In this document: positions 1-64,000 of the stretch, piece after piece
Layout: every line of letters begins with the position of its first letter
How positions within the stretch are numbered: the stretch's first letter is position 1
Made by a program: the position numbers and the translations under genes
DNA from: an uncultured Thermoleophilia bacterium
Lineage (GTDB): Bacteria > Actinomycetota > Thermoleophilia > RBG-16-64-13
Assembly (NCBI GenBank): GCA_963772095.1
Contig: CAVYVU010000013.1
Span: 39,358-103,357, forward strand
Direction: 5' to 3'
DNA: 64,000 nucleotides
The notes under the pieces: generated by a model
The model's database searches: none
What the model was told of the DNA's origin: nothing
The model's input: the letters and a program-made list of their open reading frames with translations, nothing else

Positions 1-272
1 GGTCTGACATCCCCGGATCGTGAAGCCACTCTCAATGGCTGCAGCCCAAGTTCGCGGTAGCGCCGAGGCACCTCCCCATGGGCACTGGCGGATCCTCGAA
101 CGCCGCAGCCCCGGTCCAGCAATGGCCACGGTTGGCTCGCGTCCGGCAACTCGGACAGACGCATGTGTCATTCGCCGGGTTCACGGTGCAACCGATGCAA
201 GCCTTCGATCGGACCTGGCATCGGCGTCACGATAGTACGAATGGGGAACGGGGCGCGAGACAGACGCCTTCT

Positions 273-485
273 TTACATCCTCACCAGTTCGATCGCCCTC
301 AAAGGGCAAGCGAGGACGCAGTCGCCGCAACCCTTGCAGGGAGCCGAGTCTGCCATCGGCGTCTCGTAGGGCACTTCCTGGCTGAGCAGCTTGCGGGGGC
401 ACGCCAAGGCGGCGACACAAACGCCGCAGTCGCACCTTTGGGGATCACACTTGTTGTAGTTGACTAGAGCCATCTTCCCCGGCAT
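273..485 (-). CDS. Small 4Fe-4S dicluster (ferredoxin-like) protein
   Basis: 70 aa with CDPQRCDCGVC...ACP and a canonical CKGCGDCVLACP motif; SD AAGGAG upstream of the ATG. Confidence 0.85.
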   Translation of the reverse strand: MPGKMALVNYNKCDPQRCDCGVCVAALACPRKLLSQEVPYETPMADSAPCKGCGDCVLACPLRAIELVRM

Positions 486-639
486 GGCTCTCCTTGGCGA
501 TGGTTCGCTCGATGTCTTCGAGTTCGCTTTCCAGTTCTTCCAACTCCTGCCACATTTGGGGCGGGACGGAGTGAGCCGGCAATCGCGCTTTCAGTTCAGC
601 GATCTTTGCTTCGATCTCTTTCGCTTTGTCCGTGTTCAC
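445..639 (-). CDS. Small coiled-coil hypothetical protein (LKARLPAHS-type)
   Basis: GTG start at 639 after GGAGG; 64 aa heptad-rich sequence IAELKARLPAHSVPPQMWQELEELE; 3' end overlaps the ferredoxin start. Confidence 0.6.
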   Translation of the reverse strand: MNTDKAKEIEAKIAELKARLPAHSVPPQMWQELEELESELEDIERTIAKESHAGEDGSSQLQQV

Positions 640-878
640 TATAGCCTCCATGGGTCCCGTGCCCAGCTCTCGCACGGTTCGGGCGGTCTCGGCAACAGAG
701 GCCGGAACTGGGCGCGGAAAGGGCCCGTAATGCCGAGCGCGATGCTGTGGTCTGGGAAATAATGCCACAGCCAACGCAATCTTCAACACAGGGACGCCCC
801 CCGGGGAGCCTACTGGTGCCGGATAGCTCTCCCGTACTCCAGGGGAGAATCCAAGCCCGGCAGGCACATGAACGGAGG

Positions 879-911
879 TGGTATGCTGTGCCACCGCGGG
901 AAGCGGTGGCA
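879..911 (+). promoter_or_regulatory. Extended -10 promoter followed by a 9-bp inverted repeat (candidate operator)
   Basis: TG-g-TATGCT at 879-887, then TGCCACCGC-GGGAA-GCGGTGGCA at 889-911, directly upstream of the nickel-protein pair. Confidence 0.4.
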
Positions 912-937
912 TCCTGCTGATTCAGGAGAGTGAAGCG

Positions 938-1144
938 ATGGAAAGTGGAATGCGAGAGCTCGACGCCTTGCTCGACTACTTGGTAGAACACAACACGGAA
1001 CACGCCGGCGAGATCATCGATCTTGCCAACCGCGCCAAAGCATTGGGCAAGCAGGAAGTATATGACCACCTGATCAAGGGGGTCGACCTGTTGAACAGCT
1101 CCAATGAGAGCCTCAAGTCAGCCCTGACGATTCTGAGAGGTTGA
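938..1144 (+). CDS. Small His-containing protein (HNxEH motif), likely nickel-related
   Basis: LLDYLVEHNTEHAGE helical motif; stop is 2 nt before the cooT start; start taken at MESGM after SD GGAGAG. Confidence 0.7.
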   Translation: MESGMRELDALLDYLVEHNTEHAGEIIDLANRAKALGKQEVYDHLIKGVDLLNSSNESLKSALTILRG

Positions 1145-1145
1145 G

Positions 1146-1334
1146 ATGTGTCTGGCTAAGGTATACGTCCACACCGATGCTGCCGAAGAATTGGTCATGG
1201 AGAACGTCGCCCGTGTCGTCGTCAACGACGGCCAAGTCCTCCTGACGTCCATAATCATGGAGACCGAAGAGTTACAGGGCCGTATCACGAGCGTGGATTT
1301 CGCCAAGTCGAAGCTGGTGCTCGAGAGCGTTTAG
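1146..1334 (+). CDS. cooT: CooT family nickel-binding protein
   Basis: 62 aa starting MCLAKVY (Cys2 nickel ligand), with EELVMENV and ITSVDF...LVLE pattern typical of CooT. Confidence 0.85.
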   Translation: MCLAKVYVHTDAAEELVMENVARVVVNDGQVLLTSIIMETEELQGRITSVDFAKSKLVLESV

Positions 1335-1424
1335 TCTCGGCCCGCACGCTACGTTGACAGTCACGGGGATCGTAGATCCAAAGCTTTACTTTGGGTATCC
1401 GTCGACGGTGAGAAAGGGGCAGAG

Positions 1425-4400
1425 ATGGCCAACCAACCTCCTCACGAAATCACTGCAGAAAGCGGCCCGCCCGTAAGGATCTTCATCGATGGGCACCATC
1501 TGCAGGTGGATCCCGACGTGACGATCCTCGAAGCCGCACAGGCAAACGATATTTCGATACCGACGCTCTGCCACGACCCCCGTCTAACCCCGGTCGGCCG
1601 TTGTGGGCTGTGCCTCGTGGAGCTCGTGGACGCCGCGTGGTGGGAGGAACACCTGGCCAGAACGCTGGTCGCCGGCGACGGTGTAAACACCGTGTACGCC
1701 TGCCAGACCCCGGTGGCCGAGGGCATGGAGGTCATTACCTTAAGTCCGGCGATAGCAGAGGCGCGCCGGCTGCGGCTCAACGAGTTTCTCTCCAACCACA
1801 ACGCCTATTGTGAGCCACCCTGCCATTACGCCTGCCCGGCAGGCCTCGATATCCCTGGCTACCTGGCGGCGATCGCCCGGGGAGACGACGCCGACGCCGT
1901 CAGGATCGTCAAGCAGCGACTGCCGCTACCCCGGATCATCGGCCGGGTCTGCCCACGACCCTGCGAAGGCGCCTGCCGCCGGACCCAAGTGGACGAGCAA
2001 CCCGTGGCCATCTGCCAATTGAAGCGTTTCGCCGCCGACCGCGCGAGCGCCGGCCATAAGGCGAATATGGAAGAGAGCGCGCCGCCCAGCGGCAAGAAGA
2101 TCGCGGTCATCGGCAGTGGCCCATCGGGTCTCACCGCCGCCTATTACCTGGCTTTGGCCGGCCACCAAGTCACGATCTTCGAAGCCCTTTCCCAGCCCGG
2201 CGGCATGATGCTCAACGGCATCCCCCCGTATCGCCTGCCCCGGGAGACCATCGCGGAGGAAATCGATGACATCCTCCGGCTGGGCATAGAGTTGAGGCTC
2301 AACACGCGCGTTGGCGAGGAATTCACCTTTGACCGCCTTGAGGCTGAAGGTTTTGCCGCGACGTATCTGGCCATTGGCGCCCAGTGTGGCTCCACCGGCG
2401 GGATTCCCGGAGCCGAGGAGGGCGAGGGAATCTATTCGGCCGTTGATTTTCTTCGCGAGAGCAACGCCGGGTCGTGGGGAAAGCCTCTGGGCAGAACGCT
2501 GGTCGTTGGCGGCGGCTTCACCGCCATGGATGCCTCTCGGTCCTCGATGCGTCTTGGCGCAGAAGAAGTGACCGTAGTCTACCGCCGCACCCGCGAGGAG
2601 ATGCCGGCCACCGCGGACGAAGTAGCCGAGGCGGAGGAGGAAGGGGTCGACCTGCTACTACTCACCGCGCCGGTCTCCGTGGTCCGTGAAGACGGCAAGG
2701 TGACCGGCGTAGTCTGTCAAAAGATGGTGCTGGGCGAACCCGACCCGAGCGGTCGGCGGCGCCCGGAACCGGTACCAGGCTCTGAATTCACCATCGCGGC
2801 GGATACGGTCATCCTGGCCATCGGTCAAGACGTCGACGGACGCGACGTGGAGGATGTCTGCAACCTGACCCCCTGGGGCACCATCGAAGTCAACAAGCTT
2901 ACTTTGCTGACGAGCAAGCCAGGGGTCTTTGCCGGAGGAGACTGCGAGACCGGTCCCGGCACCGTGGTCGATGCCATAGCCGCCGGCCGTCGGGCCGCGG
3001 TCGCCATCGACGCATATGTCTCCGGGAAAGACCCCGAGGCAGCCTGCGCGGCTCCCGGGGCGCGCCTCGACCGACACCGGCCGAAGCTGTTCGACATCGG
3101 CGCCAAGCCGCTGTCCACGACCGCGCGCAGTCATATGCCCTTGCTCCCCGCGCCCGCCCGCCGGAACTTCGATGAGGTCGAGCTGGGCTTCGATGAGGCG
3201 GCGGCCAGGCAGGAAGCCGCCCGATGCCTGCAATGCACTTGCCATGAAGCCTCCACCTGCGAGCTGCAAAGCCTTTCTATCCGCTACGGCGCCGGCACGA
3301 CCGAGTTCAAGGGTGCGTTGGGGCAGTTCGACTTGTTCGACGGGTCGCCGATCCTGCAGCTCGACCGCAAACGCTGCATCCAGTGCCACACGTGCGTCCG
3401 TATCTGCGATGAAGTCGAGCAGTACCACGTCTACCAGGTGGACGATGCCGAGTACCCGGCACTCCGGGGGCAGACTTACCGGGATTCAGGTTGCGTGTCC
3501 TGCGGCCAGTGCATAGACGCCTGCCCCACAGGTGCTCTGGTGAATGCGCAGCTGAAGAGCGCCCGAGAATGGGAAATCACCAGGGTGCGGACCACGTGTC
3601 CGCTGTGCGGCACAGGCTGCAACTTCGATCTGAACGTCAAGGACGGCAGGGTCATCGGCGTCACGAGCGCCGCGGACGCCCCGGTCAACGGCAGCGCCTT
3701 GTGCGTGAAGGGCCGTTTCCACACCGATATGATCCATAGCCCCGACCGCCTCACCACTCCCTTGGTGAGAAAGAACGGCGTTTTGGAAGAGGCCAGCTGG
3801 GACGAGGCCATGAGCGTCGTAGCCCACCGGCTTGAAGAAATACGGGATCGGGACGGCGCCAACGCTTTCGCCGCCTTGAGCTCTGCTCGCTGCACCAACG
3901 AGGACAACTGGCTGATGCAGAAGTTCGTCAGAGTGGTGATGCGCACCAACAACCTCGACCACTGCGCCCGAACCTGACACGCTCCCACCGTGGCCGGTCT
4001 GGCCACATCATTTGGTAGCGCCGCCATGACAAACTCCCTCGACGAGGTGGAATTCTACGACGCCCTCTTCATCATCGGCGCTAACCCGACGGAGGCTCAT
4101 CCCATCATCGGTGGCAAGATGAAGCGTGCTGCAAGGCGCGGCGCCCGGCTCATCGTGGCCGATCCGCGGCACACCGAAATGGTCGACTACTCTCAATTGT
4201 GGCTGCAGCTCACCCCCGGCACCGACGCGGCCCTGGTCAACGGCATGATGAACATCATCATCAACGAAGGCTGGGCCGACCGCGAGTTCATCGCCGAGCG
4301 CTGCGAGGGATATGACGAGCTGTGGGAAGTGGTGCAGAGATACACCCCCGCTGTCGTCAGCGCGATCACCGGGGTTCCCGAAGACAAGCTGTACGCAGCC

Positions 4401-5598
4401 GCCGAGATCTACGCGCGCACCCCTCGGACCGGCATCTTCTACACCCTCGGCATCACCGAACACACCACTGGTACGGCCAACGTCATGAACCTGGCCAATC
4501 TGGCTATGGTCACCGGCCACGTCGGTAAGGCGCATTCCGGCGTCAACCCGCTCCGCGGTCAGAACAACGTCCAGGGAGCCTGTGATATGGGCGCCTTGCC
4601 GAACGTGTTGTCCGACTATCGGTCGGTGTCAGACGCCCAGACCAGGGAGACTTTCGAGCAGAGATGGGGGGTGAAGCTAGACGACAAGCCTGGGCTGCGC
4701 ATCCCGGAGATGTTCGACGCGATCATCAGCGGCGATCTCAAAGCCATGTACGTCATGGGCGAAGATCCGGTACTCACCGATGCCGATGCCAACCATGTCC
4801 GCAAGGCTATCGCGGGCCTCGAATTCCTGGTGGTCCAGGACATCTTCTTAACGGAGACGGCCAAATACGCGGATGTGGTGCTGCCGGCCGCCTGCTACGC
4901 GGAAAAAGACGGCACCTTCACCAACACCGAGCGCCGCGTGCAGCGGGTGCGCAAGGCGGTGGAACCTCCTGGCCAGGCGCGTGCCGATTGGGAGATCATT
5001 TGCGACCTGTCACGGCGCATGGGGTATGAGATGAACTATGACTCCCCGGCGGAGATCTTCGAGGAGATCAGGAGCCTCACGCCGTCCTATGCCGGGATGA
5101 CCTACGGCCGGGTGGACGCCTGCGGACTCCAATGGCCGTGTCCCGACATCGATCATCCGGGCACGCCCTATCTGCATGAAGCTACTTTTCCCCGGGGCAG
5201 GGGCAGATTGATCGGCATCGAGTCACGAGGCACCCGACGAACTCACAAACGAGGAGTATCCGATTCTTCTCACGACCGGGCGGATGCTCTATCAGTACAA
5301 CGTCTCCACCAGACGATCCGGGACCCTGGATTCGCTGGCGCCGCATGAACTAGCCGAGATCAATCCGGCGGACGCCGCCGCCATCGGAGTGTCCGAGGGA
5401 GAGAAGATGCGGGTCAGCTCGCGGCGCGGCTCGGTCGTGACCCGGGTGACGGTCACCGAACGCGTGCCCCCGGGGATTCTCTTCATGACCTTCCACTTCT
5501 TGGAAACAGCGGTGAACGAGCTGACCAATTCCGCCTACGACCCGATTTCCAATACGGCGGAATACAAGGTCTGCGCGGTCAGGATCGAAAAGGTTTAG
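1425..5598 (+). CDS. fdhF: Selenocysteine-containing formate dehydrogenase alpha subunit fused to 2Fe-2S and GltD-like NADPH/FAD modules (~1390 aa; one apparent +1 frameshift near 5223)
   Basis: In-frame TGA at 3975-3977 in NLDHCART-U-HAPTVAGL, matching the FdhF Sec site; the frame continues into ORF 3990..5348; removing one base near 5223 joins to YPILLTTGR...EYKVCAVRIEKV; Fer2, GltD (GSGPSG, GGGFTAMD, YRR), 2x4Fe-4S, CPLCGTGC and molybdopterin motifs present. Confidence 0.92.
3978..4010 (+). promoter_or_regulatory. Bacterial SECIS element
   Basis: Perfect hairpin GTGGCC-GGTCT-GGCCAC at 3990-4006, 12 nt after the UGA; the GGUCU apical sequence matches the E. coli fdhF SECIS as I recall it. 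Confidence 0.85.
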
Positions 5599-5626
5599 GA
5601 CCACAGGGCACGTCACCGAGTACGAC

Positions 5627-5685
5627 TTCCGCCGGCTTGGGTCCACCTTCCCCCATATGGAGAAGGTGGACCGCCGCGGCGGAGG
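5627..5685. terminator. Long hairpin between convergent fdh and cocE genes
   Basis: Perfect 11-bp arms GGTCCACCTTC (5640-5650) / GAAGGTGGACC (5662-5672) plus an outer imperfect stem; no clear U-tract. Confidence 0.55.
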
Positions 5686-5849
5686 TCAATTCCTCCGGAA
5701 AGAAGTGGCCGACGCGCTCGACCACCTTTTGGCCTTCTTGCTTCAACCTCCGAAGCTGCGCCGGCCGTTCGAACGCTGGCCGAGCGAACCCCTTTGATGG
5801 CCTCTTCTAAACCGACTTGCTCCTTGAGCCTGGTGTCGCTCAGGTGGGG

Positions 5850-7596
5850 CTACCTGGGTATAACCGGCAGGATGACGTGCGACGCATGGTCCTTGTCGTG
5901 GTAGTAGGTGTCGCGTGCCGACCTTGATGCCGTAGTAGTGACCGCCGAAGTCGAGCGCCGGCGAATCGCCGCAGGCCACGTCGATGCGGATGCGGTGCCC
6001 CTTCTTGAACACGTTGCACGTCGGCCAGACCTCGATCTCGTACTTGTAGATCTTGCCCGGCTCGATGGGCTTGGGCTCGTCGTGCAGGTAGTACGGCCGG
6101 TACGGGCTTGGAGAGCTCCTCGCTCTTGGTGCAGGCGTGCGAGGCCTTGAGCCAACCCCGGGTGAGGATCAGGCCTTTGGACGGCATGCCCGGCACCTGC
6201 TCGGAGTCGGGCGCTTGATCGACCAGGCGGCAGAAGAAGTCGGTGTTCTGTCTGGTCGGAGGAGGCGTAGAGCACCAGCACGATGTTGCCCGAGACCTCC
6301 AGATCCTCTTCCAGCGGCGCGCTCGTGAAGGTGGGGATGCGGCGCTGCCCGTAGACGATGCCGTCGTCGATGACGGCCGTGCCGCCGCCGGAGAAGTGGG
6401 TCCAGTCCTGGTCGGGATAGGAGTAGGTGAAGGAGCTGTCTGGCCTCCGTCGGGCGCTTCCCAGGAGAGCTTGCCGTCGTTCAGCGACTCCACCGCGCCG
6501 CTCGGGCCGGGCCTGCAAGTAGAGCTTGCGGTAGTCGGTGCGGGCAAGCGGCCACTCGTTCTCCGGCCGGTACTCGTCGGCTCCGCGCACGAAGATGGTG
6601 ACCGGCGGTTCGTCCATGAAGCCGGTGTCGTTGCCCTTGAGCCAGTGGTCGTACCAGCGCAGCATGAGCAGCTGCATCTCGGGCGAGTTGTAGATGGCCA
6701 TCTCGTCGCCGTCCATGACGCCGTGGATGAGCATCATCTTCTTGGGCGTCTCGATCTCCTCGTAGCCGCGCACCACGCCGCGCAGGTGCAGGCCCACCTT
6801 GTGCAGGGCGCCCACCACGAACACCGGGCACCTGGATCTTCTTGAAGTCAGGGTTGCGCATCTTCCAGAAGTCGTCGTAGGTGGGATGGTTGATGCTCGT
6901 TCCAGACCATGTCCCACTTGCCCATCTCCGGGTTCGGCGCGGCGGCGTGCCGAAGCGGTCGGGGATGCCCAGGCGGTAGTGGCCGCGGATCTCCCACATG
7001 TGCCAGGCGGTCGGGAAGCCCACCGCCATGATGCCGCCGTGGAAGGCGATGTCGCGGTACAGATCGGCGCCGGCGTCCCAGGGCAGGATGCAGGTGAGGT
7101 GCGGCGGCTGCTGGACGGCGGTGAACCACTGGCTCCAGGCCAGCAGCGACTCGCCCAGCATGCCCACCTTGCCGTCGCACCAGTCCTGGACGGCGATCCA
7201 CTCGGTCATGTCGTAGAGGTCGTTCTGCATCTCCTGGCCGAACAGGTCCCACTGGCCGGTGGGCGAATGGCCGGTGCCGCGCGAGTCGGTGTGCACGAAG
7301 ACGTAGCCGCGGGAGACGAAGTAGTCGATGTCGTTGGTCTCCCGCATGTGGAAGATGGGGAGCAGCGGCAGGTGGTCCAGGTCTTTCTGGTAGGAGTCGG
7401 CCGCGTGGATGGCGGGGAACTTGCCCGGAGCATCCGGGCGGTAGATGTTGGCGGCGATCAGCGTGCCGTCGCGCATGGTGATCATGACGTCCCGCTCCAC
7501 CTTCATCGCGTACTGCGGCTTGCTCAGCTTGTCGGCCGGGAAGTCCTTGGGCAGCATGGTCCGCATGATCTCGGGCTTCAGGGTCTTTGAGTACAT
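5850..7596 (-). CDS. CocE/NonD family hydrolase (peptidase S15 fold), split by several frameshifts
   Basis: MRDGTLIAANIYRP, DSRGTGHS, nucleophile elbow GMLGESLLA, RWYDHWLKG, GHRIRIDV and SHVILPVIP are distributed over ORFs 6481..7596, 5850..6917, 5840..6547 and 5743..6012. Confidence 0.85.
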
Positions 7597-7671
7597 ATTT
7601 CCTTCCCCTACTTCGCTGGAGTTTGTCTGCCGTGTGAGTCGGGCCGGCGCCGGAGGGCCGGCGGCGCCCCA

Positions 7672-8478
7672 CTAGTTGTGGTTGAGCCCGCCGTCCACCA
7701 GAAGCGTCTGCCCGGCCATGAAGTCGCTGTCGGACGAGGCTAGGAAGAAGGCCGGACCGGCGAGATCATCGGCTTGCTCGCTCCGTTGGTTCAGACATTG
7801 CCCCTTGCGGGTCGCCTCCCAGTGCTCGGGAACGCCGGAAGCCTGTTCCATGTTGGCCGCGGTGAGGGTGAAACCGGGAGCAAGCGCGTTCACGCGGATG
7901 CCCTGCGGGCCCAGTTCGCGAGCCAGCGCCCGCGTGAAGCCGATGATGCCGCCCTTGCTGGAGACGTAGTGGATGAAGCCGGCCACGCCTTCCCAGAAGG
8001 TCGAAGAGGTCAGGTTGATGATCTTCCCGTATCCGAGGGGCTGCATGTACGGATGGACGGCTCGTGCGCAGAACCACATCCCCCGCAGGTTCACGTCCAG
8101 CATGTAGTCCCAGTCTTCGATCTTCCAATCGGTGAACGGCTGCCAGCTCTGCTTGGACATGACGCCGCGAAAGGCGGCTGCGTTGTTCACGAGGATGTCG
8201 ATCTTGCCCCCGTAGGTGTCGGCCAGCAGTTTGGCCGCCGCCTCGCATTGGTCGATGTGGGTGATGTCGCACGTGATGGGGATGGCCTCTCCCCCGTCAG
8301 CCTTGATCTCATCCGCTACCCACATGGCGCTTGGTCCGTCGATGTCCAGCACCCCGACCTTGGCCCCCTCTTTCGCAAAACGAAGGGCTATGGAGCGGCC
8401 GATGCTGTTGGTGCCGCCGCCACCCGTGATGAGCGCCACTTTTCCCTGCAGACGCTTCCCTTCGATCTCTTCGCTCAT
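7672..8478 (-). CDS. SDR family NAD(P)-dependent oxidoreductase
   Basis: TGGGGTNSIG Rossmann loop, NNAA, catalytic YVSSK, VNALAPG, GQTLLVDGG; real start MSEEIEG at 8478. Confidence 0.92.
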   Translation of the reverse strand: MSEEIEGKRLQGKVALITGGGGTNSIGRSIALRFAKEGAKVGVLDIDGPSAMWVADEIKADGGEAIPITCDITHIDQCEAAAKLLADTYGGKIDILVNNAAAFRGVMSKQSWQPFTDWKIEDWDYMLDVNLRGMWFCARAVHPYMQPLGYGKIINLTSSTFWEGVAGFIHYVSSKGGIIGFTRALARELGPQGIRVNALAPGFTLTAANMEQASGVPEHWEATRKGQCLNQRSEQADDLAGPAFFLASSDSDFMAGQTLLVDGGLNHN

Positions 8479-8617
8479 TGCTCTCCCCTTCGACTCGGAT
8501 ATGTGTCTTCGCCGTACGTTCGTCTTCTGGGAGCACCCGACCGTGTGCCGCTCCCCGGTTCGCCGCGAATCGGTATGTCGCGTCCCCTCTTGCCCCGGAT
8601 GGCTCGCCGCGGATCGG

Positions 8618-10582
8618 CTAGATCTCCAGTGCGGCCTCGAAACCTTCGTGCACCGCGTTGAACAGGATCCGGGGCGCCTTGCAGTCGCCCACCACGTGCA
8701 CTTCCGGGGCCGCATCCATGAGCTTCTCCACGACACCGGTCCGGGCCCGCAGATTGGCTGCGACCACCACGGCATCGGCGGACAGCTCCTGGAAGTGGCC
8801 ATTCGCGTCCCGGACGACGACCTTTCCGGCAAGCACTTCCTCCAAGACGACGCCCTTGCGCACCCTGATGCCGTATTCCTCCAGTTGGTCTTCCAGGACC
8901 ATCGCGTCCACGAAATTGACCGTCTGATCCTGCGCCGAACCGCCTGGTATCTCGACGATGGCCACCTGCTTGCCCTGGCGGGCAAGGTGGAGCGCGGCCT
9001 CCTGTGCCATGCCGCCTGCCCCAACAACCACAACCCGCGTTCCGGGAGCGTCCCGGCCACTCATGACGTCGCCCGCCAACAGGACGTTCGAACCAGTGAT
9101 CCCAGGCACGTCGGGCAATTCCGGTTCCGCCCCCACAGCCACGATCAGCTCGTCGGCGGCCTCGACCCGTAGGAGTTCGGCGGTCGCCTCGGTGCCCAAC
9201 CTGACCTCGACATCCCATTTCTTGAGCTCACGGAGCAAGTACTCGAGGAAGCGCTTCCAATCGTCCTTGAAGGCGGGCCCGGAAGAGGCCAGGAGATTGC
9301 CGCCCAGCCGGTCTTCTTTTTCGAAAAGCGTGACCTGATGGCCGCGACTACCGGCGATCACAGCAGCCTCCATCCCGGCCGGACCGCCCCCTACCACTAC
9401 CACCTTCTTCTTGCTGGCAGGCCGAGGCAGGCAACGATAGTAATCCTCCCGCACGCTCCAGGGATTGACGGCACATCTCACGGGCAAGCTGTGGGCCCCG
9501 CGGATAAGACAGCTGTTGCACCTGATGCACGGGACAACATCGTCTTTGCGTCCGCGGAAGGTCTTCTTGGGAAGGGCCGTGTCGGCGATAAGCGCACGGC
9601 ACAACGCGACTATGTCGGCCTTGCCGGTGGCGACCCACTCGCCCGCCTCGTCCAGGTCGAGGATGGCGCCGACCACCGCTACCGGGATGCTCACTGCGTT
9701 CTTGATCTGTGCCGCCCGATCGACGTTCTCGCCGTGGGGAAGATAAACGGAGGGGTGCGTGTACGGGTAGGTGCGCGCCTCGCTGATCATGCCCGCCGAC
9801 ACCTGAAAGCAGTCCACTTTGTCCTGCAATAACATGGCATACTCGATGGCGTCGTCGATCTCCATGCCCCCGGGCACCAGGTCGCTGGCGCTGATCCGCC
9901 ACTCGATGGGGAAGTCTGCTCCACAGCGCTCTTTGATGGCCTGGGCGACCCGGATCCCGAAACGGGCTCGATTCTCCAAGCTGCCGCCATACTCGTCCGA
10001 GCGGTGGTTTACGGCGGGGGACGTGAACTGCGAGATGAGCCAGCCGTGCCCGGCGTGGACCATGACCATGTCGAAGCCGGCCGTCTTCGCCCGGAACGCG
10101 GCAGCCGCATAGTGGTCGATGACCTCTTCGATCATCTCAAGGCTCATCTCTTCTATGACCTGCTCACCACGACGCCGGTCCTCGGTGAACTTGCCCACCA
10201 TGGCCGACGGCCCTATCGGGTTCCGGCCTCCGTTGAGTTGGCTCACGGCCTGGCGACCGCCATGGTTGATCTGGATGGAAGCCAGCGCACCATTGTCTTT
10301 GATCGCTTCCACCACTGAGGTCAAGGCGGGGATGTAGAAGTCGCTGCCCAGGTTGAGCTGCGTGGGCTGAGTGATGGCCCGGTCGGAATCTATGGCCGTC
10401 TCGAGAACGGTGATGATGCCGGCCCCACCCTTGGCCTGGGCCCGGTAGAACTCGACCAGTTCCCGTGAGACCGACTGGTCCGCGTAGGCGAGACAGGTGA
10501 GGGTCGGAGCGGCCTCGATGCGATTCTTGGCCGCCAGAACGCCGATTCGCACGGGTTCCAGAAGTGCTTCCCAGGACGCCAT
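8618..10582 (-). CDS. NADH:flavin oxidoreductase (FadH/BaiCD-like old-yellow-enzyme with 4Fe-4S and FAD domains)
   Basis: KNRIEAAP, HGGRQ, HAGHGWLISQFTSP...RSDEYGGSLENRARF, CIRCNSC...CAVNP, VVVGGGPAGMEAA; start MASWE at 10582. Confidence 0.92.
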   Translation of the reverse strand: MASWEALLEPVRIGVLAAKNRIEAAPTLTCLAYADQSVSRELVEFYRAQAKGGAGIITVLETAIDSDRAITQPTQLNLGSDFYIPALTSVVEAIKDNGALASIQINHGGRQAVSQLNGGRNPIGPSAMVGKFTEDRRRGEQVIEEMSLEMIEEVIDHYAAAAFRAKTAGFDMVMVHAGHGWLISQFTSPAVNHRSDEYGGSLENRARFGIRVAQAIKERCGADFPIEWRISASDLVPGGMEIDDAIEYAMLLQDKVDCFQVSAGMISEARTYPYTHPSVYLPHGENVDRAAQIKNAVSIPVAVVGAILDLDEAGEWVATGKADIVALCRALIADTALPKKTFRGRKDDVVPCIRCNSCLIRGAHSLPVRCAVNPWSVREDYYRCLPRPASKKKVVVVGGGPAGMEAAVIAGSRGHQVTLFEKEDRLGGNLLASSGPAFKDDWKRFLEYLLRELKKWDVEVRLGTEATAELLRVEAADELIVAVGAEPELPDVPGITGSNVLLAGDVMSGRDAPGTRVVVVGAGGMAQEAALHLARQGKQVAIVEIPGGSAQDQTVNFVDAMVLEDQLEEYGIRVRKGVVLEEVLAGKVVVRDANGHFQELSADAVVVAANLRARTGVVEKLMDAAPEVHVVGDCKAPRILFNAVHEGFEAALEI

Positions 10583-10665
10583 CTTCGAGCCCCTTTCCCA
10601 GCTTTCCAGCGGCATGATTCTCTCTTCGACTTCACTGACTGAGTACTTGCTCATTGGACCGATTA

Positions 10666-10694
10666 ACCGTACTATCGTCCCTAGACCGTGTCAA
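10666..10694 (-). promoter_or_regulatory. Sigma70-type promoter for the oxidoreductase operon
   Basis: Minus strand TTGACA-N17-TACGGT; an imperfect inverted repeat TGAGTA-CT-TGCTCA lies just downstream (~10640-10653), a candidate TetR operator. Confidence 0.55.
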
Positions 10695-10775
10695 GAGCGC
10701 TGTCGGCCGGTGAACGGCGACTGCTCCACAGAATCGGTCTCGAGCCAGCGATTTTGGCCAAGAAAGGACCGCGTT

Positions 10776-11396
10776 GTGGCAACCAAGCTCACCAGGCCCA
10801 GGACCCTCCCCCCCGAGAAGCGGCGCAAGCAGATCGTCGACGCCGTCTTGCGGGTGGTTTCGGAGCATGGAGTGCCGGGGGCGACTACTGCGCGGATAGC
10901 CAAAGCAGCGGGCGTTGCGGAAGGCACGCTCTACGTGCATTTCGGGAGCCGGATCGAGATGCTCATGGCGGCACTGGACGCCATCCTCGGTCAGATGCTC
11001 GAGCTCGTCGCAGCCTCCACCGAGGCCGACCCCGTGGAGCGGCTCAAAGACATCGCGCGACGCCACTCGGAGTTGATGTCCACCCAGCGCGGTGGGTTCG
11101 CCTATCCATGGATGGAGTTCATCGCGGCTGGGCCTCAGATAGGGCTGCGCGAAGCCATAGCCGAGACTCAGCGCGGCGCGTTCCAGGTGCTTAGGGATAT
11201 CGTCGAAGAAGGAAAAGCCAAAGGACGGATCCGCGCAGACGTCGACTCAGACCAGGTCACCTGGTGGTGGCTTTCCTTCGCGTGGGCCGAGAACATAGGA
11301 TGCCTCATGGGCCTCGACGAATTCCTCGAAGCCAGACCGTCCTACGGGATGCTGGAACTCGCACTGGATGCCGCCGTACAGCCTCTGCACAGCTAA
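10776..11396 (+). CDS. TetR/AcrR family transcriptional regulator
   Basis: HTH ATTARIAKAAGVAEGTLYVHF; GTG start after AGAAAGGA; divergent from the oxidoreductase operon. Confidence 0.92.
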   Translation: MATKLTRPRTLPPEKRRKQIVDAVLRVVSEHGVPGATTARIAKAAGVAEGTLYVHFGSRIEMLMAALDAILGQMLELVAASTEADPVERLKDIARRHSELMSTQRGGFAYPWMEFIAAGPQIGLREAIAETQRGAFQVLRDIVEEGKAKGRIRADVDSDQVTWWWLSFAWAENIGCLMGLDEFLEARPSYGMLELALDAAVQPLHS

Positions 11397-11613
11397 GGTA
11401 TTCGCTCGAAAACCTGACGCTGTTTACGACCGCAAGCCTGCCCAAGATGGCGAGATCATTCGCGCGGCTCTCGACTTGCACCGTCTGCACCGCTATTGTG
11501 CTCCTTCGGGCTACCGTTGCGACTGGCGCACGCCCAAAAGAGGAAGAACGTCGCGGATGAGCTGGGTAGACCAGCCGCACAGAGGCCAGATACCTCAGCG
11601 GCGATGAGAGAGA

Positions 11614-12690
11614 GTGGCCGAGATCGAGCAGCGGCAACAGGCAGACACAAAGTCTCCCACCGAGGGGCAGCGGCCCGAAGCGAGCTGGGGAACCCGTTTC
11701 CTGGGATCGAAATGGTTTCCCTGGGCCAGTTGGGGCCTGTCGGCGGTCGCACTTGGCTACGTGGTGTCGCGCCTCCGCCTATCAGAATTGCGGACAGACC
11801 TCTCCGGCATCACCTGGTGGCTCGTCATCTTGGCGATTCTTCTTCAGGTTCTTCCCCGGCTGCTCGAGGGGCTACGCTGGGAGTATCTACTCCGGCCCCT
11901 TCAGCTGCGCTTTCGCCATCTCCTCCAAGCCATCTACGTCGGCACCCTCTTTAGCGGAATCTTGCCTCTTTCGGGCGGCGACGTCGTTCGCGGGGTGATG
12001 ATCGCCCGCAGGGCTCGGGTCCATGTGATGAGGGTGCTATCCACCGAGCTCATAGAACGCATATCGGACGCCGTCGCGATCATCTTTGTGGTCTGGTTCA
12101 CCCTGCGTGGGCTGATGCTGACCTTTGCCTTGCGTCTAGGCCTCGCGGCCCTCGAAGTCGGAGTGGGACTGGCCGTTCTCTTCGGCATCCTGCTCATCGT
12201 CCAGAACGTGAGCATACGCAACCGTTTTGACGCCTGGAAGCCCACGTCGAGGGCAGGACGGCTGATCAAACCGGCCGGGATCGAAGTGATCGACACGGCC
12301 GCCCGGCTGACACCGCGGCCCCTGGTGGTATCCCTTTCCGCCGCCGTGGCGGCGACTGTGGTCAACGTCGTGTCGTTTTGGTGCCTTCTTCGCGCCTACC
12401 ACATACACTTCGCGGTGCTCGACGCAGCTGCCATTTTCGCCATCATCATGATCGGCACTTTTCTGCCCAACACGCCCAGCAATCTAGGCTCGTGGCAGTT
12501 CTTCTGCGTGGTCGGCTTACAGCTTTTCGGCCTTTCCGCCGCCCGGGCAGCCGGTTTCAGCCTCGTAGCCTTCGTGATCTGGACCGTGCCGCCCATCCTT
12601 ACGGGCTTCGTCGTGCTGCTTGCCTCGCCATTCTCCTTCTCGGAACTCCGGCGAAACCAGAGAACGTCCGAGGCGCCCCCTCCGGAGTAG
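11614..12690 (+). CDS. Lysylphosphatidylglycerol-synthase TM domain (UPF0104/flippase-like) membrane protein
   Basis: RWEYLLRP, GGDVVRG, STELIERISD and PNTPSNLGSWQ motifs; about 8 hydrophobic segments. Confidence 0.8.
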   Translation: MAEIEQRQQADTKSPTEGQRPEASWGTRFLGSKWFPWASWGLSAVALGYVVSRLRLSELRTDLSGITWWLVILAILLQVLPRLLEGLRWEYLLRPLQLRFRHLLQAIYVGTLFSGILPLSGGDVVRGVMIARRARVHVMRVLSTELIERISDAVAIIFVVWFTLRGLMLTFALRLGLAALEVGVGLAVLFGILLIVQNVSIRNRFDAWKPTSRAGRLIKPAGIEVIDTAARLTPRPLVVSLSAAVAATVVNVVSFWCLLRAYHIHFAVLDAAAIFAIIMIGTFLPNTPSNLGSWQFFCVVGLQLFGLSAARAAGFSLVAFVIWTVPPILTGFVVLLASPFSFSELRRNQRTSEAPPPE

Positions 12691-12766
12691 CGGCGGCTTC
12701 CGTGGGGACTCGTGGCGCGCTGGTTACCCTGAGCCGCGACGACCCTGTGCATGAATGGCTACGTGA

Positions 12767-14822
12767 TCAAGAAGCCTCGACGAGCGCTTCCACGAACTGA
12801 CTGTTGTACAGGTCGTAGTAGAATCCGCGTCGAGCCAGGAGCTCCTCATGAGTGCCTTGCTCGAGGATGTGGCCCTCGTTCATCACCAGGATCACGTCGG
12901 CGTCACGTATGGTCGACAGTCGATGGGCGATGACGAAGCTGGTCCGATTCCGGAGCAACCTAGACATGGCTTTCTGGATGAGCACCTCGGTACGAGTGTC
13001 CACCGAGCTGGTCGCTTCGTCCAGGATGAGGATCTGCGGGTCGGCGAGGAAGGCGCGAGCGATGGTGAGAAGCTGGCGCTCCCCTTGGGACACGTTGGCC
13101 GAATCGTCGTCCAGGCGGGTGTCGTAGCCCGCGGATAGCGTGCGGACGAAGTGGTCGACGTGGGCCGCCTCGGAAGCCCTCAGTATCTCCTCCCAGGTGG
13201 CATCTTCCTTGCCATAGGCGATGTTCTCCCGGATCGTCCCCCCGAATAGCCACGCGTCCTGGAGCACCATACCGAACAGCCGCCGCAGATCGGTACGGGT
13301 CATGTTCCGCGTGTCTACGCCATCGATCGCTATGCTGCCCTTGTCGATCTCGTAGAAGCGCATCAGCAGGTTGACGAGAGTCGTCTTGCCGGCGCCTGTC
13401 GGACCCACGATCGCCACCGTCTGCCCGGGTAGGACCTCGAGGTCGAGGTCGTCGATGAGGGGCGTATCAGGCAGGTAGCGGAAAGAGACGTCTTTGAGGC
13501 TGATCTGGCCCCTCGCATGCTTCAGCACTACCGGCTCTGCCACATCGGACGACTCTTCCTCCTCGTCGAGCAGATCGAAGACGCGTTCGGCCGACGCCAC
13601 TGCCGACTGAAGCACGTTGGCAACGCTCGCAGTCTGCGTGATGGGCTGCGTGAATTGCCTGGAATACTGGATGAAGGCCTGCACGTCCCCGAGGGAGAGC
13701 GTGCCGCTCGCCACGCGCAACCCGCCGAGCACGCAGATGGCCACGTAGTTCAGGTTGCCGATGAACATCATGGCCGGCATGATGATCCCCGAGATGAACT
13801 GTGCTTTGAAGCTCGCCTGGTAGAGCGCCTCGTTCTCGTCATCAAACGTGGCGATCGCTTCATTTTGGCGTCCGAAGATCTTAACGATGTTGTGTCCCGA
13901 GTACATCTCCTCGACGTGGCCACTCAGGCTGCCCGTCCGCTGCCACTGGAGCGCGAACTGCTTTTGCGAGCGCCTGGCGATTAACATGGCCACCACCACC
14001 GACACTGGAACGGTGACGACTGAGATCACCGCGAGCAGCGGGCTGATCCAGAACATCATGGCCAGTACACCGACTAGTGTGAGGATGGATGTGATGATCT
14101 GAGTGAGTGTTTGCTGCAGCGTCTGTTGGATGTTGTCGATGTCGTTCGTCACTCGGCTGAGCGTGTCGCCGCGGGCGTGGTCGTCGAAGTACTTGAGCGG
14201 AAGACGGGAGAGCTTCACATCCACTTCGCGACGCAGGCGGTAGACCACTCGCTGGACGACGCCCGCCATGAGATAGCCCTGCAGCCACGCAAAGAGTGAG
14301 CCCAGGACATAGATGACGGCAACCAGAAGGAGCACGTTGCCTACCGCGCGAAAATCAACGCCGTGGCCCGGATTGAGTTGCATGCCCGAGAGCAGACTCG
14401 CGAGCTGATGCTCCCCTTTCGCCAGGAGCCCAGCGAGAACCTGCTGTTTGGTCGCTCCCGCGGGCAGTTGCTTGCTGACGACGCCTTCAAAGATCAGGTT
14501 GATGGCGCGGGCCAGTATCTTCGGGGCCGCCACTGTGAGAGAGACACTGACGACAGCTAGGAAGATGACTATGCTGATCTTGCGATACTCGGGTTGCAGC
14601 CTTCTGACGCAGACGCTTGAAGGAGGCTTTGAAGTTCTTCGCCTTCTCCCCGGACCCCACCAGACCAGGAGGACCGAATCCCGGACCGCTCCTTCGCTGC
14701 CCCGGCCCTTGACCCGCGCCCGGCGGCCCAACGGACTTCGTAGTTGCGGCCCCCACCGCACGATCCGGCGCGGCCGGTGTCTGGGGTGCGTCGCTCCCAG
14801 GAATCTTCTCCTGCTCGCTCAT
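12767..14822 (-). CDS. ABC exporter permease/ATPase half, consensus-site subunit (one frameshift near 14610)
   Basis: Walker A GPTGAGKT, signature SQGERQ, Walker B ILILDEATS; N-terminus MSEQEK at 14822 overlaps the upstream stop (ATGA). Confidence 0.9.
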
Positions 14823-16565
14823 GCCACTTCCTCCGCCGTCAGCTGCGAGTACACGATCTCGCGATAGGTCTCGCAGCTCTCCAGGAGTTCCTCGTGAGTG
14901 CCGATGCCGACGATGGTGCCGTTGTCGAGCACGATGATCTGGTCCGCATGCATGATGCTGCTGACGCGCTGCGCCACGATGATGACTGTCGAGTTGGTCA
15001 TGTCGCCGTTTGAGGGCCGCGCGCAGCATCGAGTCTGTCTTGAAATCGACAGCGGAGAAACTGTCGTCGAATACGTAGATGTCCGCCTTCTTGACGAGGG
15101 CACGGGCGATGGCCAGCCGTTGTCGCTGACCGCCCGACACGTTGGTGCCCCCCTGGGCGATGGGCTCGTCCAGTCCCTCCGGCATGTCCTCGACGAACTC
15201 CTTGCCCTGGGCGACGGAAAGCGCGTGCCAAAGGTCGGCGTCAGTAGCGGCCTCGTCGCCGAAGCGCAGGTTGCTCGCCACCGTGCCCGAGAAGAGGAAG
15301 GCCTTCTGGGGCACAAATCCGATGTGCCGCCACAGATCGGCGCGGTTCATCTCTCGGATGTCACGGCCGTCGATCTCGATGGAGCCGGCGGTGACGTCGT
15401 AGAGGCGGGGAATGAGGCTGATGAGCGTCGACTTGCCGCTCCCGGTGCTGCCAACGATGGCGGTGGTCTGGCCGGGCGAGGCCGTGAACGAGATGTTGCT
15501 GAGCACCGGATCCTGGGCGCCCGGGTAGCGGAACTCCACGTCCTTGAACTCGAGCACGCCCGTCGCCCTCCGTCGCGACGGACACCGGGAGCCGGGATCT
15601 CCGGATCGTCGATCGACGGCTCCACGTCGAGCACCTGCTGGATGCGATCGCGCTGATGCCGCCGCCCGCGGGACCATGGCCATCAACATCGTCGCCATCA
15701 GGACCGAGATGAGGATCTGCGCGACGTACGTGATAAAGGCGGTGAGGTTGCCGATCGGCATGGCCCCGCTGGCGACGCGATGACCTCCGAACTATATGAT
15801 GGCCACGGTGGAGAAGTTGAGGATCGCGAAGCAGCGACGGGAACATGAGGGCGAAGAGACGCGTGACGCGCAGACCCGTCGCGGTCAGATCCTGGTTGGC
15901 TTCGTCGAAGCGCCGTTCCTCGTAGTCGTTCGCGAGCGAACGCCCGGATGACCCGCACGCCGCTCAGGGTCTCGCGCATGACCTGGTTGATGCGGTCGAG
16001 CTTCACCTGCATTGCGCGGAACAGCGGTATGGCGCGGACGACTATGAGACCCAGCACCAGACCCATCACCGGCAGGATGACTGCGAGCGTGGCGGACAGC
16101 GGCACGTCCTGCCGCAGGGCCATGATGATGCCGCCGATAGCCATGATCGGTGCTCCGATCATCACGGTGAGAGCCGATGGCCACCATCATCTGCACCTGC
16201 TGCACGTCGTTGGTATTACGGGTGATGAGCGACGGCGCGCCGAACTGGTTGATCTCGTTCTGGGAGAAGCTCTCCACCTTGCGGAAGAGAGAGCTACGGA
16301 CGTCCCGCCCGAAGGCCATGGCCGTCTTCGATCCCCAATACACCCCAAAGATCGAGCTGACGCCTAGAAGCAACGTAACCAAAAGCATGTAGGCCCCGAT
16401 CCGCATGATGTAGCCGGTGTTGCCCAGAGACACCCCATTGTTGATGATCTGGGCCATCAAGCTGGGCAGGTACAGGTTGGCGAACGACTGGATGAGGACC
16501 AGAGAAACGACCAGGGTTAGTTGCTTCCAGTACGGCCGCAGGAAGGCGCTTAGAAGTCGCTTCAT
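14819..16565 (-). CDS. ABC exporter permease/ATPase half, degenerate-site subunit (TM287-like), several frameshifts
   Basis: SLITRNTNDVQQVQ, DRINQVMRETLSGVRVIRAF, GSTGSGKS, SGGQRQRL, degenerate Walker B VFDDSFSAVD; pieces in ORFs 15885..16565, 15698..16165, 14487..15761 and 14819..15316. Confidence 0.88.
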
Positions 16566-17068
16566 CGGCCGGTCTGCTCGTCTACCTGCAGCACGTGTGA
16601 GATGCGATCGGAGAGCATGTTGAGTAAGCGCTCCAGCTCGAGCCTATCGGCGTCCGTGAGGGCTCCGATGATCTCATTGAGGTAACTCTCGAAGATGGTG
16701 CGCAGCTCCATCTCGCGACGGCGCCCATCAGAGGTGAGAAAGACGCGAGTGAGGCGCTGATCGCTCTCGTCTGCGCGCCTGACTATCGCCCCTTCCTTCT
16801 CCAGGGTCTGCAAGATCTTGGTCACGCGGGGACGCGAGAGGTGGACGATGTCGGCTAGGTCGTGCTGGCTGATGCCGTCGTTCTTTGCCAGCAGGCGAAG
16901 ACAAAAGGCCTCGCCGGGATGAACGCCCTTCCCCGCGAAGACCTTTGGCATGGCCTGGCGCTGGAGGTAGAACGTCTTGCTGAAAGCCTGGAAGACACGA
17001 GCCGTCGAGGGATCGAGGTTCTCGAGGTCCGACTTTGGGAGCGAAGAGCCGCCGGTAGTCCGCGTCAC
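16562..17068 (-). CDS. MarR family regulator (start uncertain)
   Basis: GISQHDLADIVHLSRPRVTKILQTLEKEGAIVR...DQRLTRVFLT; coupled to the ABC exporter genes. Confidence 0.88.
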   Translation of the reverse strand: MTRTTGGSSLPKSDLENLDPSTARVFQAFSKTFYLQRQAMPKVFAGKGVHPGEAFCLRLLAKNDGISQHDLADIVHLSRPRVTKILQTLEKEGAIVRRADESDQRLTRVFLTSDGRRREMELRTIFESYLNEIIGALTDADRLELERLLNMLSDRISHVLQVDEQTGR

Positions 17069-17208
17069 AGTCTGTTCACGTTCCTTGCTATTCGAGACGG
17101 CGCTAGCGCGCCCTTTCGTTTCGTGCGCAACAGTTTCGCAGCTAATCATTGCAAATGCAAGGATGGCTAGCGACTGTGGCCAGATACGGCCCGGTCAGCA
17201 CTCCGCTC

Positions 17209-17807
17209 CTAGCTGGCTCTCGGTACGTAGTGCCGGCTCGCGTAGTAGCCGAAGGTGGCAGCAATCAGGGAGACGATCCCGCCAAGTAAGATCGGCGCCC
17301 GTCCGCCCACCATGTCTGCGAGCCAACCCAAGACGGGGCCTCCGATCAGGGCGCCCCGCCCATGAGGACGATTTGGAGGGCCAGGACTCGTCCATGCATC
17401 TCGGGTTTGGCTTCCACCTGCACTATCGCGGTTGTCGCGGTCAAGTACAGGACGCTCGCCATGCCGAGGAGAAACACCGCCGGAACAGCGAATACGACCC
17501 CGGGGACGAAGGCAAGCAGCAGCATGCGCCGCTTATCCGACCGGTCCGCGATAGCTCCTGCCCACGCCGATAGGAGAAGGATCGGACCCCACTGACAGGC
17601 CGCTAGAATGCCGACCGCGATCCCGCTTCCGGTGATCTTGAGCACCAACAAGACGAGGGCGACGTTGGTCAGCCAATTGCCTGTGTTAGAAATCAATTGG
17701 CCGGTGAAATACAGCCGGAAATTGCGGTTCCTAAGGGAGAGGAAGGTCTTCTTTAACGCCCGGCTGAGTCGCGGGGCGGTGAGATCGTCGGACAAACCGC
17801 AGCTCAC
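17209..17807 (-). pseudogene. MFS transporter (EntS/DHA3-like) with a large internal deletion
   Basis: N-terminal LRNRNFRLYFTGQLISNTGNW...GAIADRSDKRRMLL is joined directly to C-terminal ...EMHGRVLAL; a shifted frame then gives LIGGPVLGWLAD...RAS* ending at 17209; about 190 aa versus about 400 expected. Confidence 0.75.
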
Positions 17808-17892
17808 TGGGCCGCTCCCGACGCGTGGGGTAAGTCACCAGCCAGACGCAGCCGATTCGCGCGCGAGACTGCTTCTTGCGGCATCGATAGCG

Positions 17893-18342
17893 TCAAGTGT
17901 CGGCGTCGGCTAGTCGCTCCAGCAGCTCGACCGCCTTGTCGAGCGTGGCCCGCTCTTCGGCGTCGATGGTCGAGTCGACAGCCCGAGCCAGCCAAGAGTT
18001 GCGGGAGGCGATAATCGACTCGCGCAGCCTGAGACCAGCGTCGGTAATACTGATCAGGGTCTTTCGACCATCCTTCGGGTCGGGTTCTGACTGGACTAAG
18101 TCTGCTGACTTCAGGAGCACCACGCTCTGCGCGATCGCCTGCTGACTGACATGTTCTTCCGCCGCCAACGAGGCAGCTGTTGCCGGACCACTGAGACGTA
18201 GCCGCTGAAGGATAGATAGCTGTGAGATCGATAACCCGGCGATGCTTCCACTTGATTCCTCGCGCAGTCGTGCGCGCAAGCGCGTAAGCGCTAGAGCCAG
18301 TCTGATCGCCAACGCGTCTTTGTCCTGCGTGATTTTGGGCAT
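17893..18342 (-). CDS. MarR family regulator
   Basis: GLSISQLSILQRL...LAAEEHVSQQAIAQSV...DPKDGRKTLISIT. Confidence 0.9.
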   Translation of the reverse strand: MPKITQDKDALAIRLALALTRLRARLREESSGSIAGLSISQLSILQRLRLSGPATAASLAAEEHVSQQAIAQSVVLLKSADLVQSEPDPKDGRKTLISITDAGLRLRESIIASRNSWLARAVDSTIDAEERATLDKAVELLERLADADT

Positions 18343-18360
18343 GACTGTATCTTATTATAC

Positions 18361-18379
18361 ACAAGGCACTTGTACAAGT
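18361..18379. promoter_or_regulatory. Candidate MarR operator
   Basis: Perfect palindrome ACTTGTACAAGT at 18368-18379 overlapping ACAAG-GCA-CTTGT, about 26 bp upstream of the marR start. Confidence 0.45.
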
Positions 18380-18507
18380 CTCTTGCGGTTTTTCTACCGC
18401 ACACTCGGCCTCGCCAGGGTATGCCTTTGGTCCGGGGTCTAGCCTATGCTCTGCACCGAAATCCTTGGAGTTCTGGCCATCGGTGACCTTTCGCACAACC
18501 TCTGTCG

Positions 18508-18537
18508 TTGACATGCATTGGAGGCGAGTGCTATAGG
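18508..18537 (+). promoter_or_regulatory. Sigma70-type promoter of the SDR pair
   Basis: TTGACA (18508-18513), 18-nt spacer, TGc-TATAGG (extended -10). Confidence 0.5.
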
Positions 18538-18653
18538 TCAGTCAATGCTGGCAGGACCAAGTGGAATGGCAGACACTTCGTCAATTTGAGCCAGATAATT
18601 CCCCGGGCTGCCTGAGCACATTCTCGCTTCCGATTTGGAAAGGAGATGGGGAG

Positions 18654-19406
18654 ATGCAAGGTCGACTGAATGGCAAGGTCGCTCTCATCAGTGGTGGCGC
18701 GAGGGGGCAGGGAGCGGCAATCGGCCGACTCTTCGCCGAGCATGAAGCGAAAGTCGTGCTCGGAGATGTTCGGGATGAACTCGGGGAAGCACTCGCCGCC
18801 GACTTAAAGCGAGGAGGCCTCGAGGTCATCTATTCGCACCTCGACGTGACCATCTCCGAGGATTGGGAGAGAATCGTAGCCCTGACCGAGCGCGAATTCG
18901 GATCTCTCAACGTATTGGTCAACAACGCAGGCGTCGTGAGTACGGCTGATGCTGTTCTCGAGACAAGAGAAAACTGGGACCGCGTGATCGCAGTCAACCA
19001 GACGGGCGTCTTTCTTGGCATGAAGCATGCGGTTCCGGCCTTGAGGCGGGCAGGCGGGGGATCGATCATCAACACCTCATCCATCTTGGGATTCGTCGCG
19101 GTTGACGGATGGATAGCCTATACAGCGACCAAGGGTGCCGTGAAACTCATGAGTAAGAGTGCGGCGCTTTCTTACGCCAAAGACAATATCCGGGTCAACT
19201 CCGTAGCCCCTGGGCAGGTTCTGACTCCCATGGTGCTGGAGGAGGGGGACGAGGAGTCCAATGCGGCGTTCGCGGCCTCGACGCCTCTGAAGCGTGGCGC
19301 GCAACCGGTGGAGATCGCGTATGGGGTTCTGTTTCTTGCCTCGGACGAGTCATCGTACGTTACCGGCTCGGAGCTGGTTATTGACGGAGGATTCCTCGCT
19401 CATTGA
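18654..19406 (+). CDS. SDR oxidoreductase (3alpha,20beta-HSD / cyclopentanol dehydrogenase-like)
   Basis: GKVALISGGARGQG, NNAG, YTATK, NSVAPG, GSELVIDGG. Confidence 0.92.
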   Translation: MQGRLNGKVALISGGARGQGAAIGRLFAEHEAKVVLGDVRDELGEALAADLKRGGLEVIYSHLDVTISEDWERIVALTEREFGSLNVLVNNAGVVSTADAVLETRENWDRVIAVNQTGVFLGMKHAVPALRRAGGGSIINTSSILGFVAVDGWIAYTATKGAVKLMSKSAALSYAKDNIRVNSVAPGQVLTPMVLEEGDEESNAAFAASTPLKRGAQPVEIAYGVLFLASDESSYVTGSELVIDGGFLAH

Positions 19407-19432
19407 CCCGAGCTAGACCAAGGAGGCGGAAG

Positions 19433-20236
19433 ATGAAGCTGAAGGTCGAAGCAGCGCAGCGGCTGAGAGGCAAAGTGGCGATTATCACGGGTGGTGGTGG
19501 CACTAACAGCATGGGGCGCTCCATAGGGATCCGCTTTGCCGAGGAGGGCGCCAAAGTTGCTGTCACCGACATAGACGGTCCCAGCGCGGTCCTGGTGGCC
19601 GACGAGATCAAGGCCGGGGGTGGCACGGCCATGGCGATCACCTGCGACGTCACCGACTTTGCTCAGTGTGAGGCGATGGCGAAGAAGGTCGCGGAAACGT
19701 GGGACGGCAAGATCGACATATTGGTGAACAACGCCGGTGCCTTCAAAGGGGTCATTTGCCACTGGAGGCCCTTCACCGAGTGGACCACCGAGGAGTGGGA
19801 CCACACGCTCGCGGTAAACCTTCGGGGGATGTGGTTCTGCGCCAAAGCGGTGTACCCGTACATGCAGCCTCAAGGCTATGGAAAGATCGTGAACATGTCT
19901 TCAGCGAGCTTTTTCGAGGGAGCCCCGGGGTTGGTTCACTATGTTTCGAGCAAGGCCGGGGTCGTCGGGTTCACCAGGGCGCTGGGAAAGGAAGTGGGGC
20001 AGTTCGGCATTCGTGTGAACGCGATAGCCCCTGGATACTGTCTGACTGAGGGAGGACTCGAACTGAGCGCTGGAAACCAGGAGTTCCTCGATGCCCGAAG
20101 GACGAACCAAGCCTTGAGCCAGCGAAATGGGCTGCCAGAAGATATAGCCGGCCCGGCACTATTCTTGGCCTCGGAGGACAGTGACTTCATGACCTGCGGA
20201 ACCATTCTGGTGGACGGCGGCGGTGAGATGTGGTGA
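19433..20236 (+). CDS. SDR oxidoreductase, paralog of 7672..8478
   Basis: TGGGGTNSMG, NNAG, YVSSK, VNAIAPG; SD AAGGAGG before 19433. Confidence 0.92.
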   Translation: MKLKVEAAQRLRGKVAIITGGGGTNSMGRSIGIRFAEEGAKVAVTDIDGPSAVLVADEIKAGGGTAMAITCDVTDFAQCEAMAKKVAETWDGKIDILVNNAGAFKGVICHWRPFTEWTTEEWDHTLAVNLRGMWFCAKAVYPYMQPQGYGKIVNMSSASFFEGAPGLVHYVSSKAGVVGFTRALGKEVGQFGIRVNAIAPGYCLTEGGLELSAGNQEFLDARRTNQALSQRNGLPEDIAGPALFLASEDSDFMTCGTILVDGGGEMW

Positions 20237-20368
20237 GCTACTGACAAGTCGGTCAGGTACGTCATCCCCCACCTCAAGCAGGAGGTCGCGGACGGGATGG
20301 ACGCGACACTGGGGAGCTAGGGCTCCAGACGTATCGACCATCGGTCGGCTCCGTGTGGCGCTCCGGTT

Positions 20369-20740
20369 CTACCTCTTGGGATAGGCAGCGATATTGCCGC
20401 CGAAGTCGATGAGCTCCACCGGTTCTTGCCCCACCACCCAGGCGTCATGGCCAGAGGGCACGATGCCTACTTCCCCAGGACCGAACTCTAGTTCCGCTCC
20501 ATCATTCATGTGCACCCGCATGTGCCCGGACACCATGTAGAAGGCGTGGCGGACCTGGCAGCCATCAGAGCGTACAAGTGGCCAAATGCTCGCAGACCAG
20601 CGCCAGCCAGGTTGGTAGACGTTCCGGCTCACCGTCACCCCGCCCAGACTCACGAGGTCGAGGACCAACTTGTCGTAGGTGCGTTTCTCGTCCGAGGCGT
20701 CGAAGCTTCGGCGCAGTACGTGCTCGGAAGTGGTCGTCAT
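20369..20740 (-). CDS. Cupin domain protein
   Basis: QPGWRWS...CQVRHAFYMVSG and PSGHDAWVVG cupin motifs. Confidence 0.85.
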   Translation of the reverse strand: MTTTSEHVLRRSFDASDEKRTYDKLVLDLVSLGGVTVSRNVYQPGWRWSASIWPLVRSDGCQVRHAFYMVSGHMRVHMNDGAELEFGPGEVGIVPSGHDAWVVGQEPVELIDFGGNIAAYPKR

Positions 20741-20951
20741 AATCGAGGTCTCCCTTCACCTGCTCATAAGAGGTGACACCGTTCTACCCCGGCCGAGGCG
20801 ACTGCACTCACCCCGGGTGGAAACAATTAGCGCGAACGGAAACGCGGAATGGGGCAACGTGGCGTGACGAAAGGCGTTAAGGCCCTTGACACTCACTGTG
20901 GCGCCAGAGGGTGCCCGTGGACCACGGAGTCTGGCAATCGTTCGCCGATCT

Positions 20952-21410
20952 CTACTTAAGAAAGACCGAGAGCGACACCCGGGTACCGCCTTCGGGCAGG
21001 CTGGCGAAGCTCACCTCGTCGGTCGAGGCCACCATCAGGGGTAGACCCATCCCGCGGTGGCGTCTTTCCTGGCCCTTCCGTGCACGAAACTCGCCCGCGT
21101 GTGACACGTCGACGGTGAAGTGGTCCAGGTAGCGCCAAGCCCAGAGGGTGATGTCACCTTTCTCTTTGGGGTGGTCCATGGCGTTGGCGCACGCTTCCGT
21201 GACCGCCAACTGCATCTGGCTGATCCGTTCCAGCGTGACTCCCGCCTCCTCGGCCCACTTTTTGACGAACGCGCGAATAGGGACGAAGGAACTGGGATGG
21301 GAGGGAAAGGTCTCCTTGGCGAGAGTCTGACCGTCCGGGCGACCAGCTCCGTTCAGGATCATCATGAGCTCTGAGGACGCGTCGATGAGGTGCGACAGCG
21401 CAAGAGACAA
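20952..21410 (-). CDS. RsbW-like anti-sigma factor / HATPase_c_2 protein
   Basis: QLAVTEACANA N-box and RGMGLPLM G2-box; start uncertain. Confidence 0.85.
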   Translation of the reverse strand: MSLALSHLIDASSELMMILNGAGRPDGQTLAKETFPSHPSSFVPIRAFVKKWAEEAGVTLERISQMQLAVTEACANAMDHPKEKGDITLWAWRYLDHFTVDVSHAGEFRARKGQERRHRGMGLPLMVASTDEVSFASLPEGGTRVSLSVFLK

Positions 21411-21690
21411 GTGTAGAGCGGCATCGGCCGTTCTCCCCTCGACCGAGGTTTACCCTTCCTTCTATCTTAGGGTGAGGTGTTCCCACTGGTTTTTGCACCT
21501 GAAACATGGCCGCGCTCTCGCTTGGCCATTCTTTTTCACTTTTCCACCGACTTGAAGAAGACGAAACCTGTTCGCACCGTACAGTCCCGGGAGAGAACAC
21601 GGCACACGTGCCGGCCCGCGCCAGACCGTTCGTTCGCGGCATGGACCAAGCCGTTCCGCCAACCCAATCGTTAACTCGGACGGGAACTGG

Positions 21691-24600
21691 CTATCCCGTG
21701 GGTCTCTGCCGATGCCAGCCGTTTCTCCCGCGTTTCTTGCCCGCGTCCTCCACGAGCTTGAGCGCGAGCATGGCCACGTCATCGGAGAGCTCGCCACCGG
21801 AGAATGCAAGCACCTCGGCAAGGAGGGCTTGGGGCAATAGTTCCGGGGAGGGATCGTTCCAGCGCTCGAAGGCCTTGACAAGTCCCTCTTGTCCGAAGAA
21901 CTGGCCGTTGCGGCGCGCTTCTATGGCGCCGTCAGTATAGAGAAGAAGAAGATCGTCCTTCTCCAGCTCAACCTGGTCTTCTTTCCAGGAGTGATGCGGG
22001 AAGACCCCGACCGGCGCCGAAGCCGCCTCCAGAAGTTCCACCTCACCGCTCCGACTTCGAAGAAGGGCGTTCGGATGACCGGCTGAGGAATAGCTGAGAA
22101 CGCCAGTATCCGGGTCGAGAATGCCGAGAAAGACGGTGACAAAGCCTGAAGTACGCTTCTCGATGAGGAGATCATTCGTCTTACTTAAGACCACGTGCGG
22201 GTGACTGAACTGATGGGCGAAGGCGTGGACCACGTCTTTGACGAGGGTGGCTACTCTGGCCGCCTCTACCCCGTGGCCGGAGACGTCCCCGATCAAGATG
22301 GCCAGGCGGCCGTTCTTGACTTTAAGGACGTCGTAGAAGTCGCCGCCGACTGCGGCCTCCTTGGTGGCCGAGCGATAGAGATGGCCGAAAAGGATGCCAC
22401 CCGTTTGCTCAGGGATGTCAAGGAGGGCCTGCTGCAGCGTTTCGGCGATGTGACGCTGCATCTCCAGTTCCCGAAGCGCAGTGATATCCCGCGCGGCCGC
22501 AAAGACACCAAGCACCCTCCCCTCCTCGTCTTTGTAGAGGGAGGCGTTGTAATGGACGTCGGTGGTCTTGCCATCCCGGCCTCGGATGGTGAGGGGATAG
22601 TCGATGACCGAGCCTTCGGCAAAGACCTCGCGATAGCCCGCGCGCGCACTCTCTGGGTCGGTGAAGTAGTCGGAGAAGTCGGTACCGATGAGGTCCTCTC
22701 GCTTTCGGCCGGTGATCTTGATCGTGGCTTCGTTCACGTCGGTGATCTTGCCGTCGGGTCCGATAGTGACCAACGGATCAAGTGCCGCTTCAATCAGGCT
22801 TCGGTTGTACCTGTTTGACTGGAGCTCGTCGTTCTGGGCTCGCAGTTCCTCCTCACTGGCCGCCAGTTCTTCGGTCTGCGCCATCAGTTCCTCGTTGGCG
22901 GCCGCCAATTCTTCAACCAATCCCCGCTCCTGCTGGAGGAGCCTCTCGCGCTCCGCCTCGGCTAGCTTGCGCTCGGTAACGTCAGTGTTGGTGCCGAACC
23001 ATTGCAGCACTCGCCCGGTCTCGTCTTTCAGCGGCATGACGCGCGTCAGGAAGGGACGGAACAGTCCGTCGGCCCCGCGTAATGGGAACTCCATGTCGAA
23101 GGGTTGACCGGTGGCGATCGACCCCTGCCAGCGGGCAAGCACCGCCGGAAGCGCTTCGGGATCGTGCACGCTCTGCCAGCCCCAGCCCTCCATCCCTGCG
23201 AGCGTGGTACCGGTGTATTCGTACCAGCGCTGGTTGTACCAGTAGATGTAACCGTCGGCGTTGGCTATCCAGGCGAGCTGCGGCATGGCGTCGGCCATCG
23301 TGCGGAACCGCTCTTCGCTCTGCTGCAGCTCTTCCTGCGCCCGTATACGCTCAGTGACGTCTCGATTGGAGCCGCGTCGCCCGAGCAAACGACCATCGCC
23401 GTCCCGCACGGCCTGGCATGTGTGCTCTATCCAGCGCTGCTTTCCATCCGCATGAACGATCCGGAACTCCAGGTTGCTAGGCGCGGCATCCAAGTCCTCC
23501 AGGTGCAGTTTGACAGCACCCCGGTCTTCGGGACAAACGAGGCCAAGGAAGAGGCCCGGATCCGCCATGAACTCCTCGCATGAGTGTCCGGTCACCCGCT
23601 CCACCGACGGAGACATGTAGATGAACCGCCCGTCCGGGCCCAGCCAGTGCTCCCAGTCATAGGTAAAATCGGCCACGATCCGGTAGCGTTCCTCGCTTTC
23701 CGCCAGCCGAGCCGCTCTCAGGCGCAGCTGCTCTTCCAGAGTGGCCAGCTCCTCGTTGGCCGCCGCGAGTTCCTCGTTAGCGGCAGCGACTTCCTCGTTT
23801 TGGCACTGCAGCTCCTTGTTGGCAACACCGAGCGAGTCTGTCAAGGTCTCGCGCTCGGCTAGCATATGGCCTAGCAGGGCTTCCCGCTGGGCAGCGTTTC
23901 TCCGCACCCACTCCCCCGCCAAACCGGCCACGGCTGCGGCCAGGGTCCATAGGAGGATGGATACGACGATGGCCGGCCAGGCGACCGAACGGCCGAAATC
24001 GGTGAGGTACACGATGTACGCTGCTCCCCCCGCAAGGGCCACGACTATTCCTGTCAGGGGGCCAGCGATAATGGCGGCGATAACTCCGATGAGAGCGGTC
24101 GCCGCTCCGGGGATGCCAAGGTAGCGGCTCGGCGATCCAAGGTGACTTATGCCTAGGAAGAGCGCCACTTGCAGGACGGCCCCGATCAAGAACACCTGCC
24201 ATGCTCTTTGTCTCTCAAACACGCGCAGGCGCCCAACGGTCGACAGCACGCCGGCGAGGCTCTCCTCGTTCCTTTGCCGCACTTCTTCGGCCTGCTTGCG
24301 CCCGGTGATGTCCTGTACGGCGCCGAATCCGCCGGCAAGCTCGCCTCCTCTGTCGAACTCGAGCTCGGCTGTTTCGCGCACCCATTTGACGGCTTCGCCC
24401 GAAAGGATGCGGTGCTCGATGTCGTAGGGCGCACCGCCAAGAGCCGCCGTCCACGACCGATCTACGAAATCTCGATCCTCTGGATGAACAGCGGCCAAGA
24501 ACAGCTCATATGTCAGTGGCGTGCCCTGCGGAATCCCGAAGATCCGGTAGGCCTCGGCGGACCAGACCAGTTCGTTTCGCGCAAGGTCAAGCCGCCAACT

Positions 24601-26307
24601 ACCGGTGTGGGACAGCTTCTGGGCATGGGCGAGGTCCTGTTGGCTCTGACGCAGTGCTTGCTCGGCCTCATTTCGCGGGGAAAGGTCTCTCATGACAACC
24701 TGGGTGGCGAGGTGCCCATCGAACTCCACCCGTGAGCCGGTGATCTCGATCTCGATGGGAGTGCCGTCCAAGCGCAGTAGCCGGATCTGCCGAGGAGACA
24801 TCACCGCTCCCGCCAGGACTTGCCCCATCCGCTCGGCGACGAGCTCGCGGTCGTCGGGATGGACGTATTCGATTGCGTCTCTCCCGACCAGCTCACTCGG
24901 CGAGGAGGCACCGAGCATTCGGGCAGCCGCAGGATTGGCGAAGACATGCTTGCCCTCGGCGTCCACCAGAATAGCGTCCGGACTGAGGTCGACGAGGTTC
25001 TTGTAGCGATACTCGGTTTCTCTCAGCGCCCTTTGCAGAGGGAGGACCCAGACGCCGCCCTCGCGCTCCACGTTGAAGATGGCCACCAAGAGGAACACGC
25101 CGCCCAGCCACCCGCCCGCCCGGGTGAGCCAGGCAAGCGCAGAACCGGGGACGGCTCCTGTGAGGAGCACCCCTCCCAGGGCCACGCCGATCAGGGCCAG
25201 GCCGGAAAAACACCAGAGCAAGAATCGCGATGGCTCGCGACGGTGAAGGATGCGAAACGAGACCGAGGCCGTAAGCAGTTCAAGGACGCCCAGGCCAAGA
25301 AAGACGTCGCGCAGGGGGGTGTAGCCGTGGCCCTTTGCGAAGAACTCCGGGAGGACGCCGGTGAGCGTGGCCGCTGTTAGGAGTCCTATGAATGCGAGGA
25401 CACCGACATAGGGGGCGACGACATTCCACACTTGTCGGATAGGCCGCAGATCCGGCCCGTTCCCGGTCAAAGACCAGAACGCACTCAGCAGGAAGCACGC
25501 TCCGGCCAGGAAGATCCCCACGTTGCTCACGGTGACCGCTGCGTTCGGACGGGGGATAAGCAGCCCTCCGAGAAGGTAAGAGAGGCCCAGGAAGAGGGCA
25601 CCCCAGCCCAGGGGCCAGAGAGCGCGTGAGCCCCCGAGTAGGTAGCTCCGGGCGGCAAGAAACGCCATGATGAAAAGAGACGCTGCCAAGCACAGGGTGT
25701 TGAGCGTCGCGAGCAGCACCGCGGACTCGTGCGAGGAGTTGACACCCAGAACGCGGAGGATAGCCACCGCCGCGATGAGCAAGGGGATGGCAACCCAGAC
25801 CCAGCGCCCCACCCCCGGCGACGGGCGCTTCTCATCTGAGGGCGCCAGGCTCGCGGGAGCCGGGGTCAAGGAAAAGCCCGGCGCCGTCGGGGGACTCGCG
25901 CTTACCAGAAAGAAGGTGAGGGAGACCTGGGTCTTGCCCCCCGCTAGTCGCGAGACGTGCACCTGGTCGGCAAGCGACACCATGAGGGGAAGGCCCAGAC
26001 CCCGGCGACGGTGCTGGTCATCCTTGTAGAGGCCGGGCTGGAACGTCCCGTCGTTGGTGATCTCGACGATCAGGCAGTCAGGCAGGACCCAGGCCGCTAT
26101 CTCCACCGCGCTCGCGGCATGCTCGATGGCGTTGGCCGTGGCTTCGGAAACGGCTACCTGGAGATCAAAGATACGATCCTCGGGAAGCTGGGCGATGCGC
26201 CCAACCTCTTCCATCAGCCCTCTGGCCTTGGACAGCTCGGAAAGGTCAGCGGCGATTAGGAGATGGAAGAACCGGTCTTGGTCCTTCGGCCTAGGCGCTT
26301 CAGACAT
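21691..26307 (-). CDS. Multidomain RsbW-like HATPase + MASE3-like TM + multiple PAS + second TM block + SpoIIE/PP2C phosphatase (1538 aa)
   Basis: N-terminal VSEATANAIEH...RGLGLPLM; five PAS/PAC-like units (e.g. VHPDDRELV, VHPEDRDFV, SVHDPEA); C-terminal GGDFYD, IGDVSGHG, SAGHP, LLYTDGAIE, DDVAML. Confidence 0.9.
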   Translation of the reverse strand: MSEAPRPKDQDRFFHLLIAADLSELSKARGLMEEVGRIAQLPEDRIFDLQVAVSEATANAIEHAASAVEIAAWVLPDCLIVEITNDGTFQPGLYKDDQHRRRGLGLPLMVSLADQVHVSRLAGGKTQVSLTFFLVSASPPTAPGFSLTPAPASLAPSDEKRPSPGVGRWVWVAIPLLIAAVAILRVLGVNSSHESAVLLATLNTLCLAASLFIMAFLAARSYLLGGSRALWPLGWGALFLGLSYLLGGLLIPRPNAAVTVSNVGIFLAGACFLLSAFWSLTGNGPDLRPIRQVWNVVAPYVGVLAFIGLLTAATLTGVLPEFFAKGHGYTPLRDVFLGLGVLELLTASVSFRILHRREPSRFLLWCFSGLALIGVALGGVLLTGAVPGSALAWLTRAGGWLGGVFLLVAIFNVEREGGVWVLPLQRALRETEYRYKNLVDLSPDAILVDAEGKHVFANPAAARMLGASSPSELVGRDAIEYVHPDDRELVAERMGQVLAGAVMSPRQIRLLRLDGTPIEIEITGSRVEFDGHLATQVVMRDLSPRNEAEQALRQSQQDLAHAQKLSHTGSWRLDLARNELVWSAEAYRIFGIPQGTPLTYELFLAAVHPEDRDFVDRSWTAALGGAPYDIEHRILSGEAVKWVRETAELEFDRGGELAGGFGAVQDITGRKQAEEVRQRNEESLAGVLSTVGRLRVFERQRAWQVFLIGAVLQVALFLGISHLGSPSRYLGIPGAATALIGVIAAIIAGPLTGIVVALAGGAAYIVYLTDFGRSVAWPAIVVSILLWTLAAAVAGLAGEWVRRNAAQREALLGHMLAERETLTDSLGVANKELQCQNEEVAAANEELAAANEELATLEEQLRLRAARLAESEERYRIVADFTYDWEHWLGPDGRFIYMSPSVERVTGHSCEEFMADPGLFLGLVCPEDRGAVKLHLEDLDAAPSNLEFRIVHADGKQRWIEHTCQAVRDGDGRLLGRRGSNRDVTERIRAQEELQQSEERFRTMADAMPQLAWIANADGYIYWYNQRWYEYTGTTLAGMEGWGWQSVHDPEALPAVLARWQGSIATGQPFDMEFPLRGADGLFRPFLTRVMPLKDETGRVLQWFGTNTDVTERKLAEAERERLLQQERGLVEELAAANEELMAQTEELAASEEELRAQNDELQSNRYNRSLIEAALDPLVTIGPDGKITDVNEATIKITGRKREDLIGTDFSDYFTDPESARAGYREVFAEGSVIDYPLTIRGRDGKTTDVHYNASLYKDEEGRVLGVFAAARDITALRELEMQRHIAETLQQALLDIPEQTGGILFGHLYRSATKEAAVGGDFYDVLKVKNGRLAILIGDVSGHGVEAARVATLVKDVVHAFAHQFSHPHVVLSKTNDLLIEKRTSGFVTVFLGILDPDTGVLSYSSAGHPNALLRSRSGEVELLEAASAPVGVFPHHSWKEDQVELEKDDLLLLYTDGAIEARRNGQFFGQEGLVKAFERWNDPSPELLPQALLAEVLAFSGGELSDDVAMLALKLVEDAGKKRGRNGWHRQRPTG

Positions 26308-26313
26308 AGCGCC

Positions 26314-26655
26314 TCAACTCTTCACGGCGACTGCCGCCTCCCGAGAGCTGGAGAATACCCGAAAGTCGGGGTCATCCGTCAACCCGGTTATTTCAAAAAG
26401 GCGGAGCAGGTTTCCGCTGGGAGCTATGACTCCAAGCCAGCCCTTGCCCCTGACCTCGCGCACAGCATAGAGAAGGACGGAAAGGCCGCCACTATCGAGG
26501 TAAGGGCAGCCAGCCAGATCTAGAAGGAGGTGCATGCCGTTCGCCCGGAGGGCCTCTTGGACAGATTGCTCGAAGACTGGGGCGGTTAGATGATCCAGGT
26601 CCCCTGTCACCTTAAGTACGGGCAGTCCAGATAGTGAGGACTCGAGAACTTCCAT
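26314..26655 (-). CDS. STAS-domain anti-sigma factor antagonist (RsbV/SpoIIAA-like)
   Basis: VTGDLD...LLLDLAGCPYLDSGGL with the phospho-acceptor Ser; LFEITGL. Confidence 0.9.
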   Translation of the reverse strand: MEVLESSLSGLPVLKVTGDLDHLTAPVFEQSVQEALRANGMHLLLDLAGCPYLDSGGLSVLLYAVREVRGKGWLGVIAPSGNLLRLFEITGLTDDPDFRVFSSSREAAVAVKS

Positions 26656-27157
26656 CCCTCTCCCTCGAAGACCAAGTTGGGGGCGCGCGCCAATTCTACA
26701 GCAGGCTAACTAGCAGTGTGTGGGCGGGCTACGGCAGTCTTCCCCTTCGACACTTCTCTACATGTCCGGCAGGGGCGAGGTTGTGCCCTGACAGCAAACG
26801 CGACCGACTTGCTCGGTGTCATTTCGGCTCACTCATTATCATCGCTTTGCACGCCGGTAGGGTGTGGGTAGCTGCGCAAGACGAGGGTTTTGGAGACTCG
26901 GTGGTGCGCTGGCCGTTCCGATGAGCGAGTCAATCGGCGTAAGGTCATGGGCTCGTTTACCCGACGCCACCAAACGGTGCCCTTCCGGCGATGCTCAGGT
27001 GCAAACCCAAGGTTGTTCGCCGAATCAAAGAGATCGGCACCCTTTGCTTATCGACCCCCGCCTGTGGGAATGAAGAGAGGGGCGATCGAGAGTTGGTTCC
27101 CATCCTGAGGTCACCGCGGTTCGGAGCGGACCCCGAGAGGAGTCAGACAGTGGACAG

Positions 27158-27451
27158 GTGAAGATAAGACTCTGGCTCACCCCGTGCGCCTGGCGCTCCT
27201 TAAACGCTCTTCGCGATGACGAGGGCAGCGTGGGCGGCTTGACGGAGGCCATCGGTTCCACGCAGCCCCTGGTCTCACAACATCTGGCTGAGCTACGCAA
27301 TCAGGGGCTCCTTCGCAACCGGCGGAACGGGAGTGAGGTCTTTTACAGCATCGCCTGCCCGAAGATGGTCCAGGCCAGCGACCTGTTGCGCGAGGTGCTC
27401 TTCGAGCATTTGCGGGCCCAAGAGGAGCTGTCTCGTCGGGTGACCGGCTAA
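27158..27451 (+). CDS. ArsR/SmtB family regulator, 5' end frameshifted or degenerate
   Basis: QPLVSQHLAELR..GLL..RRNGSEVFYSI; removing one A at 27202-27204 restores KTLAHPVRLALLNAL. Confidence 0.75.
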   Translation: MKIRLWLTPCAWRSLNALRDDEGSVGGLTEAIGSTQPLVSQHLAELRNQGLLRNRRNGSEVFYSIACPKMVQASDLLREVLFEHLRAQEELSRRVTG

Positions 27452-27511
27452 TTGAGGTGATGACCACAAGAGACCATGGTTTCGAAAATTCGTTGTAAAC
27501 CGGAGGGAGAA

Positions 27512-27739
27512 ATGAGAGACCTCTCGGGCATGAGCATTGCCGAAGTAGATGAATACTTGTCAAAGTTGAAGGCAGACCTTGAAGAAGTTGAAGAGGAGAG
27601 AATGTTTGTCCTGAGTCAAGCTGGTCTTCACGTGTCTGCCGGGGCAGTTAAGAAATATGAAGCTGAGATCAACGAGCTAAAGGCTAGGATCGAGGAAGTG
27701 GAACAAGTCGTTCACGCCAAGAAGAGGGGGCAAACATGA
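27512..27739 (+). CDS. Small coiled-coil hypothetical protein
   Basis: 75 aa acidic/heptad-rich ORF after SD GGAGGGAGA. Confidence 0.65.
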   Translation: MRDLSGMSIAEVDEYLSKLKADLEEVEEERMFVLSQAGLHVSAGAVKKYEAEINELKARIEEVEQVVHAKKRGQT

Positions 27740-28047
27740 GTAACTGCGGACTCCGGAGAACTGTCCTGCTCTTAGGCCTAGAGATCTGAAAACGTTCGCC
27801 GCGGCTGAGAATACGACCCGTAGTCAGCTCGGCCTAGAAGATCCGCCGTCAATCTCGGCGGAGGGAGAGTGGCCTGGATGATAACCGGCAGTTCTCAACA
27901 GATCGGAAGAATGAGCAGCAGTCGTTCTTCACCATTCACGAGAAGGGAATCCACAGGAGGAGGGGAGATGGTACCCACAGCCAAGTGTGCCATCGCTCGC
28001 GGCTACGCAGTCGATGCTACCCGCTGGGGAATAGTACATTTGTAAAC

Positions 28048-29544
28048 TCACCTGCTCACCCCCGGGGCTGGCGAGTCTCGAGCGGCCGCGGGTCGATTCC
28101 TGTAGGCAGCCACGAACATCAAGAACCGCCAGACATCGGAGAACGTGGATGCCAGCCCGAGCGAGACGCGGATAGTGTTGGGCACCTTGCCGGTGGCATC
28201 CTCGATTGCTCTCTGGCACTCTCTCAGGCTCATCGCCATCCGAAGGTCGGGGAAGCAGCGCTGCATGTCTTCCTGGGTAATGTTGTGCGCCACCTCGCCG
28301 GCGCCAGGGTTGCAGAAACATCCAGTGCGGATGGAGATGCGCTGGCGACCGGCGGCCACCTCAACCTCGGAGACGTCGTGCGGCCGACCGCTGGGGTCGA
28401 GAAGATGCAGCGCAATGGTCGCGCCACGACGATCCATGTCAGTCGGCCCAAAGATGCGCACCACTGGCCCGCCCTCGTCATGACGCATGCGCTGCAGCTC
28501 GTCGAGGAGCCAGCCGGTCAGCAAGCGCGTGCGCGTGTGTATGGTTTCAATGCCGACGCGCTCCAGGTGACGTAGCCCGATGGTGACGGCCGGCACACCG
28601 AGATAGTCCACCGTACCATCCTCGAAGCCGGCTGCGCCGGGGGCGAGATGGTACCAGCTCTCGCGCTGGACCGATGCCACCGTGATAGTTCCGCCGGCGA
28701 ACCACGGGCGCCGCAGCTTCGCTAGCTTCTCGCGACGCACGATTAACGCCCCGACGCCGGTCGGATATCCGAACATCTTGTAGAAGGAGAGCACGACGTA
28801 GTCTGGCTTGACTGCCCCCAGATCGAGGCCGTTGGTCGGCACATAGCCAGCACAGTCCAGCAGAACGTCCCAGCCTAGAGACTGTGCTTCGGCGACCCAG
28901 CCCAGCGGATGCTGCACGCCGCTGAAGTTGGACTGGGCCGGATAGGCGAAAAGATGATCCGGTCTCGATCCAGCTTCACGGAGTCCGCTCCTAAGCAGAT
29001 CCTCGTCCAAGCGCAAGTCTGGCATGCGGACGGGCACGTAGTTGACGGCTGCACCTTTCCGGCGTGCGAACTCACGGATGCCGTTCACGGAATTGTGGTT
29101 GTCATAGGTCAAGAGATAGACGGAGCCGGGACGGAACGGGTACGCCTCGCCCACCAGCTTCAGAGCGGCGCTGGCATTGGCGCAGAAGACGACCTCGTAC
29201 TCCTCGGCCGCAGCGTTGAAGTATCGGAGTACGGCGCGGCGCGCCTCGGCGACAAGCTCAGAGGAAGCGGCCGACGCCGGATTGGCGGAATGCGGATTGC
29301 CGAGCACGCGGCCTGCGAGCATGTCGTGATGGCAGCGGAGTTGCGACTCTGCGTACAGCCCGCCGCCCATGTAGTCGAGATACGTGTCGCCGAGCTGATC
29401 GAGACGGCCATAGTCGGTCCTGCGCAGATCGTCGAGCGCCGCCGTGGCCCGATAGTCGGGATAGCGCCGAAGGAACTCCTCCTCGGCGCGCTGGAGATCG
29501 CCGGTCGCATACGGCTTTCGATCGTCAGACGGCACCCGACTCAT
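28048..29544 (-). CDS. Class V PLP enzyme, molybdenum-cofactor-sulfurase/NifS-like
   Basis: YLDYMGGG, LGNPHS, DNHNSVNGIRE, AYPAQSNFSG, PLP Lys in SFYKMFGYPTGVGAL, and RTGCFCNPG. Confidence 0.85.
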   Translation of the reverse strand: MSRVPSDDRKPYATGDLQRAEEEFLRRYPDYRATAALDDLRRTDYGRLDQLGDTYLDYMGGGLYAESQLRCHHDMLAGRVLGNPHSANPASAASSELVAEARRAVLRYFNAAAEEYEVVFCANASAALKLVGEAYPFRPGSVYLLTYDNHNSVNGIREFARRKGAAVNYVPVRMPDLRLDEDLLRSGLREAGSRPDHLFAYPAQSNFSGVQHPLGWVAEAQSLGWDVLLDCAGYVPTNGLDLGAVKPDYVVLSFYKMFGYPTGVGALIVRREKLAKLRRPWFAGGTITVASVQRESWYHLAPGAAGFEDGTVDYLGVPAVTIGLRHLERVGIETIHTRTRLLTGWLLDELQRMRHDEGGPVVRIFGPTDMDRRGATIALHLLDPSGRPHDVSEVEVAAGRQRISIRTGCFCNPGAGEVAHNITQEDMQRCFPDLRMAMSLRECQRAIEDATGKVPNTIRVSLGLASTFSDVWRFLMFVAAYRNRPAAARDSPAPGVSR

Positions 29545-29621
29545 CTGCAACACCTCAGTCCCAGCGGCCATGCATCGAGGGACATCTCGTTGTTGTCTTG
29601 GGTTTCCGGTTTTGCTGCTTA

Positions 29622-30596
29622 TCAATCCATGGGGATGGCAAACAGTGACGCCACCCCGCCGGAATGGAGGAACACGATGGTTTCATCATCATTGAAGTAA
29701 CCTTTGGCGCACAGGTCGAGCAGACCGGCAAAGGTCTTGCCCGTGTATACCGGGTCGAGGAAGATGCCTTCGTTTTCAGCCATCAACCTGATCGCCGCGT
29801 TGCCCTGTTCGGACGGCTTGGAATAGCCCGGGCCGACATAATCTTCCATGACAACATCGTCACGGGTCAGCCGGAGCTCTGTTTCCAGAATCTCGCAGGC
29901 GCCGTTCGCCATATCAAAGACCTGTCCCTGGAAATCTTCTTCCGGCGAGACGATGATGCCGGTGACCTTGGCGCCGTTGCCGAACAGCTTGGCGCCCAGA
30001 ACAATGCCGGCGTGCGTACCGCCGGAACCGGCGCAGCAGACGATATGGTCGATCTTCACATCCTGTGCCACGGCCTGTTCCATCATCTCTTTGATGCAGT
30101 TGACGTAGCCGATGCTGCCCAGCGGTGTGGAGGCGCCCACTGGGATGATGTACGGCTTTTTGCCGGCTACGCGCAGTTCGTCAGAGATGTGTTCAATCTC
30201 GGCGTAGACCTCGTCATAATCGTCGCTGTCCACGAACACGACTTTGACTCCCATCAAATCGTCCAGCAGCAGATTGCCTTTCTTTTCCGTGACGCCGCGT
30301 TGTTTCAATACCAAAATCACATCTAGGCCAAGGCGCTTGCAGCACGCCGCTGTTATCGTCGCATGGTTGGACTGGGCGGCACCGGTAGTGATGATCGTAT
30401 CGCAACCTTTTGCCTTCGCGTCAGCCAGAAGGTATTCCAGTTTCCTGACCTTGTTGCCGCCGAGGGCGACGCCGGTCATGTCGTCTCTCTTGATGTAGAC
30501 CAGTTTGCCGCTGACTTTGCTGATATTGTTCAGCTTATAGAAAGGAGTAGGCAAAATGCCTAACTCTAGCTTGGGGATATCGGCTATATCTTTCAG
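29622..30596 (-). CDS. D-cysteine desulfhydrase / ACC deaminase family PLP enzyme
   Basis: IKRDDMTG..LGGNKVRKLEYL, QSNHA, GSGGTHAG, LDPVYTGK, FLHSGG; the frame extends upstream to a CTG at 30596 (KDIADIPKLELGILPTP). Confidence 0.9.
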   Translation of the reverse strand: MKDIADIPKLELGILPTPFYKLNNISKVSGKLVYIKRDDMTGVALGGNKVRKLEYLLADAKAKGCDTIITTGAAQSNHATITAACCKRLGLDVILVLKQRGVTEKKGNLLLDDLMGVKVVFVDSDDYDEVYAEIEHISDELRVAGKKPYIIPVGASTPLGSIGYVNCIKEMMEQAVAQDVKIDHIVCCAGSGGTHAGIVLGAKLFGNGAKVTGIIVSPEEDFQGQVFDMANGACEILETELRLTRDDVVMEDYVGPGYSKPSEQGNAAIRLMAENEGIFLDPVYTGKTFAGLLDLCAKGYFNDDETIVFLHSGGVASLFAIPMD

Positions 30597-30598
30597 TT

Positions 30599-30760
30599 TT
30601 ATCCTTCCTTTCTGCCCACCCGCTCAGCCTTCTCAATTTCCCGGCGTGTCGGCAACGCGTTCCAGGCATCACCAGTTTCAATCGATTCCGCCCCTGTTAG
30701 CAGACAGACCGCAACCGCGGCGAGGCGCCTCAAGTCTCCCGCGTCAGCAATGAGACGGAC
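30599..30760 (-). pseudogene. Possible 3' remnant of a PfkB-family sugar kinase
   Basis: Open frame ...AAVAVCLLTGAESIETGDAWNALPTRREIEKAE...EG* resembles the PfkB tail (ANAVGA...GDxxGLPTREE); no room or start for the rest. Confidence 0.35.
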
Positions 30761-30776
30761 GGGCGCTCGAACGTGT

Positions 30777-31253
30777 CTATAGGGGAACCGCCGGGATCGG
30801 TATCCCCCGTGCCCTCATGAGACAGCAAGGATTGTGGATTTCCCGTAAGCGCTTGATCTTACCGTCCTCCATTTCAAACGAGATGATGTAGTGGTTCTCG
30901 TAGATGCGATTCTGATTCAGGTTCATCTTAAGAATCATCTTGCCCCGACCATCACACTCGACGAAAAACATGTTGGGATTCTGGGTTTGGTAGATCTGCG
31001 CGTTGTAGAAGCCCCAATCGGGAAACATCTCGAAGTCGCCCACGGTGTTCCACTCCACCGCAGCTTTCCCAAAGGGCACACAATCCGCCGTAAAAGTCAG
31101 CTCGAAGGCGGCGTTATCAGCGAACAGCGGCGCGCGCTTGTTCCTGCGTTCCGGTCCTCTTAGGGTCATGTAGTACTCGACGGTCTTGAGGTTCTTTTGG
31201 CGCAGTTGTTCATCTTCCAGGCTCAGCGAGAAGCCAGTTGTTGTTCCAGACAT
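30777..31253 (-). CDS. PhzA/PhzB family protein (copy 1)
   Basis: RQKNLKTVEYYM, FPDWGFYN, PNMFFVECDGRG, YENHYIISFEMEDGKIKRLREIHNP, closely following the PhzB pattern. Confidence 0.88.
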   Translation of the reverse strand: MSGTTTGFSLSLEDEQLRQKNLKTVEYYMTLRGPERRNKRAPLFADNAAFELTFTADCVPFGKAAVEWNTVGDFEMFPDWGFYNAQIYQTQNPNMFFVECDGRGKMILKMNLNQNRIYENHYIISFEMEDGKIKRLREIHNPCCLMRARGIPIPAVPL

Positions 31254-31341
31254 GAGACTCCTCCCTTCGTGGTTGTGCGGGCCCTCGCAAGGGAACTGAC
31301 CCTCACGGCTTGACTTCTTGGAGGGGCTCGGTGCTCAGGCG

Positions 31342-32616
31342 TCATAGGACGATGAGTTCCAGTGGGAAATCGCCGAGGATTTGCGGCTCGTCCTCGCGGA
31401 CGATGACAACTCTGGAGGCGTTTAGTGAAACACCGTTTCTTGTGGCCATGTTGTGCCCGATAGCAAGGGAGTGGCCGACCATCAGATCCATGTCTTCCCA
31501 GTCATAGGGGTAGGCGGGTCTGTCGATGGTGTTGATACCGACACCATGGATCTCTGGCAGAAAGACGCCGTGGATGGCGTGGCCTCTGAGCATCGCGTCA
31601 TCGTAGACAAACGGTTCCAAGCCTTTTGACACCTTGAAAGCGTTGATCTTCTGATGAAGCTCCGCGTACTTGGCACCCGGCCTGAGGAGCGAAATCGTGT
31701 AGCACGTCACGTCTTTCGCGTCATCGTATAAGGCTTTGATTTCCTCGCGCGGCTCCTTGAAGAAGAAATAGCGTCTATTGTAGGAGTAGTAGCCGCCGGC
31801 ACCCGGGGATTCAAGCAGCAGTTGCACGATATCGGTATGCTTGAGCCTGTAATCACGCATCAGTTCGATCGTGCTCTCACCTTTGTGATCGCCTCCGACA
31901 CCGCCGATGGGTTCTCCATACTCATCCAGGAAACCGATGATGACCTTGCCGAAAAGGGAAGGATCGGCCCCCCATATCGACAACTGGCGCGTGATATCGC
32001 AATTGATTTCCCAGATTGTGCGGCCGGGATACATGTAGTTGGCGGCGGAAGCAAAGATCTTGTCGTGCAGATGGGTCGCATCGGCGATGCACACGATTTC
32101 CTCTTCGCTTTTGACAGCCTTCATATGCTCGATCTCATTGCTGATGTCGACGATCTCCATGCCTGGGCAAACCGCCGCGAGATAATCGCGAAAGGCGACG
32201 GTGAGGAAGAAGGCGGTCCCGTCGTAGGCAATACGCTTGGCTCCCCTCAGATAGACGCTCATGTCGTCTACACCTGAGTAGGGCTCCCGATCCTTGCGAC
32301 TGTTGCAGGCCTTTACCCCCGGAACTTCAATCAGCTCGCCGTTCGCCGGCAGAATCAATGTCATCGTGTTGCGGAAGCCGTTGAACCCGCTCAGCCAGTA
32401 CATCGTTGACTGGCTCGCAAAGGTGGCTGTGGGGAACCAGCATTGGGCAATCAACAGGTCACAATCCAGCTCCTTGAGCTTCGCCCGTACGAGATCCTGC
32501 CGCCTTCGTATTTCCGCTTCGGAAAAGGGCGCCACATAGGGGACGATGATGCCTCTTTCCATGTTGCCAAAGACGAGCATGTTCGGCCATCTGGCGCCAT
32601 TGAACGTCTCGAGCAT
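31342..32616 (-). CDS. M24 (creatinase/Xaa-Pro peptidase fold) protein, paralog 1
   Basis: Creatinase-N motif FSEAEIRRRQ, KAVKSEEEI, PGRTIWEI, GGYYSYNRR, LRPG, IHGVG; start at 32616 after AGGGAGG. Confidence 0.8.
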   Translation of the reverse strand: MLETFNGARWPNMLVFGNMERGIIVPYVAPFSEAEIRRRQDLVRAKLKELDCDLLIAQCWFPTATFASQSTMYWLSGFNGFRNTMTLILPANGELIEVPGVKACNSRKDREPYSGVDDMSVYLRGAKRIAYDGTAFFLTVAFRDYLAAVCPGMEIVDISNEIEHMKAVKSEEEIVCIADATHLHDKIFASAANYMYPGRTIWEINCDITRQLSIWGADPSLFGKVIIGFLDEYGEPIGGVGGDHKGESTIELMRDYRLKHTDIVQLLLESPGAGGYYSYNRRYFFFKEPREEIKALYDDAKDVTCYTISLLRPGAKYAELHQKINAFKVSKGLEPFVYDDAMLRGHAIHGVFLPEIHGVGINTIDRPAYPYDWEDMDLMVGHSLAIGHNMATRNGVSLNASRVVIVREDEPQILGDFPLELIVL

Positions 32617-32726
32617 CTTCCCCTCCCTTACCTGCCAAGCTGTGCTTTGCGCCGCTCTCAAGTTTCTTCAACCATGGAAGGAAATCCGTTCACCGACCGA
32701 CTGAGCGAGGACGCGGTTTGGAGAGT

Positions 32727-32763
32727 GATCAGTTCGGACTGTCATCGATCAGTTCAGACTGTC
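32727..32763. repeat. 17-bp direct repeat with 20-bp period upstream of M24 paralog 1
   Basis: GATCAGTTCGGACTGTC (32727-32743) and GATCAGTTCAGACTGTC (32747-32763), 16 of 17 identical. Confidence 0.8.
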
Positions 32764-32811
32764 CTGAGGTTCCCAGGGTCAGAGGGGAACCGCGCCCGGT
32801 GATCAAGCCTC

Positions 32812-33306
32812 TCAGAAGCCTTCAGGGATTTCCGCGTCACCACCTGGCCGCATGCAATTGTAGGGATTAAAGACTTCCCGCAAACGCTTAATCTTTCCGT
32901 CCTTCAAAGTGAAGCTGAGCAGATAGTGATTCTCGTAGTAGTGCGGGTCGTCCCATCTAGGGTCGTACCTCATCCCCCTGCCCCGTAGTTCCGCAAACAC
33001 GGTCCATGGATCGTCGGTCGGGAAGATAGTGACATCATAAAAGCCCCAGTCAGGAAAGGCAGAATTCTCCCCTCGTGCAACGTCCGCCTCTCTCTCATCA
33101 TTGACACGGTATGCAAAATTCGGGTTATCGTGCGGACCGCCGCAGAACGTAAGCTCGAATCTGCCGTCGGTGTCATACAGAGCTTTGCGCTTTTCATGAC
33201 GGTCTGGCCCTTCCAGTTTGACAAAGGCCTCCACAGCCGCCACGTTAGCCAGCCTCTGTTCTTCCAGTTCCTCGCTAAGACAGAAGGGCCCGTACTTGTC
33301 AGACAT
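32812..33306 (-). CDS. PhzA/PhzB family protein (copy 2)
   Basis: RLANVAAVEAFV, FPDWGFYD, TDDPWTVFAELRGRG, YYENHYLLSFTLKDGKIKRLREVFNP. Confidence 0.88.
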   Translation of the reverse strand: MSDKYGPFCLSEELEEQRLANVAAVEAFVKLEGPDRHEKRKALYDTDGRFELTFCGGPHDNPNFAYRVNDEREADVARGENSAFPDWGFYDVTIFPTDDPWTVFAELRGRGMRYDPRWDDPHYYENHYLLSFTLKDGKIKRLREVFNPYNCMRPGGDAEIPEGF

Positions 33307-33322
33307 GCCTGCCTCCTCAGCT

Positions 33323-33802
33323 CTACATGACGCGATCGGGCGCAGGGTTCCAGAAAGCCTGATCGAGCTTCATCGGATTCATGAACTCTTTCATTGACTT
33401 GATTCTTCCATCCACTACTACAAACAGAATGAAGAAATGGTTGTCATATTCATGTGGGTCCGTGAACATAGGATTCTTCATCAGACCCTGGCCGTCGCAC
33501 TCTGCGATGAATCTTTCTGGGCTTGGTGTCCTGTAAATCGTTACATTGGAATAGCCAAAATCAGCCCACTTCTTCTGAAGTCTCAACATCTTTTCGCGTA
33601 GAGCCTTTTTGCCCACGGTACGTTCCGGCAAGCAAGATCTCGTGGAGCAAATCTCGCGCATTCCGTCATCGGCAAACAAGCCGAGCCGTTCCTCGATTCG
33701 ATCGGGACCTTTCAAGGCCATGTATTCTTCCACGGTCTTTCGGTTTCTCTCTTGGAGAGACAAGGCTTCGTCGTTCGGACACGCAGCGAGGTTTACAGAC
33801 AC
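33323..33802 (-). CDS. PhzA/PhzB family protein (copy 3)
   Basis: ERNRKTVEEYMALKGPDR, FIAECDGQG, YDNHFFILF..VDGRIKSMKEFMNP; GTG start after AAGGAGG. Confidence 0.88.
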   Translation of the reverse strand: MSVNLAACPNDEALSLQERNRKTVEEYMALKGPDRIEERLGLFADDGMREICSTRSCLPERTVGKKALREKMLRLQKKWADFGYSNVTIYRTPSPERFIAECDGQGLMKNPMFTDPHEYDNHFFILFVVVDGRIKSMKEFMNPMKLDQAFWNPAPDRVM

Positions 33803-33987
33803 GTGATTACCTCCTTTTCCTGCAGGCTTCGGCCATTAGACATGGCCGGTAGGTTTTTGGTGACTGCTCGTTCGCGGCTGAACGACGGCGACCAGCCCGG
33901 GAAGCCTCTGCCCTGGCGAGCGCTGCAAGGCGAGTATGTAGTCAAACTCGCGATCACACCTCTCGTGCTCCGCTTCGCGCAGTCCGT

Positions 33988-34677
33988 TCAGAGTGACGCC
34001 CGAAATCTTTCCAGCCCGTTCCGCCAGTGTTCTTCGGTCGCCTTACTTGCGGCGTCCGGATTGTGGTTTCTAAGCGCCTCCAGGATCCGCTCGTGCTCTA
34101 CGATAGATTGAGCAGATGAAGCGCCCCGACCATAGAAGTAGCGGGTGAAACGCGCTCCAAATCGGTCGAGTCGCTTCGCGGCGTCCGCAAGATACTGGTT
34201 CCCGGTCGAGTCCACCACAACCTCATGAAACCGCAGGTCCAGCTTGACCAGAAGATCAAGGTCCAGTCTCTCGACGGCGGACTTGGCCTCCGTGATAATC
34301 GCTTCAATCTCGCCGACTCCATCATCAGTGATCCTCGCGGCGGCGAGTGTCGCGGCAAAGGGTTCGAGCACTTCCAGACATTCAACAGCCATGCCGTACT
34401 CGGAGATATCGAGCCCAGCGACCGTCGTCCCCATCCCGGGTACCCGCTTGACCAGATACTCTTGGGCCAGAAGAAGTAAAGCCTCCCGCAGAGGAGTCCT
34501 CCCGACGCCGAGTTGTTCCGCTAATTGACCTTCGCTAACGATGGTTCCTGGTGGAAGCTCACTACTGACGATCATCGACCTGACGGACTCGAGGACGTCT
34601 TTTGACCGACGAGCCATCCTTTGACGAGACGGAGCTGAACCCACATGAGACGAAAGCGTTTTGGCCATGGCCATCAC
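33988..34677 (-). CDS. GntR family regulator (FCD domain), paralog 1
   Basis: SEGQLAEQLGVGRTPLREAL HTH; DLRFH...GNQYL...EHERILEAL. Confidence 0.92.
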   Translation of the reverse strand: MMAMAKTLSSHVGSAPSRQRMARRSKDVLESVRSMIVSSELPPGTIVSEGQLAEQLGVGRTPLREALLLLAQEYLVKRVPGMGTTVAGLDISEYGMAVECLEVLEPFAATLAAARITDDGVGEIEAIITEAKSAVERLDLDLLVKLDLRFHEVVVDSTGNQYLADAAKRLDRFGARFTRYFYGRGASSAQSIVEHERILEALRNHNPDAASKATEEHWRNGLERFRASL

Positions 34678-34700
34678 CCCAGCTTGATCACACTACTGAA

Positions 34701-34743
34701 CGCTGCGGTCTCCCTGCTCTGCCAGGGCAGGGAGACCGCAGCG
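34701..34743. terminator. Very stable hairpin downstream of the substrate-binding protein gene
   Basis: Perfect 17-bp arms CGCTGCGGTCTCCCTGC / GCAGGGAGACCGCAGCG; no U-tract, so it could be an mRNA-stabilising element. Confidence 0.7.
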
Positions 34744-34795
34744 ATTCATCGGTCCTGAGCTTGACTGCTTTGTAACCGTCGGCTGTTGGGCCGGC

Positions 34796-36511
34796 CTATG
34801 CCTTGATCCAAAGGTTCCTGGTATCCGCGTAGGTAACAATGGGTACGGGTTGGGCGCCCCCGATCTTCTGGCTGTATGCGTCCACTTGATCGGCGTCGAC
34901 CGGGACGACCACCGAGCCGCGATCGTAGATGATCACCTGCATCTGGTGGAACAGGTCTTTACGCTTGGCCGGGTCGGCTTCCGCGCGGGCTTGACTGAAC
35001 AGTGAATTGAACTCCGTGTCGTTGAAGTGTGTGGAGTTGTACGGAGAGTCGGGCAGGAAGCTGAGCGCATACTGTACCGAAAGAGTCTGGGCCGGCCAGA
35101 AGCTGGTCGACGTTTGCCGATTCTTGTACTCCGGACCAAAGTACACCGAGGGATCGAGCTTGTTGACCGTCATCTTGATGCCGGCCGCCTGAGCCTGTTG
35201 AGCATAGGCGGTCGCCAGATCCACGATACTTGGGGCGGTGTTGGCAGTGTTCAGTGCGATCGCAGTCGAGCCTTTGCCTGATTTCTGCATGAGAGACTTC
35301 GCTTGGTCAGGGTCGTAGGCACGCTGGGGCAGGTCGGAAGCATAGTTGGGGTCTGCGGGTCCCGGCATAAGATCGTTGGCCACTTGTGCGTGCCCGGCAA
35401 ATACCTGGTCGACCAACTGCTGACGGTTTGCGGCAAACCTGCACGCCTGGCGGACCTGCGGGTCGGTAAAGGGCTCCTTCTGCACGTTCATGTTGATGGA
35501 GTAGACCGTCGGCGTGTGATACGCGACTACCTGCAGGGACTTGTTGGCCTGGACCACAGCGACCTGCGAGAGGTCGAGGTTGGTTAGGACGTCGACCTGC
35601 CCGCCGACGAGAGCGTTGATCCGCGCGGTGTCGTCAGCGAAGGAGTAGACCACCATGCCGTCAGCATAAGGCTTGCCTTGATCCCAGAATCCATCGTACC
35701 TGGAGAGAGTGGCCTTACTCCCGGGGGCGAAAGTGTCCATTTTGAATGGCCCGGTGCCCACGGGCTTGGCAGGATCGAAGTCCGTCGGGACGATGAACAC
35801 CTGCCACAGCCCTTCGTTCATCATGCTGTCCGGGCTCTTCAGGCGAAAGCGCACAGTCCGGTCGTCGACCTTGTCGATCGCGTTGGGGTCGACCGCGTTG
35901 AGGATGCCCGAGGTGAAGGACCCTTTCGTGAGGGCGCGCTTGAACGAGAAGATGACGTCATCCGCGGTGACTGGCTTACCGTTGTGGAAGGTAACCCCCT
36001 GCCGGAGCCGAGCGATCCAACTGGAAGGATTCTCCATCGTGACTTCTTCCGCCAGTGCCAGCTGAAAAGCGAGCGAGCTCTCGACGGGAGGCGGGGCCAG
36101 CAGCTGGTCGTACATCGAGAATATGAGAGTATTCGCCGTCATGGTCGACGCGATGTTGTTCGGGTCCGCCGTGTCCGCGCTGTTGCCTATGCACCCGATG
36201 AGAAGCTGACCGCCTTTGACAGGGCCGGCGGCCGCGGCCGTCGTGGTTGGACCCGCAGCGGTCGTGGTAGGACCGGCACCAGTCGTCGTGGGGCCGGCGG
36301 TGACAGTCGTCGGCGCCCCGGTGGTAGTTGTCGTTCCCGCGTTTCCACAGCCGGCTAGAAAACCCGCGCCGCCAAGCCCGAGAGCCACCGCGCCAGCGCC
36401 AGCAAGCCGCAAGAATTCCCGGCGCGAAGTCTGGCGGACTAGAAAGCTCTGGTCTACTGTTTCTTCCTCCTGATCCTGCCTTTTGTCGAGATGTGTGGGG
36501 TCTGTACTCAT
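34796..36511 (-). CDS. ABC transporter substrate-binding lipoprotein (DppA/NikA family 5), Tat-exported
   Basis: SRREFL twin-Arg and lipobox LAGC; GPTTT 7-residue repeat linker; LRQGVTFHNGKPVTADDVIFS, GTGPF, DPQVRQA. Confidence 0.92.
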   Translation of the reverse strand: MSTDPTHLDKRQDQEEETVDQSFLVRQTSRREFLRLAGAGAVALGLGGAGFLAGCGNAGTTTTTGAPTTVTAGPTTTGAGPTTTAAGPTTTAAAAGPVKGGQLLIGCIGNSADTADPNNIASTMTANTLIFSMYDQLLAPPPVESSLAFQLALAEEVTMENPSSWIARLRQGVTFHNGKPVTADDVIFSFKRALTKGSFTSGILNAVDPNAIDKVDDRTVRFRLKSPDSMMNEGLWQVFIVPTDFDPAKPVGTGPFKMDTFAPGSKATLSRYDGFWDQGKPYADGMVVYSFADDTARINALVGGQVDVLTNLDLSQVAVVQANKSLQVVAYHTPTVYSINMNVQKEPFTDPQVRQACRFAANRQQLVDQVFAGHAQVANDLMPGPADPNYASDLPQRAYDPDQAKSLMQKSGKGSTAIALNTANTAPSIVDLATAYAQQAQAAGIKMTVNKLDPSVYFGPEYKNRQTSTSFWPAQTLSVQYALSFLPDSPYNSTHFNDTEFNSLFSQARAEADPAKRKDLFHQMQVIIYDRGSVVVPVDADQVDAYSQKIGGAQPVPIVTYADTRNLWIKA

Positions 36512-36603
36512 TGTGCCTCCACCTCCGCTGTTTCATGGAGCTTCGAAACAGGTCCCGTTCTTGCGCCCAAGCACCAGCTGAGAGAATGATGGGTCTCATC
36601 CGA

Positions 36604-36618
36604 TCACTGATTCAGTGA
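36604..36618. promoter_or_regulatory. Perfect inverted repeat upstream of the SBP gene (candidate GntR operator)
   Basis: TCACTGA-T-TCAGTGA. Confidence 0.45.
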
Positions 36619-36790
36619 AGCGAGCACCCATTATTGTGTCTACGCTGCTGCCCCGTGACCCATTGCGCTTGTTGCCCAACGTGGACGGTACATGACCTTC
36701 AGTCGCAGGCGCGACGCTCAAGAGGGAACCCCAATAGTTACTCCTTTCCTCTCCCGTCAGCACATGGCCCGGCGTGGATGGTCGACCCTC

Positions 36791-37342
36791 CTAGGTCCTC
36801 TCGGCCGATTCCGCCGCGACTGCTGCAGCTGCCTCTCCAATGGCGATGTCCCAGTTCCGCATGTCGCCGTCAAAAGAAGCCCGCGTGATGTCACCGTTGA
36901 AGTACTCGGAAAAACGCGAGATCTTATCTCCCTCGACCTCCATGAAGACCACGTAGTCGTTGGAGTAGACGTTGCCTTTGCTCGGGCCGAGCAACACCTG
37001 GTTCCAACTCTTGCTCTTGTAGACAAAGAGCGCTGGGTTCTCAGTGGTGTGCATCTCAAGCCAGAGACAATCGTGATTGCCAAAGACACGCATGACCTTG
37101 TAGTACTCTTCCTTGATGGCTTCAGGGCCGATCTTCTGCATGCCGTCGTGTCGGTAGGGTGTCTCGAGGATCCCATCGGGAGTCATCATGTCGGCAAAGC
37201 CATCGACGTCAAACCGATGCCAGCGCTCCAGGAATCGGATGCAAACATCAAGATTCTTGCGTCGCTCAGGATCTAGGGGTCCGATTGTGCTCGGGATTGC
37301 CTGGAAATCGGTTGACAGTGGTTCTTTGTGGCTGCTCTTCAC
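36791..37342 (-). CDS. SnoaL/NTF2-like protein (PhzA/B-related), tandem copy A
   Basis: RKNLDVCIRFL, ADMMTPDGILETP, VYSNDYVVFMEVEGDKISRFSEYFN. Confidence 0.82.
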   Translation of the reverse strand: MKSSHKEPLSTDFQAIPSTIGPLDPERRKNLDVCIRFLERWHRFDVDGFADMMTPDGILETPYRHDGMQKIGPEAIKEEYYKVMRVFGNHDCLWLEMHTTENPALFVYKSKSWNQVLLGPSKGNVYSNDYVVFMEVEGDKISRFSEYFNGDITRASFDGDMRNWDIAIGEAAAAVAAESAERT

Positions 37343-37372
37343 TTTGGGCTCACCTTTCGCGCGAGAGCGCGG

Positions 37373-37915
37373 CTAGCTATTCTGTTGCGCCGCAAGGAAT
37401 GCCGCCGCCTCTTGTTCGGCGATCTTCATGTTATCGAGGTCGTTGTCGAAGGCTTCCATCAGAACCGTGGGGTTGAAGTACTCAGAAAAGCGCGCGATCT
37501 TCTCACCCCGTACCTCCATGAACACGACGTAATCGTTCGAGTACACATTGCCCTTGCTTGGCCCGAACATGACTCTGTTCCAGCTCTTACTCTTGTAGAT
37601 GAATGTGGCGGGATCGTTGGTGGTCCACATCTTCAGCCAGAGACAGTCGTGCTCGCCGAAGAGAGTCATGGTGGTGTAGTAGGCCTTCTTCGCCTCTTCG
37701 GGCCCCACGTGCTGCTCTCCGCCCAGGTACGGTGTCTCGAGAATCCCGTCGGCAGTCATCATCCCGGCGAAGCCGTCTACGTCAAAACGGTGCCAGAGCT
37801 CTAGGAAGCGAATACAAACGTCGAGATTCTTTCGTCGCCCGGGATCCAAGGGGCCGAGCGCGCTAGGGATAGCACCGAAATCTGTGGAGAGCGGCTCTTT
37901 GTAGCTTCCCTTCAC
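37373..37915 (-). CDS. SnoaL/NTF2-like protein (PhzA/B-related), tandem copy B
   Basis: Near-duplicate of copy A (KEPLSTDF, YKSKSWN, GPSKGNVYSNDYVVFMEV); GTG start at 37915 after GAGGAGG. Confidence 0.82.
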   Translation of the reverse strand: MKGSYKEPLSTDFGAIPSALGPLDPGRRKNLDVCIRFLELWHRFDVDGFAGMMTADGILETPYLGGEQHVGPEEAKKAYYTTMTLFGEHDCLWLKMWTTNDPATFIYKSKSWNRVMFGPSKGNVYSNDYVVFMEVRGEKIARFSEYFNPTVLMEAFDNDLDNMKIAEQEAAAFLAAQQNS

Positions 37916-38030
37916 TTGACTACACCTCCTCAGGGATTCCGAGATTCCCAACCGCCTTCCCAGCCCACGGAAGGTGGTGCGCGCTCTTCTCCGATCGTGT
38001 CGCTGACGTTCATGACTGCTTTATCCGTTC

Positions 38031-39923
38031 CTAGCCCCCGGCGAGTACCTCTTCCTCTAGGTGTTCGGATGTGTCGAAGCCTGCACGCGTTTCCACAAGT
38101 ACCTTGGTGTAAGCGTTTTGCGGTCGCTCAAATATCTCGGCAGTGGGTGCGCGTTCAACGATCACGCCGCCGGCAAGGACTGCAACCTCAGTGGCCAGGG
38201 AACGCACCAGGGCGAGCTGGTGGGTGATAAAGACCAAGCCGACGCCTTCCTCTTCGAGGAGTCTTCGCAAAAGCTCGATGATCGAGGCCTGTACGGACAC
38301 GTCCAAGGCGGAAGTGACCTCATCACAGATCAGGTAGCGCGGTCGGCAGATCAACGCTCGAGCCAGTGCGACACGCTGGCGCTCACCACCGCTCAGTTGA
38401 TGGGGGTAGCGGTCAACGTATGAGACCGACAGGGAAACCTTGGCGAGAGTCTCGCCGACTGCAGCACGCGCGCCGGCGCCGCCGAAGAAGAGCTTGTGCG
38501 GTTGCGCGACGATGTCGAAGACCGTCTTCCGCGGGTTGAGGGATGCAAAGGGATTCTGAAATACATATTGGATTGCTTGGCGCGTCGAGGCGGGCCGACG
38601 TTGAACCTCCCGCTCTAGAGTCTGGCCTTCGAGCCGGACCTCCCCTCGATAGCGCCCGTGTAGCCCTGCAAGGCATCGGGCCAAGGTCGTCTTCCCGCTC
38701 CCCGACTCGCCGACAACTGCAAGACAGTCACCGCGGATGACATCCAGGCTGATTCCACGGAGAATCTGTCGCGCCCCATAGCTCGCGTACAGATCAGCGG
38801 CCACAAGACCCTTCAATTCCTCCTGTCTGGTGGACACGGCAAGTACCTGAGGAGGTCGGGACCGCAACTGTTCGACCAATTCCACCCGCAGGCACCTCAC
38901 CTGGTGAGTGGGCGATATGAATCCCGTTTCAGGCAGGACTTGGAAGCAGGCTTCATCCGCGATCTCACATCGAGGTGCAAAGGCGCAGCCTGGCGCACGT
39001 TCAAAGGGTGACGGGGCCTGGCCTGGTATCCCTACCAAGGCGTGACGGCCCGACCCTTCGGGCACTGCGTCAAGCAGCCTTTTCGTATACGGATGTCTCG
39101 GGTTGTCAATGACCTCCCTGATCGGCCCTGACTCGACTACTGTTCCCGCGTACATGACGGCCAGCCTATCCGCGACCGACGAGACGACAGCCAAGTCGTG
39201 ACTCACCCAGACAGCCGCGACCCGGTGACGAGTGCACATGTCGCGCACCAAACGAACGATATGTCCTTGAGTGATCACATCGAGCCCCGTGGTGGGCTCA
39301 TCTAGAATCACGAGAGATGGTCCGCAGGAGAAGGCAGCAGCAATCAATACCCGTTGCTGTTGGCCACCCGACAACTGGTGCGGGTAGCGCCGAAGGAAGG
39401 CGGCGTCGCTTGGCAGCAGCACTTCCTCCATGAGCTGTCTGAGGCGCTGACGTCGGTCGGCTCGGTCGCGCCCGACATGGTGAACACGGAGCATCTCATC
39501 GAGTTGTCGGCCGATTCTTCGCCCCGGGTTGAGTGCGGTGCCAGGGTCTTGCGAGACGTAGGAGACGACTCGGCCACGAACCTGCCTCAATTCCCGAGGC
39601 GCCAACGTCAGAAGTTCCTTGGGCCCGATGATGACCTCACCGGCCGCGATTCGCAGCCCACGCTGCGCGAAACCAAGCAGCGCGAGCGCCAGAGTCGTTT
39701 TGCCGCACCCTGACTCACCGACCAGCCCCAGGATCTCACCCGGAGCGATGACGAAAGAGACTGGGGCAACAATTCCGGTTCCGTCAGTGGTAGTAACACT
39801 CAGGACGTTTGCGCAAGCTGCACCCCCATGGCCTTCCTCGGGGATCGGCTCACCGCGACCATCCATGGCACCCGCCGATTTGCCGACGACCCCGGACAAG
39901 TCTGTGTCTTTGGTACTCATCAT
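38031..39923 (-). CDS. Fused double-ATPase subunit (DppD/DppF-like) of a peptide/nickel ABC importer
   Basis: Two Walker A motifs ([16 protein letters not shown]), two YPHQLSGG signatures, oligo_HPY motif HPYT; start at 39923/39920 coupled to the permease stop. Confidence 0.92.
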
Positions 39924-40789
39924 CACTTGATCGAAGCGTCCGCGCGTGACAAGACCCGCGCTAGGCCATCTGAAATGAGGTTCGTGCCCACGGCCAGAGC
40001 AGCGATCGCGATGACCGGAGCAACCACGCCCCAGGGCTGAATCGACAGTCCGCCTTTGTTCTCGAATACCATCAGACCCCAGTCCGGATGTGGGGGCTGG
40101 GTACCGAAACCCAGGAAGTTGAGGGTCGCCACTATGGCGATCGCCACGGTGAACCGAATCGGCAGTTCGACGAGAAACGTTCCGGTCACGTTGGGGAGCA
40201 CCTCCGAAAACAGGATCTTGAAGCGTTTCATCCCCATCGCCTCGGCTGCCCTGATGTAGTCCCTTTGGTAGACATCCATGGTCGCCGCTCGCATTACCCG
40301 GGCCGTGCCGGGGATCTGTACGAGATCCACAATGATGATGAGCAGCCACCAAGCGGTACCCAGACGCGTAAGCAGGAGCAGCGCGAACACCAGGGGCGGA
40401 AAGACCATGATCACGTCGAGACATCGCATTATCAGGTCGCCACGCCAGGTCTTCGAACTTCCCGCAATGAGGCCCAGAAGGAGCCCGATGGCTACGGCAG
40501 CAACGCTCGCAAGAAAGGCTACGATCAGAAGCGCCTTGCCGCCCGCCAGAAACCGGCTGAACACGTCGCGACCCTGGTAATCCGTCCCAAGCAATGTGTT
40601 GGACGAGGGCGCCGAGTACGACTTCTGAATGAACTGTGTGGGGTCGTGGGGCGCGGCAAACTGCCCAAAAGCGGCGATCAAGATGACGATTCCGGCCAGG
40701 GCGATTCCCAACCAGATCTTCTTAGGCCATCGAGTTGCCGTTACTCTGTCGCCAGCCTTACCGCGACGTCGCACGACCGGCCACTTCAT
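39923..40789 (-). CDS. Peptide ABC permease (DppC-like)
   Basis: LLGTDYQGRDVFSR, YIRAAEAMG...ILFSEVLPN, FLGFG..PP.PDWG. Confidence 0.92.
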   Translation of the reverse strand: MKWPVVRRRGKAGDRVTATRWPKKIWLGIALAGIVILIAAFGQFAAPHDPTQFIQKSYSAPSSNTLLGTDYQGRDVFSRFLAGGKALLIVAFLASVAAVAIGLLLGLIAGSSKTWRGDLIMRCLDVIMVFPPLVFALLLLTRLGTAWWLLIIIVDLVQIPGTARVMRAATMDVYQRDYIRAAEAMGMKRFKILFSEVLPNVTGTFLVELPIRFTVAIAIVATLNFLGFGTQPPHPDWGLMVFENKGGLSIQPWGVVAPVIAIAALAVGTNLISDGLARVLSRADASIK

Positions 40790-41832
40790 CGAAGCCCGGT
40801 CCTTACGCGCGGATTCACCAGCACCGCCAAAACGTCGGCGGCCAGAGTTGCCAGCACATAGACGCCTGCGATAGAAACTGTAAGGATCTGTGCAACCGGC
40901 AAGTCGCGATACTGAATTGCGCTGAAGAGCGACGAACCGATTCCTGGGTAGGAAAAGACCGTCTCGACCGCCACCGCTCCGCCGGCCAGGTAGCCTATTT
41001 GAAGTGCCACCACTTGGGCTGTCGGAGCGACCACGTTGGGAAGTCCGTGCTGCAAGATGACTCTCCACTCGGGTATCCCGTTGAGCCGGGCCTGGGTGAC
41101 GTACGGGCTATCGAGCGCCTCGATCATCGCGCCTCGGATCATATAGGCGACATACGGGAACACGCCCACGCCCAAGGAAACTGCGGGCAATAGCACCAAC
41201 GAGAACTGACTCCAGATACTTTTCGCCGGGTCGATGAGCGACACCGGTGGTAGTAGATGGACGACGCTGGTGGCAAAGACGATGATGAGGGTGAGCCCGG
41301 TGACGAAAGGCGGAATGGCTGTCATGACGAGCCCTACGCCCGACACGAGCCGATCGAGTATGCCACCTCGTCGGACCGCGCATGCTATCCCAACCAACAG
41401 AGCCAGGGGGATCGACAAGAGACAGGCGACCAGCATAAGAGCGAGCGTGTTGCGAACGCGCGGGCCCAGATAGGTGCTCACCGGTTGTCTGTTGGCCAAG
41501 GACGTACCGAGGTTGCCCGTCACGACCCCGCCTATCCAAGAGACGTATTGAACGGCAACCGGGCGGTTCAGACCCAACTGCTGACGCAGCAGTTGCACCT
41601 GTTCTGGTGTGGCGTTCTGGCCCAAGATCGCCCGTGCCGTGTCACCCGGAAGACCCTGGGTGGCAAAGAAGACGAGCAACGTAACAACCCACAGGATGAT
41701 CACCGCGTAGAGACACCGAAACAGAATAAGCCGGGCGAACGGCAATCTGCGTCCGCGCTCGGCCGAACGGCCCTCAGATAGCTCCTCTAGAACTGAGGAA
41801 CCGTCGCCAACCGGTCCGGCTTCGATAGCCAT
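40786..41832 (-). CDS. Peptide ABC permease (DppB-like)
   Basis: LPGDTARAILG, GLNRP..VQY..W...GNLGTS, YVTQARLNG...HGLPN, VETVFSYPGIG. Confidence 0.92.
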   Translation of the reverse strand: MAIEAGPVGDGSSVLEELSEGRSAERGRRLPFARLILFRCLYAVIILWVVTLLVFFATQGLPGDTARAILGQNATPEQVQLLRQQLGLNRPVAVQYVSWIGGVVTGNLGTSLANRQPVSTYLGPRVRNTLALMLVACLLSIPLALLVGIACAVRRGGILDRLVSGVGLVMTAIPPFVTGLTLIIVFATSVVHLLPPVSLIDPAKSIWSQFSLVLLPAVSLGVGVFPYVAYMIRGAMIEALDSPYVTQARLNGIPEWRVILQHGLPNVVAPTAQVVALQIGYLAGGAVAVETVFSYPGIGSSLFSAIQYRDLPVAQILTVSIAGVYVLATLAADVLAVLVNPRVRTGLR

Positions 41833-42253
41833 GCCCCTCCCCACGGTTCCGCCTCGATGTGCAAGATTCTCTCTACTCCCACCGAGGCGATAATGCAAAT
41901 CCCGCGAGCGACTCCAATCGGTCAGTACTCTGGCACGGCTGGATGCTTCTGGCCGTACCCGAAATATCCAACCTAATCAATTGATATCATGACGCTTGAT
42001 ACAAAACAAATCCTGTTTTCATTCGACATGATGCATTTTTGTAGTCGACAACAATAATGGCAATGTGATATATGTGAGAGACACGACCGTGCCGAGAGCC
42101 GGGCGAGGCCACGACAATGATCGGGAGGACGGCTTACACGCACCAGACCTCCGGCGCCGTGACTCAACCCCCCGACGAGTGGCTCTCGCGATGATTCCGA
42201 CGGTTGCGCTAACACACGGCGTCGCAAGCTCTTGTCAGGAGGAGAGTGCGCCC

Positions 42254-43858
42254 ATGGGAACCGAGACCACGCCCTTCAGGAATGAGCCTCCCGTCGACTT
42301 CTCGCTTGAGTCGAGTCGCCAAGCGATGGCTGAAGCACTCGACGTCAGACGCAGACACCTTGGGGGCCATCACCCCCTGATCGTGGACGGCAAAGACGTG
42401 ACCAGCCTTACATCAACCACCTCGGTGAACCCTGCGCATGCCCGTCAGATCATCGGAACGGTATCAGCGGCTGGCCCGAGAGAGGTCGACGCCGCCTTGA
42501 ACGTTGCGCGACAGGCTTTTTCTGCATGGCGCGATACGCTGCCCAGCGAGCGGGCCACCATCATGTTCAAGGCCGCCGCCATCATGCGAGCGCGACGCTT
42601 TCAGCTCTCTGCGCTTCTGGTGCTCGAGGCCGGGAAGCCGTGGATCGAGGCCGACGCGGACACGTGTGAGGCCATTGATTTCCTCGAGTACTACGCTCGC
42701 GAGATGCTTCGTCTTGAAAGACCTTCGCGCCTCGGCCGTGACTCTGCTGAGAGGGGTTTCTACTTCTACGAGCCTCGCGGCGTGGCCGTCGTCATCGCTC
42801 CGTGGAATTTCCCGCTGGCGATTGCCACCGGAATGACGTCGGCGGCTCTTGTGACCGGCAACACGGTCGTCTTCAAGCCTGCCTCTCCCACTTCCGTCTT
42901 GGGCGCCGAGATGGTTCACATATTTCATGAAGCGGGCGTGCCCGTCTCTGCTCTGAGCTTCCTTCCGTGTGTGGGGAAGGACACTGGCGCGATGCTGGTG
43001 CGAGATCCCCGGGTCGACCTGATTGCCTTCACCGGGAGCCTAGAGGTGGGTCTGTTCATCCTCCGCGAAGCCGGCTTGGTGCGCCCAGGGCAGCGCAGCA
43101 TCAAGAAAGTGGTCGCCGAGATGGGCGGCAAGAACGCAATCATCGTAGACTCAGACGCAGACCTCGATTCAGCCGCGGCGGGAGTCGTACGCTCGGCCTT
43201 CTTCTACTCGGGGCAAAAGTGCTCAGCCTGTAGTCGCGTAATCGTCCACGAGGCCGTTTACAAACCGTTTCTAGAGCGCCTGCTGGATCAGACCTCCTCC
43301 CTCGCAGTGGGCGACCCAGCCGACCAAGGGACGCAAGTAGGCCCCGTAATTTCTGCAGAAGCGCGCAGCAAGATCCTCGCGTACATCGAGAGAGGGAAGG
43401 GGGAGGCGCGGCTGGTCCTTCCGTCCAATGGCGAAGAGCCGCAATCGGACGGTTTCTTTGTACGACCCCATGTCTTTGTCGACGTCTCCCGGGGCGCGAC
43501 GATTGCTCAAGAGGAGATCTTTGGTCCTGTCCTAGCCGTATTCAAGACCGCGGACTTCGATCAGGCGCTCGAGTTGGCGCTGAGCGTGCCCTACGCACTA
43601 ACAGGGGGAGTCTACTCGCGGGATCCGCACAATCTTCGGAGAGCTTTCCGTGAGTTCCGGGTGGGCAATCTCTATATCAACCGCCATATCACTGGAGCCT
43701 TGGTCGGGCTTCACCCCTTCGGTGGCTCGCGAATGAGCGGTGTAGGGTCAAAGGCCGGCGGTCCAGACTACTTGCTCCAGTTCCTTGAACCTCGAGTGGT
43801 TACCGAGAGCCTCACGGACATCGACATGGACTTGGTCGGAAGCCTCTATTCTGCCTGA
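42254..43858 (+). CDS. pruA: L-glutamate gamma-semialdehyde (P5C) dehydrogenase, stand-alone RocA/PruA type
   Basis: FRNEP, EADADTCEAIDFLEYY, PWNFPLAI, AEMGGKN, GQKCSACSR, EEIFGP, GSKAGGPDYL; no proline dehydrogenase domain. Confidence 0.88.
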   Translation: MGTETTPFRNEPPVDFSLESSRQAMAEALDVRRRHLGGHHPLIVDGKDVTSLTSTTSVNPAHARQIIGTVSAAGPREVDAALNVARQAFSAWRDTLPSERATIMFKAAAIMRARRFQLSALLVLEAGKPWIEADADTCEAIDFLEYYAREMLRLERPSRLGRDSAERGFYFYEPRGVAVVIAPWNFPLAIATGMTSAALVTGNTVVFKPASPTSVLGAEMVHIFHEAGVPVSALSFLPCVGKDTGAMLVRDPRVDLIAFTGSLEVGLFILREAGLVRPGQRSIKKVVAEMGGKNAIIVDSDADLDSAAAGVVRSAFFYSGQKCSACSRVIVHEAVYKPFLERLLDQTSSLAVGDPADQGTQVGPVISAEARSKILAYIERGKGEARLVLPSNGEEPQSDGFFVRPHVFVDVSRGATIAQEEIFGPVLAVFKTADFDQALELALSVPYALTGGVYSRDPHNLRRAFREFRVGNLYINRHITGALVGLHPFGGSRMSGVGSKAGGPDYLLQFLEPRVVTESLTDIDMDLVGSLYSA

Positions 43859-43934
43859 GGCGCGTCTGCCAAGATGGCCACATGTGTACGATGAGATCCC
43901 CGCCCGGCCGGATCCTGAAAGATCGGCCAACCAC

Positions 43935-45317
43935 ATGAGCCGGACAGCCGAAGCTCGGCCCCGAGCGACCGCCGATCTTGCGCACCACGAAATCGTTCGG
44001 ACCTGGTGGCCGCTAGCTGGCAGCTGGCTCCTGATGAGCATTGAAGGCCCGGCGATGGCCGCCATCATCGCCCGCCTTGCTCACCCCGAAATAAACCTTG
44101 CAGCATACGGCGGTCTGGTCTTTCCCATCGCCGTGTTGATCGAGGCCCCCATAATGATGATCTTGGCTGCCTCCACAGCCCTGAGCCGTGATTGGCTATG
44201 CTACGCAAAGCTGCGTAGGTTCACGCATGTACTTGGGGCTGGTCTGACAGCGATTCACGTAATCCTGGTGGCCACGCCTGTGTACTACTTTGTGGCCCGA
44301 GGGCTGGTACACGCGCCCGAGGAGATCATCAGACCCGCGCGGCTGGGTCTTCTCATCGTGATCCCCTGGACGTGGTCGATCGCCTACCGCCGCTTCGGCC
44401 AGGGAGTCCTCATCCGCCTTCGCCGTTCCATCTGGGTAGGCACAGGAACCGTGATAAGACTGGCAGCTGAAGTCGCGGTTCTAGCCGTAGGGTACGCCAT
44501 CGGCTCGCTTGCCGGCGTAGCGGTTGCAGCCCTGGCCATGAATGCGGGAGTGATGAGTGAAGCACTCTTTGTCTTCATTGTCCTACGGAAACCGCTGAAG
44601 ACTGAATTGAAGCCCGCACCTATACTTCAGCGGCCGTTCACCACGCGGGAGCTCATACGCTTCTACGTCCCACTCGCCTTGACATCGACGATAGCGCAGA
44701 TCTGCGCCCCTATCGGCAGCGCGGCCATAAGCCGCATGCCCAGAGCTCTCGACTCTTTGGCAACGTGGCCGGTGGTGAGCGCGATGAGACTCCTGGCGAG
44801 CAGCCCGGGTCTTGCTTACAACGAAACCGTAGTAGCCCTCGTTGAGCGACCGAAATCATCTCAAAGGCTATGGAGATTCAGTCTCACCCTGAGTGCGTTC
44901 GCCACGGCCGGTCTCGTATTGCTCATCACTCCACCAGTGGCGAACCTCGTATTCAAGAGCCTCCTTCATCTACCTCCAGCGGTTGCCCTACTTAGCCATC
45001 GCAGCCTGTGGTTCCTCTTGCCGATGCCGACGATCGCGGTACTTCAAAGTTGGTATCAGGGCGTAATCCTACACAGCGGAAGGACGCGGAGCATCATCGA
45101 ATCGGTTCTGCTCTTCACGGTGGTCATCGCCAGTTTCCTGGCTGCTGGGGTGAGTTGGGGGATCTTCACCGGTATATACGTGGCAGCAGGAACGTTCACA
45201 GTTGGCGATATCGTGCGGACGGTATGGCTGTGGATCCGCAGCAGAAGTGCCCGCCGATCACTCGCGGCCAGAGATTCGGAAACGATCGAGGCTGTTGATT
45301 CGGCCGCCGCGAGCTGA
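43935..45317 (+). CDS. MATE/MOP-superfamily (ANKH-like) membrane transporter
   Basis: WWPLAGSWLLMSIEGP..AAIIARL..PEINLAAYG; two-fold internal symmetry (FYVPLALT...ISRMP...LATW); about 12 TM segments. Confidence 0.65.
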   Translation: MSRTAEARPRATADLAHHEIVRTWWPLAGSWLLMSIEGPAMAAIIARLAHPEINLAAYGGLVFPIAVLIEAPIMMILAASTALSRDWLCYAKLRRFTHVLGAGLTAIHVILVATPVYYFVARGLVHAPEEIIRPARLGLLIVIPWTWSIAYRRFGQGVLIRLRRSIWVGTGTVIRLAAEVAVLAVGYAIGSLAGVAVAALAMNAGVMSEALFVFIVLRKPLKTELKPAPILQRPFTTRELIRFYVPLALTSTIAQICAPIGSAAISRMPRALDSLATWPVVSAMRLLASSPGLAYNETVVALVERPKSSQRLWRFSLTLSAFATAGLVLLITPPVANLVFKSLLHLPPAVALLSHRSLWFLLPMPTIAVLQSWYQGVILHSGRTRSIIESVLLFTVVIASFLAAGVSWGIFTGIYVAAGTFTVGDIVRTVWLWIRSRSARRSLAARDSETIEAVDSAAAS

Positions 45318-45398
45318 TGAACCGGCTTCCATCCCCTCGTATGCCGTCGTGGACCCTCTTCTATGCGCGCAGAGCAGCGACCCGAGAGCGATCTACAA

Positions 45399-46238
45399 TC
45401 AACTATCCTGCCCCTTGGAAAACGAGCTCGCCTCCTGTAGGTGTCGACTTCGCTCCATGGCCGCTTCAACCGCGTGTTGAAAGGCGTCCCGAACTTCTCG
45501 GTCTATCAATACTTCCATCCCCGCGCTATCTACCTCAGAATGCGAGGTCGTCTGTTCAATGAGTTCAGCCGGAGACTCCGAGTAAGCCGACAGCAGTTGC
45601 GCGGTGGTGACCGCTGTCTGTCGCACAAAAGCACGGGCCATGGCTCTCGGCAAACCTACCGCGACAGCTCCGTCTTCAAGGCTCTCGAGGGCGAGCGCGA
45701 GAAAACCGGGACCTGTTCCAGACACAGCCGTGACGGCGTCCAGCATCTTCTCCGGTACTACCTCACAAATGCCCAGGGCGTCGAACAGACCAATCACACT
45801 CTGCATGTCAACATCCGGCGTGTTGGGTTCAGAAGAGAGGGCCACGACACCGACTCCGAGTTCCACCCCTAGGTTTGGCATGATCCGGTAGAGAGCAGGT
45901 CCCGGGCCGATGGTCTTCCGAAGCCATTTCAGGTGGACCCCGGCCATTGACGAGACTATGGTCTGATCCTTTCGCACGAATGGAGCTACAGCAGTCAGAA
46001 CGCCGAGTGCATCCTTAGGCTTTACGACCACGAACAGAACATCTACATTTCTTACCAGATCTTCGAGGGAGCGAGCCAGCGACACGGGGCCAGGAGTAAG
46101 CAGCCGAAAGGCCGACTCTTTGATCTTATCCCAAACGAGTATTTCCAGGCCTGGCTCCGGCGCACGAAGCCAGCCCTTGACCAAGGCGGAGCCCATGTTG
46201 CCGGTACCTATGACTCCGAGGGTCATTCCCATAATCAT
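45399..46238 (-). CDS. proC: Pyrroline-5-carboxylate reductase-like protein (divergent C-terminus)
   Basis: IGTGNMGSA, VVKP, SSMAGV, RIMPN, DAVTAVSGTGPG, EDGAVAVGLPR. Confidence 0.82.
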   Translation of the reverse strand: MIMGMTLGVIGTGNMGSALVKGWLRAPEPGLEILVWDKIKESAFRLLTPGPVSLARSLEDLVRNVDVLFVVVKPKDALGVLTAVAPFVRKDQTIVSSMAGVHLKWLRKTIGPGPALYRIMPNLGVELGVGVVALSSEPNTPDVDMQSVIGLFDALGICEVVPEKMLDAVTAVSGTGPGFLALALESLEDGAVAVGLPRAMARAFVRQTAVTTAQLLSAYSESPAELIEQTTSHSEVDSAGMEVLIDREVRDAFQHAVEAAMERSRHLQEASSFSKGQDS

Positions 46239-46433
46239 CTGTCCTAAGTGTCGCGATTCTTCCTAATAAGCGCCTGGGACCTGCAAGGATTCGCTCGACG
46301 GGCCTCGACATTTGGGTGGCGTCCTTCAGCGTCAGCGCTAGCACACATGTTCGAGACCAAGACCGGCCCTCCCTTCATTCTCAGTTGCCTTTACTCACAT
46401 TCGCCGATTGCCGGAGAAGCCGTGGCCAGATGA

Positions 46434-47123
46434 TCAAAGACCGGCCCAGAGTCTTCCCAGAGCGTTGTGCCAGTGGTCGAAGGCCACCCTTTCCGCCTCG
46501 TCCGGTGAATGGCTTCTGAGGGCTTCTAGGATGCGCTCGTGCTCGCCAATAGAGGGCATCGTCGGAACGCCACGGCCGTAAGCAAAACGCCAAAAGCGAA
46601 CCGAATAGCGGTTCAAGCGCATTGCCGCATCCCGGAGGTACTTGTTTTGAGTAGCAGCCAGGACTGCCTCGTGAAAGCGTAGATTCAGCAGAGCAGCCTG
46701 GTCTACATCCCCCGCTTCGGCAGCGGATCTCTCCGCGTTCAAGATCGACTCGATCTCCCCCAACTCAGCCTCGGTGATCCGTACTGCAGCCAGTCTCGCC
46801 GCAAAAGGCTCCAGACCCTCTTGACACTCCGAGATGAGCGCATAATCGGCGATGTCGAGCCCCGCGACAGTGCTTCCCATGCCTGGGATTTGTTTGATCA
46901 AATACTCCTGCGCGAGAACGAGCAGGGCTTCCCTTAATGGAGTCCTGCCGACGCCGAGTTGCTTGGCAAGCTGACTCTCACTCACGACGGCACCGGGTGG
47001 CAGCTCGAAACTCACGATCATGGACCTAATGGTCTCCACCAAGTCTGTCGACTGGCGAGCCATCCGGCGCCGTGGCATGGGCCGGTTTGTTTGCGACGAT
47101 CCAGCCTCGGACAATGTCACCAC
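46434..47123 (-). CDS. GntR family regulator (FCD domain), paralog 2
   Basis: SESQLAKQLGVGRTPLREAL; NLRFH...EHERILEAL; closely similar to 33988..34677; start uncertain. Confidence 0.92.
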   Translation of the reverse strand: MVTLSEAGSSQTNRPMPRRRMARQSTDLVETIRSMIVSFELPPGAVVSESQLAKQLGVGRTPLREALLVLAQEYLIKQIPGMGSTVAGLDIADYALISECQEGLEPFAARLAAVRITEAELGEIESILNAERSAAEAGDVDQAALLNLRFHEAVLAATQNKYLRDAAMRLNRYSVRFWRFAYGRGVPTMPSIGEHERILEALRSHSPDEAERVAFDHWHNALGRLWAGL

Positions 47124-47441
47124 TCCTCATTGGCTCAAGCGCGAACGAGATAAAATGCTTCAGACCAAGCCAACTGTGCTACCCGCACACGCGAACTCAC
47201 GGCTACACGGGCAAAGGCTAGCCCAAGTGACCCCGAGCCAACGAATGTTCCGGGACCAGAATGATACCCGAAGTATACCGTCATCAATGCGCGAGATATT
47301 CTCCAAGTATTTTCGACTTGATTTGGCTCGTTGCTTCCGCTCCAGCGACTGATCGAGTACGTGGGTCGAGAACTGGGCAAGTCCATCTGCGACGAGACCT
47401 ACTCCGATTGGCCTCTATGAATCAAACCAACCCTCGGCGTT

Positions 47442-48722
47442 CTACAGAACGATAAGTTCCATCGGGAAGCTGCCGAGAACAAGGGGTTCGTCCTCCTTGA
47501 TAATGCAAGTCTTCTGGGCATTGGCCGACCTAGCCCCTTGGCGAACCTCGCCACCACCATAAATGACCACAGAATGACCGGGTTCTAACACGATGTCTTC
47601 CCAAGAGAACTGCGGCTGCGGCCGGTCGATTGTATTGATGCCAATGCCGGAAATCTCGCCGAGGAAGCAGCCGTGTATCAGGTTTTCCCTGTCTTTTTCG
47701 GGAGTTGTGACCAGGGGCTCAAACCCATGGTCAACTTTGTAAAGGTTGACCTTCTTGTGGATGTCGGCCCCCGTGGCACCAGGACGCAGTAGAGACGCCG
47801 TATAGTAAAGCATCTCCACCGCTTCATCCCACACTTCCCTGATCTCCGGATGGGGTTCGCTGAAGAAGAAATTACGACCATTGGTGGCGTAGTAGCCACC
47901 ACTGCCCTGGGCTTCCAACATTAGGCCGACATAGTCGTCCTCTCCGAGACGGTAGTTCGGGTCGTCTGCAAAGCGCGTGCTGACCCCCGCATTCGCGCTG
48001 GACGTTTCGTCATCGGCGCTGAACGCCGCGTTGCGGCCGAAGCCGACCAGAACCTTTCCCATCAGCGTGGGGTCGGCGCCCCACAGCACCATCTGTCGGG
48101 TGATATCCGCTGTGATTTCCCAGAACGCGCGGCCGGGATGGAGGTAGTTAGCGGCGCTGGCGAATACCCTCTCCTGAATGGCCACAGCATCTGCTATCAG
48201 TTCAATCTCCTCATCGCTCTTGACCGCCTTCATGTGCTCGATTTCATTACTGAAATCAATGATCTCCACCCTGGGCGCCGTCTCCTCTAGATACTGTTTG
48301 AAAGCAGCCGTCAAATACCCCAAGCCATCATAGGCAATACGTTTGGCGCCTTTGATGTGTGTACGCATGTCCACGACCCCGGTGTAGGGGTCCCGGCTCT
48401 TCAGATTGCAGCAGGCCTTGACCCCTGGGATTTCGGCGAGTTCGCCGTCCACGGGGAGGATTAACGTCATGGTATTCCGGTAGCCGTTGTAGCCGCCCAA
48501 CCAGTACAGAGAAGAATGGCAGCCGAAAGTCGCAGTGGGGAACCAGCCCTGGGCAATCAACAGGTCACAGTCCATTTCCCTGAGTTTGGCGCGAACCAGA
48601 GTATGGCGACGTTCAATTTCCTCCTTCGAAAACCGCGAGATGCCGGTGTGTCCGAAGGGCTTATCGTTCGCCAGATGGAAGATCATATTCGGCCATCTTC
48701 GGGCATCAAACAATTCGAACAT
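47442..48722 (-). CDS. M24 (creatinase/Xaa-Pro peptidase fold) protein, paralog 2
   Basis: FSKEEIERRH, KAVKSDEEI, GGYYATNGR, LRPG; colinear with 31342..32616 (shared RWPNM, WFPTATF, FRNTMT/YRNTMT, INTIDRP). Confidence 0.8.
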   Translation of the reverse strand: MFELFDARRWPNMIFHLANDKPFGHTGISRFSKEEIERRHTLVRAKLREMDCDLLIAQGWFPTATFGCHSSLYWLGGYNGYRNTMTLILPVDGELAEIPGVKACCNLKSRDPYTGVVDMRTHIKGAKRIAYDGLGYLTAAFKQYLEETAPRVEIIDFSNEIEHMKAVKSDEEIELIADAVAIQERVFASAANYLHPGRAFWEITADITRQMVLWGADPTLMGKVLVGFGRNAAFSADDETSSANAGVSTRFADDPNYRLGEDDYVGLMLEAQGSGGYYATNGRNFFFSEPHPEIREVWDEAVEMLYYTASLLRPGATGADIHKKVNLYKVDHGFEPLVTTPEKDRENLIHGCFLGEISGIGINTIDRPQPQFSWEDIVLEPGHSVVIYGGGEVRQGARSANAQKTCIIKEDEPLVLGSFPMELIVL

Positions 48723-49300
48723 GGTCTCTGGTTCCTCCTTTGCTTTCTGAATTCAGACCAGAAACTCGAGCAGATTATCTGCTCAGCTCATATCCTGCAG
48801 CCACAGGAATCTTACCTCGACCTCATTTCCCAAGCGATAGTTCGGTCGGTGTCACAGATTCTTAGCCGCAGCACAAATCCTTGGGAATCTTACTTCGGGA
48901 CCGGAGCCACCGTCGCCCACCTGCAGGAGCCGCCTTCTGAAAGTGACGCCCAACTACCGGAGCAATAGTGCCCAGTATCTAGCGGGACCACACAGGCGGG
49001 ACCACGAACATCCGTTGATATTCCCTTGACTTTCCGCGCGATTTCGGCCTTCAAGTGTGCTTGCCCGATCCACACAGAGGAAAGCCCCGCAAACGGGGCT
49101 TCCGGAAATGAGGCGTGATGGTCTCGCACTATCGACCATCGGATTAGAAAGCGGGAACTACGGTCCCTCGAGCGTGCGGCCTCATAGCATGAGCTCGGGT
49201 CGATGCTCCGCCAAGAGGAGCAAAGACTCGCCACAATCACTGAACTAGTGTTGGCCGACAGATACAATGACAGTCAAAACGACCGCGCTCGTCGCGGTCC

Positions 49301-50856
49301 TTGTTAGATCGGAACAACAGCCGGTTGCAGGACATTTCCACGACCAAGGTACAGAGCCCGTCGGAGCTACAGCGGCGGCGGTGGCGCGTGCTCGTCATCG
49401 CTTCGGTGGGCGTGTTCATGGCCACCCTCGATTCGAGCATCGTGGCCGTGGCCTTGCCGGTCATAGGTCCCCATCTGCGCCTCACCTACAGCGATGCCCT
49501 GTGGGTTCAGGCGGCCTACATTCTAGTTGTCACCGTTCTCGTCATCCCCGTGGGGCGCTTGGCCGACATGCGGGGCCCCTTGCGCCTCTACACTCTTGGG
49601 GTCCTCCTTTTCGGCCTTTTCTCGGTGGTGGCGGCGCTCTCCTCTGACGGCCTCTTTCTCGTTGTGGCCAGGGTCTTTCAAGGGGTGGGTGGCGCGTTGC
49701 TCGCCGCCACGAGTGCGGCCATCGTGACCGCGGCGTTCCCGCCGGAAGAGCGGGGCCGGGCGCTCGGCCTCAACTTCATGGTCGCCTACCTCGGCCTCAC
49801 TCTGGGCCCACCCTTGGGCGGCCTCATTGTCACCCATCTCGGCTGGCGCTGGATATTCCTTGTTAATGCCCCGATCGCGGTCGCTATCCTCGTTGGGGGC
49901 TGGGATCTCCTCGGCGCCGAGCGACGGGACCGAGCGGCCGAGCGCGAGCGAAGAGGCATTCCCGTGGAGCGGTGGCCACATCGACACTCTGGGCGCGGCT
50001 CTCTTGGGGATGATGCTGGCGACCTTGTTTGTGCCCTTGATCTTCTCCCCGCTGTGGGGGTGGGCGAACGGGCGCACGATCGGTCTCCTGGCCGCGGCGG
50101 TCGTCTTGGCTGGAGTGTTCGTTCTCGTTGAGGGCCGGGTGAGAGACCCCGTCCTTGACCTTAGCCTCTTCCGGCGCAATCGCGTGTTTGCCGGAGCCAA
50201 CGCCGCTTCCCTTCTCTATTTTGCGGCTACCTATGGGGTAACCATCTTCACGGCGGTGTTCTTGGAAGTAGTCCAAGGGCGCTCAGCCCAGCGGGCTGGA
50301 CTTATCCTGCTGACTCAGCCGGCTATCATGACGGCCTTTGCTCCGTTCACCGGTCGGCTCTCGGACCGAGTCGGCTCGCACGGTCTAGCCGCCGCGGGGA
50401 TGATCGTCATGGCGGCAGGAATGGGGCAGTTGGCCCTCGTCTCTTCCTCGACCTCCGTCTGGCGGGTCGCTGGCCGCGCTGGCTACCTTGGGTCTGGGGA
50501 TGGCCTTCTTCGCCGCTCCCAATGTCTCCGCCGTCATGGGCTCGGTTGACCGGTCTCAGTTGGGCGTGGCTTCGGGGGTTCGCGCCACCATGAACTTCTG
50601 TGGGCAAGGGCTATCCATAGCCCTGCTCGGCGCCATTGCCGCCTCCAAGTTGGGCCCGGCGGGCGGACGCGTCATCTTGCTGGGCGAGAGCGCAGGCCTC
50701 ACCAACGCCCAGGCCTTCGCCGCCGGCTACCGGGAGGCGATGCTGGCGGGGGCCGGGCTGGCCCTCGCCGGTGCCTTGGCTTCACTCGTACGGGAGAAAA
50801 GACCGAAAAAAGTGGCGGCACTGGGAGCCTCAGGCCATCCCGCCGCCCTAGACTAA
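49301..50856 (+). CDS. DHA2 (EmrB/QacA) family MFS transporter, two frameshifts
   Basis: MATLDSSIVAVALP, GRLAD, FPPEERGRALG, WRWIFLVNAP, PVLDLSLFRRNR, GRLSDR; pieces in ORFs 49301..50131, 49827..50549 and 50488..50856. Confidence 0.88.
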
Positions 50857-50991
50857 GTAGCATAGCTCTCCATGCGGTGTCATCGGGTAATGGTGATCAG
50901 TTCGTTTGGTTTCGTATCCGCCTACGATAGTTGCCGCAAGGTCACGGGTGGCGTACGCTGTCCTGGCAACGCGTTGCCAACGCCTCAAAGA

Positions 50992-51062
50992 GCGGCACAA
51001 CGGTTTTCGAGTTCTAGTGTGGGGGTCCAGGGCATTCCGAGGTGGTCCAGAAGACCGGCTAG
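50992..51062 (-). repeat. Diverged att-like repeat (tRNA-Ser CGA anticodon core plus island arm), copy of 63872..63942
   Basis: Ungapped alignment at offset 12880; 50 of 64 identities for 50999-51062 versus 63879-63942 by manual count, including the identical core AACGGTTTTCGA. Confidence 0.8.
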
Positions 51063-51549
51063 TAGATCGGGAATCCGACAACGACAATCCGTCTACGTCC
51101 GGCAACCGAAGGTCTCTCCTCCCTAGTCCGTTTGCCGAAGGAGGGCACCAACCCTCGTCCACTGGTTCCTCACCCCGGCGTGGATCGTCGGCGTCGCGTG
51201 GCTACCCCGCGCGAGGACTCGTCCCTCACGCCAGGCTCCTCGAGAATCGTGCCAGGGGGCTGCCCTGGAGACGAACCTGCGGCTAGGGCGCGACCTTGCC
51301 ACCGCCAGTTGGGCCTGCGCCGCCGTAGCTGCAGGAATCTCCTGCCACGATGACTGTCCAGGCTCTCTTCACGATTTCTTCTGACTCCGGTCGGTTGCCA
51401 ACACTCGAGAGCAACTGCCACAAGCTGATATCGACACAAGGCGACTCGACATTCGGACTACCAACCCGCAGGTCGGGTGTTCGCCAGATCTTCCGTGTAA
51501 CTACGCGTGCAAGCGACACTTGCGGCCAGCGGCCGGGAGCCGGCCGGCC

Positions 51550-51822
51550 TTAGCTCACCATATCCTGAGCCTTTCCCTCACAGACGTTGCGGTTGACCCA
51601 TTCCACTTGCCACTGGCTGCGCCGCGCCCCCGGGCCACGATCGCGGCAGATGCCCGCTTCCGCATCAACACAGGTACCGGGGCCAGTCCGGCGAGCGTGG
51701 CTTATGGCCGATCCCAACTCGTAGTACCAGCCGATGTTGTCCCGCTCGCCTTCGGCGTCGCCTGGGTCTATCAGCCGCCAGACGACATAGCGCACTTCCC
51801 GATGGGGTGATGAACCGTACAA
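51550..51822 (-). CDS. Hypothetical protein
   Basis: 90-aa ORF with TTG start after GGGAGAGAG; no recognisable motif. Confidence 0.3.
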   Translation of the reverse strand: MYGSSPHREVRYVVWRLIDPGDAEGERDNIGWYYELGSAISHARRTGPGTCVDAEAGICRDRGPGARRSQWQVEWVNRNVCEGKAQDMVS

Positions 51823-51998
51823 CTCTCTCCCTCATTCACCACCAGGAGACGGTCGGCGTCGTGGGCGCGCTCTCAACCGCATCGTTCCAGCGTGTTCTCC
51901 TTTAACTCTCGGCTCTTTCCATCCTGGAGGAAGAAGACGAGGTACCTATCCCTAAGGACCTTCGCCACGTATCCAAGTGATCCAGGTGGGCGGCCGCC

Positions 51999-54900
51999 TC
52001 AGCGCCACCCGGCGAAGGCGTTCTTTGCCACCAGTGTGAGGCGCGCTCTGCGCCGCTCCCCGACCGCGCCCAGCGTTATCAGGGCGCCGCCCACGATGGC
52101 CACGACCGCGACCACGCTGGGGATGGCCGAGAGATGAGACGAGGTCAGCCAGAAGGCCGCCAGCACGACTCCACCCAGCCCGCAGCCAAAGTAGAGGCGA
52201 ACGCGGAGTCCGACGCCCGATCCGACGATGGCGGCCGCAAGGCAGATAAGCCATATGGCGTGGCTTGTGCTCGAGACGCTGAGTCCCGAAGCCATCATGA
52301 GCAGCGCCGGGCCACCCAACCCGACGATCAGGGCAACGATGTCGATCGCCATCGCGACGTGACGGTATCTCTTCCTGTGCGACAGCCGCCAGGCGACCAC
52401 AGCGCACCAGACGGCCACCACCGTGAAGTAGGCCTCCGGCACGCCGACATCCGCCGCTCGCAGGAACATGAGCAGACCCGCCAGCAAGACGACGGGACCG
52501 GTGGCCAGACCCCACTTGGTGTGCGCCGAGAGCGACCACCCGGCGCAGTACGCCGCCAGGGCGCACAGGAGCACCGCGAGGCTCCAGTCGCCGCCGGAAA
52601 GCCAGGCTGGAGGCGCCGATTCGAACCCTGCGACGGCGGTCGCAACCAGCACGCTCGCCAGGGCGAGCGCCCCGGCCAGGGCGAGCGACCACGTGGCGCC
52701 CGAGCGTCGGCTGTGGCCGGCCACGGCGGACTACCGCTGGGGCGAGCATGGCGGCCGCGGCGACGATCGCGACGGCCGTGCCCGCCCACGCGCTGGCGCC
52801 GGCCCATGACTCCAGGCTGCAGACGGCGGCGAAGGCGACGAAGGCGGAGGGACCGGCGAGCACCGGCAGGCCGAGCAGCGCCGGTCCTGCGAGAGCGGCA
52901 GCCAGCGCCGCGAGCGCCAGCGTCGCCGACCAGGGCGCAGAGAACGCGCCGATGACGCCGGCCGCGGCTGCGACGGCGGCCCCCAGCGACCACCACAGGC
53001 GCCACTCCACTTTGCGGCGCAGGGCAAGCGGAGCGAGGGCCAGGACGGCGCCGGCGACGGCCGCCGCCAGCGCACCGGCCGCCTGACTCGAAGCGCTCCA
53101 GACGAACAGGCCGGCCGCGGCCGCGAGTGCGGCGGAGGCGGCCGGCAGGTAGTGCGGCCGGCCAAAACGAGCGGTCTCCGCGCACCACGCCAGCCCGGCC
53201 ATCGCCAGCACGGCGCCCGACGCGGGGCCGGGCGCGACGTGGCGCGCTGAGGGCGACGACCAGCACCAGCGCGGCGAGGAAGCCCGACGTGGCGACCCAC
53301 ATGACCTCGACGACCGGTTCGGGACAGCCGAGCAGGCGGCGGACCGGCCGCCGCAGCGTGCGACCAGATGAGACCGGCGACGAAGATCGCGGCCGCGATC
53401 CAGGCGAGATGGGTCGTCCGGATGCACCCAGCGCTCGATGACGCTGGCAAGGTGGAGGGAGAGCGCGTAGGCGACGATGGCGGGGACCGATATCGCGTGC
53501 CAGCACCGATGCGCCCGGCTCCTGCCGAACGCGGCGGCGGCCTTCCACATGCCAGCGGGCCGCCGCCGCGATCAGCCACACGACCAGCGCCAGGCCGCAA
53601 AGGACAGACAGGCTCACCGGACGCTCCAGGTTCCGCCCAGGACAACTCCACGGCAGGCACTGCGCCAGCCGCCGCTCCGGCCATGAGCAGCCAGGCCTCG
53701 GCACTGAAGACGCGGCGCAGGTCGTGCGCTCCCCTCCAGCGCGACTCCGGGCCGATGGCCGTCCGCACCCAGAGGCTCACGAACAGGCAGCAAAGGCCAA
53801 GGAGCAGATCCGTGCCGAGCACCACGGCAGCCTTGTTCCAGCCGCTCGCTCCGAAGGCGTGCACGATGACCACGGGCAGTTCGACTGCCAGCAGCGCACC
53901 GCCGGCCAGCACCCGAGCGTGGCCGCCGCGCCACCAGGCGAAGGCAAGGATGGGAAGGGCAGAGCCAAGCCCCGCGGCGGCCGTCCAATCGGGTGCATCT
54001 CGCCCCACGGCGACTAGGGCCCAGACGAGCAGCGGCACAAGGACGAAGGCGGCCGTCTCGAGGGCGAGCCTGCCGCGGATGCGGGCCCACATCTCGAAGA
54101 CGAACGAACCCACTACGGCCACGGTCCAGGCCAGTCCGAGCTGTATCAGCTCGGTGTGGTGACCGATCGGAAAGCAGGGCGGTGACGACAGCGAGCGCGG
54201 CGCAGGCGGCACCGGCGTCGGCCGGCCAGTTCGCCCACTCAGATGGCGAACGGGGTCGCTCGGCGAGGTGGGCGGCGGCGGCCGCGACGGCCAGGACGAG
54301 CAGGCCCGCCGTCGCGAGGGCAGGTCTCTGGGCCAGCGTTGCGGCGGCAACCAGACCTGCGAGCCAGAGAGGGAGCCGTCCACCAGGTCCGCGATCGTGC
54401 CTCACCACGGCGCAGCGCAGCCGGCAGCGGAAGCAGGACGAGCGCGGCGATGGCGGTCGCAAGACCGGCCGCCGCCCGGCCGCCGATCGCCCACGCCGCC
54501 AGGTAGATCGTCACGGAGGAGGCAATGGATGCGGCGGCCACGAAGACGCGCTCACGGAAGCGCCACGCCTCGAGACCCCACAAGGCCGCCGCCAGGGCAG
54601 CCAGCAGCACGTATCCCACGCCTGGGGCGGCTGAGCCGACGAGCGCGGGAGCGATGGCGAAGACGACGGAGCCGATGCTGGAGAGACCGAACATCCAGGC
54701 AGCCACCCGCGAGGACATGCGCGAGCCGACGCATGGCGAGCGTGCGGGAGTGGGACCACGCAGCCGCGAGGCCAAGCATCACGAACGAGTACCACACGTG
54801 GTCCGCGCCCGGCGCGATCCAGTGCACGGCCAGCGCGGCGGCGAACTGCGAGTAGGCGTAGCCGGCCAGACCCGTAGCGGTCAGTAGGACCACGATCGGC

Positions 54901-56589
54901 TTCGCCGACGGCTACGGCGGCCGACCGCTCGACCCTGCTGCGCACGGCCGTCGAGACCAGCCAGGCCGCCGCGGCCTCGGCCGCCAGCAGTGTGAGGGCC
55001 CCGCCGGACGGCAGTTCGCCGGCCATGAGGGGCTCGGCCACGCCCAGGGCCACGACCTGCAGCACCGATGCGCCGAAGAGGACCAGCCAGCCGCCGACGT
55101 GCATCACCCGGCATGTATTCCGCATGCCCCTCTCGAAACGGCGCAGGGCCATCCGCGGCAGCAGAGAGCCGGCCACCACAGCGAGCGTTCCTAGCGCCAG
55201 CCACGACGCGATGGCGCCGATCCAGGGGCCGGCGCCGCCGTAGCCCAGTAGCCCCGGCATGGCCGGCGCGGCCAGCAGCGTGACCAGCCCGACGACGGCA
55301 CGAAGAGTGCCCCCGCGCCATGCGCTCAGGAACAGGCAGAGCGGCGCCGGCGACGACCATCAGCACGATGGCCGGCCAGACGGGCCCCGTCGCCGGCAGA
55401 GACAGGAAGGCGACCGGCACCGGCAGGAGTGCCACCACCGACGCCTCCCGTACCCAGGCGCCGTCGACGACCTTCTGCAGTTCGAGGGCTGCGGTGGCGG
55501 TGACGGCGATCACCAGCGCCGCGATGACGGCGCTCCAGCCCGGGTCCACGAGGCCGCCGACGATGGCCGACCACCGCGGCGCCGGCGGCCAGCCCCGGAC
55601 CCGCGAGGCCGAGGAGCTGACCGATCGACTCGAGCCGCGCCGCGCCGCACACGAGGCGCGGCCAGCGTCCAAATGAGGCCCACGGTCGTCAGGATGGCGG
55701 CCCGGGCACCGAGCGGCCAGGAGAGTGCGGTGCCGAGCAACCACCACCACGCGATCTGGGCGATGGCCCCGCTGACGGCGAAGAGCTTCACGCGCAGCCA
55801 CGCGCCCATCCCCCAGTGCACGGCCGACCCGACGGCGAACAAGAGCGCCCACCACCACAGGCTGTGCAGACCAGCGGCGGAGAGCAGCAGCCACCCGTCG
55901 ACCAGGACGAGAGCGGCGCCGACGGCGAGCAGGCTGATGCCGATAACGGCCAAGCGGCGGCGCAGCCACAGGCCGCCGCCGTAGAAGGCCGCCGTCACCG
56001 CTACGAGGATGCCCAGCCGGATACCCGCCGCCAGGCTCGGCCAGGCGTAGATGGCAAAGCCGGCGGCGGCCGCGACGACCAGCAAGGCTCCGGCGAGGGC
56101 GACCCAGACGGTCCACGGCACGCTCCGCGCCGCCACGGCGATGCGCGACGGCGGACGAGGTGTCTTCGGCGGCGGGGCAGGCTGCGGTGCCGGGCGTCAG
56201 GCGTGGGAGGCGGAGGCTCGAACTTCGACCGCGTCATCGTAGGCAGGTGTGGGTCGCGCGGCCGTCTCGTCTGAGGCAGCCGCAGGTGTCGCTTCCGCTT
56301 TCTCGGAAGGCTCCAGGCCGAGCTCGCGCGCCCGATCCAGATACCGCTGAGTCAGGAGGAGGTACGCGGAACCCGGTAGCTCTCCCCTCGCCTGCGCCTG
56401 CTCCAGCGCTTCGAGGAGGTAGTCGATCTTGGCGAGCTCGTCGGTCTCGACGGCTTCGCCTTCAGAGCGGATCCTGGCGATCAGCTCCGCGCGAGCCTCT
56501 TTGCGGTTCAGCCAGCAGGCGGCACCACATTCGGGGCAACGCACGTACCGTCCCTGGACTTCGGCGCCGCACACTGGGCAGTCGATCAT
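51999..56589 (-). CDS. Very large polytopic membrane protein (zinc-ribbon N-terminus, DUF2157-like region, SCO7613-like C-terminus), heavily frameshifted
   Basis: MIDCPVCG...CPECG; VWVALAGALLVVAAAAGFAIYAW; C-terminal VPEAYFT...GGALITLGAVGERRR; hydrophobic Ala/Leu/Gly-rich segments in shifting frames across 4.6 kb. Confidence 0.7.
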
Positions 56590-56647
56590 GGAACCCCCCA
56601 CCTGGGTGAATTGGTCGTTCGGGTAGCAGCCGACCAGGGACGCGGCC

Positions 56648-58530
56648 TCACGGGGTCGATGGTGCCGGGCGCCCTTCCTTCCCCAGGAAGTTCCACAGCG
56701 CCTGCGCGGCCTCGGCTCGGGTCGCCGGCCTCCAGGGATCCCACTTACCGCCGAACCCGTAACCGACCAGCCCGTCGACCAGTCCGTTCAACTCAGCCCG
56801 GAGCATGAAGGGGGCGTGCGTAGGGTCGAAGGCACCGAGAGCACCCGAGTAGCCTTGGGGATAGCCGGTCATTGGAGGCGTCCCGAGGACCCCGGGCTTC
56901 ACCTTGTCGATCGCGCGCACAAGCAAGGTCATGAGCTGCGCTCGAGTTAGGGTCGCGTCGGGGGAAAAGGTGCGGGGTCCGGTACCCAGCGCTATCCCGC
57001 GCTCCGCCAGCGCAGCGACGTAGGCGCCGGGGAAGAGACCCGGGGTCACATCGTCAAAGGGAGCGACGGCGGAGGGATCCACCGGAATGTCGAGGGCGAG
57101 CGCCAGCATCTTGGCGAACTGTGCACGGGTCAGGGTGGCGTCGGGGCGGAAGAGGGCACCGGCAGCGGACGAATACCCGCCCACTATCTCCCGCTCTTTC
57201 AAACCCTGGATGGCGGTACGGTAGGGGTGAGTCCCCGGCACGTCCAGGAACGCGGGGGTCTTGGGAGCGGTCGGGCTGGCCAGGATGAGTTGCTGCGGAT
57301 CGTCCCAGCTATAGGGCCAGGAGTTGCCGGTGGTGAAGGCGACGTAGGTGCCGTCTGTACCGTAGCTGTCGTTGTAGCCGGCCAGTGTGTCCAGCCGGGT
57401 GACGATGTCACGGGCGCGATCGTACACGAAGAGGTAGTTCCAGTTGGTGCCGGCGTAGCGCCCGCGGAACTGGCCATGGAAGAGGAGGAGATCACCGCGA
57501 AGGACGAGGCCACCCACGTCATACCCGGTGGTGAGAATCCGCTTGGTCTGCCCGGTGGCGAGATCGCTGAGCGCCACGTAGGTCGATCCGTCGGCATAGC
57601 CTGCCCAGGCGACGGAGCTCCCATCTGCTACCAGGGACGCCCGGGCGACGACCCCTCGGGCACCGCATCCAGCGGGCGCAACTCTCCCGACTCGAGATCG
57701 TAGCTGACGAAGTGCTGCACGCCGCCCTCGCTGCTCCACTGACGCCACGCCAGCAGCATGTCTCCCGCAAGAGCGGCAAGGTTGTAGTTGCGCAGGGAGG
57801 GGATTTCCCGGGTCTCGCCGGTGGTGGCGGAATAGAGCCAGACTTCGAGATCCGGCCCCCCGGGCACGTGGGCAGGCTCGTTCGTCCAGACGACCCTTTG
57901 GGCATCGGCCACATAGTCGCCGCTGGGACCACCCGTTCCTGGCTCCCCGGCAGCTAGGGTGACCGTCTGGTTCTTGGCGATGTCGTGAAGGAGAAGGGAC
58001 ATGTCGCCGGCCATCGGGCCTTCGATGCCCACCCTGGTCGCGGACAGCCAGGTGACCATGTTGCCTTGCACGCTCAGCCGGTAGTTGAACCTGGTCTCGG
58101 CGTCGTTCGTCAGGCGCCTCGTCTCCCCGGTAGAGATGGTGTACAAGAAGACGTCGCCCCCCTCGCGTCCGGAGGAGCTGGGACTGGCGGGGCCGAGGTA
58201 GACGACATGGTCGCCGTCGATCTCAGGTGAGCTACCGTCGGGCGCGATCACCTGTCTCTGCCCGGTCGCCACGTCATAGGAGCACTATCGGAGTAGCGGC
58301 AGGAGGCCTCCCGTCCACCCACACCACGCTGCCCGTCGTCCATCCGCGCGTGCACACCCTGGCCCACGTCTTCGGAGAGCGACGTCGTCTGCCAGCCATC
58401 GACTGGTGGAGCCGCGAGCGCGACGGGGGCGAGGAGAAGAAGCGCGAGGACGGCGGTAAGGAGCGTGAGTAGAACTAGGGAACACAACTTGGACAGGTGG
58501 TGCTGCTTTGGTGGGCGGCGGTGCTCTCAT
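56648..58530 (-). CDS. Secreted beta-propeller-like repeat protein with three C-terminal SLH domains, frameshifted
   Basis: Signal peptide LLLLAPVALA; TolB-like repeats (VFLYTISTGETRRLT, VWLYSATTGETREI); SLH motifs FRPDATLTRAQF, FSPDATLTRAQL, ATRAEAA. Confidence 0.75.
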
Positions 58531-58680
58531 CGTCCCTTCCCCCTCTTGGTGAGTAGAAAGCCCACGCTGCGCTGCATCCGTAGCGCCGCTAACTCTACTA
58601 TGACACTTCATCAACATGTCCGGCAGAGGCGAGATTGTGCCCTCACCTGACAACCAGCCTGGGCTCGTCGAGATCGTGCC

Positions 58681-59883
58681 CTACTTCTTCCTCTCGTACT
58701 TGAGCCAGACCCAGACGGGGCCGTCATTGCTGGCGGCCCTGAACTGGACGGCGATGGCTTTGTTCTGGTCGATGCCCTTGATGGCGTAGATGACGTACTG
58801 CGAGTCTGGGATGGGCACACCCGTCGCGTCTGCCGCGTGCCCGGACCCAACAACGGACAAGTCGGCAGGCGTGTTGCTCGCTACCTTGACCACCTGGAAG
58901 CCGCCGGTATACATCCGCCCTTTGTAGAGGATGTCGGCGGGGATCATCACCCCGATTCGTGTGTCAAACTGATTTAGCTGGGAGGTTGTGGTGGTCTCGG
59001 CACTGGTGGTTGTTGTGCCTAGCAGGCTCGTGACGGGAATGACGAAATAGGCGAAAGCGGTGGACTCATAAGGGGACGTGGTCGCCGTACTGATACCGTA
59101 CGTCGAGGAGGTGTTGGCGCTCGAAGGTGTTGTGGTTGGTGCTACCGGCACTCCAGCGACCGCGCTTAGACCCAGTTGCTGGGAGTCCAGCTGGCGGCTC
59201 CGAGTACTGCCGGTCAGCGGCTGAAAGGCCGAGCCATCCCAGGAGTAGGCCGTACCTTCTGGGGGCAAGGCGCCTTTGTACGCATCCAGGAACATGAGTA
59301 CCAGCCCATAGATCCCCCCTGCGCCCAGCCCAGGGAGCTTGCCAGTTATGTTCTCTGCGCCCACCGCATCAATAGCCGCCAAGACGGAGTACATCGAGTA
59401 ATCGGTGATGCTCTTTGGCTCTCCGCTCGTAATCGCGGTGGTGACGAAGGCACGAACTACCTGGCCAGCTTGCCCGCCATAGCCGTCCCAGGAGACTCTT
59501 ACCTCTCTGCTGTCGGCCGTGACCGCGATGAGGAACAGGTTGACCAGAGACCCGGAAGGCGAGTAGTCCAGTAGGAGGTCCCACGCCCGAGCGCCCTCCG
59601 CGTCAAAACTGCAGGCCTTGGCGACCTGAAGCCAAGCTTCATGCAGGTTGATCTGGTCCGCCGGTCCGAGATCAAGGGCGATCTTCGCAGAGTTCTTGAT
59701 GGAGGAAGCGACAGTGGTTGAGGTCGCTGTAGAGGAGAATGAACTCACCGGCGTGGGAACGGAGGTGATCGAAGCTTCGGTCGAAGCGCTACAGGCTGCT
59801 GCGGCCAAAGTCAGCGCGATACAAAGGAAAGCCATGGCCGCAACGAGTAGTTGCCGACCGGCAGGAGACCGTGCTGTTCTCAT
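58681..59883 (-). CDS. Lipoprotein with Ser/Thr-rich linkers
   Basis: Signal peptide and lipobox LAAAAC; two globular regions separated by Thr-rich tracts. Confidence 0.75.
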   Translation of the reverse strand: MRTARSPAGRQLLVAAMAFLCIALTLAAAACSASTEASITSVPTPVSSFSSTATSTTVASSIKNSAKIALDLGPADQINLHEAWLQVAKACSFDAEGARAWDLLLDYSPSGSLVNLFLIAVTADSREVRVSWDGYGGQAGQVVRAFVTTAITSGEPKSITDYSMYSVLAAIDAVGAENITGKLPGLGAGGIYGLVLMFLDAYKGALPPEGTAYSWDGSAFQPLTGSTRSRQLDSQQLGLSAVAGVPVAPTTTPSSANTSSTYGISTATTSPYESTAFAYFVIPVTSLLGTTTTSAETTTTSQLNQFDTRIGVMIPADILYKGRMYTGGFQVVKVASNTPADLSVVGSGHAADATGVPIPDSQYVIYAIKGIDQNKAIAVQFRAASNDGPVWVWLKYERKK

Positions 59884-59955
59884 CTCGCCCCCTGGCTACC
59901 AGCCTATACAGTGGGTCCGCCCGTTTGACACGTCGGTCAGTTCGACTACCCAGAT

Positions 59956-60126
59956 CTACAGGAACCTGCTCTCAAGCTCCGCGAAGAATGCGACTGGAAG
60001 ACGCTCGAAGTCCATCTCTGTAATCCGAATAGGGTCGCCAATGCTGAGCTTGAGGACCGACTGCTCAGCGACGGTGACTTTCGCGCCGGCATCCTCTTCG
60101 AGCGAGATGGGCTCGTCTACAATCAC
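59956..60126 (-). pseudogene. Probable 3' fragment of a small hypothetical protein
   Basis: Protein-like frame VIVDEPISLEEDAG...LKLSIGDPIRITEMDFERLPVAFFAELESRFL*, with an in-frame stop upstream and no good SD. Confidence 0.35.
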
Positions 60127-60214
60127 ACTGGCATTGCGCGCAGGTTGAGGTGATGAGCGCAGATATGTGGCCGCCGCTCACGGAAGGTCCGCCCGGATCT
60201 TCCCATCGAGAGAC

Positions 60215-60592
60215 CTACTTCTTCCCTTTTGACTGGTTATAGCTTATGGCAGCACGAACGAGAGTCTTTAGCGAACCTTCGTCTATGTGATCACCTTCAG
60301 AGACATCAATAGCCCGCCACTTGTTGCCCGCCAGTCCGGCATTGAAGAGTTTGTCAGGATCACTGAGTGCCGCACCGTCATTGAAGACGAGCTTCACTCG
60401 ATTCTTGAAGATATTTCCAACACAGATAATCCCGTTGAGTGACCAGACTGGTGACCCCATCCATTTCCACTCCTCAATGATCTCAGGATCAACCTCAAGG
60501 ATGGTCTTGCGGAGCTTCGCTAGCGTGGTACCTCGCCAATCCTGATTCTGCGCGATCAAATTGTCAATTTCTTCACTAGGATTCATGACCAT
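60215..60592 (-). CDS. DUF1801 (YdhG-like) domain protein
   Basis: DWRGTTLAKLRKTI..VDPEIIEEWKW, KLVFNDGAALSDPDKLFNAGL.GNKWRAID; visibly lower GC. Confidence 0.88.
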   Translation of the reverse strand: MVMNPSEEIDNLIAQNQDWRGTTLAKLRKTILEVDPEIIEEWKWMGSPVWSLNGIICVGNIFKNRVKLVFNDGAALSDPDKLFNAGLAGNKWRAIDVSEGDHIDEGSLKTLVRAAISYNQSKGKK

Positions 60593-60984
60593 CCCCCTTT
60601 GTTTTCTGCACAATCATCCAGTGGTTGCTGTCTGGATCATCGACACTAAACCATTTGACGCCCGACCCGGGACCGTATAGGTCATCGGCAATCTGGCTAG
60701 CTCCGTCGTCCTGCAACTGGTTATGAGCGGTTCAATATCTGGTGTTGAAAGATACAGCTTCAGTGGAAACCTTGCCCTACCTCTTCCGCACTCGCGAATC
60801 TGCTTTCAAGTTTAACGCTCACCTTATTCGTGGCCTCGCATACTTGGCTAGGCAAAGCGATCCGATAAGAAAAACAAAGGCGGAAAAAGACGGCTGCCCG
60901 ATGGGCGACGCGGGTGCGCAGCACCCACGAGCTGGTACTGCAGCGGACGAGATTGCCTTTCGACTGAACCGTAAAGGAGGGACC

Positions 60985-61743
60985 ATGCGGAAGCCTGGTT
61001 CGCAGGGGAAGCAGCGGAGACCCGGGTGGTGGAATCGGCAAGAGGCGGTCACCAAACTCGTGATCGCAGGTCTCTCAGCCGTCATCGTTCTTCTCATAGT
61101 AGCTGTAGCTCTTGTCGCCACTCTTGGCAACAGCGGAGAGAGCTCGGTCGCGAACGCTTCCTCCACTACGCTCGGGAGCGTGGCTGAGACGAGCACCACT
61201 GCAACTACGACAGCGGCCGAGTCTAGTACTACAGCAACCACTACGGCGGCCGGATCGAGCACAACGGGAACCACTACGGCATCCGGGTCCAGCACCACGA
61301 CCACCACTGGGGCTCCTCAGTCCAGCACCACCACCGCCACTGCGACCTCAGATACTGCCGACCATGCCGCAGACTATCGAGCTCAGCATCCGTCGACGGA
61401 GTCCTTCACGAATTCCAACTGGGCGACTCTCGATCAGGCACCTGCGAGCCACCTGGGAGCAGCGGTCGACGTAATCGGACGGCTAACGGGTGGACCCACA
61501 ATAGACTCGGATACGGGATATCTGACGTGGCACCTGTCGATCCCGGCCGCTGGGGGTACGGAGCTGCAGGCTCTCTGCAGGACTAACGTCAACCTCGACC
61601 GGAATCTGCTGTCCGCAGGCGGCTGGGTGGAAGTTCGCGGCGTCGCCGTTGGGGCGCAGGCAGCTGACGCGAGTAACGGCGCCGCTATCTATGTCGAAAC
61701 CGTCCTGCCGGCCACGCAGCCTGCTGCCACGCCGACAACCTAA
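60985..61743 (+). CDS. Membrane-anchored extracellular protein with Ser/Thr repeat linker
   Basis: SD AAGGAGG; one TM segment; 11-aa repeats SSTTATTTAAG; C-terminal beta-rich domain. Confidence 0.75.
   Translation: MRKPGSQGKQRRPGWWNRQEAVTKLVIAGLSAVIVLLIVAVALVATLGNSGESSVANASSTTLGSVAETSTTATTTAAESSTTATTTAAGSSTTGTTTASGSSTTTTTGAPQSSTTTATATSDTADHAADYRAQHPSTESFTNSNWATLDQAPASHLGAAVDVIGRLTGGPTIDSDTGYLTWHLSIPAAGGTELQALCRTNVNLDRNLLSAGGWVEVRGVAVGAQAADASNGAAIYVETVLPATQPAATPTT
61189..61311 (+). repeat. 33-bp (11-codon) tandem coding repeat
   Basis: TSTTATTTAAE / SSTTATTTAAG / SSTTGTTTASG / SSTTTTTG. Confidence 0.75.
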
Positions 61744-61891
61744 CCGGGGAAAGCCAATCGGATGCCCATCAACCTCTCTATGAAGGGCGTGCCCGATACG
61801 GGCTAACACAACGGCTCCCCATCTCGACTTCTACATGTGTCCGGCTGTCTACTCCCAGCACCCGCTTTACACTCTGGCTCCGGTTCCTTCT

Positions 61892-62083
61892 TTACGGCTT
61901 ACCGGACCTCTTGCCCAAGCCGATCACGAAGAGCGGCAGCCCTACCACAACCAGTACGATGCCGATAATCAGGGTTGCCTGCGGTGATAGGTGGCCGTGG
62001 CTCGTAAGCGCGTAATGTCCAAGCGCGATGAGTCCGCTAACTATGAAGATGATGCCTAAACGGAGATAGTTCCTCCACGACAT
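61892..62083 (-). CDS. Small two-TM membrane protein
   Basis: 63 aa with two hydrophobic stretches flanked by basic ends. Confidence 0.6.
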   Translation of the reverse strand: MSWRNYLRLGIIFIVSGLIALGHYALTSHGHLSPQATLIIGIVLVVVGLPLFVIGLGKRSGKP

Positions 62084-62428
62084 TCTTCGCTATGCCTCCA
62101 ATAAGCTCGCCCAGAGTCGGAACTGCAGCCAGTGTCGCACACGTGCCGGAGCGGCGTCCGAAAGTCTAAAGCACCTACCGGTGGCCAATGTGTCAAGTAT
62201 GTGCCGGGACTGCAGTTCATTATCAACCTCTACCTGAGGAAGAGGGGGAGCCTTCCCGGTAACGCCCACACACGCCTGACTTCGCAGACCCGTTGTGGTC
62301 CTGGGAGAGCGGGGTCCGAGTAGAGCAGTCTCCGCGGCACCAGACTCTCGGTCCAACAAGGCACTAGACACCACCGCACTTTTGTCCGATTGTGGGACCA
62401 GTGAAACTCAGTTCTGCGGGAGGTTCTC

Positions 62429-63199
62429 ATGGGAACAATCGCGAGACTGTGGACGAAGGCAAAGGCGATTGGTGGCGCGGTTTCTGCCGAAACGGAGAAG
62501 GGAATCGCGGCAGGGTTGACGGGGGCAGAGGCACTTGGTGGCGCGGTCGGTGCCGAGGCGGAGAAGGGAATCTCGACCGGGTGGACGGGGCTAAAGGCGC
62601 TTCCCGCCAAGGCGTGGGCGGCTTCCGGGCTTACGAAACTCGCGGTGGGTATCGGGGCTGTGGTCGTCATAGGACTCATCGCGGCTGCTTCAGCCGGGGT
62701 TTTTGGGGGTTCTGCACCGAGCGGACAAACAGACAAAGCAGCGCTGTTGCAGTCTCAGACCACGACCATCGCGACCCAGCAGACAAAAACGGCCAGCGCG
62801 TCCACGAGCTCGGACACCTGGCTCCTGTGGGACTGGTCGTCCCGGACAGCAAAACCGCCCTACAGCTGGAACCCCACCTGGCACGTCGTACTCAATGGCA
62901 GCCTTGAGTCAGGGACCGTCACCATACCGGAGGACAAGACCGTCACTGCCACTTACACGGCCAACGGCGACAAACTCACCATCGACATCACCCGCATACT
63001 TGGGCCAGAAAACCCTCAGCCACAGAAGTTCCACTACGAGTTCACGGGATACCCGAGCGACTACTGGACGGGGACCATCCTCGTCGGTCGGATCGGTAAT
63101 GACACCAGCGTTACCGCATGGTCGGAGCCAAGAGACGCACGAGCGACGCGGGGCTTGAACACGCCACCCACTGGTACTGGTACGCCGCCTTCCTCATAA
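62429..63199 (+). CDS. Membrane-anchored protein with an N-terminal 22-aa tandem repeat
   Basis: KAIGGAVSAETEKGIAAGLTGA / EALGGAVGAEAEKGISTGWTGL (66-bp duplication), TM segment, Thr linker, beta-rich C-terminal domain. Confidence 0.7.
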   Translation: MGTIARLWTKAKAIGGAVSAETEKGIAAGLTGAEALGGAVGAEAEKGISTGWTGLKALPAKAWAASGLTKLAVGIGAVVVIGLIAAASAGVFGGSAPSGQTDKAALLQSQTTTIATQQTKTASASTSSDTWLLWDWSSRTAKPPYSWNPTWHVVLNGSLESGTVTIPEDKTVTATYTANGDKLTIDITRILGPENPQPQKFHYEFTGYPSDYWTGTILVGRIGNDTSVTAWSEPRDARATRGLNTPPTGTGTPPSS

Positions 63200-63785
63200 C
63201 AAGCGGCTTCGGCTGAGGAGCGCTGCCTTAGTCTCCGGAGCGGATGAGCGCACACCGTCCTATTCCTTCCCGGAAGAGCTTGCAAATAGGCGGGGGAATT
63301 AGAACCAGATTCTAACCCCCGCTCGCCGAAGGCGCATGACGACCACGCGTCTGCGCGGCGTGTAGCTACATCTTTGTGAACGCACGCAACGCGATGTAGA
63401 TGGCGACGACTCCCAGCACGATTATGCTTCCCTTGAAACCCGGGGTGCTGTCGCGCATTCCCAGCCATCGCCACTTCCATATCGCGGCGCTCTGCCTCTG
63501 ACGGAGTTGCTCCCGATGTTTGTGCACGTGACGACTCCTTCCCAACCGATCCAGCTCACCCGTCGGCATCTGGCGCGAATGACTTTAGGTTCGGGGGCGA
63601 GTCGGGCCCCAATTCCTTCTGCGATGCGGCAGCCGGACGCCCAGGAATGCGACATCGCCGCTGAGGTGGTGATGTCGACAGAGTTGCCCACGGGTCTGTC
63701 ATTCGGTGTCTTCTCGTCCGTCTCGATCCATTGGCTGGTGGCGAGTTTGCCCCCGAATTGCCCCCGAAGTCGCCTGAAAGACGCC

Positions 63786-63811
63786 AAAACCCGGCCTCCC
63801 GGGCCAGGTTT
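63786..63811 (-). terminator. Intrinsic terminator downstream of the tRNA fragment
   Basis: Minus strand AAACCUGGCC-CGGGA-GGCCGGG-UUUU. Confidence 0.7.
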
Positions 63812-63834
63812 CTCAACACGTTTTCCCTGTAAAT

Positions 63835-63890
63835 AGGCGGAGGGGGGATTCGAACCCCCTGTACCACTTGCGCCGCATAACGGTTTTCGA
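63835..63890 (-). tRNA. 3' half of tRNA-Ser(CGA), non-functional att remnant
   Basis: Minus strand TCGAAAACCGT, long variable arm with GCAA loop, T-arm GGGGG-TTCGAAT-CCCCC, shortened acceptor CTCC-G-CC; D-arm and 5' acceptor strand absent. Confidence 0.75.
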
Positions 63891-64000
63891 CTTCTGATCT
63901 GGGAGTCTGACGCGATCCGAGGATGTCCAGAAGATCGGCTAGGTCCGGCAACGCAAGGTCAGTCCGGCCTAGTCCGTCTGCATATGGACGCGTTGTGCCA

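What the first reader, a model, noticed from the sequence alone, without database searches (positions are those of the whole stretch)
1425..5598. Single-chain, probably NADPH-linked selenocysteine formate dehydrogenase hidden as three ORFs
The ORF track breaks the gene at an in-frame TGA (3975-3977) lying exactly at the FdhF Sec position and followed by a SECIS hairpin. The joined ~1390-aa protein carries a 2Fe-2S domain, a GltD-like FAD module with the NADPH-type YRR motif, ferredoxin clusters and the Mo/W-bisPGD domain. Inference: a self-contained NADP-dependent formate dehydrogenase or CO2 reductase. The 2Fe-2S domain also has an unusual insert (AAWWEEHLARTLVAG). No sel genes are in the window.
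Basis: partly seen in the sequence, partly recalled or inferred. Interest (0 to 1): 0.7.

Follow-up and report, generated by a model that had tools for sequence, protein, structure and literature searches.

The report
Selenocysteine NADPH-type formate dehydrogenase, single chain
The three ORFs are one 1390-residue selenocysteine formate dehydrogenase fused to its own NADPH-type flavin module, a common but uncharacterised enzyme type that gene callers split; the extra break near 5223 is most likely an assembly error.

Summary
Window 1425-5598 (+) is one gene. It is broken once by an in-frame TGA (3975-3977) at the catalytic Sec/Cys position of FdhF, and once by a 1-nt insertion at 5223/5224.

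About 25 orthologues in Thermoleophilia/Gaiellales-like MAGs carry TGA at the same position. A hairpin with a GGUCU loop follows 12 nt downstream, is 99.4% paired and shows compensatory changes. It decays in the Cys (TGT/TGC) variants.

The domain order is [2Fe-2S], a GltD/NfnB-like FAD module with the NADPH-type YRR motif, FeS clusters, then a complete Mo/W-bisPGD FdhA. The N-terminal 1050 residues match NfnA/StnC of Bfu-type transhydrogenases, whose Fdh-like domain is degenerate. Here that domain is intact.

No partner genes lie next to the gene in six contexts. It closes a Wood-Ljungdahl cluster on the same contig.

The MAG is 66% complete. It has selD, itself with Sec, but no selA, selB or selC. 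Most relatives have selA and selB, and one checked selB locus also carries tRNA-Sec.

Frameshifts occur about once per 3.5 kb in this assembly, including in FolD, PyrD, ArgB and CODH. The break at 5223 is therefore probably technical.

The fused family has thousands of members. Verdict: correct but ordinary, a new member of a known kind.

The parts
1146..1334 (+). Upstream neighbour: 62-aa CooT-like gene (CO dehydrogenase accessory protein family)
   Evidence: Pfam PF10133 CooT, E=3e-17. CODH and ACS lie 6-10 kb upstream on the same contig.
1412..1427 (+). Shine-Dalgarno-like GAAAGGGG and the ATG start codon (1425-1427)
   Evidence: Read directly from the sequence. The N-terminus aligns with the starts of the relatives' genes.
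1425..5598 (+). Whole gene: 1390-codon fused formate dehydrogenase (one TGA=Sec; one extra base at 5223/5224; stop TAG 5596-5598)
   Evidence: It is 68-86% identical over its full length to orthologues in Thermoleophilia/Gaiellales-like MAGs.
1470..1739 (+). N-terminal [2Fe-2S] domain (Fer2_4; Cys49, 60, 63, 93)
   Evidence: Pfam PF13510, E=1e-15; Cys positions.
1626..1676 (+). Lineage-specific in-frame 51-nt insertion (approximate limits) between the 3rd and 4th Cys of the [2Fe-2S] domain; it starts with a 9-nt tandem duplication
   Evidence: Absent from 8 relatives in the DNA alignment. No other copy in the genome; repeat CTCGTGGA at 1614 and 1623.
1806..2987 (+). GltD/NfnB-like module: two [4Fe-4S] (Fer4_20), FAD site GSGPSGL (2112-2132), NAD(P)H site GGGFTAMD (2508-2531), YRR (2580-2588)
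   Evidence: Pfam PF14691 and PF07992. Alignments to NfnA 9bov, StnC 8oh5 and NfnB 5jca/4ylf keep YRRT.EMPA. Motif positions.
3225..3737 (+). Four further [4Fe-4S] sites: CxxCxCHx4C (3225-3260), ferredoxin dicluster (3372-3539), MopB cluster Cx2Cx3Cx27C (3579-3737)
   Evidence: Pfam Fer4_7, Fer4_Nqo3 and Molybdop_Fe4S4; Cys list.
3747..5015 (+). Molybdopterin (Mo/W-bisPGD) catalytic domain with U851-H852 and Arg1044
   Evidence: PF00384, E=1e-83. TIGR01591 scores 750 bits against a cut-off of 666. RGQNNVQG at residues 1044-1051.
3975..3977 (+). In-frame TGA = selenocysteine codon (residue 851)
   Evidence: Aligns with FdhH residue 140 and the catalytic Cys/Sec of solved FDHs. Of the fetched loci that carry the active-site motif, 29 copies have TGA at this position and 7 have TGT/TGC.
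3990..4006 (+). SECIS upper hairpin GUGGCC-GGUCU-GGCCAC, starting 12 nt after the UGA
   Evidence: MFE fold. 99.4% paired with compensatory changes at 2 of 6 pairs. The stem or loop is degraded in most Cys-codon variants.
5223..5224 (+). One extra base: the window reads GAG-TCAC-GAG where every relative reads GAG-TAC-GAR (Glu-Tyr-Glu). This shifts the frame by +1.
   Evidence: TIGR01591 profile positions 1-553 match in one frame and 551-672 in the next.
5266..5577 (+). Molydop_binding (pterin dinucleotide-binding) C-terminal domain, in the +1 frame
   Evidence: PF01568, E=7e-32. About 90% identical to L011 in this frame.

Best explanation
Window 1425-5598 encodes one cytoplasmic, self-contained formate dehydrogenase / CO2 reductase of about 152 kDa.

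Shown by sequence:
- UGA851 lies at the catalytic Sec position and is followed by a conserved fdhF-type SECIS.
- The chain carries one [2Fe-2S] site, a GltD/NfnB-like FAD module with an NADPH-type YRR motif, six [4Fe-4S] sites and a complete Mo/W-bisPGD FdhA domain with Sec-His-Arg.

Inferred, by analogy with the cryo-EM structures of NfnA and StnC:
- NADPH gives a hydride to FAD.
- Electrons pass one at a time through the two Fer4_20 clusters and the NuoG-like clusters.
- They then follow the branch that is a dead end in NfnA, reach the pterin site and reduce CO2 to formate. The reaction is reversible.

The gene closes a Wood-Ljungdahl cluster on the same contig. Its likely role is therefore the first step of the methyl branch, or the last step when methyl groups are oxidised.

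The frameshift at 5223/5224 is most likely a consensus error of the assembly, not biology.
For: Gene and domains.

Sec position. TGA conserved in orthologues, and the hairpin weakened in Cys variants. SECIS covariation.

Sec use by this organism: selD carries UGA at the Cys17-equivalent site (SHGSGUACK) with a hairpin 13 nt downstream. selA is present in 19 of 26 relatives and selB in 16 of 26, side by side; tRNA-Sec lies beside selB in one relative.

NADPH module: 50-60% identical to the NADPH-binding NfnA and StnC, with YRR kept. Arg-Arg binds the 2'-phosphate in Fdh3B (PMC8965080). Moorella's NADPH-dependent Fdh is encoded by sfrB2, sfrA2 and fdhF3 (PMC13040438).

Cofactor count: identical to NfnA, with 1 [2Fe-2S], 6 [4Fe-4S] and FAD (PMC11829005).

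Stand-alone: no NuoE/F-like neighbours in six contexts.

Pathway context: FTHFS, FolD and MetF, AcsE, ACS and CODH and CooT are on the same contig. In a relative the gene sits beside FTHFS, FolD, MTHFR and a corrinoid protein.

Frameshift as artefact: 5 of 17 orthologues of real proteins are frame-broken, including FolD, PyrD and ArgB, about 1 break per 3.5 kb. CODH is in three pieces and ACS in two. The C-terminal domain shows no decay.
Against: - selA, selB and tRNA-Sec were not found in this MAG. The best tRNA-Sec model hit is tRNA-Ser(UGA).
- The two same-genus genomes lack this gene, so no near-identical copy could confirm the reading frame or the 51-nt insert.
A real, recent inactivating mutation cannot be excluded.
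- The inserted base is not in a homopolymer.
- NADPH specificity, the metal (W or Mo) and the direction of the reaction rest on homology only.
- No member of the single-chain family was found to be characterised in the literature searched.
Confidence: 0.78

Rival explanations
1. Pseudogene. The 1-nt insertion at 5223/5224 is real. The protein loses its Molydop_binding domain and the enzyme is dead in this organism.
For: The assembly shows the extra base outside any homopolymer. The two same-genus genomes lack the gene altogether, so the genus can apparently do without it. Reads were not available.
Against: Frame breaks are found all over this MAG, including in essential genes (FolD, PyrD, ArgB) and in CODH/ACS, at about 1 per 3.5 kb. 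The 124 codons after the shift remain open and about 90% identical to relatives. There is no other lesion in 4.1 kb.
Confidence: 0.12
2. The enzyme is not self-contained. Like NfnA/StnC, its N-terminal [2Fe-2S] domain docks a HydBC/BfuBC-like module or ferredoxin encoded elsewhere. This would make a bifurcating or confurcating CO2 reductase.
For: Residues 17-1059 align with StnC and NfnA over their whole length. In those enzymes the [2Fe-2S] A1 cluster is the exit to the BfuB flavin (PMC11829005, PMC10482914). A NuoF-like gene lies about 18 kb upstream in the same Wood-Ljungdahl cluster.
Against: No NuoE/F-like gene is adjacent in the window or in five other contexts from four phyla. Nfn/Stn subunit genes are co-operonic. 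Moorella's homologous modules work with NADPH alone (PMC13040438).
Confidence: 0.08
3. The TGA is a true stop. An 850-aa FAD/FeS protein and a separate 540-aa pterin protein are made, as public annotations of the relatives show.
For: Gene callers annotate the orthologues as 831 aa plus 523 aa products. selA, selB and selC are not found in this MAG.
Against: The split would cut the Molybdopterin domain in the middle and remove the catalytic residue. TGA alternates only with TGT/TGC at this codon. The hairpin covaries. selD of the same genome is also UGA-interrupted at its active site.
Confidence: 0.02

Closest known systems
Moorella thermoacetica NADP-dependent formate dehydrogenase (tungsten-selenium-iron protein; genes sfrB2, sfrA2, fdhF3)
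   Same: A Sec-containing FdhF-type catalytic unit is fed by a GltD/SfrB-like NADPH flavoprotein and FeS carriers. It is a cytoplasmic CO2 reductase of the Wood-Ljungdahl pathway (PMC13040438, PMC5736913).
   Different: Moorella has separate polypeptides; here there is one 1390-aa chain.
NfnA of Bfu-type NfnABC (C. saccharolyticus, PDB 9bov; archaeal 9n5u) and StnC of Sporomusa ovata Stn (PDB 8oh5)
   Same: The domain order is the same: [2Fe-2S] NTD, NfnL/GltD-like FAD-NADPH module, then NuoG/Fdh-like domain. The cofactor count is the same. The match is E=1e-200 over residues 17-1057, and the flavin module is 50-60% identical.
   Different: In NfnA and StnC the pterin site is incomplete and the Fdh-like branch is described as an inactive evolutionary remnant (PMC11829005, PMC10482914). 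They also need BfuBC/StnAB partners. Here the FdhA domain is complete, with Sec-His-Arg and Molydop_binding, and no partner genes are adjacent.
E. coli FdhH (FdhF, PDB 1aa6) and HDCR FdhF of T. kivui (PDB 7qv7)
   Same: These are the best matches to residues 719-1390 (E=2e-222 for 7qv7). The Sec position equals FdhH residue 140. The SECIS geometry matches fdhF: 12 nt, then a 6-bp stem with a GGUCU loop. The comparison with the E. coli SECIS is from my own knowledge.
   Different: Those enzymes lack the N-terminal 700 residues and hand electrons to hydrogenase modules, not NADP.
Thermococcus onnurineus Fdh3 (NADP-dependent, W-containing)
   Same: An FdhA works with an NfnB-like NADP-binding subunit that has the Arg-Arg 2'-phosphate motif. 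It shows reversible CO2 reduction with NADPH (PMC8965080).
   Different: Fdh3 is a four-subunit enzyme with Cys rather than Sec.

Membership tests
FdhA/FdhF-type Mo/W-bisPGD formate dehydrogenase (TIGR01591) | Score above the curated equivalog cut-off | tested here: met
   750.2 bits against a cut-off of 666.25 for the part before the frameshift. A further 104.5 bits covers profile positions 551-672 in the +1 frame.
FdhA/FdhF-type Mo/W-bisPGD formate dehydrogenase (TIGR01591) | Catalytic Sec/Cys-His pair and the conserved Arg | tested here: met
   U851-H852 align with the catalytic residue of 7qv7, 9t1s, 6tg9 and 1aa6. R1044 lies in RGQNNVQG. The Cys-His-Arg triad is as described in PMC8965080.
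FdhA/FdhF-type Mo/W-bisPGD formate dehydrogenase (TIGR01591) | MopB [4Fe-4S] motif and complete pterin-binding domains | tested here: met
   Molybdop_Fe4S4, Molybdopterin (profile 1-352 of 353) and Molydop_binding (2-110 of 110) are all matched. The last needs the frame correction at 5223.
FdhA/FdhF-type Mo/W-bisPGD formate dehydrogenase (TIGR01591) | Formate oxidation / CO2 reduction activity | not testable with these tools
   Needs enzyme assays.
Bacterial selenoprotein gene (SelB/SECIS-dependent UGA recoding) | In-frame UGA at a position held by Cys or Sec in homologues | tested here: met
Bacterial selenoprotein gene (SelB/SECIS-dependent UGA recoding) | Hairpin just downstream of the UGA with a conserved G/U-containing apical loop, maintained by compensatory change | tested here: met
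   No Rfam family reached its gathering score in the window.
Bacterial selenoprotein gene (SelB/SECIS-dependent UGA recoding) | selA, selB, selC and selD in the genome | tested here: inconclusive
   selD is present and itself has Sec. selA, selB and selC are absent from a MAG that is 66% complete and has only 31 tRNAs. selA is in 19 of 26 relatives and selB in 16 of 26.
NfnA/StnC subunit of Bfu-type transhydrogenases | [2Fe-2S], NfnL/GltD-like and Fdh/NuoG-like domain order | tested here: met
NfnA/StnC subunit of Bfu-type transhydrogenases | Catalytically inactive Fdh-like domain with an incomplete pterin site | tested here: not met
   The FdhA domain is complete and above the TIGR01591 cut-off, and it carries Sec.
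NfnA/StnC subunit of Bfu-type transhydrogenases | Encoded next to BfuB/BfuC (HydB/HydC-like) subunit genes | tested here: not met
   None is found beside the gene in the window or in L074, L076, L087, L088 or L089.
NADPH-specific GltD/NfnB-type flavoprotein module | FAD and NAD(P)H Rossmann motifs plus the Arg-Arg that binds the 2'-phosphate | tested here: met
   GSGPSGL at 230-236, GGGFTAMD at 362-369 and YRR at 386-388. These align with NfnB, StnC and NfnA. Actual cofactor preference was not tested.

The most novel reading that the evidence does not exclude
The single-chain enzyme may be the still-active form of the scaffold from which NfnA/StnC of the Bfu transhydrogenases derive. Its conserved N-terminal [2Fe-2S] domain would then be a working third port to ferredoxin or to a BfuBC-like module encoded elsewhere. 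The protein would couple NADPH, CO2/formate and a third carrier, as a bifurcating or confurcating CO2 reductase in one chain.
Probability: 0.08. Interest if true: 0.6.

Novelty: new member of a known kind. Interest (0 to 1): 0.27.

Why it matters
For this genome, the result corrects three ORF calls into one enzyme. It assigns the CO2/formate step of the organism's Wood-Ljungdahl cluster and shows that an uncultured Thermoleophilia-like actinobacterium uses selenocysteine.

More generally, a one-polypeptide NADPH-driven CO2 reductase is attractive for biocatalysis. It is also the natural active counterpart of the 'remnant' Fdh-like domain seen in NfnA/StnC structures.

However, thousands of such fused genes already sit in public databases under the name 'formate dehydrogenase subunit alpha', so this copy adds little.

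The practical lesson is that this MAG has about one frameshift per 3.5 kb. Any 'split gene' or 'pseudogene' finding in it should be distrusted.

Tried and rejected
- Rfam at gathering thresholds found nothing in the window, so the SECIS was judged by covariation instead.
- The folding energy of the hairpin alone is not significant in this GC-rich DNA.
- An exact-sequence look-up of the 850-aa ORF found no other assembly.
- The flanks of the gene are not syntenic with those of close relatives.
- My first frameshift census used all long ORFs of related loci. It was inflated by shadow ORFs and by errors in nanopore MAGs. I replaced it with short-read loci and then with called proteins.
- The best tRNA-Sec model hit (46.6 bits against a cut-off of 47) turned out to be tRNA-Ser(UGA).
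- The same-genus genomes G001 and G002 lack the gene.
- A scan for a second FdhA-type active site in the genome found only this one, and there is no second copy of the fused gene.
- Programmed +1 frameshifting was rejected because no relative has the extra base.
- The 51-nt insert is not a repeat or mobile element.
- Literature searches for a characterised single-chain GltD-FdhA gave nothing.
Full report
**What is in the sequence**

The ORF list shows three ORFs on the + strand: 1425-3977, 3990-5348 and 5284-5598. Translating 1425-5598 with TGA read through gives a sensible protein up to about residue 1266. After that it becomes low-complexity nonsense with a second TGA.

The +1 frame from about 5224 reads HEAPDELTNEEYPILLTTGR...KVCAVRIEKV and ends at TAG 5596-5598. 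Pfam finds these domains in the first frame:
- Fer2_4 (residues 16-105)
- Fer4_20 (128-208)
- Pyr_redox_2 (225-521)
- a ferredoxin dicluster (645-705)
- Molybdop_Fe4S4 (719-771)
- Molybdopterin (775-1197)

Molydop_binding (E=7e-32) is found only in the +1 frame. NCBIfam TIGR01591 (formate dehydrogenase subunit alpha) scores 750 bits against a cut-off of 666 on profile positions 1-553. The rest, 551-672, matches in the +1 frame. The three ORFs are therefore one gene of 1390 codons, interrupted by one TGA and one frameshift.

**The TGA is a selenocysteine codon**

A 101-residue piece around the TGA matches solved formate dehydrogenases. The codon falls on the catalytic Cys of HDCR FdhF and R. 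capsulatus FdsA, and on the X of the F420-dependent enzyme. The match to E. coli FdhH runs query 6-101 against chain 109-204, which puts the codon at residue 140. That FdhH residue 140 is Sec is from my own knowledge.

A scan of species-representative genomes returned 49 related loci. The closest (68-86% identity over the full length) are uncultured Thermoleophilia/Gaiellales/Actinomycetes MAGs. Among the loci that carry the active-site motif, 29 copies have TGA at this codon and 7 have TGT or TGC.

Twelve nucleotides after the UGA lies the hairpin GUGGCC-GGUCU-GGCCAC (3990-4006). Its energy alone is unremarkable. In an alignment of 30 TGA-bearing sequences (28 distinct):
- the six pairs are 99.4% paired;
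- two pairs change on both sides (GC/AU/CG/UA at one pair, CG/AU at another);
- no shuffle of 500 reaches the covariation score;
- slid registers collapse to 18-52% paired.

The GGUCU loop is the same in all but one sequence. In most Cys-codon variants the stem or the loop is degraded. Spacing, stem length and loop match the E. coli fdhF SECIS as I recall it.

**Selenocysteine machinery**

The window's genome is a MAG of 2.73 Mb in 28 contigs, estimated 66% complete.
- selD is present on another contig (395 bits against a cut-off of 125) with one in-frame TGA.
- Translation gives METPPRLTTLSHGSGUACKLGPKDL. Sec sits at the active-site Cys position of SelD, and a 7-bp hairpin starts 13 nt downstream. 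The organism therefore has at least two UGA-Sec genes.
- selA gave no hit, and selB gave only EF-Tu-like hits below the cut-off.
- ARAGORN finds 31 tRNAs and none is tRNA-Sec.
- The best RF01852 hit (46.6 bits against 47) is tRNA-Ser(UGA).

Among 26 genomes (own plus relatives), selA is found in 19 and selB in 16, always side by side. One same-genus MAG has selA cut by a contig end. In one relative tRNA-Sec lies next to selB. A single missing locus would thus explain the absence of all three genes.

**The frameshift**

All relatives read GAG-TAC-GAR (Glu-Tyr-Glu) where the window reads GAG-TCAC-GAG. That is one extra base. The 124 codons after it stay open and about 90% identical to relatives.

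I asked whether such breaks are usual in this assembly. I used 20 called proteins from two relatives as tblastn queries; 17 had usable orthologues.
- 12 orthologues are intact.
- 5 are frame-broken: FolD, the MetV-like DUF5981 (twice), dihydroorotate dehydrogenase, acetylglutamate kinase and a glycosyltransferase.
- That is 6 breaks in about 20 kb.

A stricter census using short-read loci gave 13 events in 52 kb. CODH is in three frame pieces and ACS in two. AcsE has a 1-nt deletion relative to a 75%-identical DNA alignment.

In the window itself, the S15 peptidase next door is split into two overlapping ORFs in different frames. Two nanopore MAGs among the relatives show similar breaks in this very gene.

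One break in a 4.2-kb gene is what this error rate predicts. I rate the break as technical at about 85%.

**The insert**

Relative to eight orthologues, the window has 51 extra in-frame bases between the third and fourth Cys of the [2Fe-2S] domain. They give ...VELVDAAWWEEHLARTLVAGDGVNTVYACQT where relatives have ...VEVAGDGLVYACQT. The segment has no other copy in the genome. It begins with a 9-nt tandem duplication, CTCGTGGAG/CTCGTGGAC. It is a private loop extension of unknown consequence and needs read support.

**How it probably works**

Residues 17-1057 match NfnA of the C. saccharolyticus NfnABC (9bov, E=1e-200). Residues 17-1059 match StnC of Sporomusa ovata (8oh5), and residues 17-786 match an archaeal NfnA (9n5u). 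Residues 719-1390 match HDCR FdhF (7qv7, E=2e-222).

The flavin module is 50-60% identical to these NADPH-binding proteins. It keeps GGG.TAMD...YRRT.EMPA, as do NfnB of P. furiosus and T. maritima. In T. onnurineus Fdh3B two adjacent Arg residues, conserved in its homologues, are said to hold the 2'-phosphate of NADP(H) (PMC8965080).

The Cys inventory gives one [2Fe-2S] and six [4Fe-4S] sites plus FAD. This is the same set as in NfnA (PMC11829005). In NfnA the A2-A4-A5 branch into the Fdh-like domain is called a non-functional evolutionary remnant, because the pterin site is incomplete (PMC11829005). In StnC the FdhF domain is described as catalytically inactive (PMC10482914). Here the pterin domains are complete and carry Sec-His-Arg.

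The inferred path is NADPH to FAD, then the two Fer4_20 clusters, the NuoG-like clusters, the MopB cluster, W/Mo-bisPGD, and finally CO2/formate.

The characterised Moorella NADPH-dependent Fdh uses the same kinds of modules as separate gene products (sfrB2, sfrA2, fdhF3; PMC13040438). CO2 reduction by NADPH is close to equilibrium at cellular potentials, so either direction is possible (PMC13040438).

**Stand-alone enzyme and physiological context**

No NuoE/F-like (BfuBC) gene lies next to the gene in any of these contexts:
- the window;
- two close relatives;
- three distant full-length homologues, one labelled Rhodospirillaceae, one Thermoplasmata and one unnamed.

On the window's contig the gene follows a CooT-like gene. 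Upstream on the same contig lie FTHFS, FolD, MetV and MetF, AcsE, and ACS and CODH. In one relative the gene overlaps a corrinoid-protein gene and sits beside FTHFS, FolD and MTHFR. It is therefore the CO2/formate enzyme of a Wood-Ljungdahl or methyl-oxidation module.

**How new it is**

The homology search scored 6946 proteins among the 8000 best candidates. The top 120 split roughly in half:
- full-length fusions of 1307-1448 aa at 45-54% identity, from many phyla; the few that carry an NCBI name are called 'formate dehydrogenase subunit alpha';
- fragments of 808-871 aa at 68-78% identity, which are the Sec-truncated orthologues.

Three full-length proteins at 71-78% identity have Cys at the site. 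Sec-split FdhA genes are a well-known annotation artefact. I found no paper that characterises a single-chain member. The family is common but unstudied biochemically.

**Verdict**

Observation confirmed and interpretation supported. This is a new member of a known kind with modest interest.

The one less ordinary idea my data leave open is that the conserved N-terminal [2Fe-2S] domain is a third electron port. I put this at 8% because of the consistent lack of partner genes.

Noticed in passing
window 5850-7596 (-): An S15-family (CocE/NonD-like) peptidase is split into two overlapping ORFs in different frames. Peptidase_S15 is in 6481-7596 and PepX_C in 5850-6917. This is probably another 1-nt assembly error, between about 6620 and 6820.
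   Followed up: partly
whole genome G000 (e.g. C13:10831-12427, C13:19506, C14:21884, C16:238736, C16:247787, C13:31341, C13:32969-34017): The MAG carries about one frame-breaking indel per 3.5 kb of conserved coding sequence. Affected genes include FolD, PyrD, ArgB, AcsE, ACS and CODH. Split-gene, pseudogene and lost-motif findings from this genome need read-level confirmation.
   Followed up: yes
window 1146-1334 (+): A 62-aa CooT-like gene (CODH nickel accessory family) sits directly upstream of the formate dehydrogenase. It is not upstream of the gene in the relatives examined.
   Followed up: partly
G000 contig C13:8451-34477 (upstream of the window, which starts at C13:39358): A Wood-Ljungdahl gene set lies on the same contig: FTHFS, FTCD_C-like, FolD, MetV-like, MetF, AcsE-like, a NuoF-like gene, ACS and CODH. 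This uncultured Thermoleophilia-like actinobacterium appears to have the full pathway.
   Followed up: partly
G000 C10:63894-64817 (-) (locus L007 about 1357-2441): selD is itself a selenoprotein (SHGSGUACK). It has a 7-bp hairpin with a GGAC loop 13 nt after the UGA and a strong AGAGGAGG ribosome-binding site.
   Followed up: yes
L023:13740 (second TGA-containing FdhA-like active site in one relative's locus): One relative carries a second Sec-type FdhA gene (HCARL-TGA-HAPTVAGLATTFGSGA) about 5 kb downstream of the fused one, with the same SECIS hairpin.
   Followed up: no
window 7672-10654 (-): An SDR gene and a 2,4-dienoyl-CoA-reductase-like OYE/FAD gene lie downstream on the opposite strand. 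The apparent 440-nt overlap is only a long-ORF extension in GC-rich DNA.
   Followed up: no

Follow-up and report, generated by a model that had tools for sequence, protein, structure and literature searches.

Gene content of the island

The analyzed DNA (hereafter, the window) is a 64,000-nucleotide stretch from an uncultured Thermoleophilia bacterium. It contains a gene island of ~21 kb (~27.4 to 49.2 kb of the window), which encodes PhzA/B-like and M24-fold proteins, a ProC-like reductase, a P5C dehydrogenase (P5CDH) and transporters (Table 1). All of the genes listed in a sequence-only reading of the window are present, intact and located as proposed, and, as that reading had also claimed, the ORFs are uninterrupted by frameshifts. 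Family thresholds are passed with two exceptions, the ProC-like protein and the MATE/ANKH-like transporter. Several of the listed ORFs (M24a, ATPase, P5CDH and transporter) carried false N-terminal extensions; the corrected starts are at ~32616, ~39923, ~42254 and ~43935, respectively.

Table 1. Features of the island (positions in the window)
Feature	Position	Strand	Basis
Class V aminotransferase-fold PLP enzyme	28048..29625	-	PF00266, 115.7 bits
D-cysteine desulfhydrase/ACC deaminase family PLP enzyme	29622..30554	-	TIGR01275, 316.6 (> 289.4)
PhzA/B-like protein 1	30777..31253	-	PF03284, 113.7 bits
M24a, creatinase-like two-domain pita-bread protein	31342..32616	-	M24 + Creatinase_N
Two 17-nt direct repeats, GACAGTCYGAACTGATC	32727..32763	-	upstream of M24a
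PhzA/B-like protein 2	32812..33306	-	PF03284, 74.6 bits
PhzA/B-like protein 3	33323..33802	-	PF03284, 94.1 bits
GntR/FCD regulator 1	33988..34677	-	PF00392 + PF07729
Hairpin, 21-nt arms	34701..34743	none	inverted repeat, 95% complementary
Family-5 solute-binding protein, Tat-signal lipoprotein	34796..36511	-	PF00496, 251 bits
SnoaL_2 (NTF2-like) protein 1	36791..37342	-	PF12680, 35.8 bits
SnoaL_2 (NTF2-like) protein 2	37373..37951	-	PF12680, 35.6 bits
Fused double ATPase, Dpp/Opp-type	38031..39926	-	ABC_tran x2 + oligo_HPY; NF008453, 443 bits
ABC permease, DppC type	39923..40789	-	PF00528, 111 bits
ABC permease, DppB type	40786..41832	-	PF00528 + PF19300
Stand-alone L-glutamate gamma-semialdehyde (P5C) dehydrogenase	42254..43858	+	NF002852, 663.8
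MOP-superfamily (MATE/MurJ/ANKH-like) 12-helix transporter	43935..45317	+	predicted structure
P5C-reductase-like NAD(P)H oxidoreductase	45399..46238	-	TIGR00112, 192.2
GntR/FCD regulator 2	46434..47123	-	family match
M24b, creatinase-like pita-bread protein	47442..48722	-	M24 + Creatinase_N

The class V aminotransferase gene probably starts at ~29541 and overlaps, over 4 nt, the stop codon of the PLP gene that precedes it. It is absent from L014, L039 and L003 (related loci, which are given L numbers below) and forms a peripheral part of the island, not conserved in related islands. Its scores lie below all of the cysteine-desulfurase cut-offs. The frame of the upstream PLP gene extends beyond the listed start and encodes an N-terminus typical of the family; translation probably begins at ~30590 from a codon other than ATG, GTG or TTG. 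The product, which has a counterpart in L014, scores 349 with a CuyA-like model (below 450) and would provide an accessory step removing an amino group.

The two GntR/FCD regulators are 58% identical. The direct repeats upstream of M24a are exact copies placed 20 nt apart (two matches versus 0.02 expected) and, judged from their sequence, constitute a candidate operator. The hairpin, located 3′ of the binding-protein gene, is likely the terminator of the transporter operon. This operon encodes a Dpp-type importer composed of an SBP_bac_5 protein, two permeases and the fused double ATPase. Translation of the binding-protein gene revealed a twin-arginine motif (SRREFLRL) and a lipobox (LAGC); the PDB relatives of this protein give no specific ligand class. 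The P5CDH gene is transcribed divergently from the ABC operon, and its product exceeds the NF002852 cut-off (648) and falls just below that of TIGR01237 (655.7 versus 659.65).

The AlphaFold model of the 12-helix transporter (pLDDT 89.8) matched MATE/MurJ/Wzx structures in Foldseek searches (TM 0.6-0.7). The window copy, earlier labelled "MATE/ANKH-like", gave no significant Pfam match, and the ANKH Pfam model passes only for the L003 orthologue. Co-located orthologues occur in L003 and L039, and a paralogue on C16; the transporter belongs to a widespread family, of which it represents a specialised paralogue.

The PhzA/B-like, M24 and ProC-like proteins

PF03284 (cut-off 24; that of SnoaL_2 is 27) is rare: within the phylum only 8 of 401 genomes have a match, and none of 14 control genomes does, which argues that the matches in the window are not due to chance. 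PhzA/B-like protein 1, encoded directly downstream of M24a, aligns end to end with PhzB2 of P. aeruginosa (PDB 3ff0; E=2.3e-28). Each of the three window proteins exceeds the threshold of the PhzA/PhzB family (PDB 3ff0, 3b4o). In the phylogenetic tree proteins 1, 2 and 3 fall into orthogroups 1, 2 and 3 (support 98, 96 and 97, respectively), which belong to the same radiation, within which the true PhzA/B are nested. PhzAB1 retains the equivalents of E140, the catalytic Glu, and of R38/R41, the Arg residues contacting the substrate carboxylate. In contrast to PhzA/PhzB, PhzAB1 has N68/D72 in place of the H73/S77 pair, the His is missing from PhzAB2 and PhzAB3, no phzC/D/E/F/G genes are found nearby in the window, and the constant partners, M24 and a ProC homologue, are encoded within an uptake-type operon. 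Proteins 2 and 3 are paired in L014, L015, L019 and L039, and are adjacent in every related island, which suggests that they may form a heterodimer. The two SnoaL_2 proteins are 71% identical; in L014, L019 and L039 protein 1 is encoded together with the ABC importer, and the real start of protein 2 is probably at ~37915.

The sequence-only reading had argued against a role of the cluster in phenazine synthesis, and we agree. A search across the contigs of the genome (66% complete) revealed no phenazine operon, and the three PhzA/B genes of the island are the only ones in this genome. Single PhzF-, PhzD- and PhzE-family homologues are scattered over other contigs, and isochorismatase and chorismate-binding genes are likewise dispersed; the sole PhzF-family gene neighbours, on a different contig, genes of the creatininase and MFS families. 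The island does not make phenazines.

M24a and M24b are 52% identical. Alignment to 4ege revealed that four of the five metal ligands are replaced in M24a (which keeps His alone) and all five in M24b, and therefore neither is a metallopeptidase. The amide hydrolysis proposed earlier for the cluster is thus doubtful for a metal-free M24 protein; known metal-free M24 relatives cleave amidine or guanidine C–N bonds. Orthologues of M24a (85-93% identical) are present in L003, L014 and L039, and M24b is the paralogue nearest to the Firmicute and Microbacterium versions. The family is tiny and sharply bounded: among 1.84 billion proteins we found 8 clusters (at 50% identity) scoring > 400 bits, with the next matches at < 200 bits. 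Its invariant residues are Glu (in LExPGxGGYY), Arg, Asp and Lys.

The closest structures to the M24b model (pLDDT 82.7) in Foldseek searches were creatinase, prolidase and EutD. Creatinase (creatine amidinohydrolase; PDB 7yto, 1chm, 1kp0) was both the best PDB profile match (E=3.8e-17) and the best Foldseek match; it shares with the window proteins the Creatinase_N and pita-bread two-domain architecture and the lack of a dinuclear metal site. Firmicute members of the family carry Arg at the position of a ligand His in M24 peptidases, as does creatinase. However, the identity of creatinase to the window proteins is ~19%, and the positions aligned with its catalytic His232 and Glu262 are not conserved in the family, so the chemistry of these proteins may differ from that of every known relative. 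Prolidase and Xaa-Pro aminopeptidase (M24B) have the same fold and domain order, the homologues are annotated at source as "Xaa-Pro aminopeptidase", and, as for M24B enzymes with proline utilisation, ProC and P5CDH are encoded in linkage with the window M24 proteins; the replaced metal ligands set the window proteins apart.

The ProC-like protein scores narrowly below the TIGR00112 cut-off (196.75), and its aligned substrate loop is divergent (TTSHSEVDSAG for CSPGGST). Since it lacks this P5C/proline-binding loop and no other ProC homologue was detected in the genome (66% complete), it may use another imine or be a housekeeping enzyme. The CSPGGST loop is kept in the Firmicute homologues, and the one scored, from L022, passes TIGR00112 (270.6); the product of the Firmicute modules is therefore probably proline.

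Distribution of the M24 and PhzA/B genes

In each of the 12 informative loci, i.e. those with enough flanking DNA (L001, L003, L014, L015, L019, L020, L022, L025/L035, L026, L028, L029 and L039), a gene for an M24 protein that has lost four or five of the five metal ligands adjoins one to seven PhzA/B-like genes (distances < 6 kb counted). These loci originate from metagenome contigs, a Microbacterium MAG and Firmicutes of the gut, among them Catenibacillus scindens DSM 106146, which is in culture, and represent Bacillota, Actinomycetota and anaerobe contigs. A ProC homologue is found beside M24 in six loci (L003, L022, L026, L027, L028 and L029). The sequence-only reading had staked its case on a conserved neighbourhood in other genomes, and the occurrence of the M24 + PhzA/B core in 12 independent loci clearly speaks against a lack of co-occurrence. 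The conservation of this core is the new result of the present analysis. As the earlier reading had supposed, no described pathway with the M24 + PhzA/B + ProC gene set was found in the literature; a core that recurs in unrelated anaerobes and corresponds to no described pathway is a good experimental target.

None of the 40 genomes most closely related to this one (2 from the same genus, 22 from the same family and 16 from the same class) encodes a member of the M24 family, and the island is therefore accessory. Its flanks are not collinear in congeners.

Transporters and regulators vary between the loci. The peptide-type importer, previously regarded as dedicated to the pathway, is not conserved: the SBP-dependent system of the window is replaced elsewhere by GPH-family (MFS_2) symporters, sugar-type CUT1 ABC, Gate-domain or MATE transporters. 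The regulators are of the GntR, MarR, LysR and PucR families. Downstream partners include Aminotran_1_2 (L039), Aminotran_4 (L003), 2-Hacid_dh (L014, L015), OFOR (L003, L019) and aldolases (L003, L015). Minimal Firmicute modules consist of four genes plus an uptake-type transporter.

Proposed function and alternatives

We tentatively interpret the ~27.4-49.2 kb region as an island gained by horizontal transfer and serving catabolism or salvage, in which C–N cleavage by M24 and processing by PhzA/B-like proteins yield a P5C-like product that is converted to proline or glutamate; we regard this as possible, if short of probable. The core has three parts: a creatinase-like M24 protein devoid of the metal site, PhzA/B-type NTF2 proteins (probably homo- or heterodimers) and a P5C-reductase-type oxidoreductase. 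The uptake systems, regulators and variable downstream partners are consistent with catabolism. The following steps are envisaged: (i) the Tat-lipoprotein ABC importer would bring in a carboxylate-bearing nitrogen compound, (ii) M24a and M24b would split a C–N bond without metal, by analogy to creatinase and ectoine hydrolase an amidine, guanidine or iminium bond on an N-substituted alpha-amino-acid skeleton, (iii) the PhzA/B-like and SnoaL-like proteins, which appear to retain the catalytic Glu and two carboxylate-binding Arg residues of PhzA/B (as aligned for PhzAB1), could form or hydrolyse an imine, or tautomerise an amino-oxo acid, to give P5C or a close analogue, (iv) the ring would be reduced by the ProC-like enzyme or the open-chain semialdehyde oxidised to glutamate by P5CDH, (v) lineage-specific PLP enzymes, 2-hydroxyacid dehydrogenases and 2-oxoacid oxidoreductases would pass the product to central metabolism, and (vi) a by-product may leave through the MOP-family transporter.

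A flow to glutamate, as suggested earlier, is plausible given P5CDH in the window and the exchange of transaminases, 2-hydroxyacid dehydrogenases and 2-oxoacid:ferredoxin oxidoreductases between related islands. Of the sequence-only interpretation we thus keep this flow, the non-phenazine role, the co-occurrence and the undescribed gene set, but neither amide hydrolysis nor the dedicated peptide-type importer; the substrate classes named there (lactam, pyrroline, diketopiperazine) are hypothetical. Besides the divergent loop of the ProC-like protein and the non-conserved creatinase residues, three observations count against the catabolic reading: the transporter types conflict on substrate class (peptide-, glycoside- and sugar-type); the window, L003, L039 and L028 have an adjacent MATE/MOP transporter, a type that usually exports and would also fit biosynthesis; and in Microbacterium M24 is followed by a nitroreductase-family gene instead of ProC.

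A more specific salvage route appears unlikely. Here, (hydroxy)proline conjugates derived from collagen or plant glycoproteins would be taken up, M24 would free the imino acid, and the PhzA/B and SnoaL proteins would act as dehydratases/isomerases (like scytalone dehydratase or BaiE), giving pyrroline carboxylate for conversion to proline/glutamate by ProC/P5CDH. M24B enzymes and creatinase all free N-alkyl amino acids, and the Dpp-type importer of the window and the canonical ProC loop of the Firmicute homologues agree with such a route. In L015, the M24 and PhzA/B genes adjoin an AcnX pair (best match cis-3-hydroxy-L-proline dehydratase, 310 bits), a glycyl-radical enzyme gene (best match HypD, 590 bits), three RraA-like aldolases and a glyoxylate-reductase-like 2-Hacid_dh; however, the AcnX and glycyl-radical enzyme scores are far below the cut-offs (700 and 1100), and this is one locus only. 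Hyp-O-glycosides would fit glycoside-type transporters, but the conserved core lacks a glycosidase. Moreover, the loss of all or nearly all M24 metal ligands makes peptide-bond hydrolysis unlikely, and the PhzA/B-type residues (Glu and two Arg) indicate imine chemistry, not dehydration.

We consider it quite unlikely that the island is a functional analogue of eut/doe acting on a cyclic amidine or imino-acid compatible solute, with M24 opening the ring and a PLP enzyme, imine reductase, aldehyde dehydrogenase and transaminase completing the breakdown. Its inventory does parallel the ectoine/hydroxyectoine cluster (eutABCDE-ssd-atf): an M24-fold hydrolase (eutD; EutD/DoeA, PDB 6twk/6yo9, is among the best structural matches of M24), a PALP-fold enzyme (eutB), a cyclic-imine reductase (eutC), an aldehyde dehydrogenase (ssd), a transaminase (atf), a regulator of the GntR or PucR type and dedicated uptake. 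In Gram-positive bacteria and Thermodesulfobacteriota, putative ectoine clusters often contain a pair of eutD homologues together with PucR regulators and MFS transporters (PMC13188858). However, M24a and M24b score ≤ 26.7 bits with the ectoine hydrolase model (cut-off 613), the reductase is of the ProC and not the OCD type, the aldehyde dehydrogenase belongs to the P5CDH type (C5 chemistry) and not to the aspartate-/succinate-semialdehyde type, an EutE-type deacetylase is absent from the island, and the eut/doe clusters have no equivalent of the five NTF2-fold proteins, PhzA/B included.

Biosynthesis and export of a small N-heterocycle is a very unlikely role. To our knowledge, biosynthetic condensation is the only characterised function of PhzA/B, true members of which share the radiation of the window proteins; PhzA/B-like proteins might condense amino-aldehydes or amino-ketones (e.g. 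from P5C/GSA) to a pyrazine- or phenazine-like product exported by the adjacent MOP/MATE transporters. Against this stand the binding-protein-dependent importer or GPH symporters, the catabolic-type regulators, the degradative character of P5CDH, the variable transaminases and OFOR, the lack of scaffold-forming (PhzE/D/F-type), oxidising (PhzG) and tailoring enzymes, and the composition of the minimal Firmicute modules.

Chance juxtaposition of unrelated genes with no shared pathway, to which the rearranged, accessory setting and the non-conserved class V aminotransferase and PLP lyase might point, is extremely improbable and already contradicted by the gene neighbourhoods: M24 is accompanied by the rare PhzA/B family in every informative locus across phyla, the three PhzA/B orthogroups stay together, and the genes are closely spaced or overlapping.

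Gene content of the island and its occurrence in other genomes

Family searches confirmed each of the gene-family assignments made between 28 and 49 kb in the sequence-only reading. ORF calling and translation gave 19 intact genes in this region, 17 of them on the minus strand, which agrees with the earlier description of a frameshift-free and nearly unidirectional gene set. The principal features are listed in the table. The two creatinase-like paralogues, M24a and M24b, share 52% identity, and two GntR/FCD paralogues are 58% identical.

Principal features of the PhzA/B-M24-ProC island, with the evidence for each
Feature	Position	Strand	Evidence
PhzA/B-family gene (PhzAB1)	30777-31253	-	PF03284, 113.7 bits (cut-off 24)
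M24a, Creatinase_N + Peptidase_M24	31342-32616	-	Pfam
Direct repeats upstream of M24a	32727-32763		Two exact 17-nt copies, 20 nt apart; 0.02 expected by chance
PhzA/B-family gene (PhzAB2)	32812-33306	-	PF03284, 74.6 bits (cut-off 24)
PhzA/B-family gene (PhzAB3)	33323-33802	-	PF03284, 94.1 bits (cut-off 24)
Hairpin between transporter operon and GntR1	34701-34743		21-nt arms
Family-5 binding protein of Dpp-type ABC importer	34796-36511		Twin-arginine signal and lipobox (SRREFLRL...LAGC)
SnoaL_2 genes, tandem pair	36791-37342 and 37373-37951	-	Family search
MOP-superfamily transporter, 460 aa	43935-45317		Model and Foldseek
M24b, Creatinase_N + Peptidase_M24	47442-48722	-	Pfam
Stand-alone P5C dehydrogenase			NF002852, 663.8 (cut-off 648)
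ProC-like reductase			TIGR00112, 192.2 (narrowly under cut-off of 196.75)
D-cysteine desulfhydrase/ACC-deaminase-family PLP enzyme			TIGR01275, 316.6 (cut-off 289.4)
Class V aminotransferase-fold protein	in island		

The N-terminal extensions of several listed island ORFs were found to be spurious. In the case of the PALP gene, encoding a PLP enzyme (29622-30600), the frame runs on upstream of the listed TTG start; the N-terminus encoded there is family-typical (KDIADIPKLELGI) and is preceded by a ribosome-binding-like GGAAGGA. As this upstream frame has no ATG, GTG or TTG, translation probably starts at CTG or ATA. The search for an operator common to the island promoters yielded a single local direct repeat, that upstream of M24a; it may represent an operator, and no further copy of the 17-nt sequence was found elsewhere in the window.

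The sequence-only reading had stated that a lack of conserved co-occurrence of these genes in any other genome would refute it, and this was the decisive test. A search of a 5.8-billion-protein collection gave 10 homologues of PhzAB1 and approximately 20 of M24a, and their contigs were compared together with seven loci in named genomes and one further contig. (Scanning of genome contigs with M24 peptide patterns gave seven loci, and with PhzA/B patterns no confirmed locus.) In all 12 loci with enough flanking DNA (L001, L003, L014, L015, L019, L020, L022, L025/L035, L026, L028, L029 and L039), PhzA/B-like genes were located within approximately 6 kb of the M24 gene; L017, L027 and L031, in which the contig edge was reached, were left out of this count. 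Only 8 of 401 genomes of the phylum, and none of 14 control genomes, encoded a PF03284 protein, and therefore the linkage of the M24 and PhzA/B genes cannot be due to chance. A ProC homologue adjoins the M24 gene in L003, L022, L026, L027, L028 and L029.

The module was found in gut Firmicutes, where it comprises four to five genes, and on metagenome contigs. Its hosts include the Lachnospiraceae isolate genome MGYG-HGUT-00127, the cultured strain Catenibacillus scindens DSM 106146, MAGs of Oscillospiraceae and other Clostridia, and a Microbacterium MAG. In the C. scindens strain the PhzA/B, ProC and M24 genes adjoin a MATE gene. The gene order of the window recurs almost gene for gene in L014 and L039. 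The former (ENA contig_17439, 850-14516) carries a copy of the whole island, with protein identities of 85-97% and an additional SerA-like 2-Hacid_dh gene; its permease, ATPase, M24a and PALP genes are in pieces, which could reflect either gene decay or indel errors of long-read sequencing. The module is enlarged in L019 (ENA contig_120589, 2639-12927): its PhzA/B-like ORFs number seven, counting a fragment, and both M24 types occur together with two SnoaL_2 genes, two Amidohydro_2 genes and a cupin gene, with a 2-oxoacid:ferredoxin oxidoreductase (OFOR) next door. The accompanying transporters differ by locus (Dpp ABC, GPH-type MFS_2, CUT1 sugar-type ABC, a Gate-domain protein, MATE or MOP), as do the regulators (GntR, MarR, LysR or PucR).

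A profile search run exhaustively over 1.84 billion representative proteins placed eight 50%-identity clusters of the M24 family above 400 bits, followed by a gap to below 200. Among 401 sampled Lachnospiraceae genomes, the family occurred only in the query genome itself. This very rare and patchy distribution indicates that any ecological role is probably a niche one. None of 40 genomes of relatives of the host, two congeners included, contained the M24 family; in the two congeners the genes that flank the island are found on separate contigs or are reordered, and the island DNA is missing. The island (approx. 27.4-49.2 kb) is therefore accessory and was probably acquired horizontally. In the neighbouring surface-protein island, a segment of about 4 kb (52000-56000) departs far from the window mean, with a G+C content of 73% and an AT skew of approximately +0.4.

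The M24 and PhzA/B proteins

The model of M24b (pLDDT 82.7) matched creatinase, prolidases and the ectoine hydrolase EutD (identity 15-20%, TM-score approximately 0.6), with creatinase 1kp0 as the top Foldseek match; the best PDB match of the family profile was also a creatinase (7yto, E = 3.8e-17). The M24 metallopeptidases (prolidase, aminopeptidase P) bind a dinuclear metal site through an Asp, Asp, His, Glu, Glu set, which we read by eye in an alignment to the metallopeptidase PepE (4ege). In contrast to these enzymes, the island proteins lack the full set: the five residues are, in this order, L, T, S, Y and Q in M24b, and L, Y, H, G and S in M24a, and in the Firmicute members the His is replaced by Arg. 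Creatinase_N and the pita-bread fold without a metal site are shared with creatinase. However, the positions aligned with the catalytic His232 and Glu262 of creatinase (the numbering agrees with the alignment) are not conserved in the island family, and the His is aligned within a loop that is variable and of low confidence. The model for EutD/DoeA (TIGR02993, cut-off 613 bits) gave 26.7 bits for M24b and no match for M24a. Replacement of the metal ligands, lack of conservation of the creatinase residues and failure of the EutD model together argue that the island family is a new, putatively metal-free branch of the fold, nearest to creatinase yet distinct from it. The family has invariant polar residues of its own: the E of LExPGxGGYY, several Arg, Asp and Lys residues, and a T(I/V)DRP motif. 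We know of no metal-free M24 relatives other than creatinase and EutD.

The nearest sister family, represented in a Logan ERR15157050 contig (L034, 2239-3429), also carries an LExxGPGGYY motif. Its neighbourhood gave no clue to function: this family (P0044) adjoins genes for a URO-D-type methyltransferase and an RpiR regulator, and PhzA/B genes are absent.

PhzAB1 could be aligned along its entire length with PhzB2 of P. aeruginosa (E = 2.3e-28) and with PhzA/B of Burkholderia (E = 4.7e-23). The catalytic residues of PhzA/B are, in Burkholderia numbering, E140, R38, R41, H73 and S77. Among the M24-associated homologues, the positions corresponding to E140 and R38/R41 are invariant. PhzAB1 has N68 in place of H73 and D72 in place of S77, and PhzAB2 and PhzAB3 lack a His. 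In a maximum likelihood tree the three window genes fell into three separate orthogroups (SH-aLRT 98, 96 and 97), each of which includes members from other islands. The true PhzA/B proteins were placed within the wider radiation of M24-associated proteins, in a tree whose deeper branches lacked resolution. To our knowledge, PhzA/B proteins are known solely as the ring-forming step in the synthesis of phenazine antibiotics.

Transport and redox functions

The protein encoded at 43935-45317 had been labelled MATE/ANKH-like. This label is borne out as far as the MOP superfamily, since the confident AlphaFold model (pLDDT 89.8) has the 12-helix MOP fold and matches MATE, MurJ and Wzx proteins (probability 1.00, TM 0.55-0.71), but the window copy has no significant Pfam match: MatE was not detected, and only the L003 orthologue passes the ANKH model. 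More than 2,600 proteins make up the wider family, some of them with an Anaerolineales annotation. A 56% identical paralogue is encoded on contig C16 of the same genome (C16:75013-76398; L037, 8014-9399), next to aconitase-family, PEP-mutase/isocitrate-lyase-family and isocitrate/isopropylmalate-dehydrogenase genes; this context, which also includes HisG, is housekeeping-like and offered no link to a pathway. No ligand could be deduced from the PDB relatives of the binding protein, all of which are generic (NikA, GsiB, AgaA, AccA, DppA), and our search for an informative PDB relative of the SnoaL proteins found none.

The Firmicute ProC homologues have kept the canonical substrate loop (S/C)SPGG(S/T)T, and that of L022 scores 270.6 against TIGR00112, well above the cut-off. 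Judged from these sequences, the product of the Firmicute modules would most simply be P5C, converted to proline. The window protein, which falls below the same cut-off, differs in having the loop TTSHSEVDSAG, and the L003 version is likewise unlike the canonical form. The P5C dehydrogenase of the window, on its NF002852 score, is genuine. The amino-group and 2-oxoacid enzymes at this end of the module vary: a PLP lyase and the class V enzyme in the window, 2-Hacid_dh and a PLP lyase in L014, Aminotran_1_2 in L039 and Aminotran_4 in L003, with OFOR, CoA-transferases and aldolases found in L003, L015 and L019. Such varied partners would fit a glutamate/proline-family amino acid as the product entering central metabolism.

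A C-terminal P5C dehydrogenase-like fragment, 55% identical to the island copy over 191 aa, lies beside a heliorhodopsin gene on C16 (365892-367491; L038, 7893-9492) and is probably a gene remnant.

A possible catabolic route and its alternatives

The island joins a conserved enzyme triad to uptake-type transport, catabolic-type regulation and P5C enzymes, on accessory DNA. All of its parts come from known superfamilies, and a substrate-inducible catabolic island is of a familiar type; we see about an even chance that the chemistry and the substrate are new. Our literature search found no paper joining PhzA/B-like proteins with M24 or ProC, and a genome paper on Catenibacillus does not mention the M24-PhzA/B-ProC locus. 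We are evenly divided on whether the M24, PhzA/B and ProC core constitutes an undescribed route, in which phenazine-type condensing enzymes, together with a new and metal-free branch of the creatinase/prolidase fold, would degrade an N-heterocycle or amidine-type natural metabolite without a known catabolic pathway, or salvage proline and glutamate from it.

On the basis of sequence, models and gene neighbourhood, we would place the general scheme somewhat below even chances. It would involve (i) metal-independent C-N cleavage by the M24 protein, by analogy with creatinase and EutD, (ii) PhzA/B-type imine or tautomer chemistry upon a carboxylated amino-oxo intermediate, and (iii) formation of P5C or an analogue. 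If the route exists, the phenazine PhzA/B proteins would represent a biosynthetic side-branch within a family otherwise working in catabolism. In the uptake-type operons described here, from anaerobes that do not produce phenazines, PhzA/B proteins are fixed partners of putatively metal-free M24 proteins and of a reductase of the proline pathway. The partnership points to novel chemistry in two folds that are well studied, and to an unrecognized nutrient or metabolite. The module is small and is present in cultured C. scindens DSM 106146, which makes these proposals testable.

Two more specific readings are possible by analogy. One is salvage of hydroxyproline conjugates. The other is catabolism of an ectoine-like cyclic amidine, for which the functional parallel is notable: in Gram-positive bacteria the eut/doe clusters often have eutD in duplicate, along with PucR regulators and MFS transporters (PMC13188858). 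As individual substrates, creatine, ectoine, Hyp peptides or glycosides, Amadori compounds, betalains or mycosporines, dipicolinate and thioproline were considered and set aside, with nothing beyond analogy in favour of any of them.

Biosynthesis by the island is less likely than the catabolic route, because importers are present and scaffold or tailoring genes are absent. As regards phenazines, the island shares the PhzA/B family with phz operons but lacks phzE, phzD, phzF and phzG, none of which was found within the window. The earlier conclusion that the cluster does not serve phenazine synthesis thus stands, and the complete phz operon that would have spoken against it was not found elsewhere in the genome (a 2.7-Mb MAG, 66% complete). 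PF03284 is represented in this MAG by the three window genes only, and the isochorismatase genes (C16, C4 and C28) and chorismate-binding genes (C17) lie off the window contig and are not adjacent to one another.

The single PhzF-family gene of the genome, on C14, has no other phz genes nearby. Its direct neighbours are a creatininase-family (PF02633) gene on one side and a hypothetical ORF on the other, and an MFS gene follows at a distance of two ORFs; this is a separate small unit (C14:79293-81588; L033, 6294-8588). On C16 (262390-269831), two isochorismatase-family genes are located within a few kb of the gene for a distantly related M24 protein with 25% identity to M24b, and this region may be another amidohydrolase cluster.

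Follow-up and report, generated by a model that had tools for sequence, protein, structure and literature searches.

The family PF03284 includes PhzB, which builds the phenazine tricycle by condensing two aminoketone molecules, and three genes of this family lie in the window analysed in this study, a stretch of 64,000 nucleotides from an uncultured Thermoleophilia bacterium. They are the only PF03284 genes in the metagenome-assembled genome (MAG; 66% complete). The locus raises the question of whether these genes serve phenazine synthesis or a different chemistry. We favour the second answer, with a probability of about 0.55: the three genes encode functional, non-phenazine PhzA/B-family proteins in an acquired island of ~22 kb that imports and degrades a carboxylated nitrogen compound. 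The features of the island are listed in Table 1.

Table 1. Genes of the island and the annotation on which each assignment is based
Feature	Position in window	Strand	Annotation
Class-V aminotransferase-fold protein	28048-29625	-	Aminotran_5
D-cysteine-desulfhydrase/ACC-deaminase-family PLP enzyme	29622-30554	-	TIGR01275, 316.6 bits (cut-off 289.4)
PhzAB1 (group 1, paralog 1)	30777..31253	-	PF03284; E52/N73/D77/E140/H142
M24a, creatinase/prolidase fold without two Asp metal ligands	31342..32661	-	Creatinase_N + Peptidase_M24
PhzAB2 (group 2, paralog 2)	32812..33306	-	PF03284; E52/V73/E77 (GEN motif)/E140
PhzAB3 (group 3, paralog 3)	33323..33802	-	PF03284; E52/K73/L77/E140; WADF where PhzB has FPDW
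GntR/FCD regulator 1	33988..34677	-	Pfam GntR + FCD
Family-5 solute-binding protein (Dpp/Opp/Nik type) of ABC importer	34796..36511	-	SBP_bac_5, 251 bits
Two SnoaL_2 NTF2-like genes, inside transporter operon	36791-37342, 37373-37951	-	Pfam SnoaL_2
ABC importer: fused double ATPase with oligo_HPY and two permeases	38031..41898	-	ABC_tran x2, oligo_HPY, BPD_transp_1
L-glutamate gamma-semialdehyde (P5C) dehydrogenase	42065..43858	+	NF002852, 663.8 bits (cut-off 648)
Polytopic membrane protein, 460 aa, 12-TM	43935..45317	+	Translation hydrophobic throughout
ProC-like reductase, altered substrate loop	45399..46238	-	TIGR00112, 192 bits (just under cut-off 196.75)
GntR/FCD regulator 2	46434..47123	-	Pfam
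M24b, second creatinase-like M24	47442..48722	-	Pfam; 54% identical to M24a

The three PhzA/B paralogs reported by the first-pass annotation are present. All score far above the PF03284 gathering cut-off of 24 bits (PhzAB1, 113.7; PhzAB2, 74.6; PhzAB3, 94.1), with matches spanning positions ~10-155 of the 162 profile positions, and the strings quoted from them (RLREIHN, RLREVFN, SMKEFMN, GPERRNKR, GPDRHEKR, and GPDRIEER) were found in the ORFs. AF2 models of PhzAB1 (pLDDT 82.9) and PhzAB3 (pLDDT 87.3) were searched with Foldseek. The best match of both was 3ff0 (E 1.2e-13 and 1.3e-15, respectively; TM 0.79-0.81 for PhzAB3), and ranks 1-17 consisted only of PhzB and PhzA/B entries (E 1e-12 to 1e-15, TM 0.68-0.83). 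The next fold was 6-7 orders of magnitude worse in E-value; the next-best structural neighbours were YesE, LEH, and polyketide cyclases. As judged from these models, PhzB is the nearest solved fold of PhzAB1 and PhzAB3.

The window paralogs are mutually only ~28-40% identical, and each has its own orthologs, which are 53-96% identical overall (53-96% for PhzAB2, 72-80% for PhzAB3). Pseudogenes or decaying duplicates were ruled out by pN values of 0.13-0.28 against saturated pS values of 0.69-0.99 across the three paralogs (0.15-0.28 against 0.76-0.93 for PhzAB3 alone). All three thus represent long-established orthologous groups that purifying selection maintains.

The pocket residues were compared with those of PhzB by phmmer alignment to Burkholderia PhzA/B 3b4o, in which a tag shifts the chain numbering by +20, and P. 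aeruginosa PhzB2 3ff0, and were tabulated from MAFFT and hmmalign alignments. His73, Ser77, Arg38, Arg41, and Glu140 are the BcPhzB residue names of PMC11998002, and those given in the first-pass annotation (E140, H73, R38, and R41) agree with them. The window proteins are 30-37% identical to PhzB (Burkholderia lata/cepacia and Pseudomonas). In all three, the Glu of the R-E-x-x-N motif aligns with Glu140, as had been proposed, and Glu103, Tyr120, Asn122, His123, and Asn143 are kept as in PhzB. Among 25 sequences of the three groups, N21, G33, R40, E51, T90, P93, G102, G104, Y118, N120, F126, E138, N141, P142, and P154 were invariant. Position 52 is Glu in the window proteins and Gly in PhzB. 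The proposal that the basic pocket is kept was correct in part: the family alignment shows Arg41 in each of the three (one position later for PhzAB3 in the pairwise phmmer alignment), and the window copies also have Arg38, but Arg38 varies among group-3 orthologs, and PhzB residues Asp57, Trp76, Gln147, and Arg160* have been replaced or are missing throughout. The window proteins' tails, ~4-6 residues shorter than that of PhzB, contain a conserved Pro, as does the tail that forms the swapped lid in PhzB; they align to approximately position 158-160 and then stop, with no Arg at 160 and no possible equivalent of Pro164. Arg160* and Pro164* are residues of the PhzB C-terminal lid (PMC11998002).

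The His73/Ser77 pair is indeed missing and is replaced by N/D in PhzAB1, V/E in PhzAB2, and K/L in PhzAB3, and most PhzB ligand contacts are gone along with it in the pocket table. No His was placed at position 73 of any window paralog by alignment to the sequences of the PhzA/B structures. The only His residues of PhzAB1 are H121 and H140, neither of them within the alpha3 segment; hence, no alignment can put a His at 73. Two PhzAB1 orthologs (P0007 and P0008; 69-70% identical) carry His at 73, and the orthologs with H73 have M142. In the family, 21 domains had H73 only, 13 had H142 only, and none had both, with a chance overlap of ~1.5. That His142 of PhzAB1 may stand in for His73 is a lead rather than a finding, and it represents essentially one swap event.

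To describe the pair as missing treats it as a defining trait of the family, a view that the family at large does not bear out. The sample, drawn from the 150 best cluster representatives and the close homologs, comprised 176 domains (174 non-reference domains and two PhzB structures) and was placed in a FastTree phylogeny. E140 was near-universal (151/176 domains). H73 and S77 occurred together in only seven of the 174 non-reference domains, with G or A at position 52 in six and D in one, so the absence of the pair is the norm for PF03284 rather than a peculiarity of the window genes. Six of the seven, together with both PDB references, formed one small derived clade, and P0076 fell elsewhere; the window proteins fell into three other clades, outside the G52-H73-S77-E140 clade. 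On this alignment and tree, the phenazine enzymes gained the pair; the window genes did not lose it.

The surroundings of the genes were then compared with those of relatives. DNA similarity to two same-genus genomes ends at ~26.7 kb of the window and returns at ~49.25 kb, and the intervening ~22-kb stretch with the PF03284 genes is missing from both. PF03284 or M24a-type genes were found in 0 of 60 relatives, and matches in only 8 of 400 other sampled genomes of the phylum, none of them close. The GC content is 0.545 at 30-34 kb, compared with ~0.61 elsewhere. The island is horizontally acquired. Its neighbouring genes are M24, GntR, ABC, and PLP genes; a phz operon (phzD/E/F/G) was not found at the locus, an absence that holds for the locus and not for the whole genome in a MAG of this completeness. 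Neither PhzE/D/F/G nor another precursor-making enzyme was found near the PF03284 genes. A single PhzF-family gene lies on another contig (C14), where its neighbours are creatininase, MFS, and AFOR genes. With this lone PhzF-family gene among unrelated genes, and the three window genes as the only PF03284 genes of the MAG, a true phenazine pathway was rejected. The window proteins thus differ from PhzB in lying outside the phenazine clade, lacking a phz operon, and occupying a catabolic, importer-linked, acquired setting. The pocket is remodelled and a phenazine context is missing; different substrates and non-phenazine chemistry, as had been suggested, are probable.

The first-pass gene survey recognized the three paralogs and overlooked two SnoaL_2 paralogs and the linkage to M24 and ABC genes. 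The SnoaL_2 pair match the PhzA/B-like HMM (E 5e-6 and 9.5e-11) and align as distant paralogs that have the core E52/Y120/N122/E140/N143 in common and lack R38/R41. Proteins of the SnoaL_2/YesE type (B. subtilis YesE, 1s5a) resemble the window PhzA/B proteins in the first-strand F-E-x (Glu52) and the C-terminal R-x-E-x-x-N; however, the similarity is E 4e-3 by sequence and 1e-6 to 1e-9 by fold, and they lack Arg38/Arg41 and the long C-terminal lid. M24a and M24b are of the creatinase type, with Creatinase_N and an M24 fold from which the dinuclear-metal Asp ligands are missing; in M24a, L/E and Y stand where prolidase 5giu has its Asp ligands. The His/Glu/Glu sites towards the C terminus were judged only by inspection. 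The best PDB match of the M24a/M24b family profile was creatinase 7yto (8.9e-14), and the M24 proteins scored far below all cut-offs of the NCBIfam ectoine-hydrolase, prolidase, and MetAP models. Creatinase (creatine amidinohydrolase, 7yto/1chm), which shares the pita-bread fold and likewise has no two metal-binding Asp, is the closest solved relative, but the similarity is remote. The ProC-like reductase has the loop TSHSEVDS opposite TSPGGTT of P5C reductase 5bse. For the membrane protein, a family search yielded only ANKH at E 0.27 and no PDB match. No GntR-type operator or 9-mer was common to the 11 island intergenic regions, so the two sub-clusters were not linked in this way, and a promoter/terminator scan gave one promoter-like site against 2.9 expected.

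Related loci preserve parts of this arrangement. PhzAB1 orthologs adjoin M24 genes in L001 (MFS-PhzAB1-M24), L003 (M24a-PhzAB1-M24b-ProC-like-GntR-membrane protein-PhzAB2), and L011, which contains six PF03284 genes, two SnoaL_2, two M24, and an ABC system. In L003, the orthologs are 85% identical for M24a, which adjoins PhzAB1 there, 55% for the ProC-like reductase, 60-69% for GntR/FCD regulator 2, and 56% for the membrane protein, which is co-conserved with the cluster. M24b orthologs (81-85% identical) occur in L011 and L012 (PhzAB3-PhzAB2-M24b). The group-3/group-2 pair is conserved beside a Dpp-type ABC importer: orthologs of the solute-binding protein immediately precede the PhzAB3-PhzAB2 pair in L011 and L013 (permease-ATPase-SnoaL-SBP5-PhzAB3-PhzAB2), and SnoaL_2 orthologs (64-87% identical) hold the same position in both. 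It is the linkage to creatinase-like M24 proteins and the ABC importer that provides the real clue to function. Other enzymes in the related loci were Amidohydro_2, cupin, AcnX, RraA-like, glycyl-radical enzyme, and HpcH aldolase proteins; as the island and the related loci each hold enzymes missing from the other, the pathway is not uniform. The PLP enzyme and the class-V aminotransferase-fold protein are co-directional and within the island, and had no tblastn match in L001-L013. Four distant Hyphomonas loci, the only matches of a genome-collection scan, were discarded because their SnoaL_2 proteins lie in an unrelated SDR/enoyl-CoA hydratase/dioxygenase cluster.

The arrangement of the genes also bears on how the proteins may assemble. 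PhzAB2 starts 16 nt downstream of PhzAB3, an adjacent paralog pair like phzA-phzB, and the group-3 to group-2 order was kept with gaps of 14-40 nt in five instances (including L011 twice, L012, and L013). Among the best 173 family matches, 31 had more than one matched stretch, and 29 (~17%) were single chains with two or three PhzA/B domains, each near-complete; tandem fusions at this frequency suggest heterodimers. The C-terminal lid of PhzB crosses to the partner subunit (PMC3955178; PMC11998002). The conserved pair and the tandem fusions make the heteromers anticipated by the first-pass annotation probable.

A characterised non-phenazine member of PF03284, or a pathway combining NTF2 and creatinase-like proteins, was not found in the literature searched. 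PhzAB3 and PhzAB2 would pair as a heterodimer with swapped lids, in the manner of PhzA/PhzB. Glu140 and Glu52 may act as the acid/base pair, with Arg41, and Arg38 where present, gripping the substrate carboxylate. The predicted reaction is the making, breaking, or isomerisation of a C=N or C=O bond in an amino-carbonyl or cyclic-imine intermediate, which the M24 hydrolases would either release or receive; the product would then be converted to glutamate by the altered ProC-like reductase and P5C dehydrogenase. Stated in full, the heterodimer, a third PhzA/B-like enzyme, two Glu52/Glu140 SnoaL-like relatives, and metal-free creatinase-like hydrolases would act together to open an amidino/guanidino or cyclic imino acid after its import, whereupon the altered ProC would reduce a pyrroline-type imine other than P5C on the way to glutamate. 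We offer this undescribed catabolic pathway tentatively, as one possible course.

It is rather unlikely that one or more paralogs, most plausibly group 3, serve as a non-catalytic partner or ligand-binding subunit that caps or shapes the partner's site or sequesters a reactive intermediate. Group 3 could be such a partner, since it has WADF in place of FPDW and a variable Arg38 (R/C/F/Q/L/H among orthologs); position 77 is hydrophobic, and the group-3 gene is always directly upstream of the group-2 gene. The same role has been suspected of Pseudomonas PhzA, a second, probably inactive copy that lacks the catalytic pair, stands beside an intact-looking paralog, and provides a precedent for a heterodimer with unequal subunits. 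PhzA, at roughly 70% identity, is a recent copy within the phz operon, whereas the window paralogs are far more divergent, have their own orthologs, and all keep the Glu/Glu/Arg core. Furthermore, group 3 hardly varies at Glu140, Glu52, Arg41, Tyr120, Asn122, and Asn143 (the only exceptions are a divergent L011 copy with S122 and the truncated L011 ORF P0019 with G52), has a conserved Lys or Arg at position 73, and is under purifying selection as strong as that on the other groups.

We regard as improbable a generic role for the proteins as NTF2-fold hydrolases, dehydratases, or isomerases (of the kind seen in limonene-epoxide hydrolase, ketosteroid isomerase, or scytalone dehydratase) with a non-nitrogenous substrate, the proline/P5C genes being unrelated neighbours. 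The next structural neighbours, and the Amidohydro_2, cupin, RraA-like, and HpcH aldolase proteins of some related loci, which are typical of aromatic and sugar-acid routes, agree with such a role, but the E-value gap between PhzB and other NTF2 folds, the co-conservation of ProC-like, GntR, and membrane protein genes with PF03284 and M24 in L003, and the Arg41 clamp with creatinase-like partners, which points to a carboxylated nitrogen compound, argue against it. Still less probable is a role as biosynthetic condensases, in which, as with PhzB, an alpha-aminoketone or amino-aldehyde would be dimerised or cyclised to give a dihydropyrazine or another N-heterocycle as a small secondary metabolite: the PhzA/B fold, the retained Glu140 and Arg pair, and the 12-TM membrane protein as a possible exporter are compatible with it, but precursor-making enzymes are missing nearby, H73, S77, and most PhzB ligand contacts are gone, and the cluster has the build of a catabolic operon (two GntR-FCD regulators of repressor type, SBP-dependent ABC importer, hydrolase folds, and P5C dehydrogenase).

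PF03284 is everywhere annotated as 'phenazine biosynthesis protein A/B', although the phenazine pair is confined to a small clade in the sample of the 150 best cluster representatives and the close homologs. The locus places the non-phenazine majority of PF03284 in a concrete, conserved, and mobile genetic context, in which an ABC importer is joined by SnoaL-like proteins and the PhzAB pair, and PhzAB by metal-free M24. This context corrects a misleading annotation and offers a testable handle on the E52/E140 PhzA/B-like and creatinase-like M24 families. His73/Ser77 also emerge as a specialisation that the phenazine enzymes acquired late, a point relevant to the evolution of the phenazine pathway. 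If the undescribed catabolic pathway proposed here is true, it would be the first function assigned to the large non-phenazine part of PF03284.

PhzAB1, PhzAB2, and PhzAB3, the three paralogs under study, were matched by PF03284 (gathering score, 24 bits) and by no other Pfam family; NCBIfam models returned no match to any of them. In a phmmer search against the PDB, strong matches were obtained only with P. aeruginosa PhzB2 (3ff0; E-values of 2e-28, 3e-16, and 4e-21 for PhzAB1, PhzAB2, and PhzAB3, respectively) and with Burkholderia PhzA/B (3b4o and 21 more entries). AlphaFold2 models were generated for PhzAB1 (pLDDT 82.9, pTM 0.80) and PhzAB3 (pLDDT 87.3, pTM 0.83) using input alignments of 25-27 sequences. 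When these models were compared with the PDB by Foldseek, ranks 1-17 were all PhzB or PhzA/B (E-values, 1e-12 to 1e-15; TM, 0.68-0.83). The next neighbours, YesE, putative polyketide cyclases, and limonene-epoxide hydrolase, were 6-7 orders of magnitude worse.

Features of the window and of related metagenome loci (genes from 41898 to 28048, all on the minus strand, are listed in minus-strand order; percentages, identity)
Feature	Position	Strand	Description
Two permeases		-	first from 41898
Fused double ATPase		-	with oligo_HPY
SnoaL_2	37373-37951	-	after the ATPase
SnoaL_2	36791-37342	-	after SnoaL_2 37373-37951
Family-5 solute-binding protein		-	at 34796-36511, between the SnoaL_2 pair and PhzAB3
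GntR-FCD		-	after the solute-binding protein
PhzAB3	33323-33802	-	159 aa; PF03284 (PHZA_PHZB), 94.1 bits; 16-nt gap to PhzAB2
PhzAB2	32812-33306	-	164 aa; PF03284, 74.6 bits
M24a	31342-32661	-	Creatinase_N + M24 fold
PhzAB1	30777-31253	-	158 aa; PF03284, 113.7 bits
PLP enzyme		-	D-Cys-desulfhydrase/ACC-deaminase family
Class-V aminotransferase-fold protein		-	last, to 28048
Membrane protein	43935-45317	+	polytopic, 12-TM-like, ~460 aa
ProC-like reductase	45399-46238	-	192 bits, just below TIGR00112 cut-off of 196.75
Second GntR-FCD			farther along the window, after the ProC-like reductase
M24b	47442-48722	-	after the second GntR-FCD; Creatinase_N + M24 fold
P5C/glutamate-semialdehyde dehydrogenase			farther along the window, ahead of the membrane protein; 663.8 bits, at or above cut-off of 648
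L001			MFS - PhzAB1 (76%) - M24; CtsR/McsB/ClpC neighbourhood
L003 (ENA contig_68800)			M24a (85%) - PhzAB1 (70%) - M24b-like - ProC-like (55%) - class-IV aminotransferase - GntR (60-69%) - membrane protein (56%) - PhzAB2 (62%)
L011 (ENA ERZ25039515 contig_120589)	4285-19334		six PF03284, two SnoaL_2, two M24, two Amidohydro_2, cupin, ABC system
L012			PhzAB3 (75%) - PhzAB2 (66%) - M24b (85%), adjoining AcnX, RraA-like, and glycyl-radical enzyme genes
L013			permease - ATPase - SnoaL (87%) - SBP5 - PhzAB3 (70%) - PhzAB2 (73%)

[quoted passage not shown] Because of a 20-residue tag on the 3b4o chain, its residues 93, 97, and 160 correspond to His73, Ser77, and Glu140 in native numbering. Residues were called from pairwise phmmer alignments and a MAFFT/hmmalign table. 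Glu140 and Arg38 are retained by all three paralogs. The family alignment also shows Arg41 in every paralog; in the pairwise phmmer alignment, the PhzAB3 Arg lies one position later. Position 73 is N, V, and K, and position 77 is D, E, and L, in PhzAB1, PhzAB2, and PhzAB3, respectively; Asp57, Trp76, and Gln147 are substituted. PhzAB1 has two histidines in the whole protein, neither within the alpha3 segment. The peptide strings and sequence features quoted in the first-pass annotation were located in the three ORFs where it had placed them, and its reading that the Glu is kept and the His73/Ser77 pair is missing agrees with these calls.

The distribution of these residues was evaluated across the family. 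Among 1.84 billion cluster representatives, a profile built from the three groups matched just 725 proteins at E≤1e-3; 177 of these reached E≤1e-10, and 27 reached E≤1e-30. The best 150 representatives and close homologs were cut into domains, and the resulting 176 domains, a sample skewed toward the query profile, were aligned on one HMM. Glu140 occurs in 151 of the 176 domains, Asn143 in 127, Tyr120 in 124, Arg41 in 123, Glu103 in 118, and Asn122 in 111; position 52 is Glu in 80 and Gly in 32. His73 and Ser77 occur together in just seven non-reference domains, with Gly/Ala (six) or Asp (one) at position 52. In a FastTree phylogeny, six of these seven group with both PDB references in a single small, derived clade, P0076 lies elsewhere, and the window paralogs fall in three separate clades. 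Despite its skew, the sample shows that the His/Ser pair arose as a specialisation in the phenazine enzymes and was not lost by the window paralogs. The earlier claim that the paralogs lack the pair is thus right about the replaced residues and wrong in treating this as a special trait: within that sample, lacking the pair is the ordinary state of PF03284. Glu52 is also found in YesE, Hyphomonas SnoaL_2 proteins, and the two SnoaL_2 proteins of the window, and therefore looks ancestral. Histidine is present only at position 73 in 21 members of the family sample, only at position 142 in 13, and at both in none. The group 1 orthologs P0007 and P0008 have His at 73 and Met at 142; PhzAB1 and the other group 1 members have Asn/Lys at 73 and His at 142. 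This pattern is suggestive, at weak statistical strength, of a histidine relocated between the two positions.

The three paralogs share only ~28-40% identity with one another. Their orthologs on metagenome contigs are 69-86% (group 1, plus two at 50%), 53-96% (group 2), and 61-80% (group 3) identical. Each group has its own alpha3 signature: W-[N/H]-x-[V/I]-x-[D/E] followed by FPDW in group 1, G-E-N followed by FPDW in group 2, and [K/R]-M-x-R-x-x-x-K-W-A-[D/E]-F in group 3. N21, G33, R40, E51, T90, P93, G102, G104, Y118, N120, F126, E138, N141, P142, and P154 are invariant in 25 of 25 sequences. In comparisons with orthologs, pN was 0.13-0.28 and pS was saturated at 0.69-0.99. The paralogs are old and maintained under purifying selection, and none of the three is decaying.

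The source genome is a 2.73-Mb MAG. A phenazine pathway was rejected for this 66%-complete assembly: its only PF03284 genes are the three paralogs, and the one PhzF-family gene that it carries is on a different contig, amid creatininase, MFS, aldehyde:ferredoxin oxidoreductase, and Fe-ADH genes. The earlier suggestion of non-phenazine chemistry is upheld. A creatininase-family gene (G000 contig C14:79293-80327; L026 6294-7328) directly adjoins the PhzF-family gene.

Neither PF03284 genes nor M24a-type genes (E≤1e-20) were found in 60 relatives of the same genus, family, or class. Eight of 400 other genomes sampled over the phylum had any match, the best at 117 bits versus 225-240 for the window's own genes. 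DNA similarity to two same-genus genomes extends up to ~26.66 kb and resumes from ~49.25 kb; between these points, only paralog-level matches (P5C dehydrogenase, ProC-like gene, and membrane protein) were obtained. The GC content is 0.545-0.549 at 30-34 kb versus ~0.61. Judging from these patterns, the PhzAB-carrying island was horizontally acquired. Separately, the 52000-56000 segment has a very high GC content (0.73) and an extreme AT skew (+0.38 to +0.41), unlike the remaining window.

Within the island, the SnoaL_2 genes lie inside the importer operon, flanked by the ATPase and solute-binding protein genes, an unusual placement that is repeated by their orthologs in L011 and L013. They match the PhzA/B-like HMM (E-values, 9.5e-11 and 5e-6) and keep Glu52, Tyr120, Asn122, Glu140, and Asn143, without the arginines. 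The pair are distant relatives of the PF03284 paralogs; hence, the island contains five members of one NTF2-like clan. M24a and M24b are 54% identical and lack the two metal-binding aspartates; creatinase is the top PDB match of their family profile (8.9e-14), and these paralogs are in every case found alongside PhzA/B-like genes. The ProC-like reductase, which has an ortholog in the L003 cluster (55% identity), has the substrate loop TSHSEVDS where P5C reductase 5bse has TSPGGTT. For the membrane protein, also with an L003 ortholog (56%), Pfam, NCBIfam, and the PDB gave no match other than ANKH at E 0.27; it is possibly a transporter of no known family.

Two modules recur in related loci: importer, SnoaL-like, and group 3 then group 2 genes with 14-40 nt gaps (five instances), and group 1 with creatinase-like M24. 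L011 is an enlarged version of the island; Lys replaces Glu140 in its PF03284 copy at 8084-8521. The L012 neighbours (8619-14889), namely AcnX-family genes (cis-3-hydroxyproline dehydratase family), three RraA-like genes, and genes for a glycyl-radical enzyme and its activase, hint at hydroxyproline/proline-type chemistry.

In the PhzB dimer, the long C-terminus of one subunit reaches over the other as a lid critical for activity (PMC3955178; PMC11998002). In each window group, the tail is specific to that group and retains the invariant Pro154. These tails end at about PhzB position 158-160 and therefore have no counterpart of Arg160* and Pro164*. More than one matched stretch was seen in 31 of the 173 best family hits, in 29 of which a single chain holds two or three near-complete PhzA/B domains. 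These tandem fusions include P0030, P0032-P0035, and P0038; P0032 has three domains. In P0054 (708 aa), a C-terminal phenazine-type domain is preceded by ~540 other residues. A PhzAB3/PhzAB2 heterodimer with swapped lids would be the most economical reading. It is unlikely that the paralogs, chiefly group 3, serve as non-catalytic partners.

The core common to the three paralogs comprises Glu140, Glu52, Arg41, Tyr120, Asn122, and Asn143, within a remodelled pocket. In other enzymes of the NTF2 fold, ketosteroid isomerase and limonene-epoxide hydrolase among them, catalytic residues lie on the first strand. We propose that Glu52 and Glu140 may act as acid/base catalysts and that Arg41, plus Arg38 where present, may form a carboxylate clamp. 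The candidate substrate would be an amino-carbonyl or cyclic imine acid tied to proline/P5C metabolism. That the proteins are generic NTF2 hydrolases or isomerases with no tie to nitrogen metabolism is improbable, and a biosynthetic, heterocycle-forming role is slightly more so. The finding worth pursuing is the conserved mobile gene module, together with the Glu52/Glu140 signature that the five NTF2-like genes here have in common.

Follow-up and report, generated by a model that had tools for sequence, protein, structure and literature searches.

Two genes in the window, a 64,000-nucleotide stretch of DNA from an uncultured Thermoleophilia bacterium, encode paralogous proteins that, judged by sequence, are best explained as cytoplasmic two-domain pita-bread proteins that have given up their dinuclear metal centre. 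They belong to a tiny, rare, patchily distributed and undescribed subfamily of the M24 proteins, here called M24v. The loss of metal ligands, the rarity of the family, a conserved gene linkage and purifying selection are direct observations. From these we infer catalysis, hydrolase chemistry, a substrate class and an order of steps, and propose with moderate confidence that M24v proteins are metal-independent C-N hydrolases belonging to an accessory catabolic module that feeds P5C/proline metabolism. The strongest clues are the rarity of the family, the pattern of Arg/Lys substitution, and a near-universal linkage to genes for PhzA/B-like proteins together with linkage to P5C reductase.

Two M24-fold paralogs without a dinuclear metal site

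Both open reading frames (ORFs) are present in the window (Table 1), and their translations match those quoted in a preliminary description of this DNA. Paralog 1, previously started at the TTG at 32661, is better started at the ATG at 32616, 15 codons within that ORF, because none of the relatives has anything matching the 15 additional residues. The two proteins are 53% identical over a full-length alignment and share, as had been described, an upstream IHG and an INTIDRP motif. Both match Creatinase_N and, above cut-off, Pfam Peptidase_M24 (PF00557, clan MG; E 2e-10 and 4e-15), placing them in the pita-bread fold originally proposed. An AF2 model of paralog 1 (pLDDT 80.8; active-site loops of moderate confidence, pLDDT 56-68) gave a Foldseek probability of 1.00 against many M24 structures. 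In structural comparison, this model matched prolidase, creatinase, PepE and EutD about equally (TM ~0.6).

Ligand columns were read from a HMMER alignment to M. ulcerans PepE (4ege) and a Deinococcus prolidase, and also with MAFFT. The PDB alignments served as the control, the host genome's other M24-like genes being unusable (broken sister-clade ORFs). In place of the ligands D-D-H-E-E, paralog 1 carries L/Y/H/G/S (L267, Y279, H357, G387, S401) and paralog 2 carries M/T/S/Y/Q (M268, T280, S358, Y388, Q403). The earlier claim that most dinuclear ligands are gone therefore holds for both paralogs, as do its details of Asp to Tyr or Thr at the second column, His to Ser in paralog 2, and the absence of both Glu ligands. 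Two of its readings were revised. The Glu of LLE/MLE, taken as a substitute for the first Asp, falls two residues past that column (E269 in paralog 1, E270 in paralog 2), and the His of paralog 1, described as kept, was according to the family tree regained in a lineage whose ancestor carried Arg.

Across M24v, the Glu two residues past ligand 1 is the sole invariant among the old-site positions. Most members have Arg at the His-ligand position, the ancestral state on the tree, surrounded by three acids: Glu at ligand 1 +2, Glu at ligand 2, and one at the fifth-ligand position or beside it. Both window paralogs fall in a soil clade that has lost the ligand-2 Glu and the His-position Arg and has gained a basic residue at or next to ligand 5 (Arg402 beside S401 in paralog 1, Lys404 beside Q403 in paralog 2), although the assignment of acid and base to this adjoining position could reflect a one-residue register shift. 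The correlated change at three positions is essentially one event on the family tree. This pattern suggests that an Arg or Lys side chain may stand in for the metals.

M24v is a rare subfamily under purifying selection

The sequence marks that define M24v are the invariant Glu at ligand 1 +2, G-G-Y-Y, D-R-P and an N-terminal R-W-P-N; further marks are Arg or Lys at the His-ligand or fifth-ligand position and an adjoining PhzA/B-like gene. The window paralogs fit this definition. Among 1.84 billion proteins the subfamily forms ~8 clusters at 50% identity; 8 full-length clusters scored >375 bits against the profile, and the next score was only 193 bits. There were 38 matches in 5.8 billion clusters, 5 loci in 185,579 species genomes and none in 40 relatives. 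A literature search found no description of a metal-free M24 family with NTF2 or P5C reductase partners.

Ranked by profile score, M24v is followed (at 120-175 bits) by an uncharacterised and unnamed M24-like sister clade (P0049-P0079) with the pattern xLE / E / HGQGY / H-P / C-D. The Glu at ligand 1 +2, the Glu at ligand 2, (E/D)-R-P and the N-domain are common to it and M24v. Unlike M24v, it has His at both the His-ligand and the ligand-4 positions, and it is far commoner, with hundreds of clusters. Four sister-clade genes lie elsewhere in the host genome, all with broken ORFs.

The sister clade retains five possible, non-canonical ligands (E/E/H/H/D) and the ancestral M24v type keeps three carboxylates, which would suit M24v proteins that remain metalloenzymes, their site rebuilt and probably mononuclear. 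Candidate ligands would be those three carboxylates or, in paralog 1, Glu269 with the two nearby His residues, His357 and His349. We regard such a site as improbable, since paralog 2 has a single carboxylate and otherwise Ser, Thr, Tyr and Gln, every clade conserves a cationic Arg or Lys at the site, and the two His residues of paralog 1 are not conserved even in close relatives.

Outside the old ligands, the polar residues E269, Y276, R282, K224, D207 and D218 are invariant family-wide, and Y277 and R366 (of D-R-P) nearly so. A conserved N-domain loop, N-G-Y-(R/K)-N-T, aligns at the substrate loop of creatinase, whose residues we take to be Phe62/Arg64. Together, the invariant polar set and this loop argue for a maintained pocket that would bind a carboxylate.

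Both paralogs are under strong purifying selection. Paralog 1 gave dN/dS of 0.065-0.080 against its orthologs; paralog 2 gave 0.047-0.054 against its two orthologs, which gave 0.079 between themselves. Losing four or five of five ligands is what would be expected of a dead peptidase, and one related locus (L015) does carry a truncated M24v gene, a remnant PhzA/B gene and a split reductase. That the window paralogs are functionless, decaying remnants of peptidase genes is nevertheless extremely improbable: their frames are intact, 37 alignment columns are invariant across phyla, gene linkage is conserved, and dN/dS of 0.05-0.08 at dS >1 effectively refutes the pseudogene reading.

Comparison with creatinase, ectoine hydrolase and prolidases

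Creatinase is the known metal-independent member of the M24 fold. Like M24v, it (EC 3.5.3.3; 1chm, 1kp0, 7yto) combines Creatinase_N with a pita-bread domain that is free of the dinuclear site; the strand motif G-Y-Y-x-x-x-x-R is common to both, the conserved N-domain loop of M24v is located where creatinase has its substrate-capping loop, and creatinase 7yto is the best PDB profile match of M24v (E 3e-17). The two are, however, only 17-18% identical. In profile alignments with 1chm and 7yto, the creatinase catalytic His (presumably His232 in the P. putida enzyme) has no conserved M24v counterpart, a variable, gapped insert lying opposite GAHNP. No conserved Glu occupies the columns aligned with the guanidinium-binding Glu pair, of which the C-terminal Glu is unalignable, and M24v does not conserve the Glu that creatinase has two residues ahead of the conserved Arg. 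The M24v gene context contains no sarcosine or urea genes.

Ectoine hydrolase (DoeA/EutD, EC 3.5.4.44; 6twk, 6yo9) shares the M24 fold (structural match TM 0.60), opens a small cyclic amidine, not a peptide, and works with a partner enzyme (PMC8739950). Its partner is a deacetylase, whereas that of M24v would be an NTF2 protein. A juxtaposed eutE/doeB deacetylase gene serves as a criterion for ectoine hydrolase (PMC8739950), and a Pfam scan of the cluster genes between 28 and 49 kb found no EutE/DoeB deacetylase. Scores against the DoeA/EutD models were 15-27 bits, compared to cut-offs of 613 (TIGR02993) and 575 (NF038259).

The small prolidases (PepQ, PepE 4ege, Pyrococcus 1pv9) resemble M24v in fold and size, and a link to proline metabolism is found in the M24v neighbourhood. 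In contrast to these enzymes, five ligands are replaced in paralog 2 and four in paralog 1, as are both of the prolidase substrate-positioning His residues. Xaa-Pro dipeptidase and aminopeptidase P models scored 18-20 bits (cut-offs: PepQ 630, PepP 465), and NCBIfam peptidase, creatinase and ectoine hydrolase models as a whole 11-27 bits against cut-offs of 171-850. The NCBIfam scores and the PDB profile alignment rule out membership in the ectoine hydrolases, creatinases and prolidases.

Given the absent dinuclear site, the lack of a fitting model and a catabolic gene context, metal-free activity on a non-peptide substrate is the most economical reading. This partly supports the preliminary proposal of metal-free amidohydrolases for non-peptide substrates, in which the activity itself and amide or amidine hydrolysis are putative.

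Gene context in the window

Table 1. Genes surrounding the two M24v paralogs, in window coordinates
Feature	Position	Strand	Remarks
Class-V aminotransferase / SufS-like PLP enzyme	28048..29625	minus	last gene of minus-strand run
PLP enzyme, D-cysteine desulfhydrase / ACC deaminase / CuyA family	29622..30554	minus	
PhzA/B-like NTF2 protein a	30777..31253	minus	Pfam PF03284 E 7.5e-33; directly downstream of paralog 1
M24v paralog 1	31342..32616	minus	424 aa; Creatinase_N + pita-bread
PhzA/B-like NTF2 protein b	32812..33306	minus	Pfam PF03284 E 8e-21; directly upstream of paralog 1
PhzA/B-like NTF2 protein c	33323..33802	minus	Pfam PF03284 E 8e-27
GntR/FCD regulator 1	33988..34677	minus	
Family-5 solute-binding protein, Dpp/Opp/opine-type ABC importer	34796..36511	minus	
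Second SnoaL_2-like NTF2 protein	36791..37342	minus	tblastn; 71% identity to neighbour
SnoaL_2 NTF2 protein	37373..37951	minus	
Fused double ABC ATPase, oligo_HPY type	38031..40424	minus	
Two ABC permease genes	39923..41898	minus	overlapping ORF limits, starts uncertain
L-glutamate gamma-semialdehyde (P5C) dehydrogenase	42065..43858	plus	NCBIfam NF002852 663.8 bits vs cut-off 648
Multi-pass membrane protein	43785..45317	plus	no family match
P5C-reductase-like protein	45399..46238	minus	same transcription direction as paralog 2; TIGR00112 192 bits, cut-off 196.75
GntR/FCD regulator 2	46434..47123	minus	between paralog 2 and P5C-reductase-like gene
M24v paralog 2	47442..48722	minus	426 aa; Creatinase_N + pita-bread

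The window context is one of small-molecule catabolism, not peptide turnover, as seen from the importer, the GntR regulators, the P5C dehydrogenase, the reductase and the PLP enzymes (Table 1). PhzA/B-like protein a matches PhzB2 (PDB 3ff0) with E 2e-28; it retains the Glu of R-E-x-x-N and has W/D at the His/Ser pair before FPDW. A word-based homolog search with this protein returned nothing beyond close relatives, found on contigs of the same kinds. The SnoaL_2-like genes recur as a syntenic pair in locus L018, and the multi-pass membrane protein has a 56%-identical ortholog in the related cluster L001. The true start of the fused ABC ATPase is probably near 39940 (the protein is 636 aa in locus L020); the P5C dehydrogenase likely starts further in, its ORF having a long N-terminal overhang. 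The P5C-reductase-like protein reads SHSEVDS in its substrate loop, not SPGGTT.

PhzA/B-like and P5C reductase genes are linked to M24v across phyla

We surveyed loci from soil Actinomycetota, Microbacterium, and gut Lachnospiraceae and Oscillospiraceae. PhzA/B-like NTF2 genes (1-7 per locus) lie within 10 kb of M24v in 12 of 13 independent loci, in every case with a transporter and a regulator. P5C reductase adjoins M24v in 7 loci. In two gut genomes the linked gene is the sole proC and its product exceeds the TIGR00112 cut-off, so part of the linkage could be housekeeping gene placement. The Oscillospiraceae have a compact module of a GPH transporter, two PhzA/B genes, P5C reductase, a MarR regulator and M24v, flanked by unrelated genes. 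In locus L012, a gene for AcnX, which we take to be a family including cis-3-hydroxyproline dehydratase, and one for a glycyl-radical enzyme lie beside a paralog-2 ortholog. Other neighbours vary by phylum: gut and unknown lineages have sulfatases, glycoside hydrolases and GPH transporters, and soil ones have aminotransferases and a Dpp-type importer. The family may act on more than one class of substrate.

To our knowledge, phenazine biosynthesis is the one process in which PhzA/B proteins have been described, and a literature search found no paper giving them another role. This, together with proline being the product of P5C reductase and an MFS or membrane protein that could serve as exporter, would fit a biosynthetic cluster, in which a small secondary metabolite or compatible solute is made from proline/P5C by PhzA/B-type condensation and M24v acts in maturation. 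Uptake and breakdown are instead indicated by binding-protein-dependent importers (solute-binding protein family 5 or 1) in clusters of five lineages, by GPH symporters with substrate-type regulators (GntR/FCD, MarR, LysR, PucR), and by P5C dehydrogenase and the flanking sulfatases and glycoside hydrolases. No other phz genes and no NRPS, PKS or ligase genes were seen in the M24v clusters. A biosynthetic role is, in our view, quite unlikely.

Three lineages (the window, L014, and L018 with L020) have paralog-1-type and paralog-2-type genes in one cluster. One or both paralogs might accordingly be a non-catalytic, substrate-binding or capping subunit, in a heterodimer with the other M24v protein or in a complex with PhzA/B-like proteins as the real catalysts. 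Paralog-1-type genes are accompanied by a second M24v gene in the window, in L001, in L014 (where the two are adjacent) and probably in L018 with L020. The old site of paralog 2 retains hardly any residue that could be catalytic, and the N-domains in dimers of creatinase and prolidase each cover the site of the opposite chain, which fits a capping partner. We nonetheless hold a non-catalytic role to be unlikely. Most lineages have a single M24v gene, so that a heterodimer is not required family-wide, and both window paralogs share the family-invariant polar set and equally low dN/dS.

A possible catabolic route to proline

If M24v proteins are metal-independent C-N hydrolases, the adjacent importer would bring in a small, carboxylate-bearing, proline-related conjugate, whose C-N bond M24v would cleave in a creatinase-like manner, with a cation in the metals' place. 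The product, an amino-carbonyl compound or a cyclic imine, would be processed by the PhzA/B-like NTF2 proteins through imine or enol chemistry, and the end steps would lead to proline via P5C reductase or to glutamate via the adjacent P5C dehydrogenase. Two paralogs in one cluster may serve two related substrates or steps.

A more specific version is offered tentatively. M24v, a PhzA/B-like heterodimer and P5C reductase might form a three-enzyme route (unblock, cyclise or isomerise, reduce) that yields P5C/proline from an imported amino-carbonyl or imino-acid conjugate blocked by a sugar or acyl group, using a pita-bread fold in which Arg or Lys replaces two metal ions. This route would be common to human-gut Clostridia and soil Actinomycetota, with multi-paralog clusters in soil. 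Candidate substrates include cyclic dipeptides, N-amidino-, N-glycosyl- and Amadori-proline, thioproline, neuraminic-acid-type amino-keto acids and unsaturated uronates. With uronates, M24v, the NTF2 protein and the reductase might be analogues of UGL, KduI and KduD, respectively.

Implications for the family

Few metal-free members of the pita-bread fold are known; they comprise creatinase, the ectoine hydrolase type, and the non-enzymatic domains of Ebp1 and Spt16. One more such family, with a basic side chain that occupies a ligand position and has moved to another as the family evolved, would plainly illustrate the replacement of a metal centre and help to explain how the fold acquires new chemistry. 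Its near-constant association with PhzA/B-like proteins would also extend that NTF2 family beyond phenazine synthesis. Proline is a key Stickland electron acceptor, and in human-gut Lachnospiraceae and Oscillospiraceae the module beside the genome's P5C reductase may mark a dietary or host-derived source of proline.

Metal-ligand columns of the two paralogs

The open reading frames (ORFs) of paralog 1 and paralog 2 both exist, and their translations match the sequence quoted in the preliminary description. The two proteins are 53% identical end to end and both match Pfam Peptidase_M24 and Creatinase_N; no NCBIfam model came near its cut-off for either (11–27 bits against cut-offs of 171–850). 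Since the alignment to paralog 2 and 26 relatives starts at a Met inside a longer ORF, paralog 1 is best annotated from that Met. For paralog 1, an AlphaFold2 model computed from the family alignment (mean pLDDT 80.8) is about equally similar to prolidases, creatinases, PepE and the ectoine hydrolase EutD (TM ~0.6, identity 14–20%).

Positions of the features discussed (no prefix, window; C, other contigs of the same genome; L, related loci)
Feature	Position	Strand	Remarks
Paralog 1	31342–32616	minus	424 aa; start at Met 15 codons inside TTG ORF 31342–32661
Paralog 2	47442–48722	minus	ORF translated
Gene run with paralog 1	41898 to 28048	minus	
P5C dehydrogenase ORF	42065–43858	plus	
P5C-reductase-like gene	45399–46238	minus	
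MFS_1 transporter	49301–50549	plus	overlapping ORFs 49301–50131 and 49827–50549
Deviating base composition	52001–56000		
Sister-clade M24-like gene	C21:87342–88232		E/E type
Sister-clade M24-like gene	C16:269019–269831		E/E type; runs into Arg-rich out-of-frame stretch
Sister-clade M24-like gene	C5:30897–31811		E/E type
Sister-clade M24-like gene	C17:55068–55832		E/E type
PhzA/B-like gene	L003:9150–9629		
Expanded gene set	L014:131–11278		

The five ligand columns of the M24 fold (D1, D2, His, E4 and E5) were mapped with HMMER against Deinococcus prolidase and M. ulcerans PepE (4ege), and with MAFFT anchored on PepE. In the paralog 1 model these columns fall on strands 263–270, 278–285, 356–358, 382–386 and 396–405, where M24 ligands normally sit, which confirms the loss of the metal ligands in both paralogs that had been read from the sequence. 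Two details of that reading did not hold: the Glu of LLE/MLE, taken as a replacement for D1, lies two residues past the D1 column, and the His described as kept in paralog 1 (H357) was re-gained, on the family tree, from an Arg-bearing ancestor. A rebuilt mononuclear metal site in paralog 2 is unlikely, as only one carboxylate is left there.

Residues of the two paralogs in the M24 ligand columns
Column	Paralog 1	Paralog 2
D1	L267 (E269 at +2)	M268 (E270 at +2)
D2	Y279	T280
His	H357	S358
E4	G387	Y388
E5	S401 (R402 next)	Q403 (K404 next)

Selection and evolution of the pocket

Codon alignments of the window paralogs with orthologs from metagenome contigs, in which dS was above 1 throughout, gave dN/dS values of 0.065–0.080 for paralog 1 and 0.047–0.054 for window paralog 2 against its orthologs (0.079 between its two orthologs). 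Across phyla 37 columns are invariant, many of them polar; they include an N-domain loop, N-G-Y-R/K-N-T, with which the substrate-capping loop of creatinase aligns. Selection maintains both proteins, and their reading as pseudogenes, ruled out by the dN/dS values and the invariant columns, is therefore rejected.

We named the rare M24 subfamily holding both paralogs M24v and built a maximum-likelihood tree of it, with the clade that comes next in profile score as outgroup. That sister clade, itself uncharacterised, has E (D1+2), E (D2), H, H (E4) and C-D, five possible ligands in a non-canonical form. Basal and most other M24v members have E, E, R, a hydrophobic residue and an acid, the Arg lying exactly in the His-ligand column, with which the HMM alignment to PepE agrees. 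Both window paralogs group with the related proteins P0013 and P0014 in a single derived clade (the soil clade), all of it from metagenome contigs. Here the ligand-2 Glu is replaced by Y, F, T, S, I or M, the Arg of the His column by H, S, N or E, and the acid at or next to ligand 5 by R or K (S in P0014); this triple change is essentially one evolutionary event, and the 'E5+1' position may be a one-residue register shift in the alignment. Every M24v member retains the Glu at D1+2, the G-G-Y-Y motif and R282, and all but two retain the D-R-P Arg. These patterns suggest that a side-chain cation, guanidinium or ammonium, may fill what was once the metal pocket of M24v and that, in the soil clade, the cationic group may have shifted from one pocket wall to another.

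The window's genome also carries four sister-clade ORFs of the pattern LxE ... GGYYSE. In all four the M24 sequence is lost soon after the G-G-(Y/L)-Y motif, by a stop or by loss of register; either the assembly has systematic frameshifts at these genes or all four are pseudogenes.

Size and spread of the family

Word-indexed searching of 5.8 billion clusters returned 38 relatives. No more than about 30 reach 38% identity, and hardly any carries a name other than 'Xaa-Pro aminopeptidase'. With a HMMER profile, 1.84 billion representatives yielded eight full-length clusters above 375 bits, the next scoring 193 bits and below. Among 185,579 species genomes, a pattern scan picked up the family at five loci, which belong to a Microbacterium MAG, two MAGs of Oscillospiraceae, a Lachnospiraceae from the human gut and a MAG of Clostridiales. 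M24v is missing from all 40 relatives of the window's genome, two of them from its own genus. G+C content is 0.545–0.549 in the paralog 1 region, against about 0.60–0.63 nearby. M24v is a rare, patchily distributed accessory gene family. A literature search found no paper describing the family or its module.

One metagenome protein of 2229 aa (P0048) gave 42 separate matches to a single 40-residue piece of the M24v profile (positions 121–161), and is either an internally repeated protein or an assembly artefact.

The gene cluster in the window

Paralog 1 lies inside a single minus-strand run that encodes, in order, two permeases, a fused double ATPase, two SnoaL_2 proteins, a family-5 binding protein, GntR/FCD regulator 1, the NTF2-fold proteins PhzA/B-like c and b, paralog 1, PhzA/B-like a, a PLP enzyme of the D-cysteine-desulfhydrase/ACC-deaminase family and a class-V aminotransferase. 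Paralog 2 is the first gene of another minus-strand unit, which also holds GntR/FCD regulator 2 and a P5C-reductase-like gene that scores just below the TIGR00112 cut-off (192.2 against 196.75). The plus strand between the units encodes a P5C dehydrogenase, which exceeds the cut-off of its NCBIfam model, and a membrane protein that matches no family.

In a related metagenome organism, contig L020 ends and L018 begins in the same SnoaL_2 gene. Joined, they give an uninterrupted cluster: paralog 2, permeases, ATPase, two SnoaL_2, binding protein and GntR, then two PhzA/B, paralog 1, PhzA/B and aminotransferase. In locus L014 the paralog-1-type and paralog-2-type genes are adjacent. Both window paralogs therefore belong to one cluster. 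That the paralog types travel together would fit one being a non-catalytic or heterodimeric partner of the other; we give this a low probability. Single-copy lineages show that the family needs no such partner.

L014 also shows an extreme expansion, with seven PhzA/B-like, two SnoaL_2, two Amidohydro_2, a cupin and two M24v genes. In the window, about 63 additional residues with much Arg, Asp and Pro precede the profile match at the N-terminus of the P5C dehydrogenase ORF; the gene probably begins at the Met of MGTETTPF, near 42254. Apart from the P5C-reductase-like gene, the genome (66% complete) gave no proC-type match; proA and proB are on contig C18, proB in two pieces. Both ORFs of the MFS_1 transporter hold part of the MFS_1 profile, the apparent split being either a frameshift or an assembly error. 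One stretch of the window differs strongly from the rest in G+C (rising to 0.73) and AT skew (+0.38 to +0.41).

A conserved module across phyla

Neighbourhoods of 13 independent M24v loci were compared. In 12 of them M24v has a PhzA/B-like gene no more than 10 kb away, once as a remnant in the decaying locus L015; in the exception, L011, the sequence ends 21 bases past the M24v gene. All 13 have a transporter and a regulator, and P5C reductase adjoins M24v in seven. The cleanest module, Oscillospiraceae locus L008, has unrelated genes on both flanks, with a GPH symporter, two PhzA/B-like genes and P5C reductase on one strand and MarR and M24v on the other.

Transporters of the Firmicute modules all exceed the cut-off for the GPH family, their closest relatives being glucuronide transporters; the Microbacterium module has a CUT1 sugar-type ABC system, and Dpp-type systems occur in the soil clade and in L004 and L015. 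Sulfatase and GH3, GH88 or GH39 genes lie near M24v in three loci, and in L012 AcnX, RraA-like genes and a glycyl-radical enzyme flank the paralog 2 ortholog. Transporter type suggests a putative substrate for each group: in Firmicutes a conjugate that bears a sugar or uronate, in the soil clade one that resembles a peptide or opine.

The canonical S-P-G-G-S-T substrate loop is kept in the reductases of the gut and L004 modules and is absent from those of the window and L001, a change that parallels the one in the M24v pocket. The proC linked to the module scores above cut-off in the Lachnospiraceae and the Clostridiales genome and is the only one in each; the Oscillospiraceae genome has a second copy. 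All these genomes carry proA elsewhere, and all but the Clostridiales one proB. The linked proC and the window's P5C dehydrogenase tie the module to P5C/proline, and part of the proC linkage could be housekeeping gene placement. A biosynthetic role of the cluster is disfavoured, as importers, regulators and P5C dehydrogenase speak against it.

The L003 contig carries the Firmicute-type genes CtsR, McsB and ClpC, and a PhzA/B-like gene, flanked by three transposase genes, that is 76% identical to PhzA/B-like a of the window; its M24v is only 45–50% identical. At least some of the module thus seems to have been transferred horizontally in recent times.

Proposed function

M24v is a maintained pita-bread protein without metal ligands and with a conserved polar pocket. 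Both paralogs lack the defining features of creatinase, EutD and the M24 peptidases alike; the closest working type would be the small-molecule, non-peptidase hydrolases of the fold, creatinase and EutD. By analogy with these two, M24v may be a metal-independent C-N hydrolase. Its product would be an amine or imino acid, released from a conjugate that the cell takes up. PhzB acts on an alpha-aminoketone, and the PhzA/B-like proteins retain the PhzB Glu and have lost its His/Ser pair; like PhzB, they might carry out imine or enol chemistry on the amino-carbonyl product. A cyclic imine would then be reduced to proline or oxidised to glutamate.

Ligand loss by itself has precedent; the distinctive Arg/Lys pattern and the new conserved partner set argue for M24v as a new metal-free pita-bread family. 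The module of M24v, PhzA/B-like proteins and P5C reductase, also present in human-gut Clostridia, offers a concrete, testable lead to an unknown pathway.
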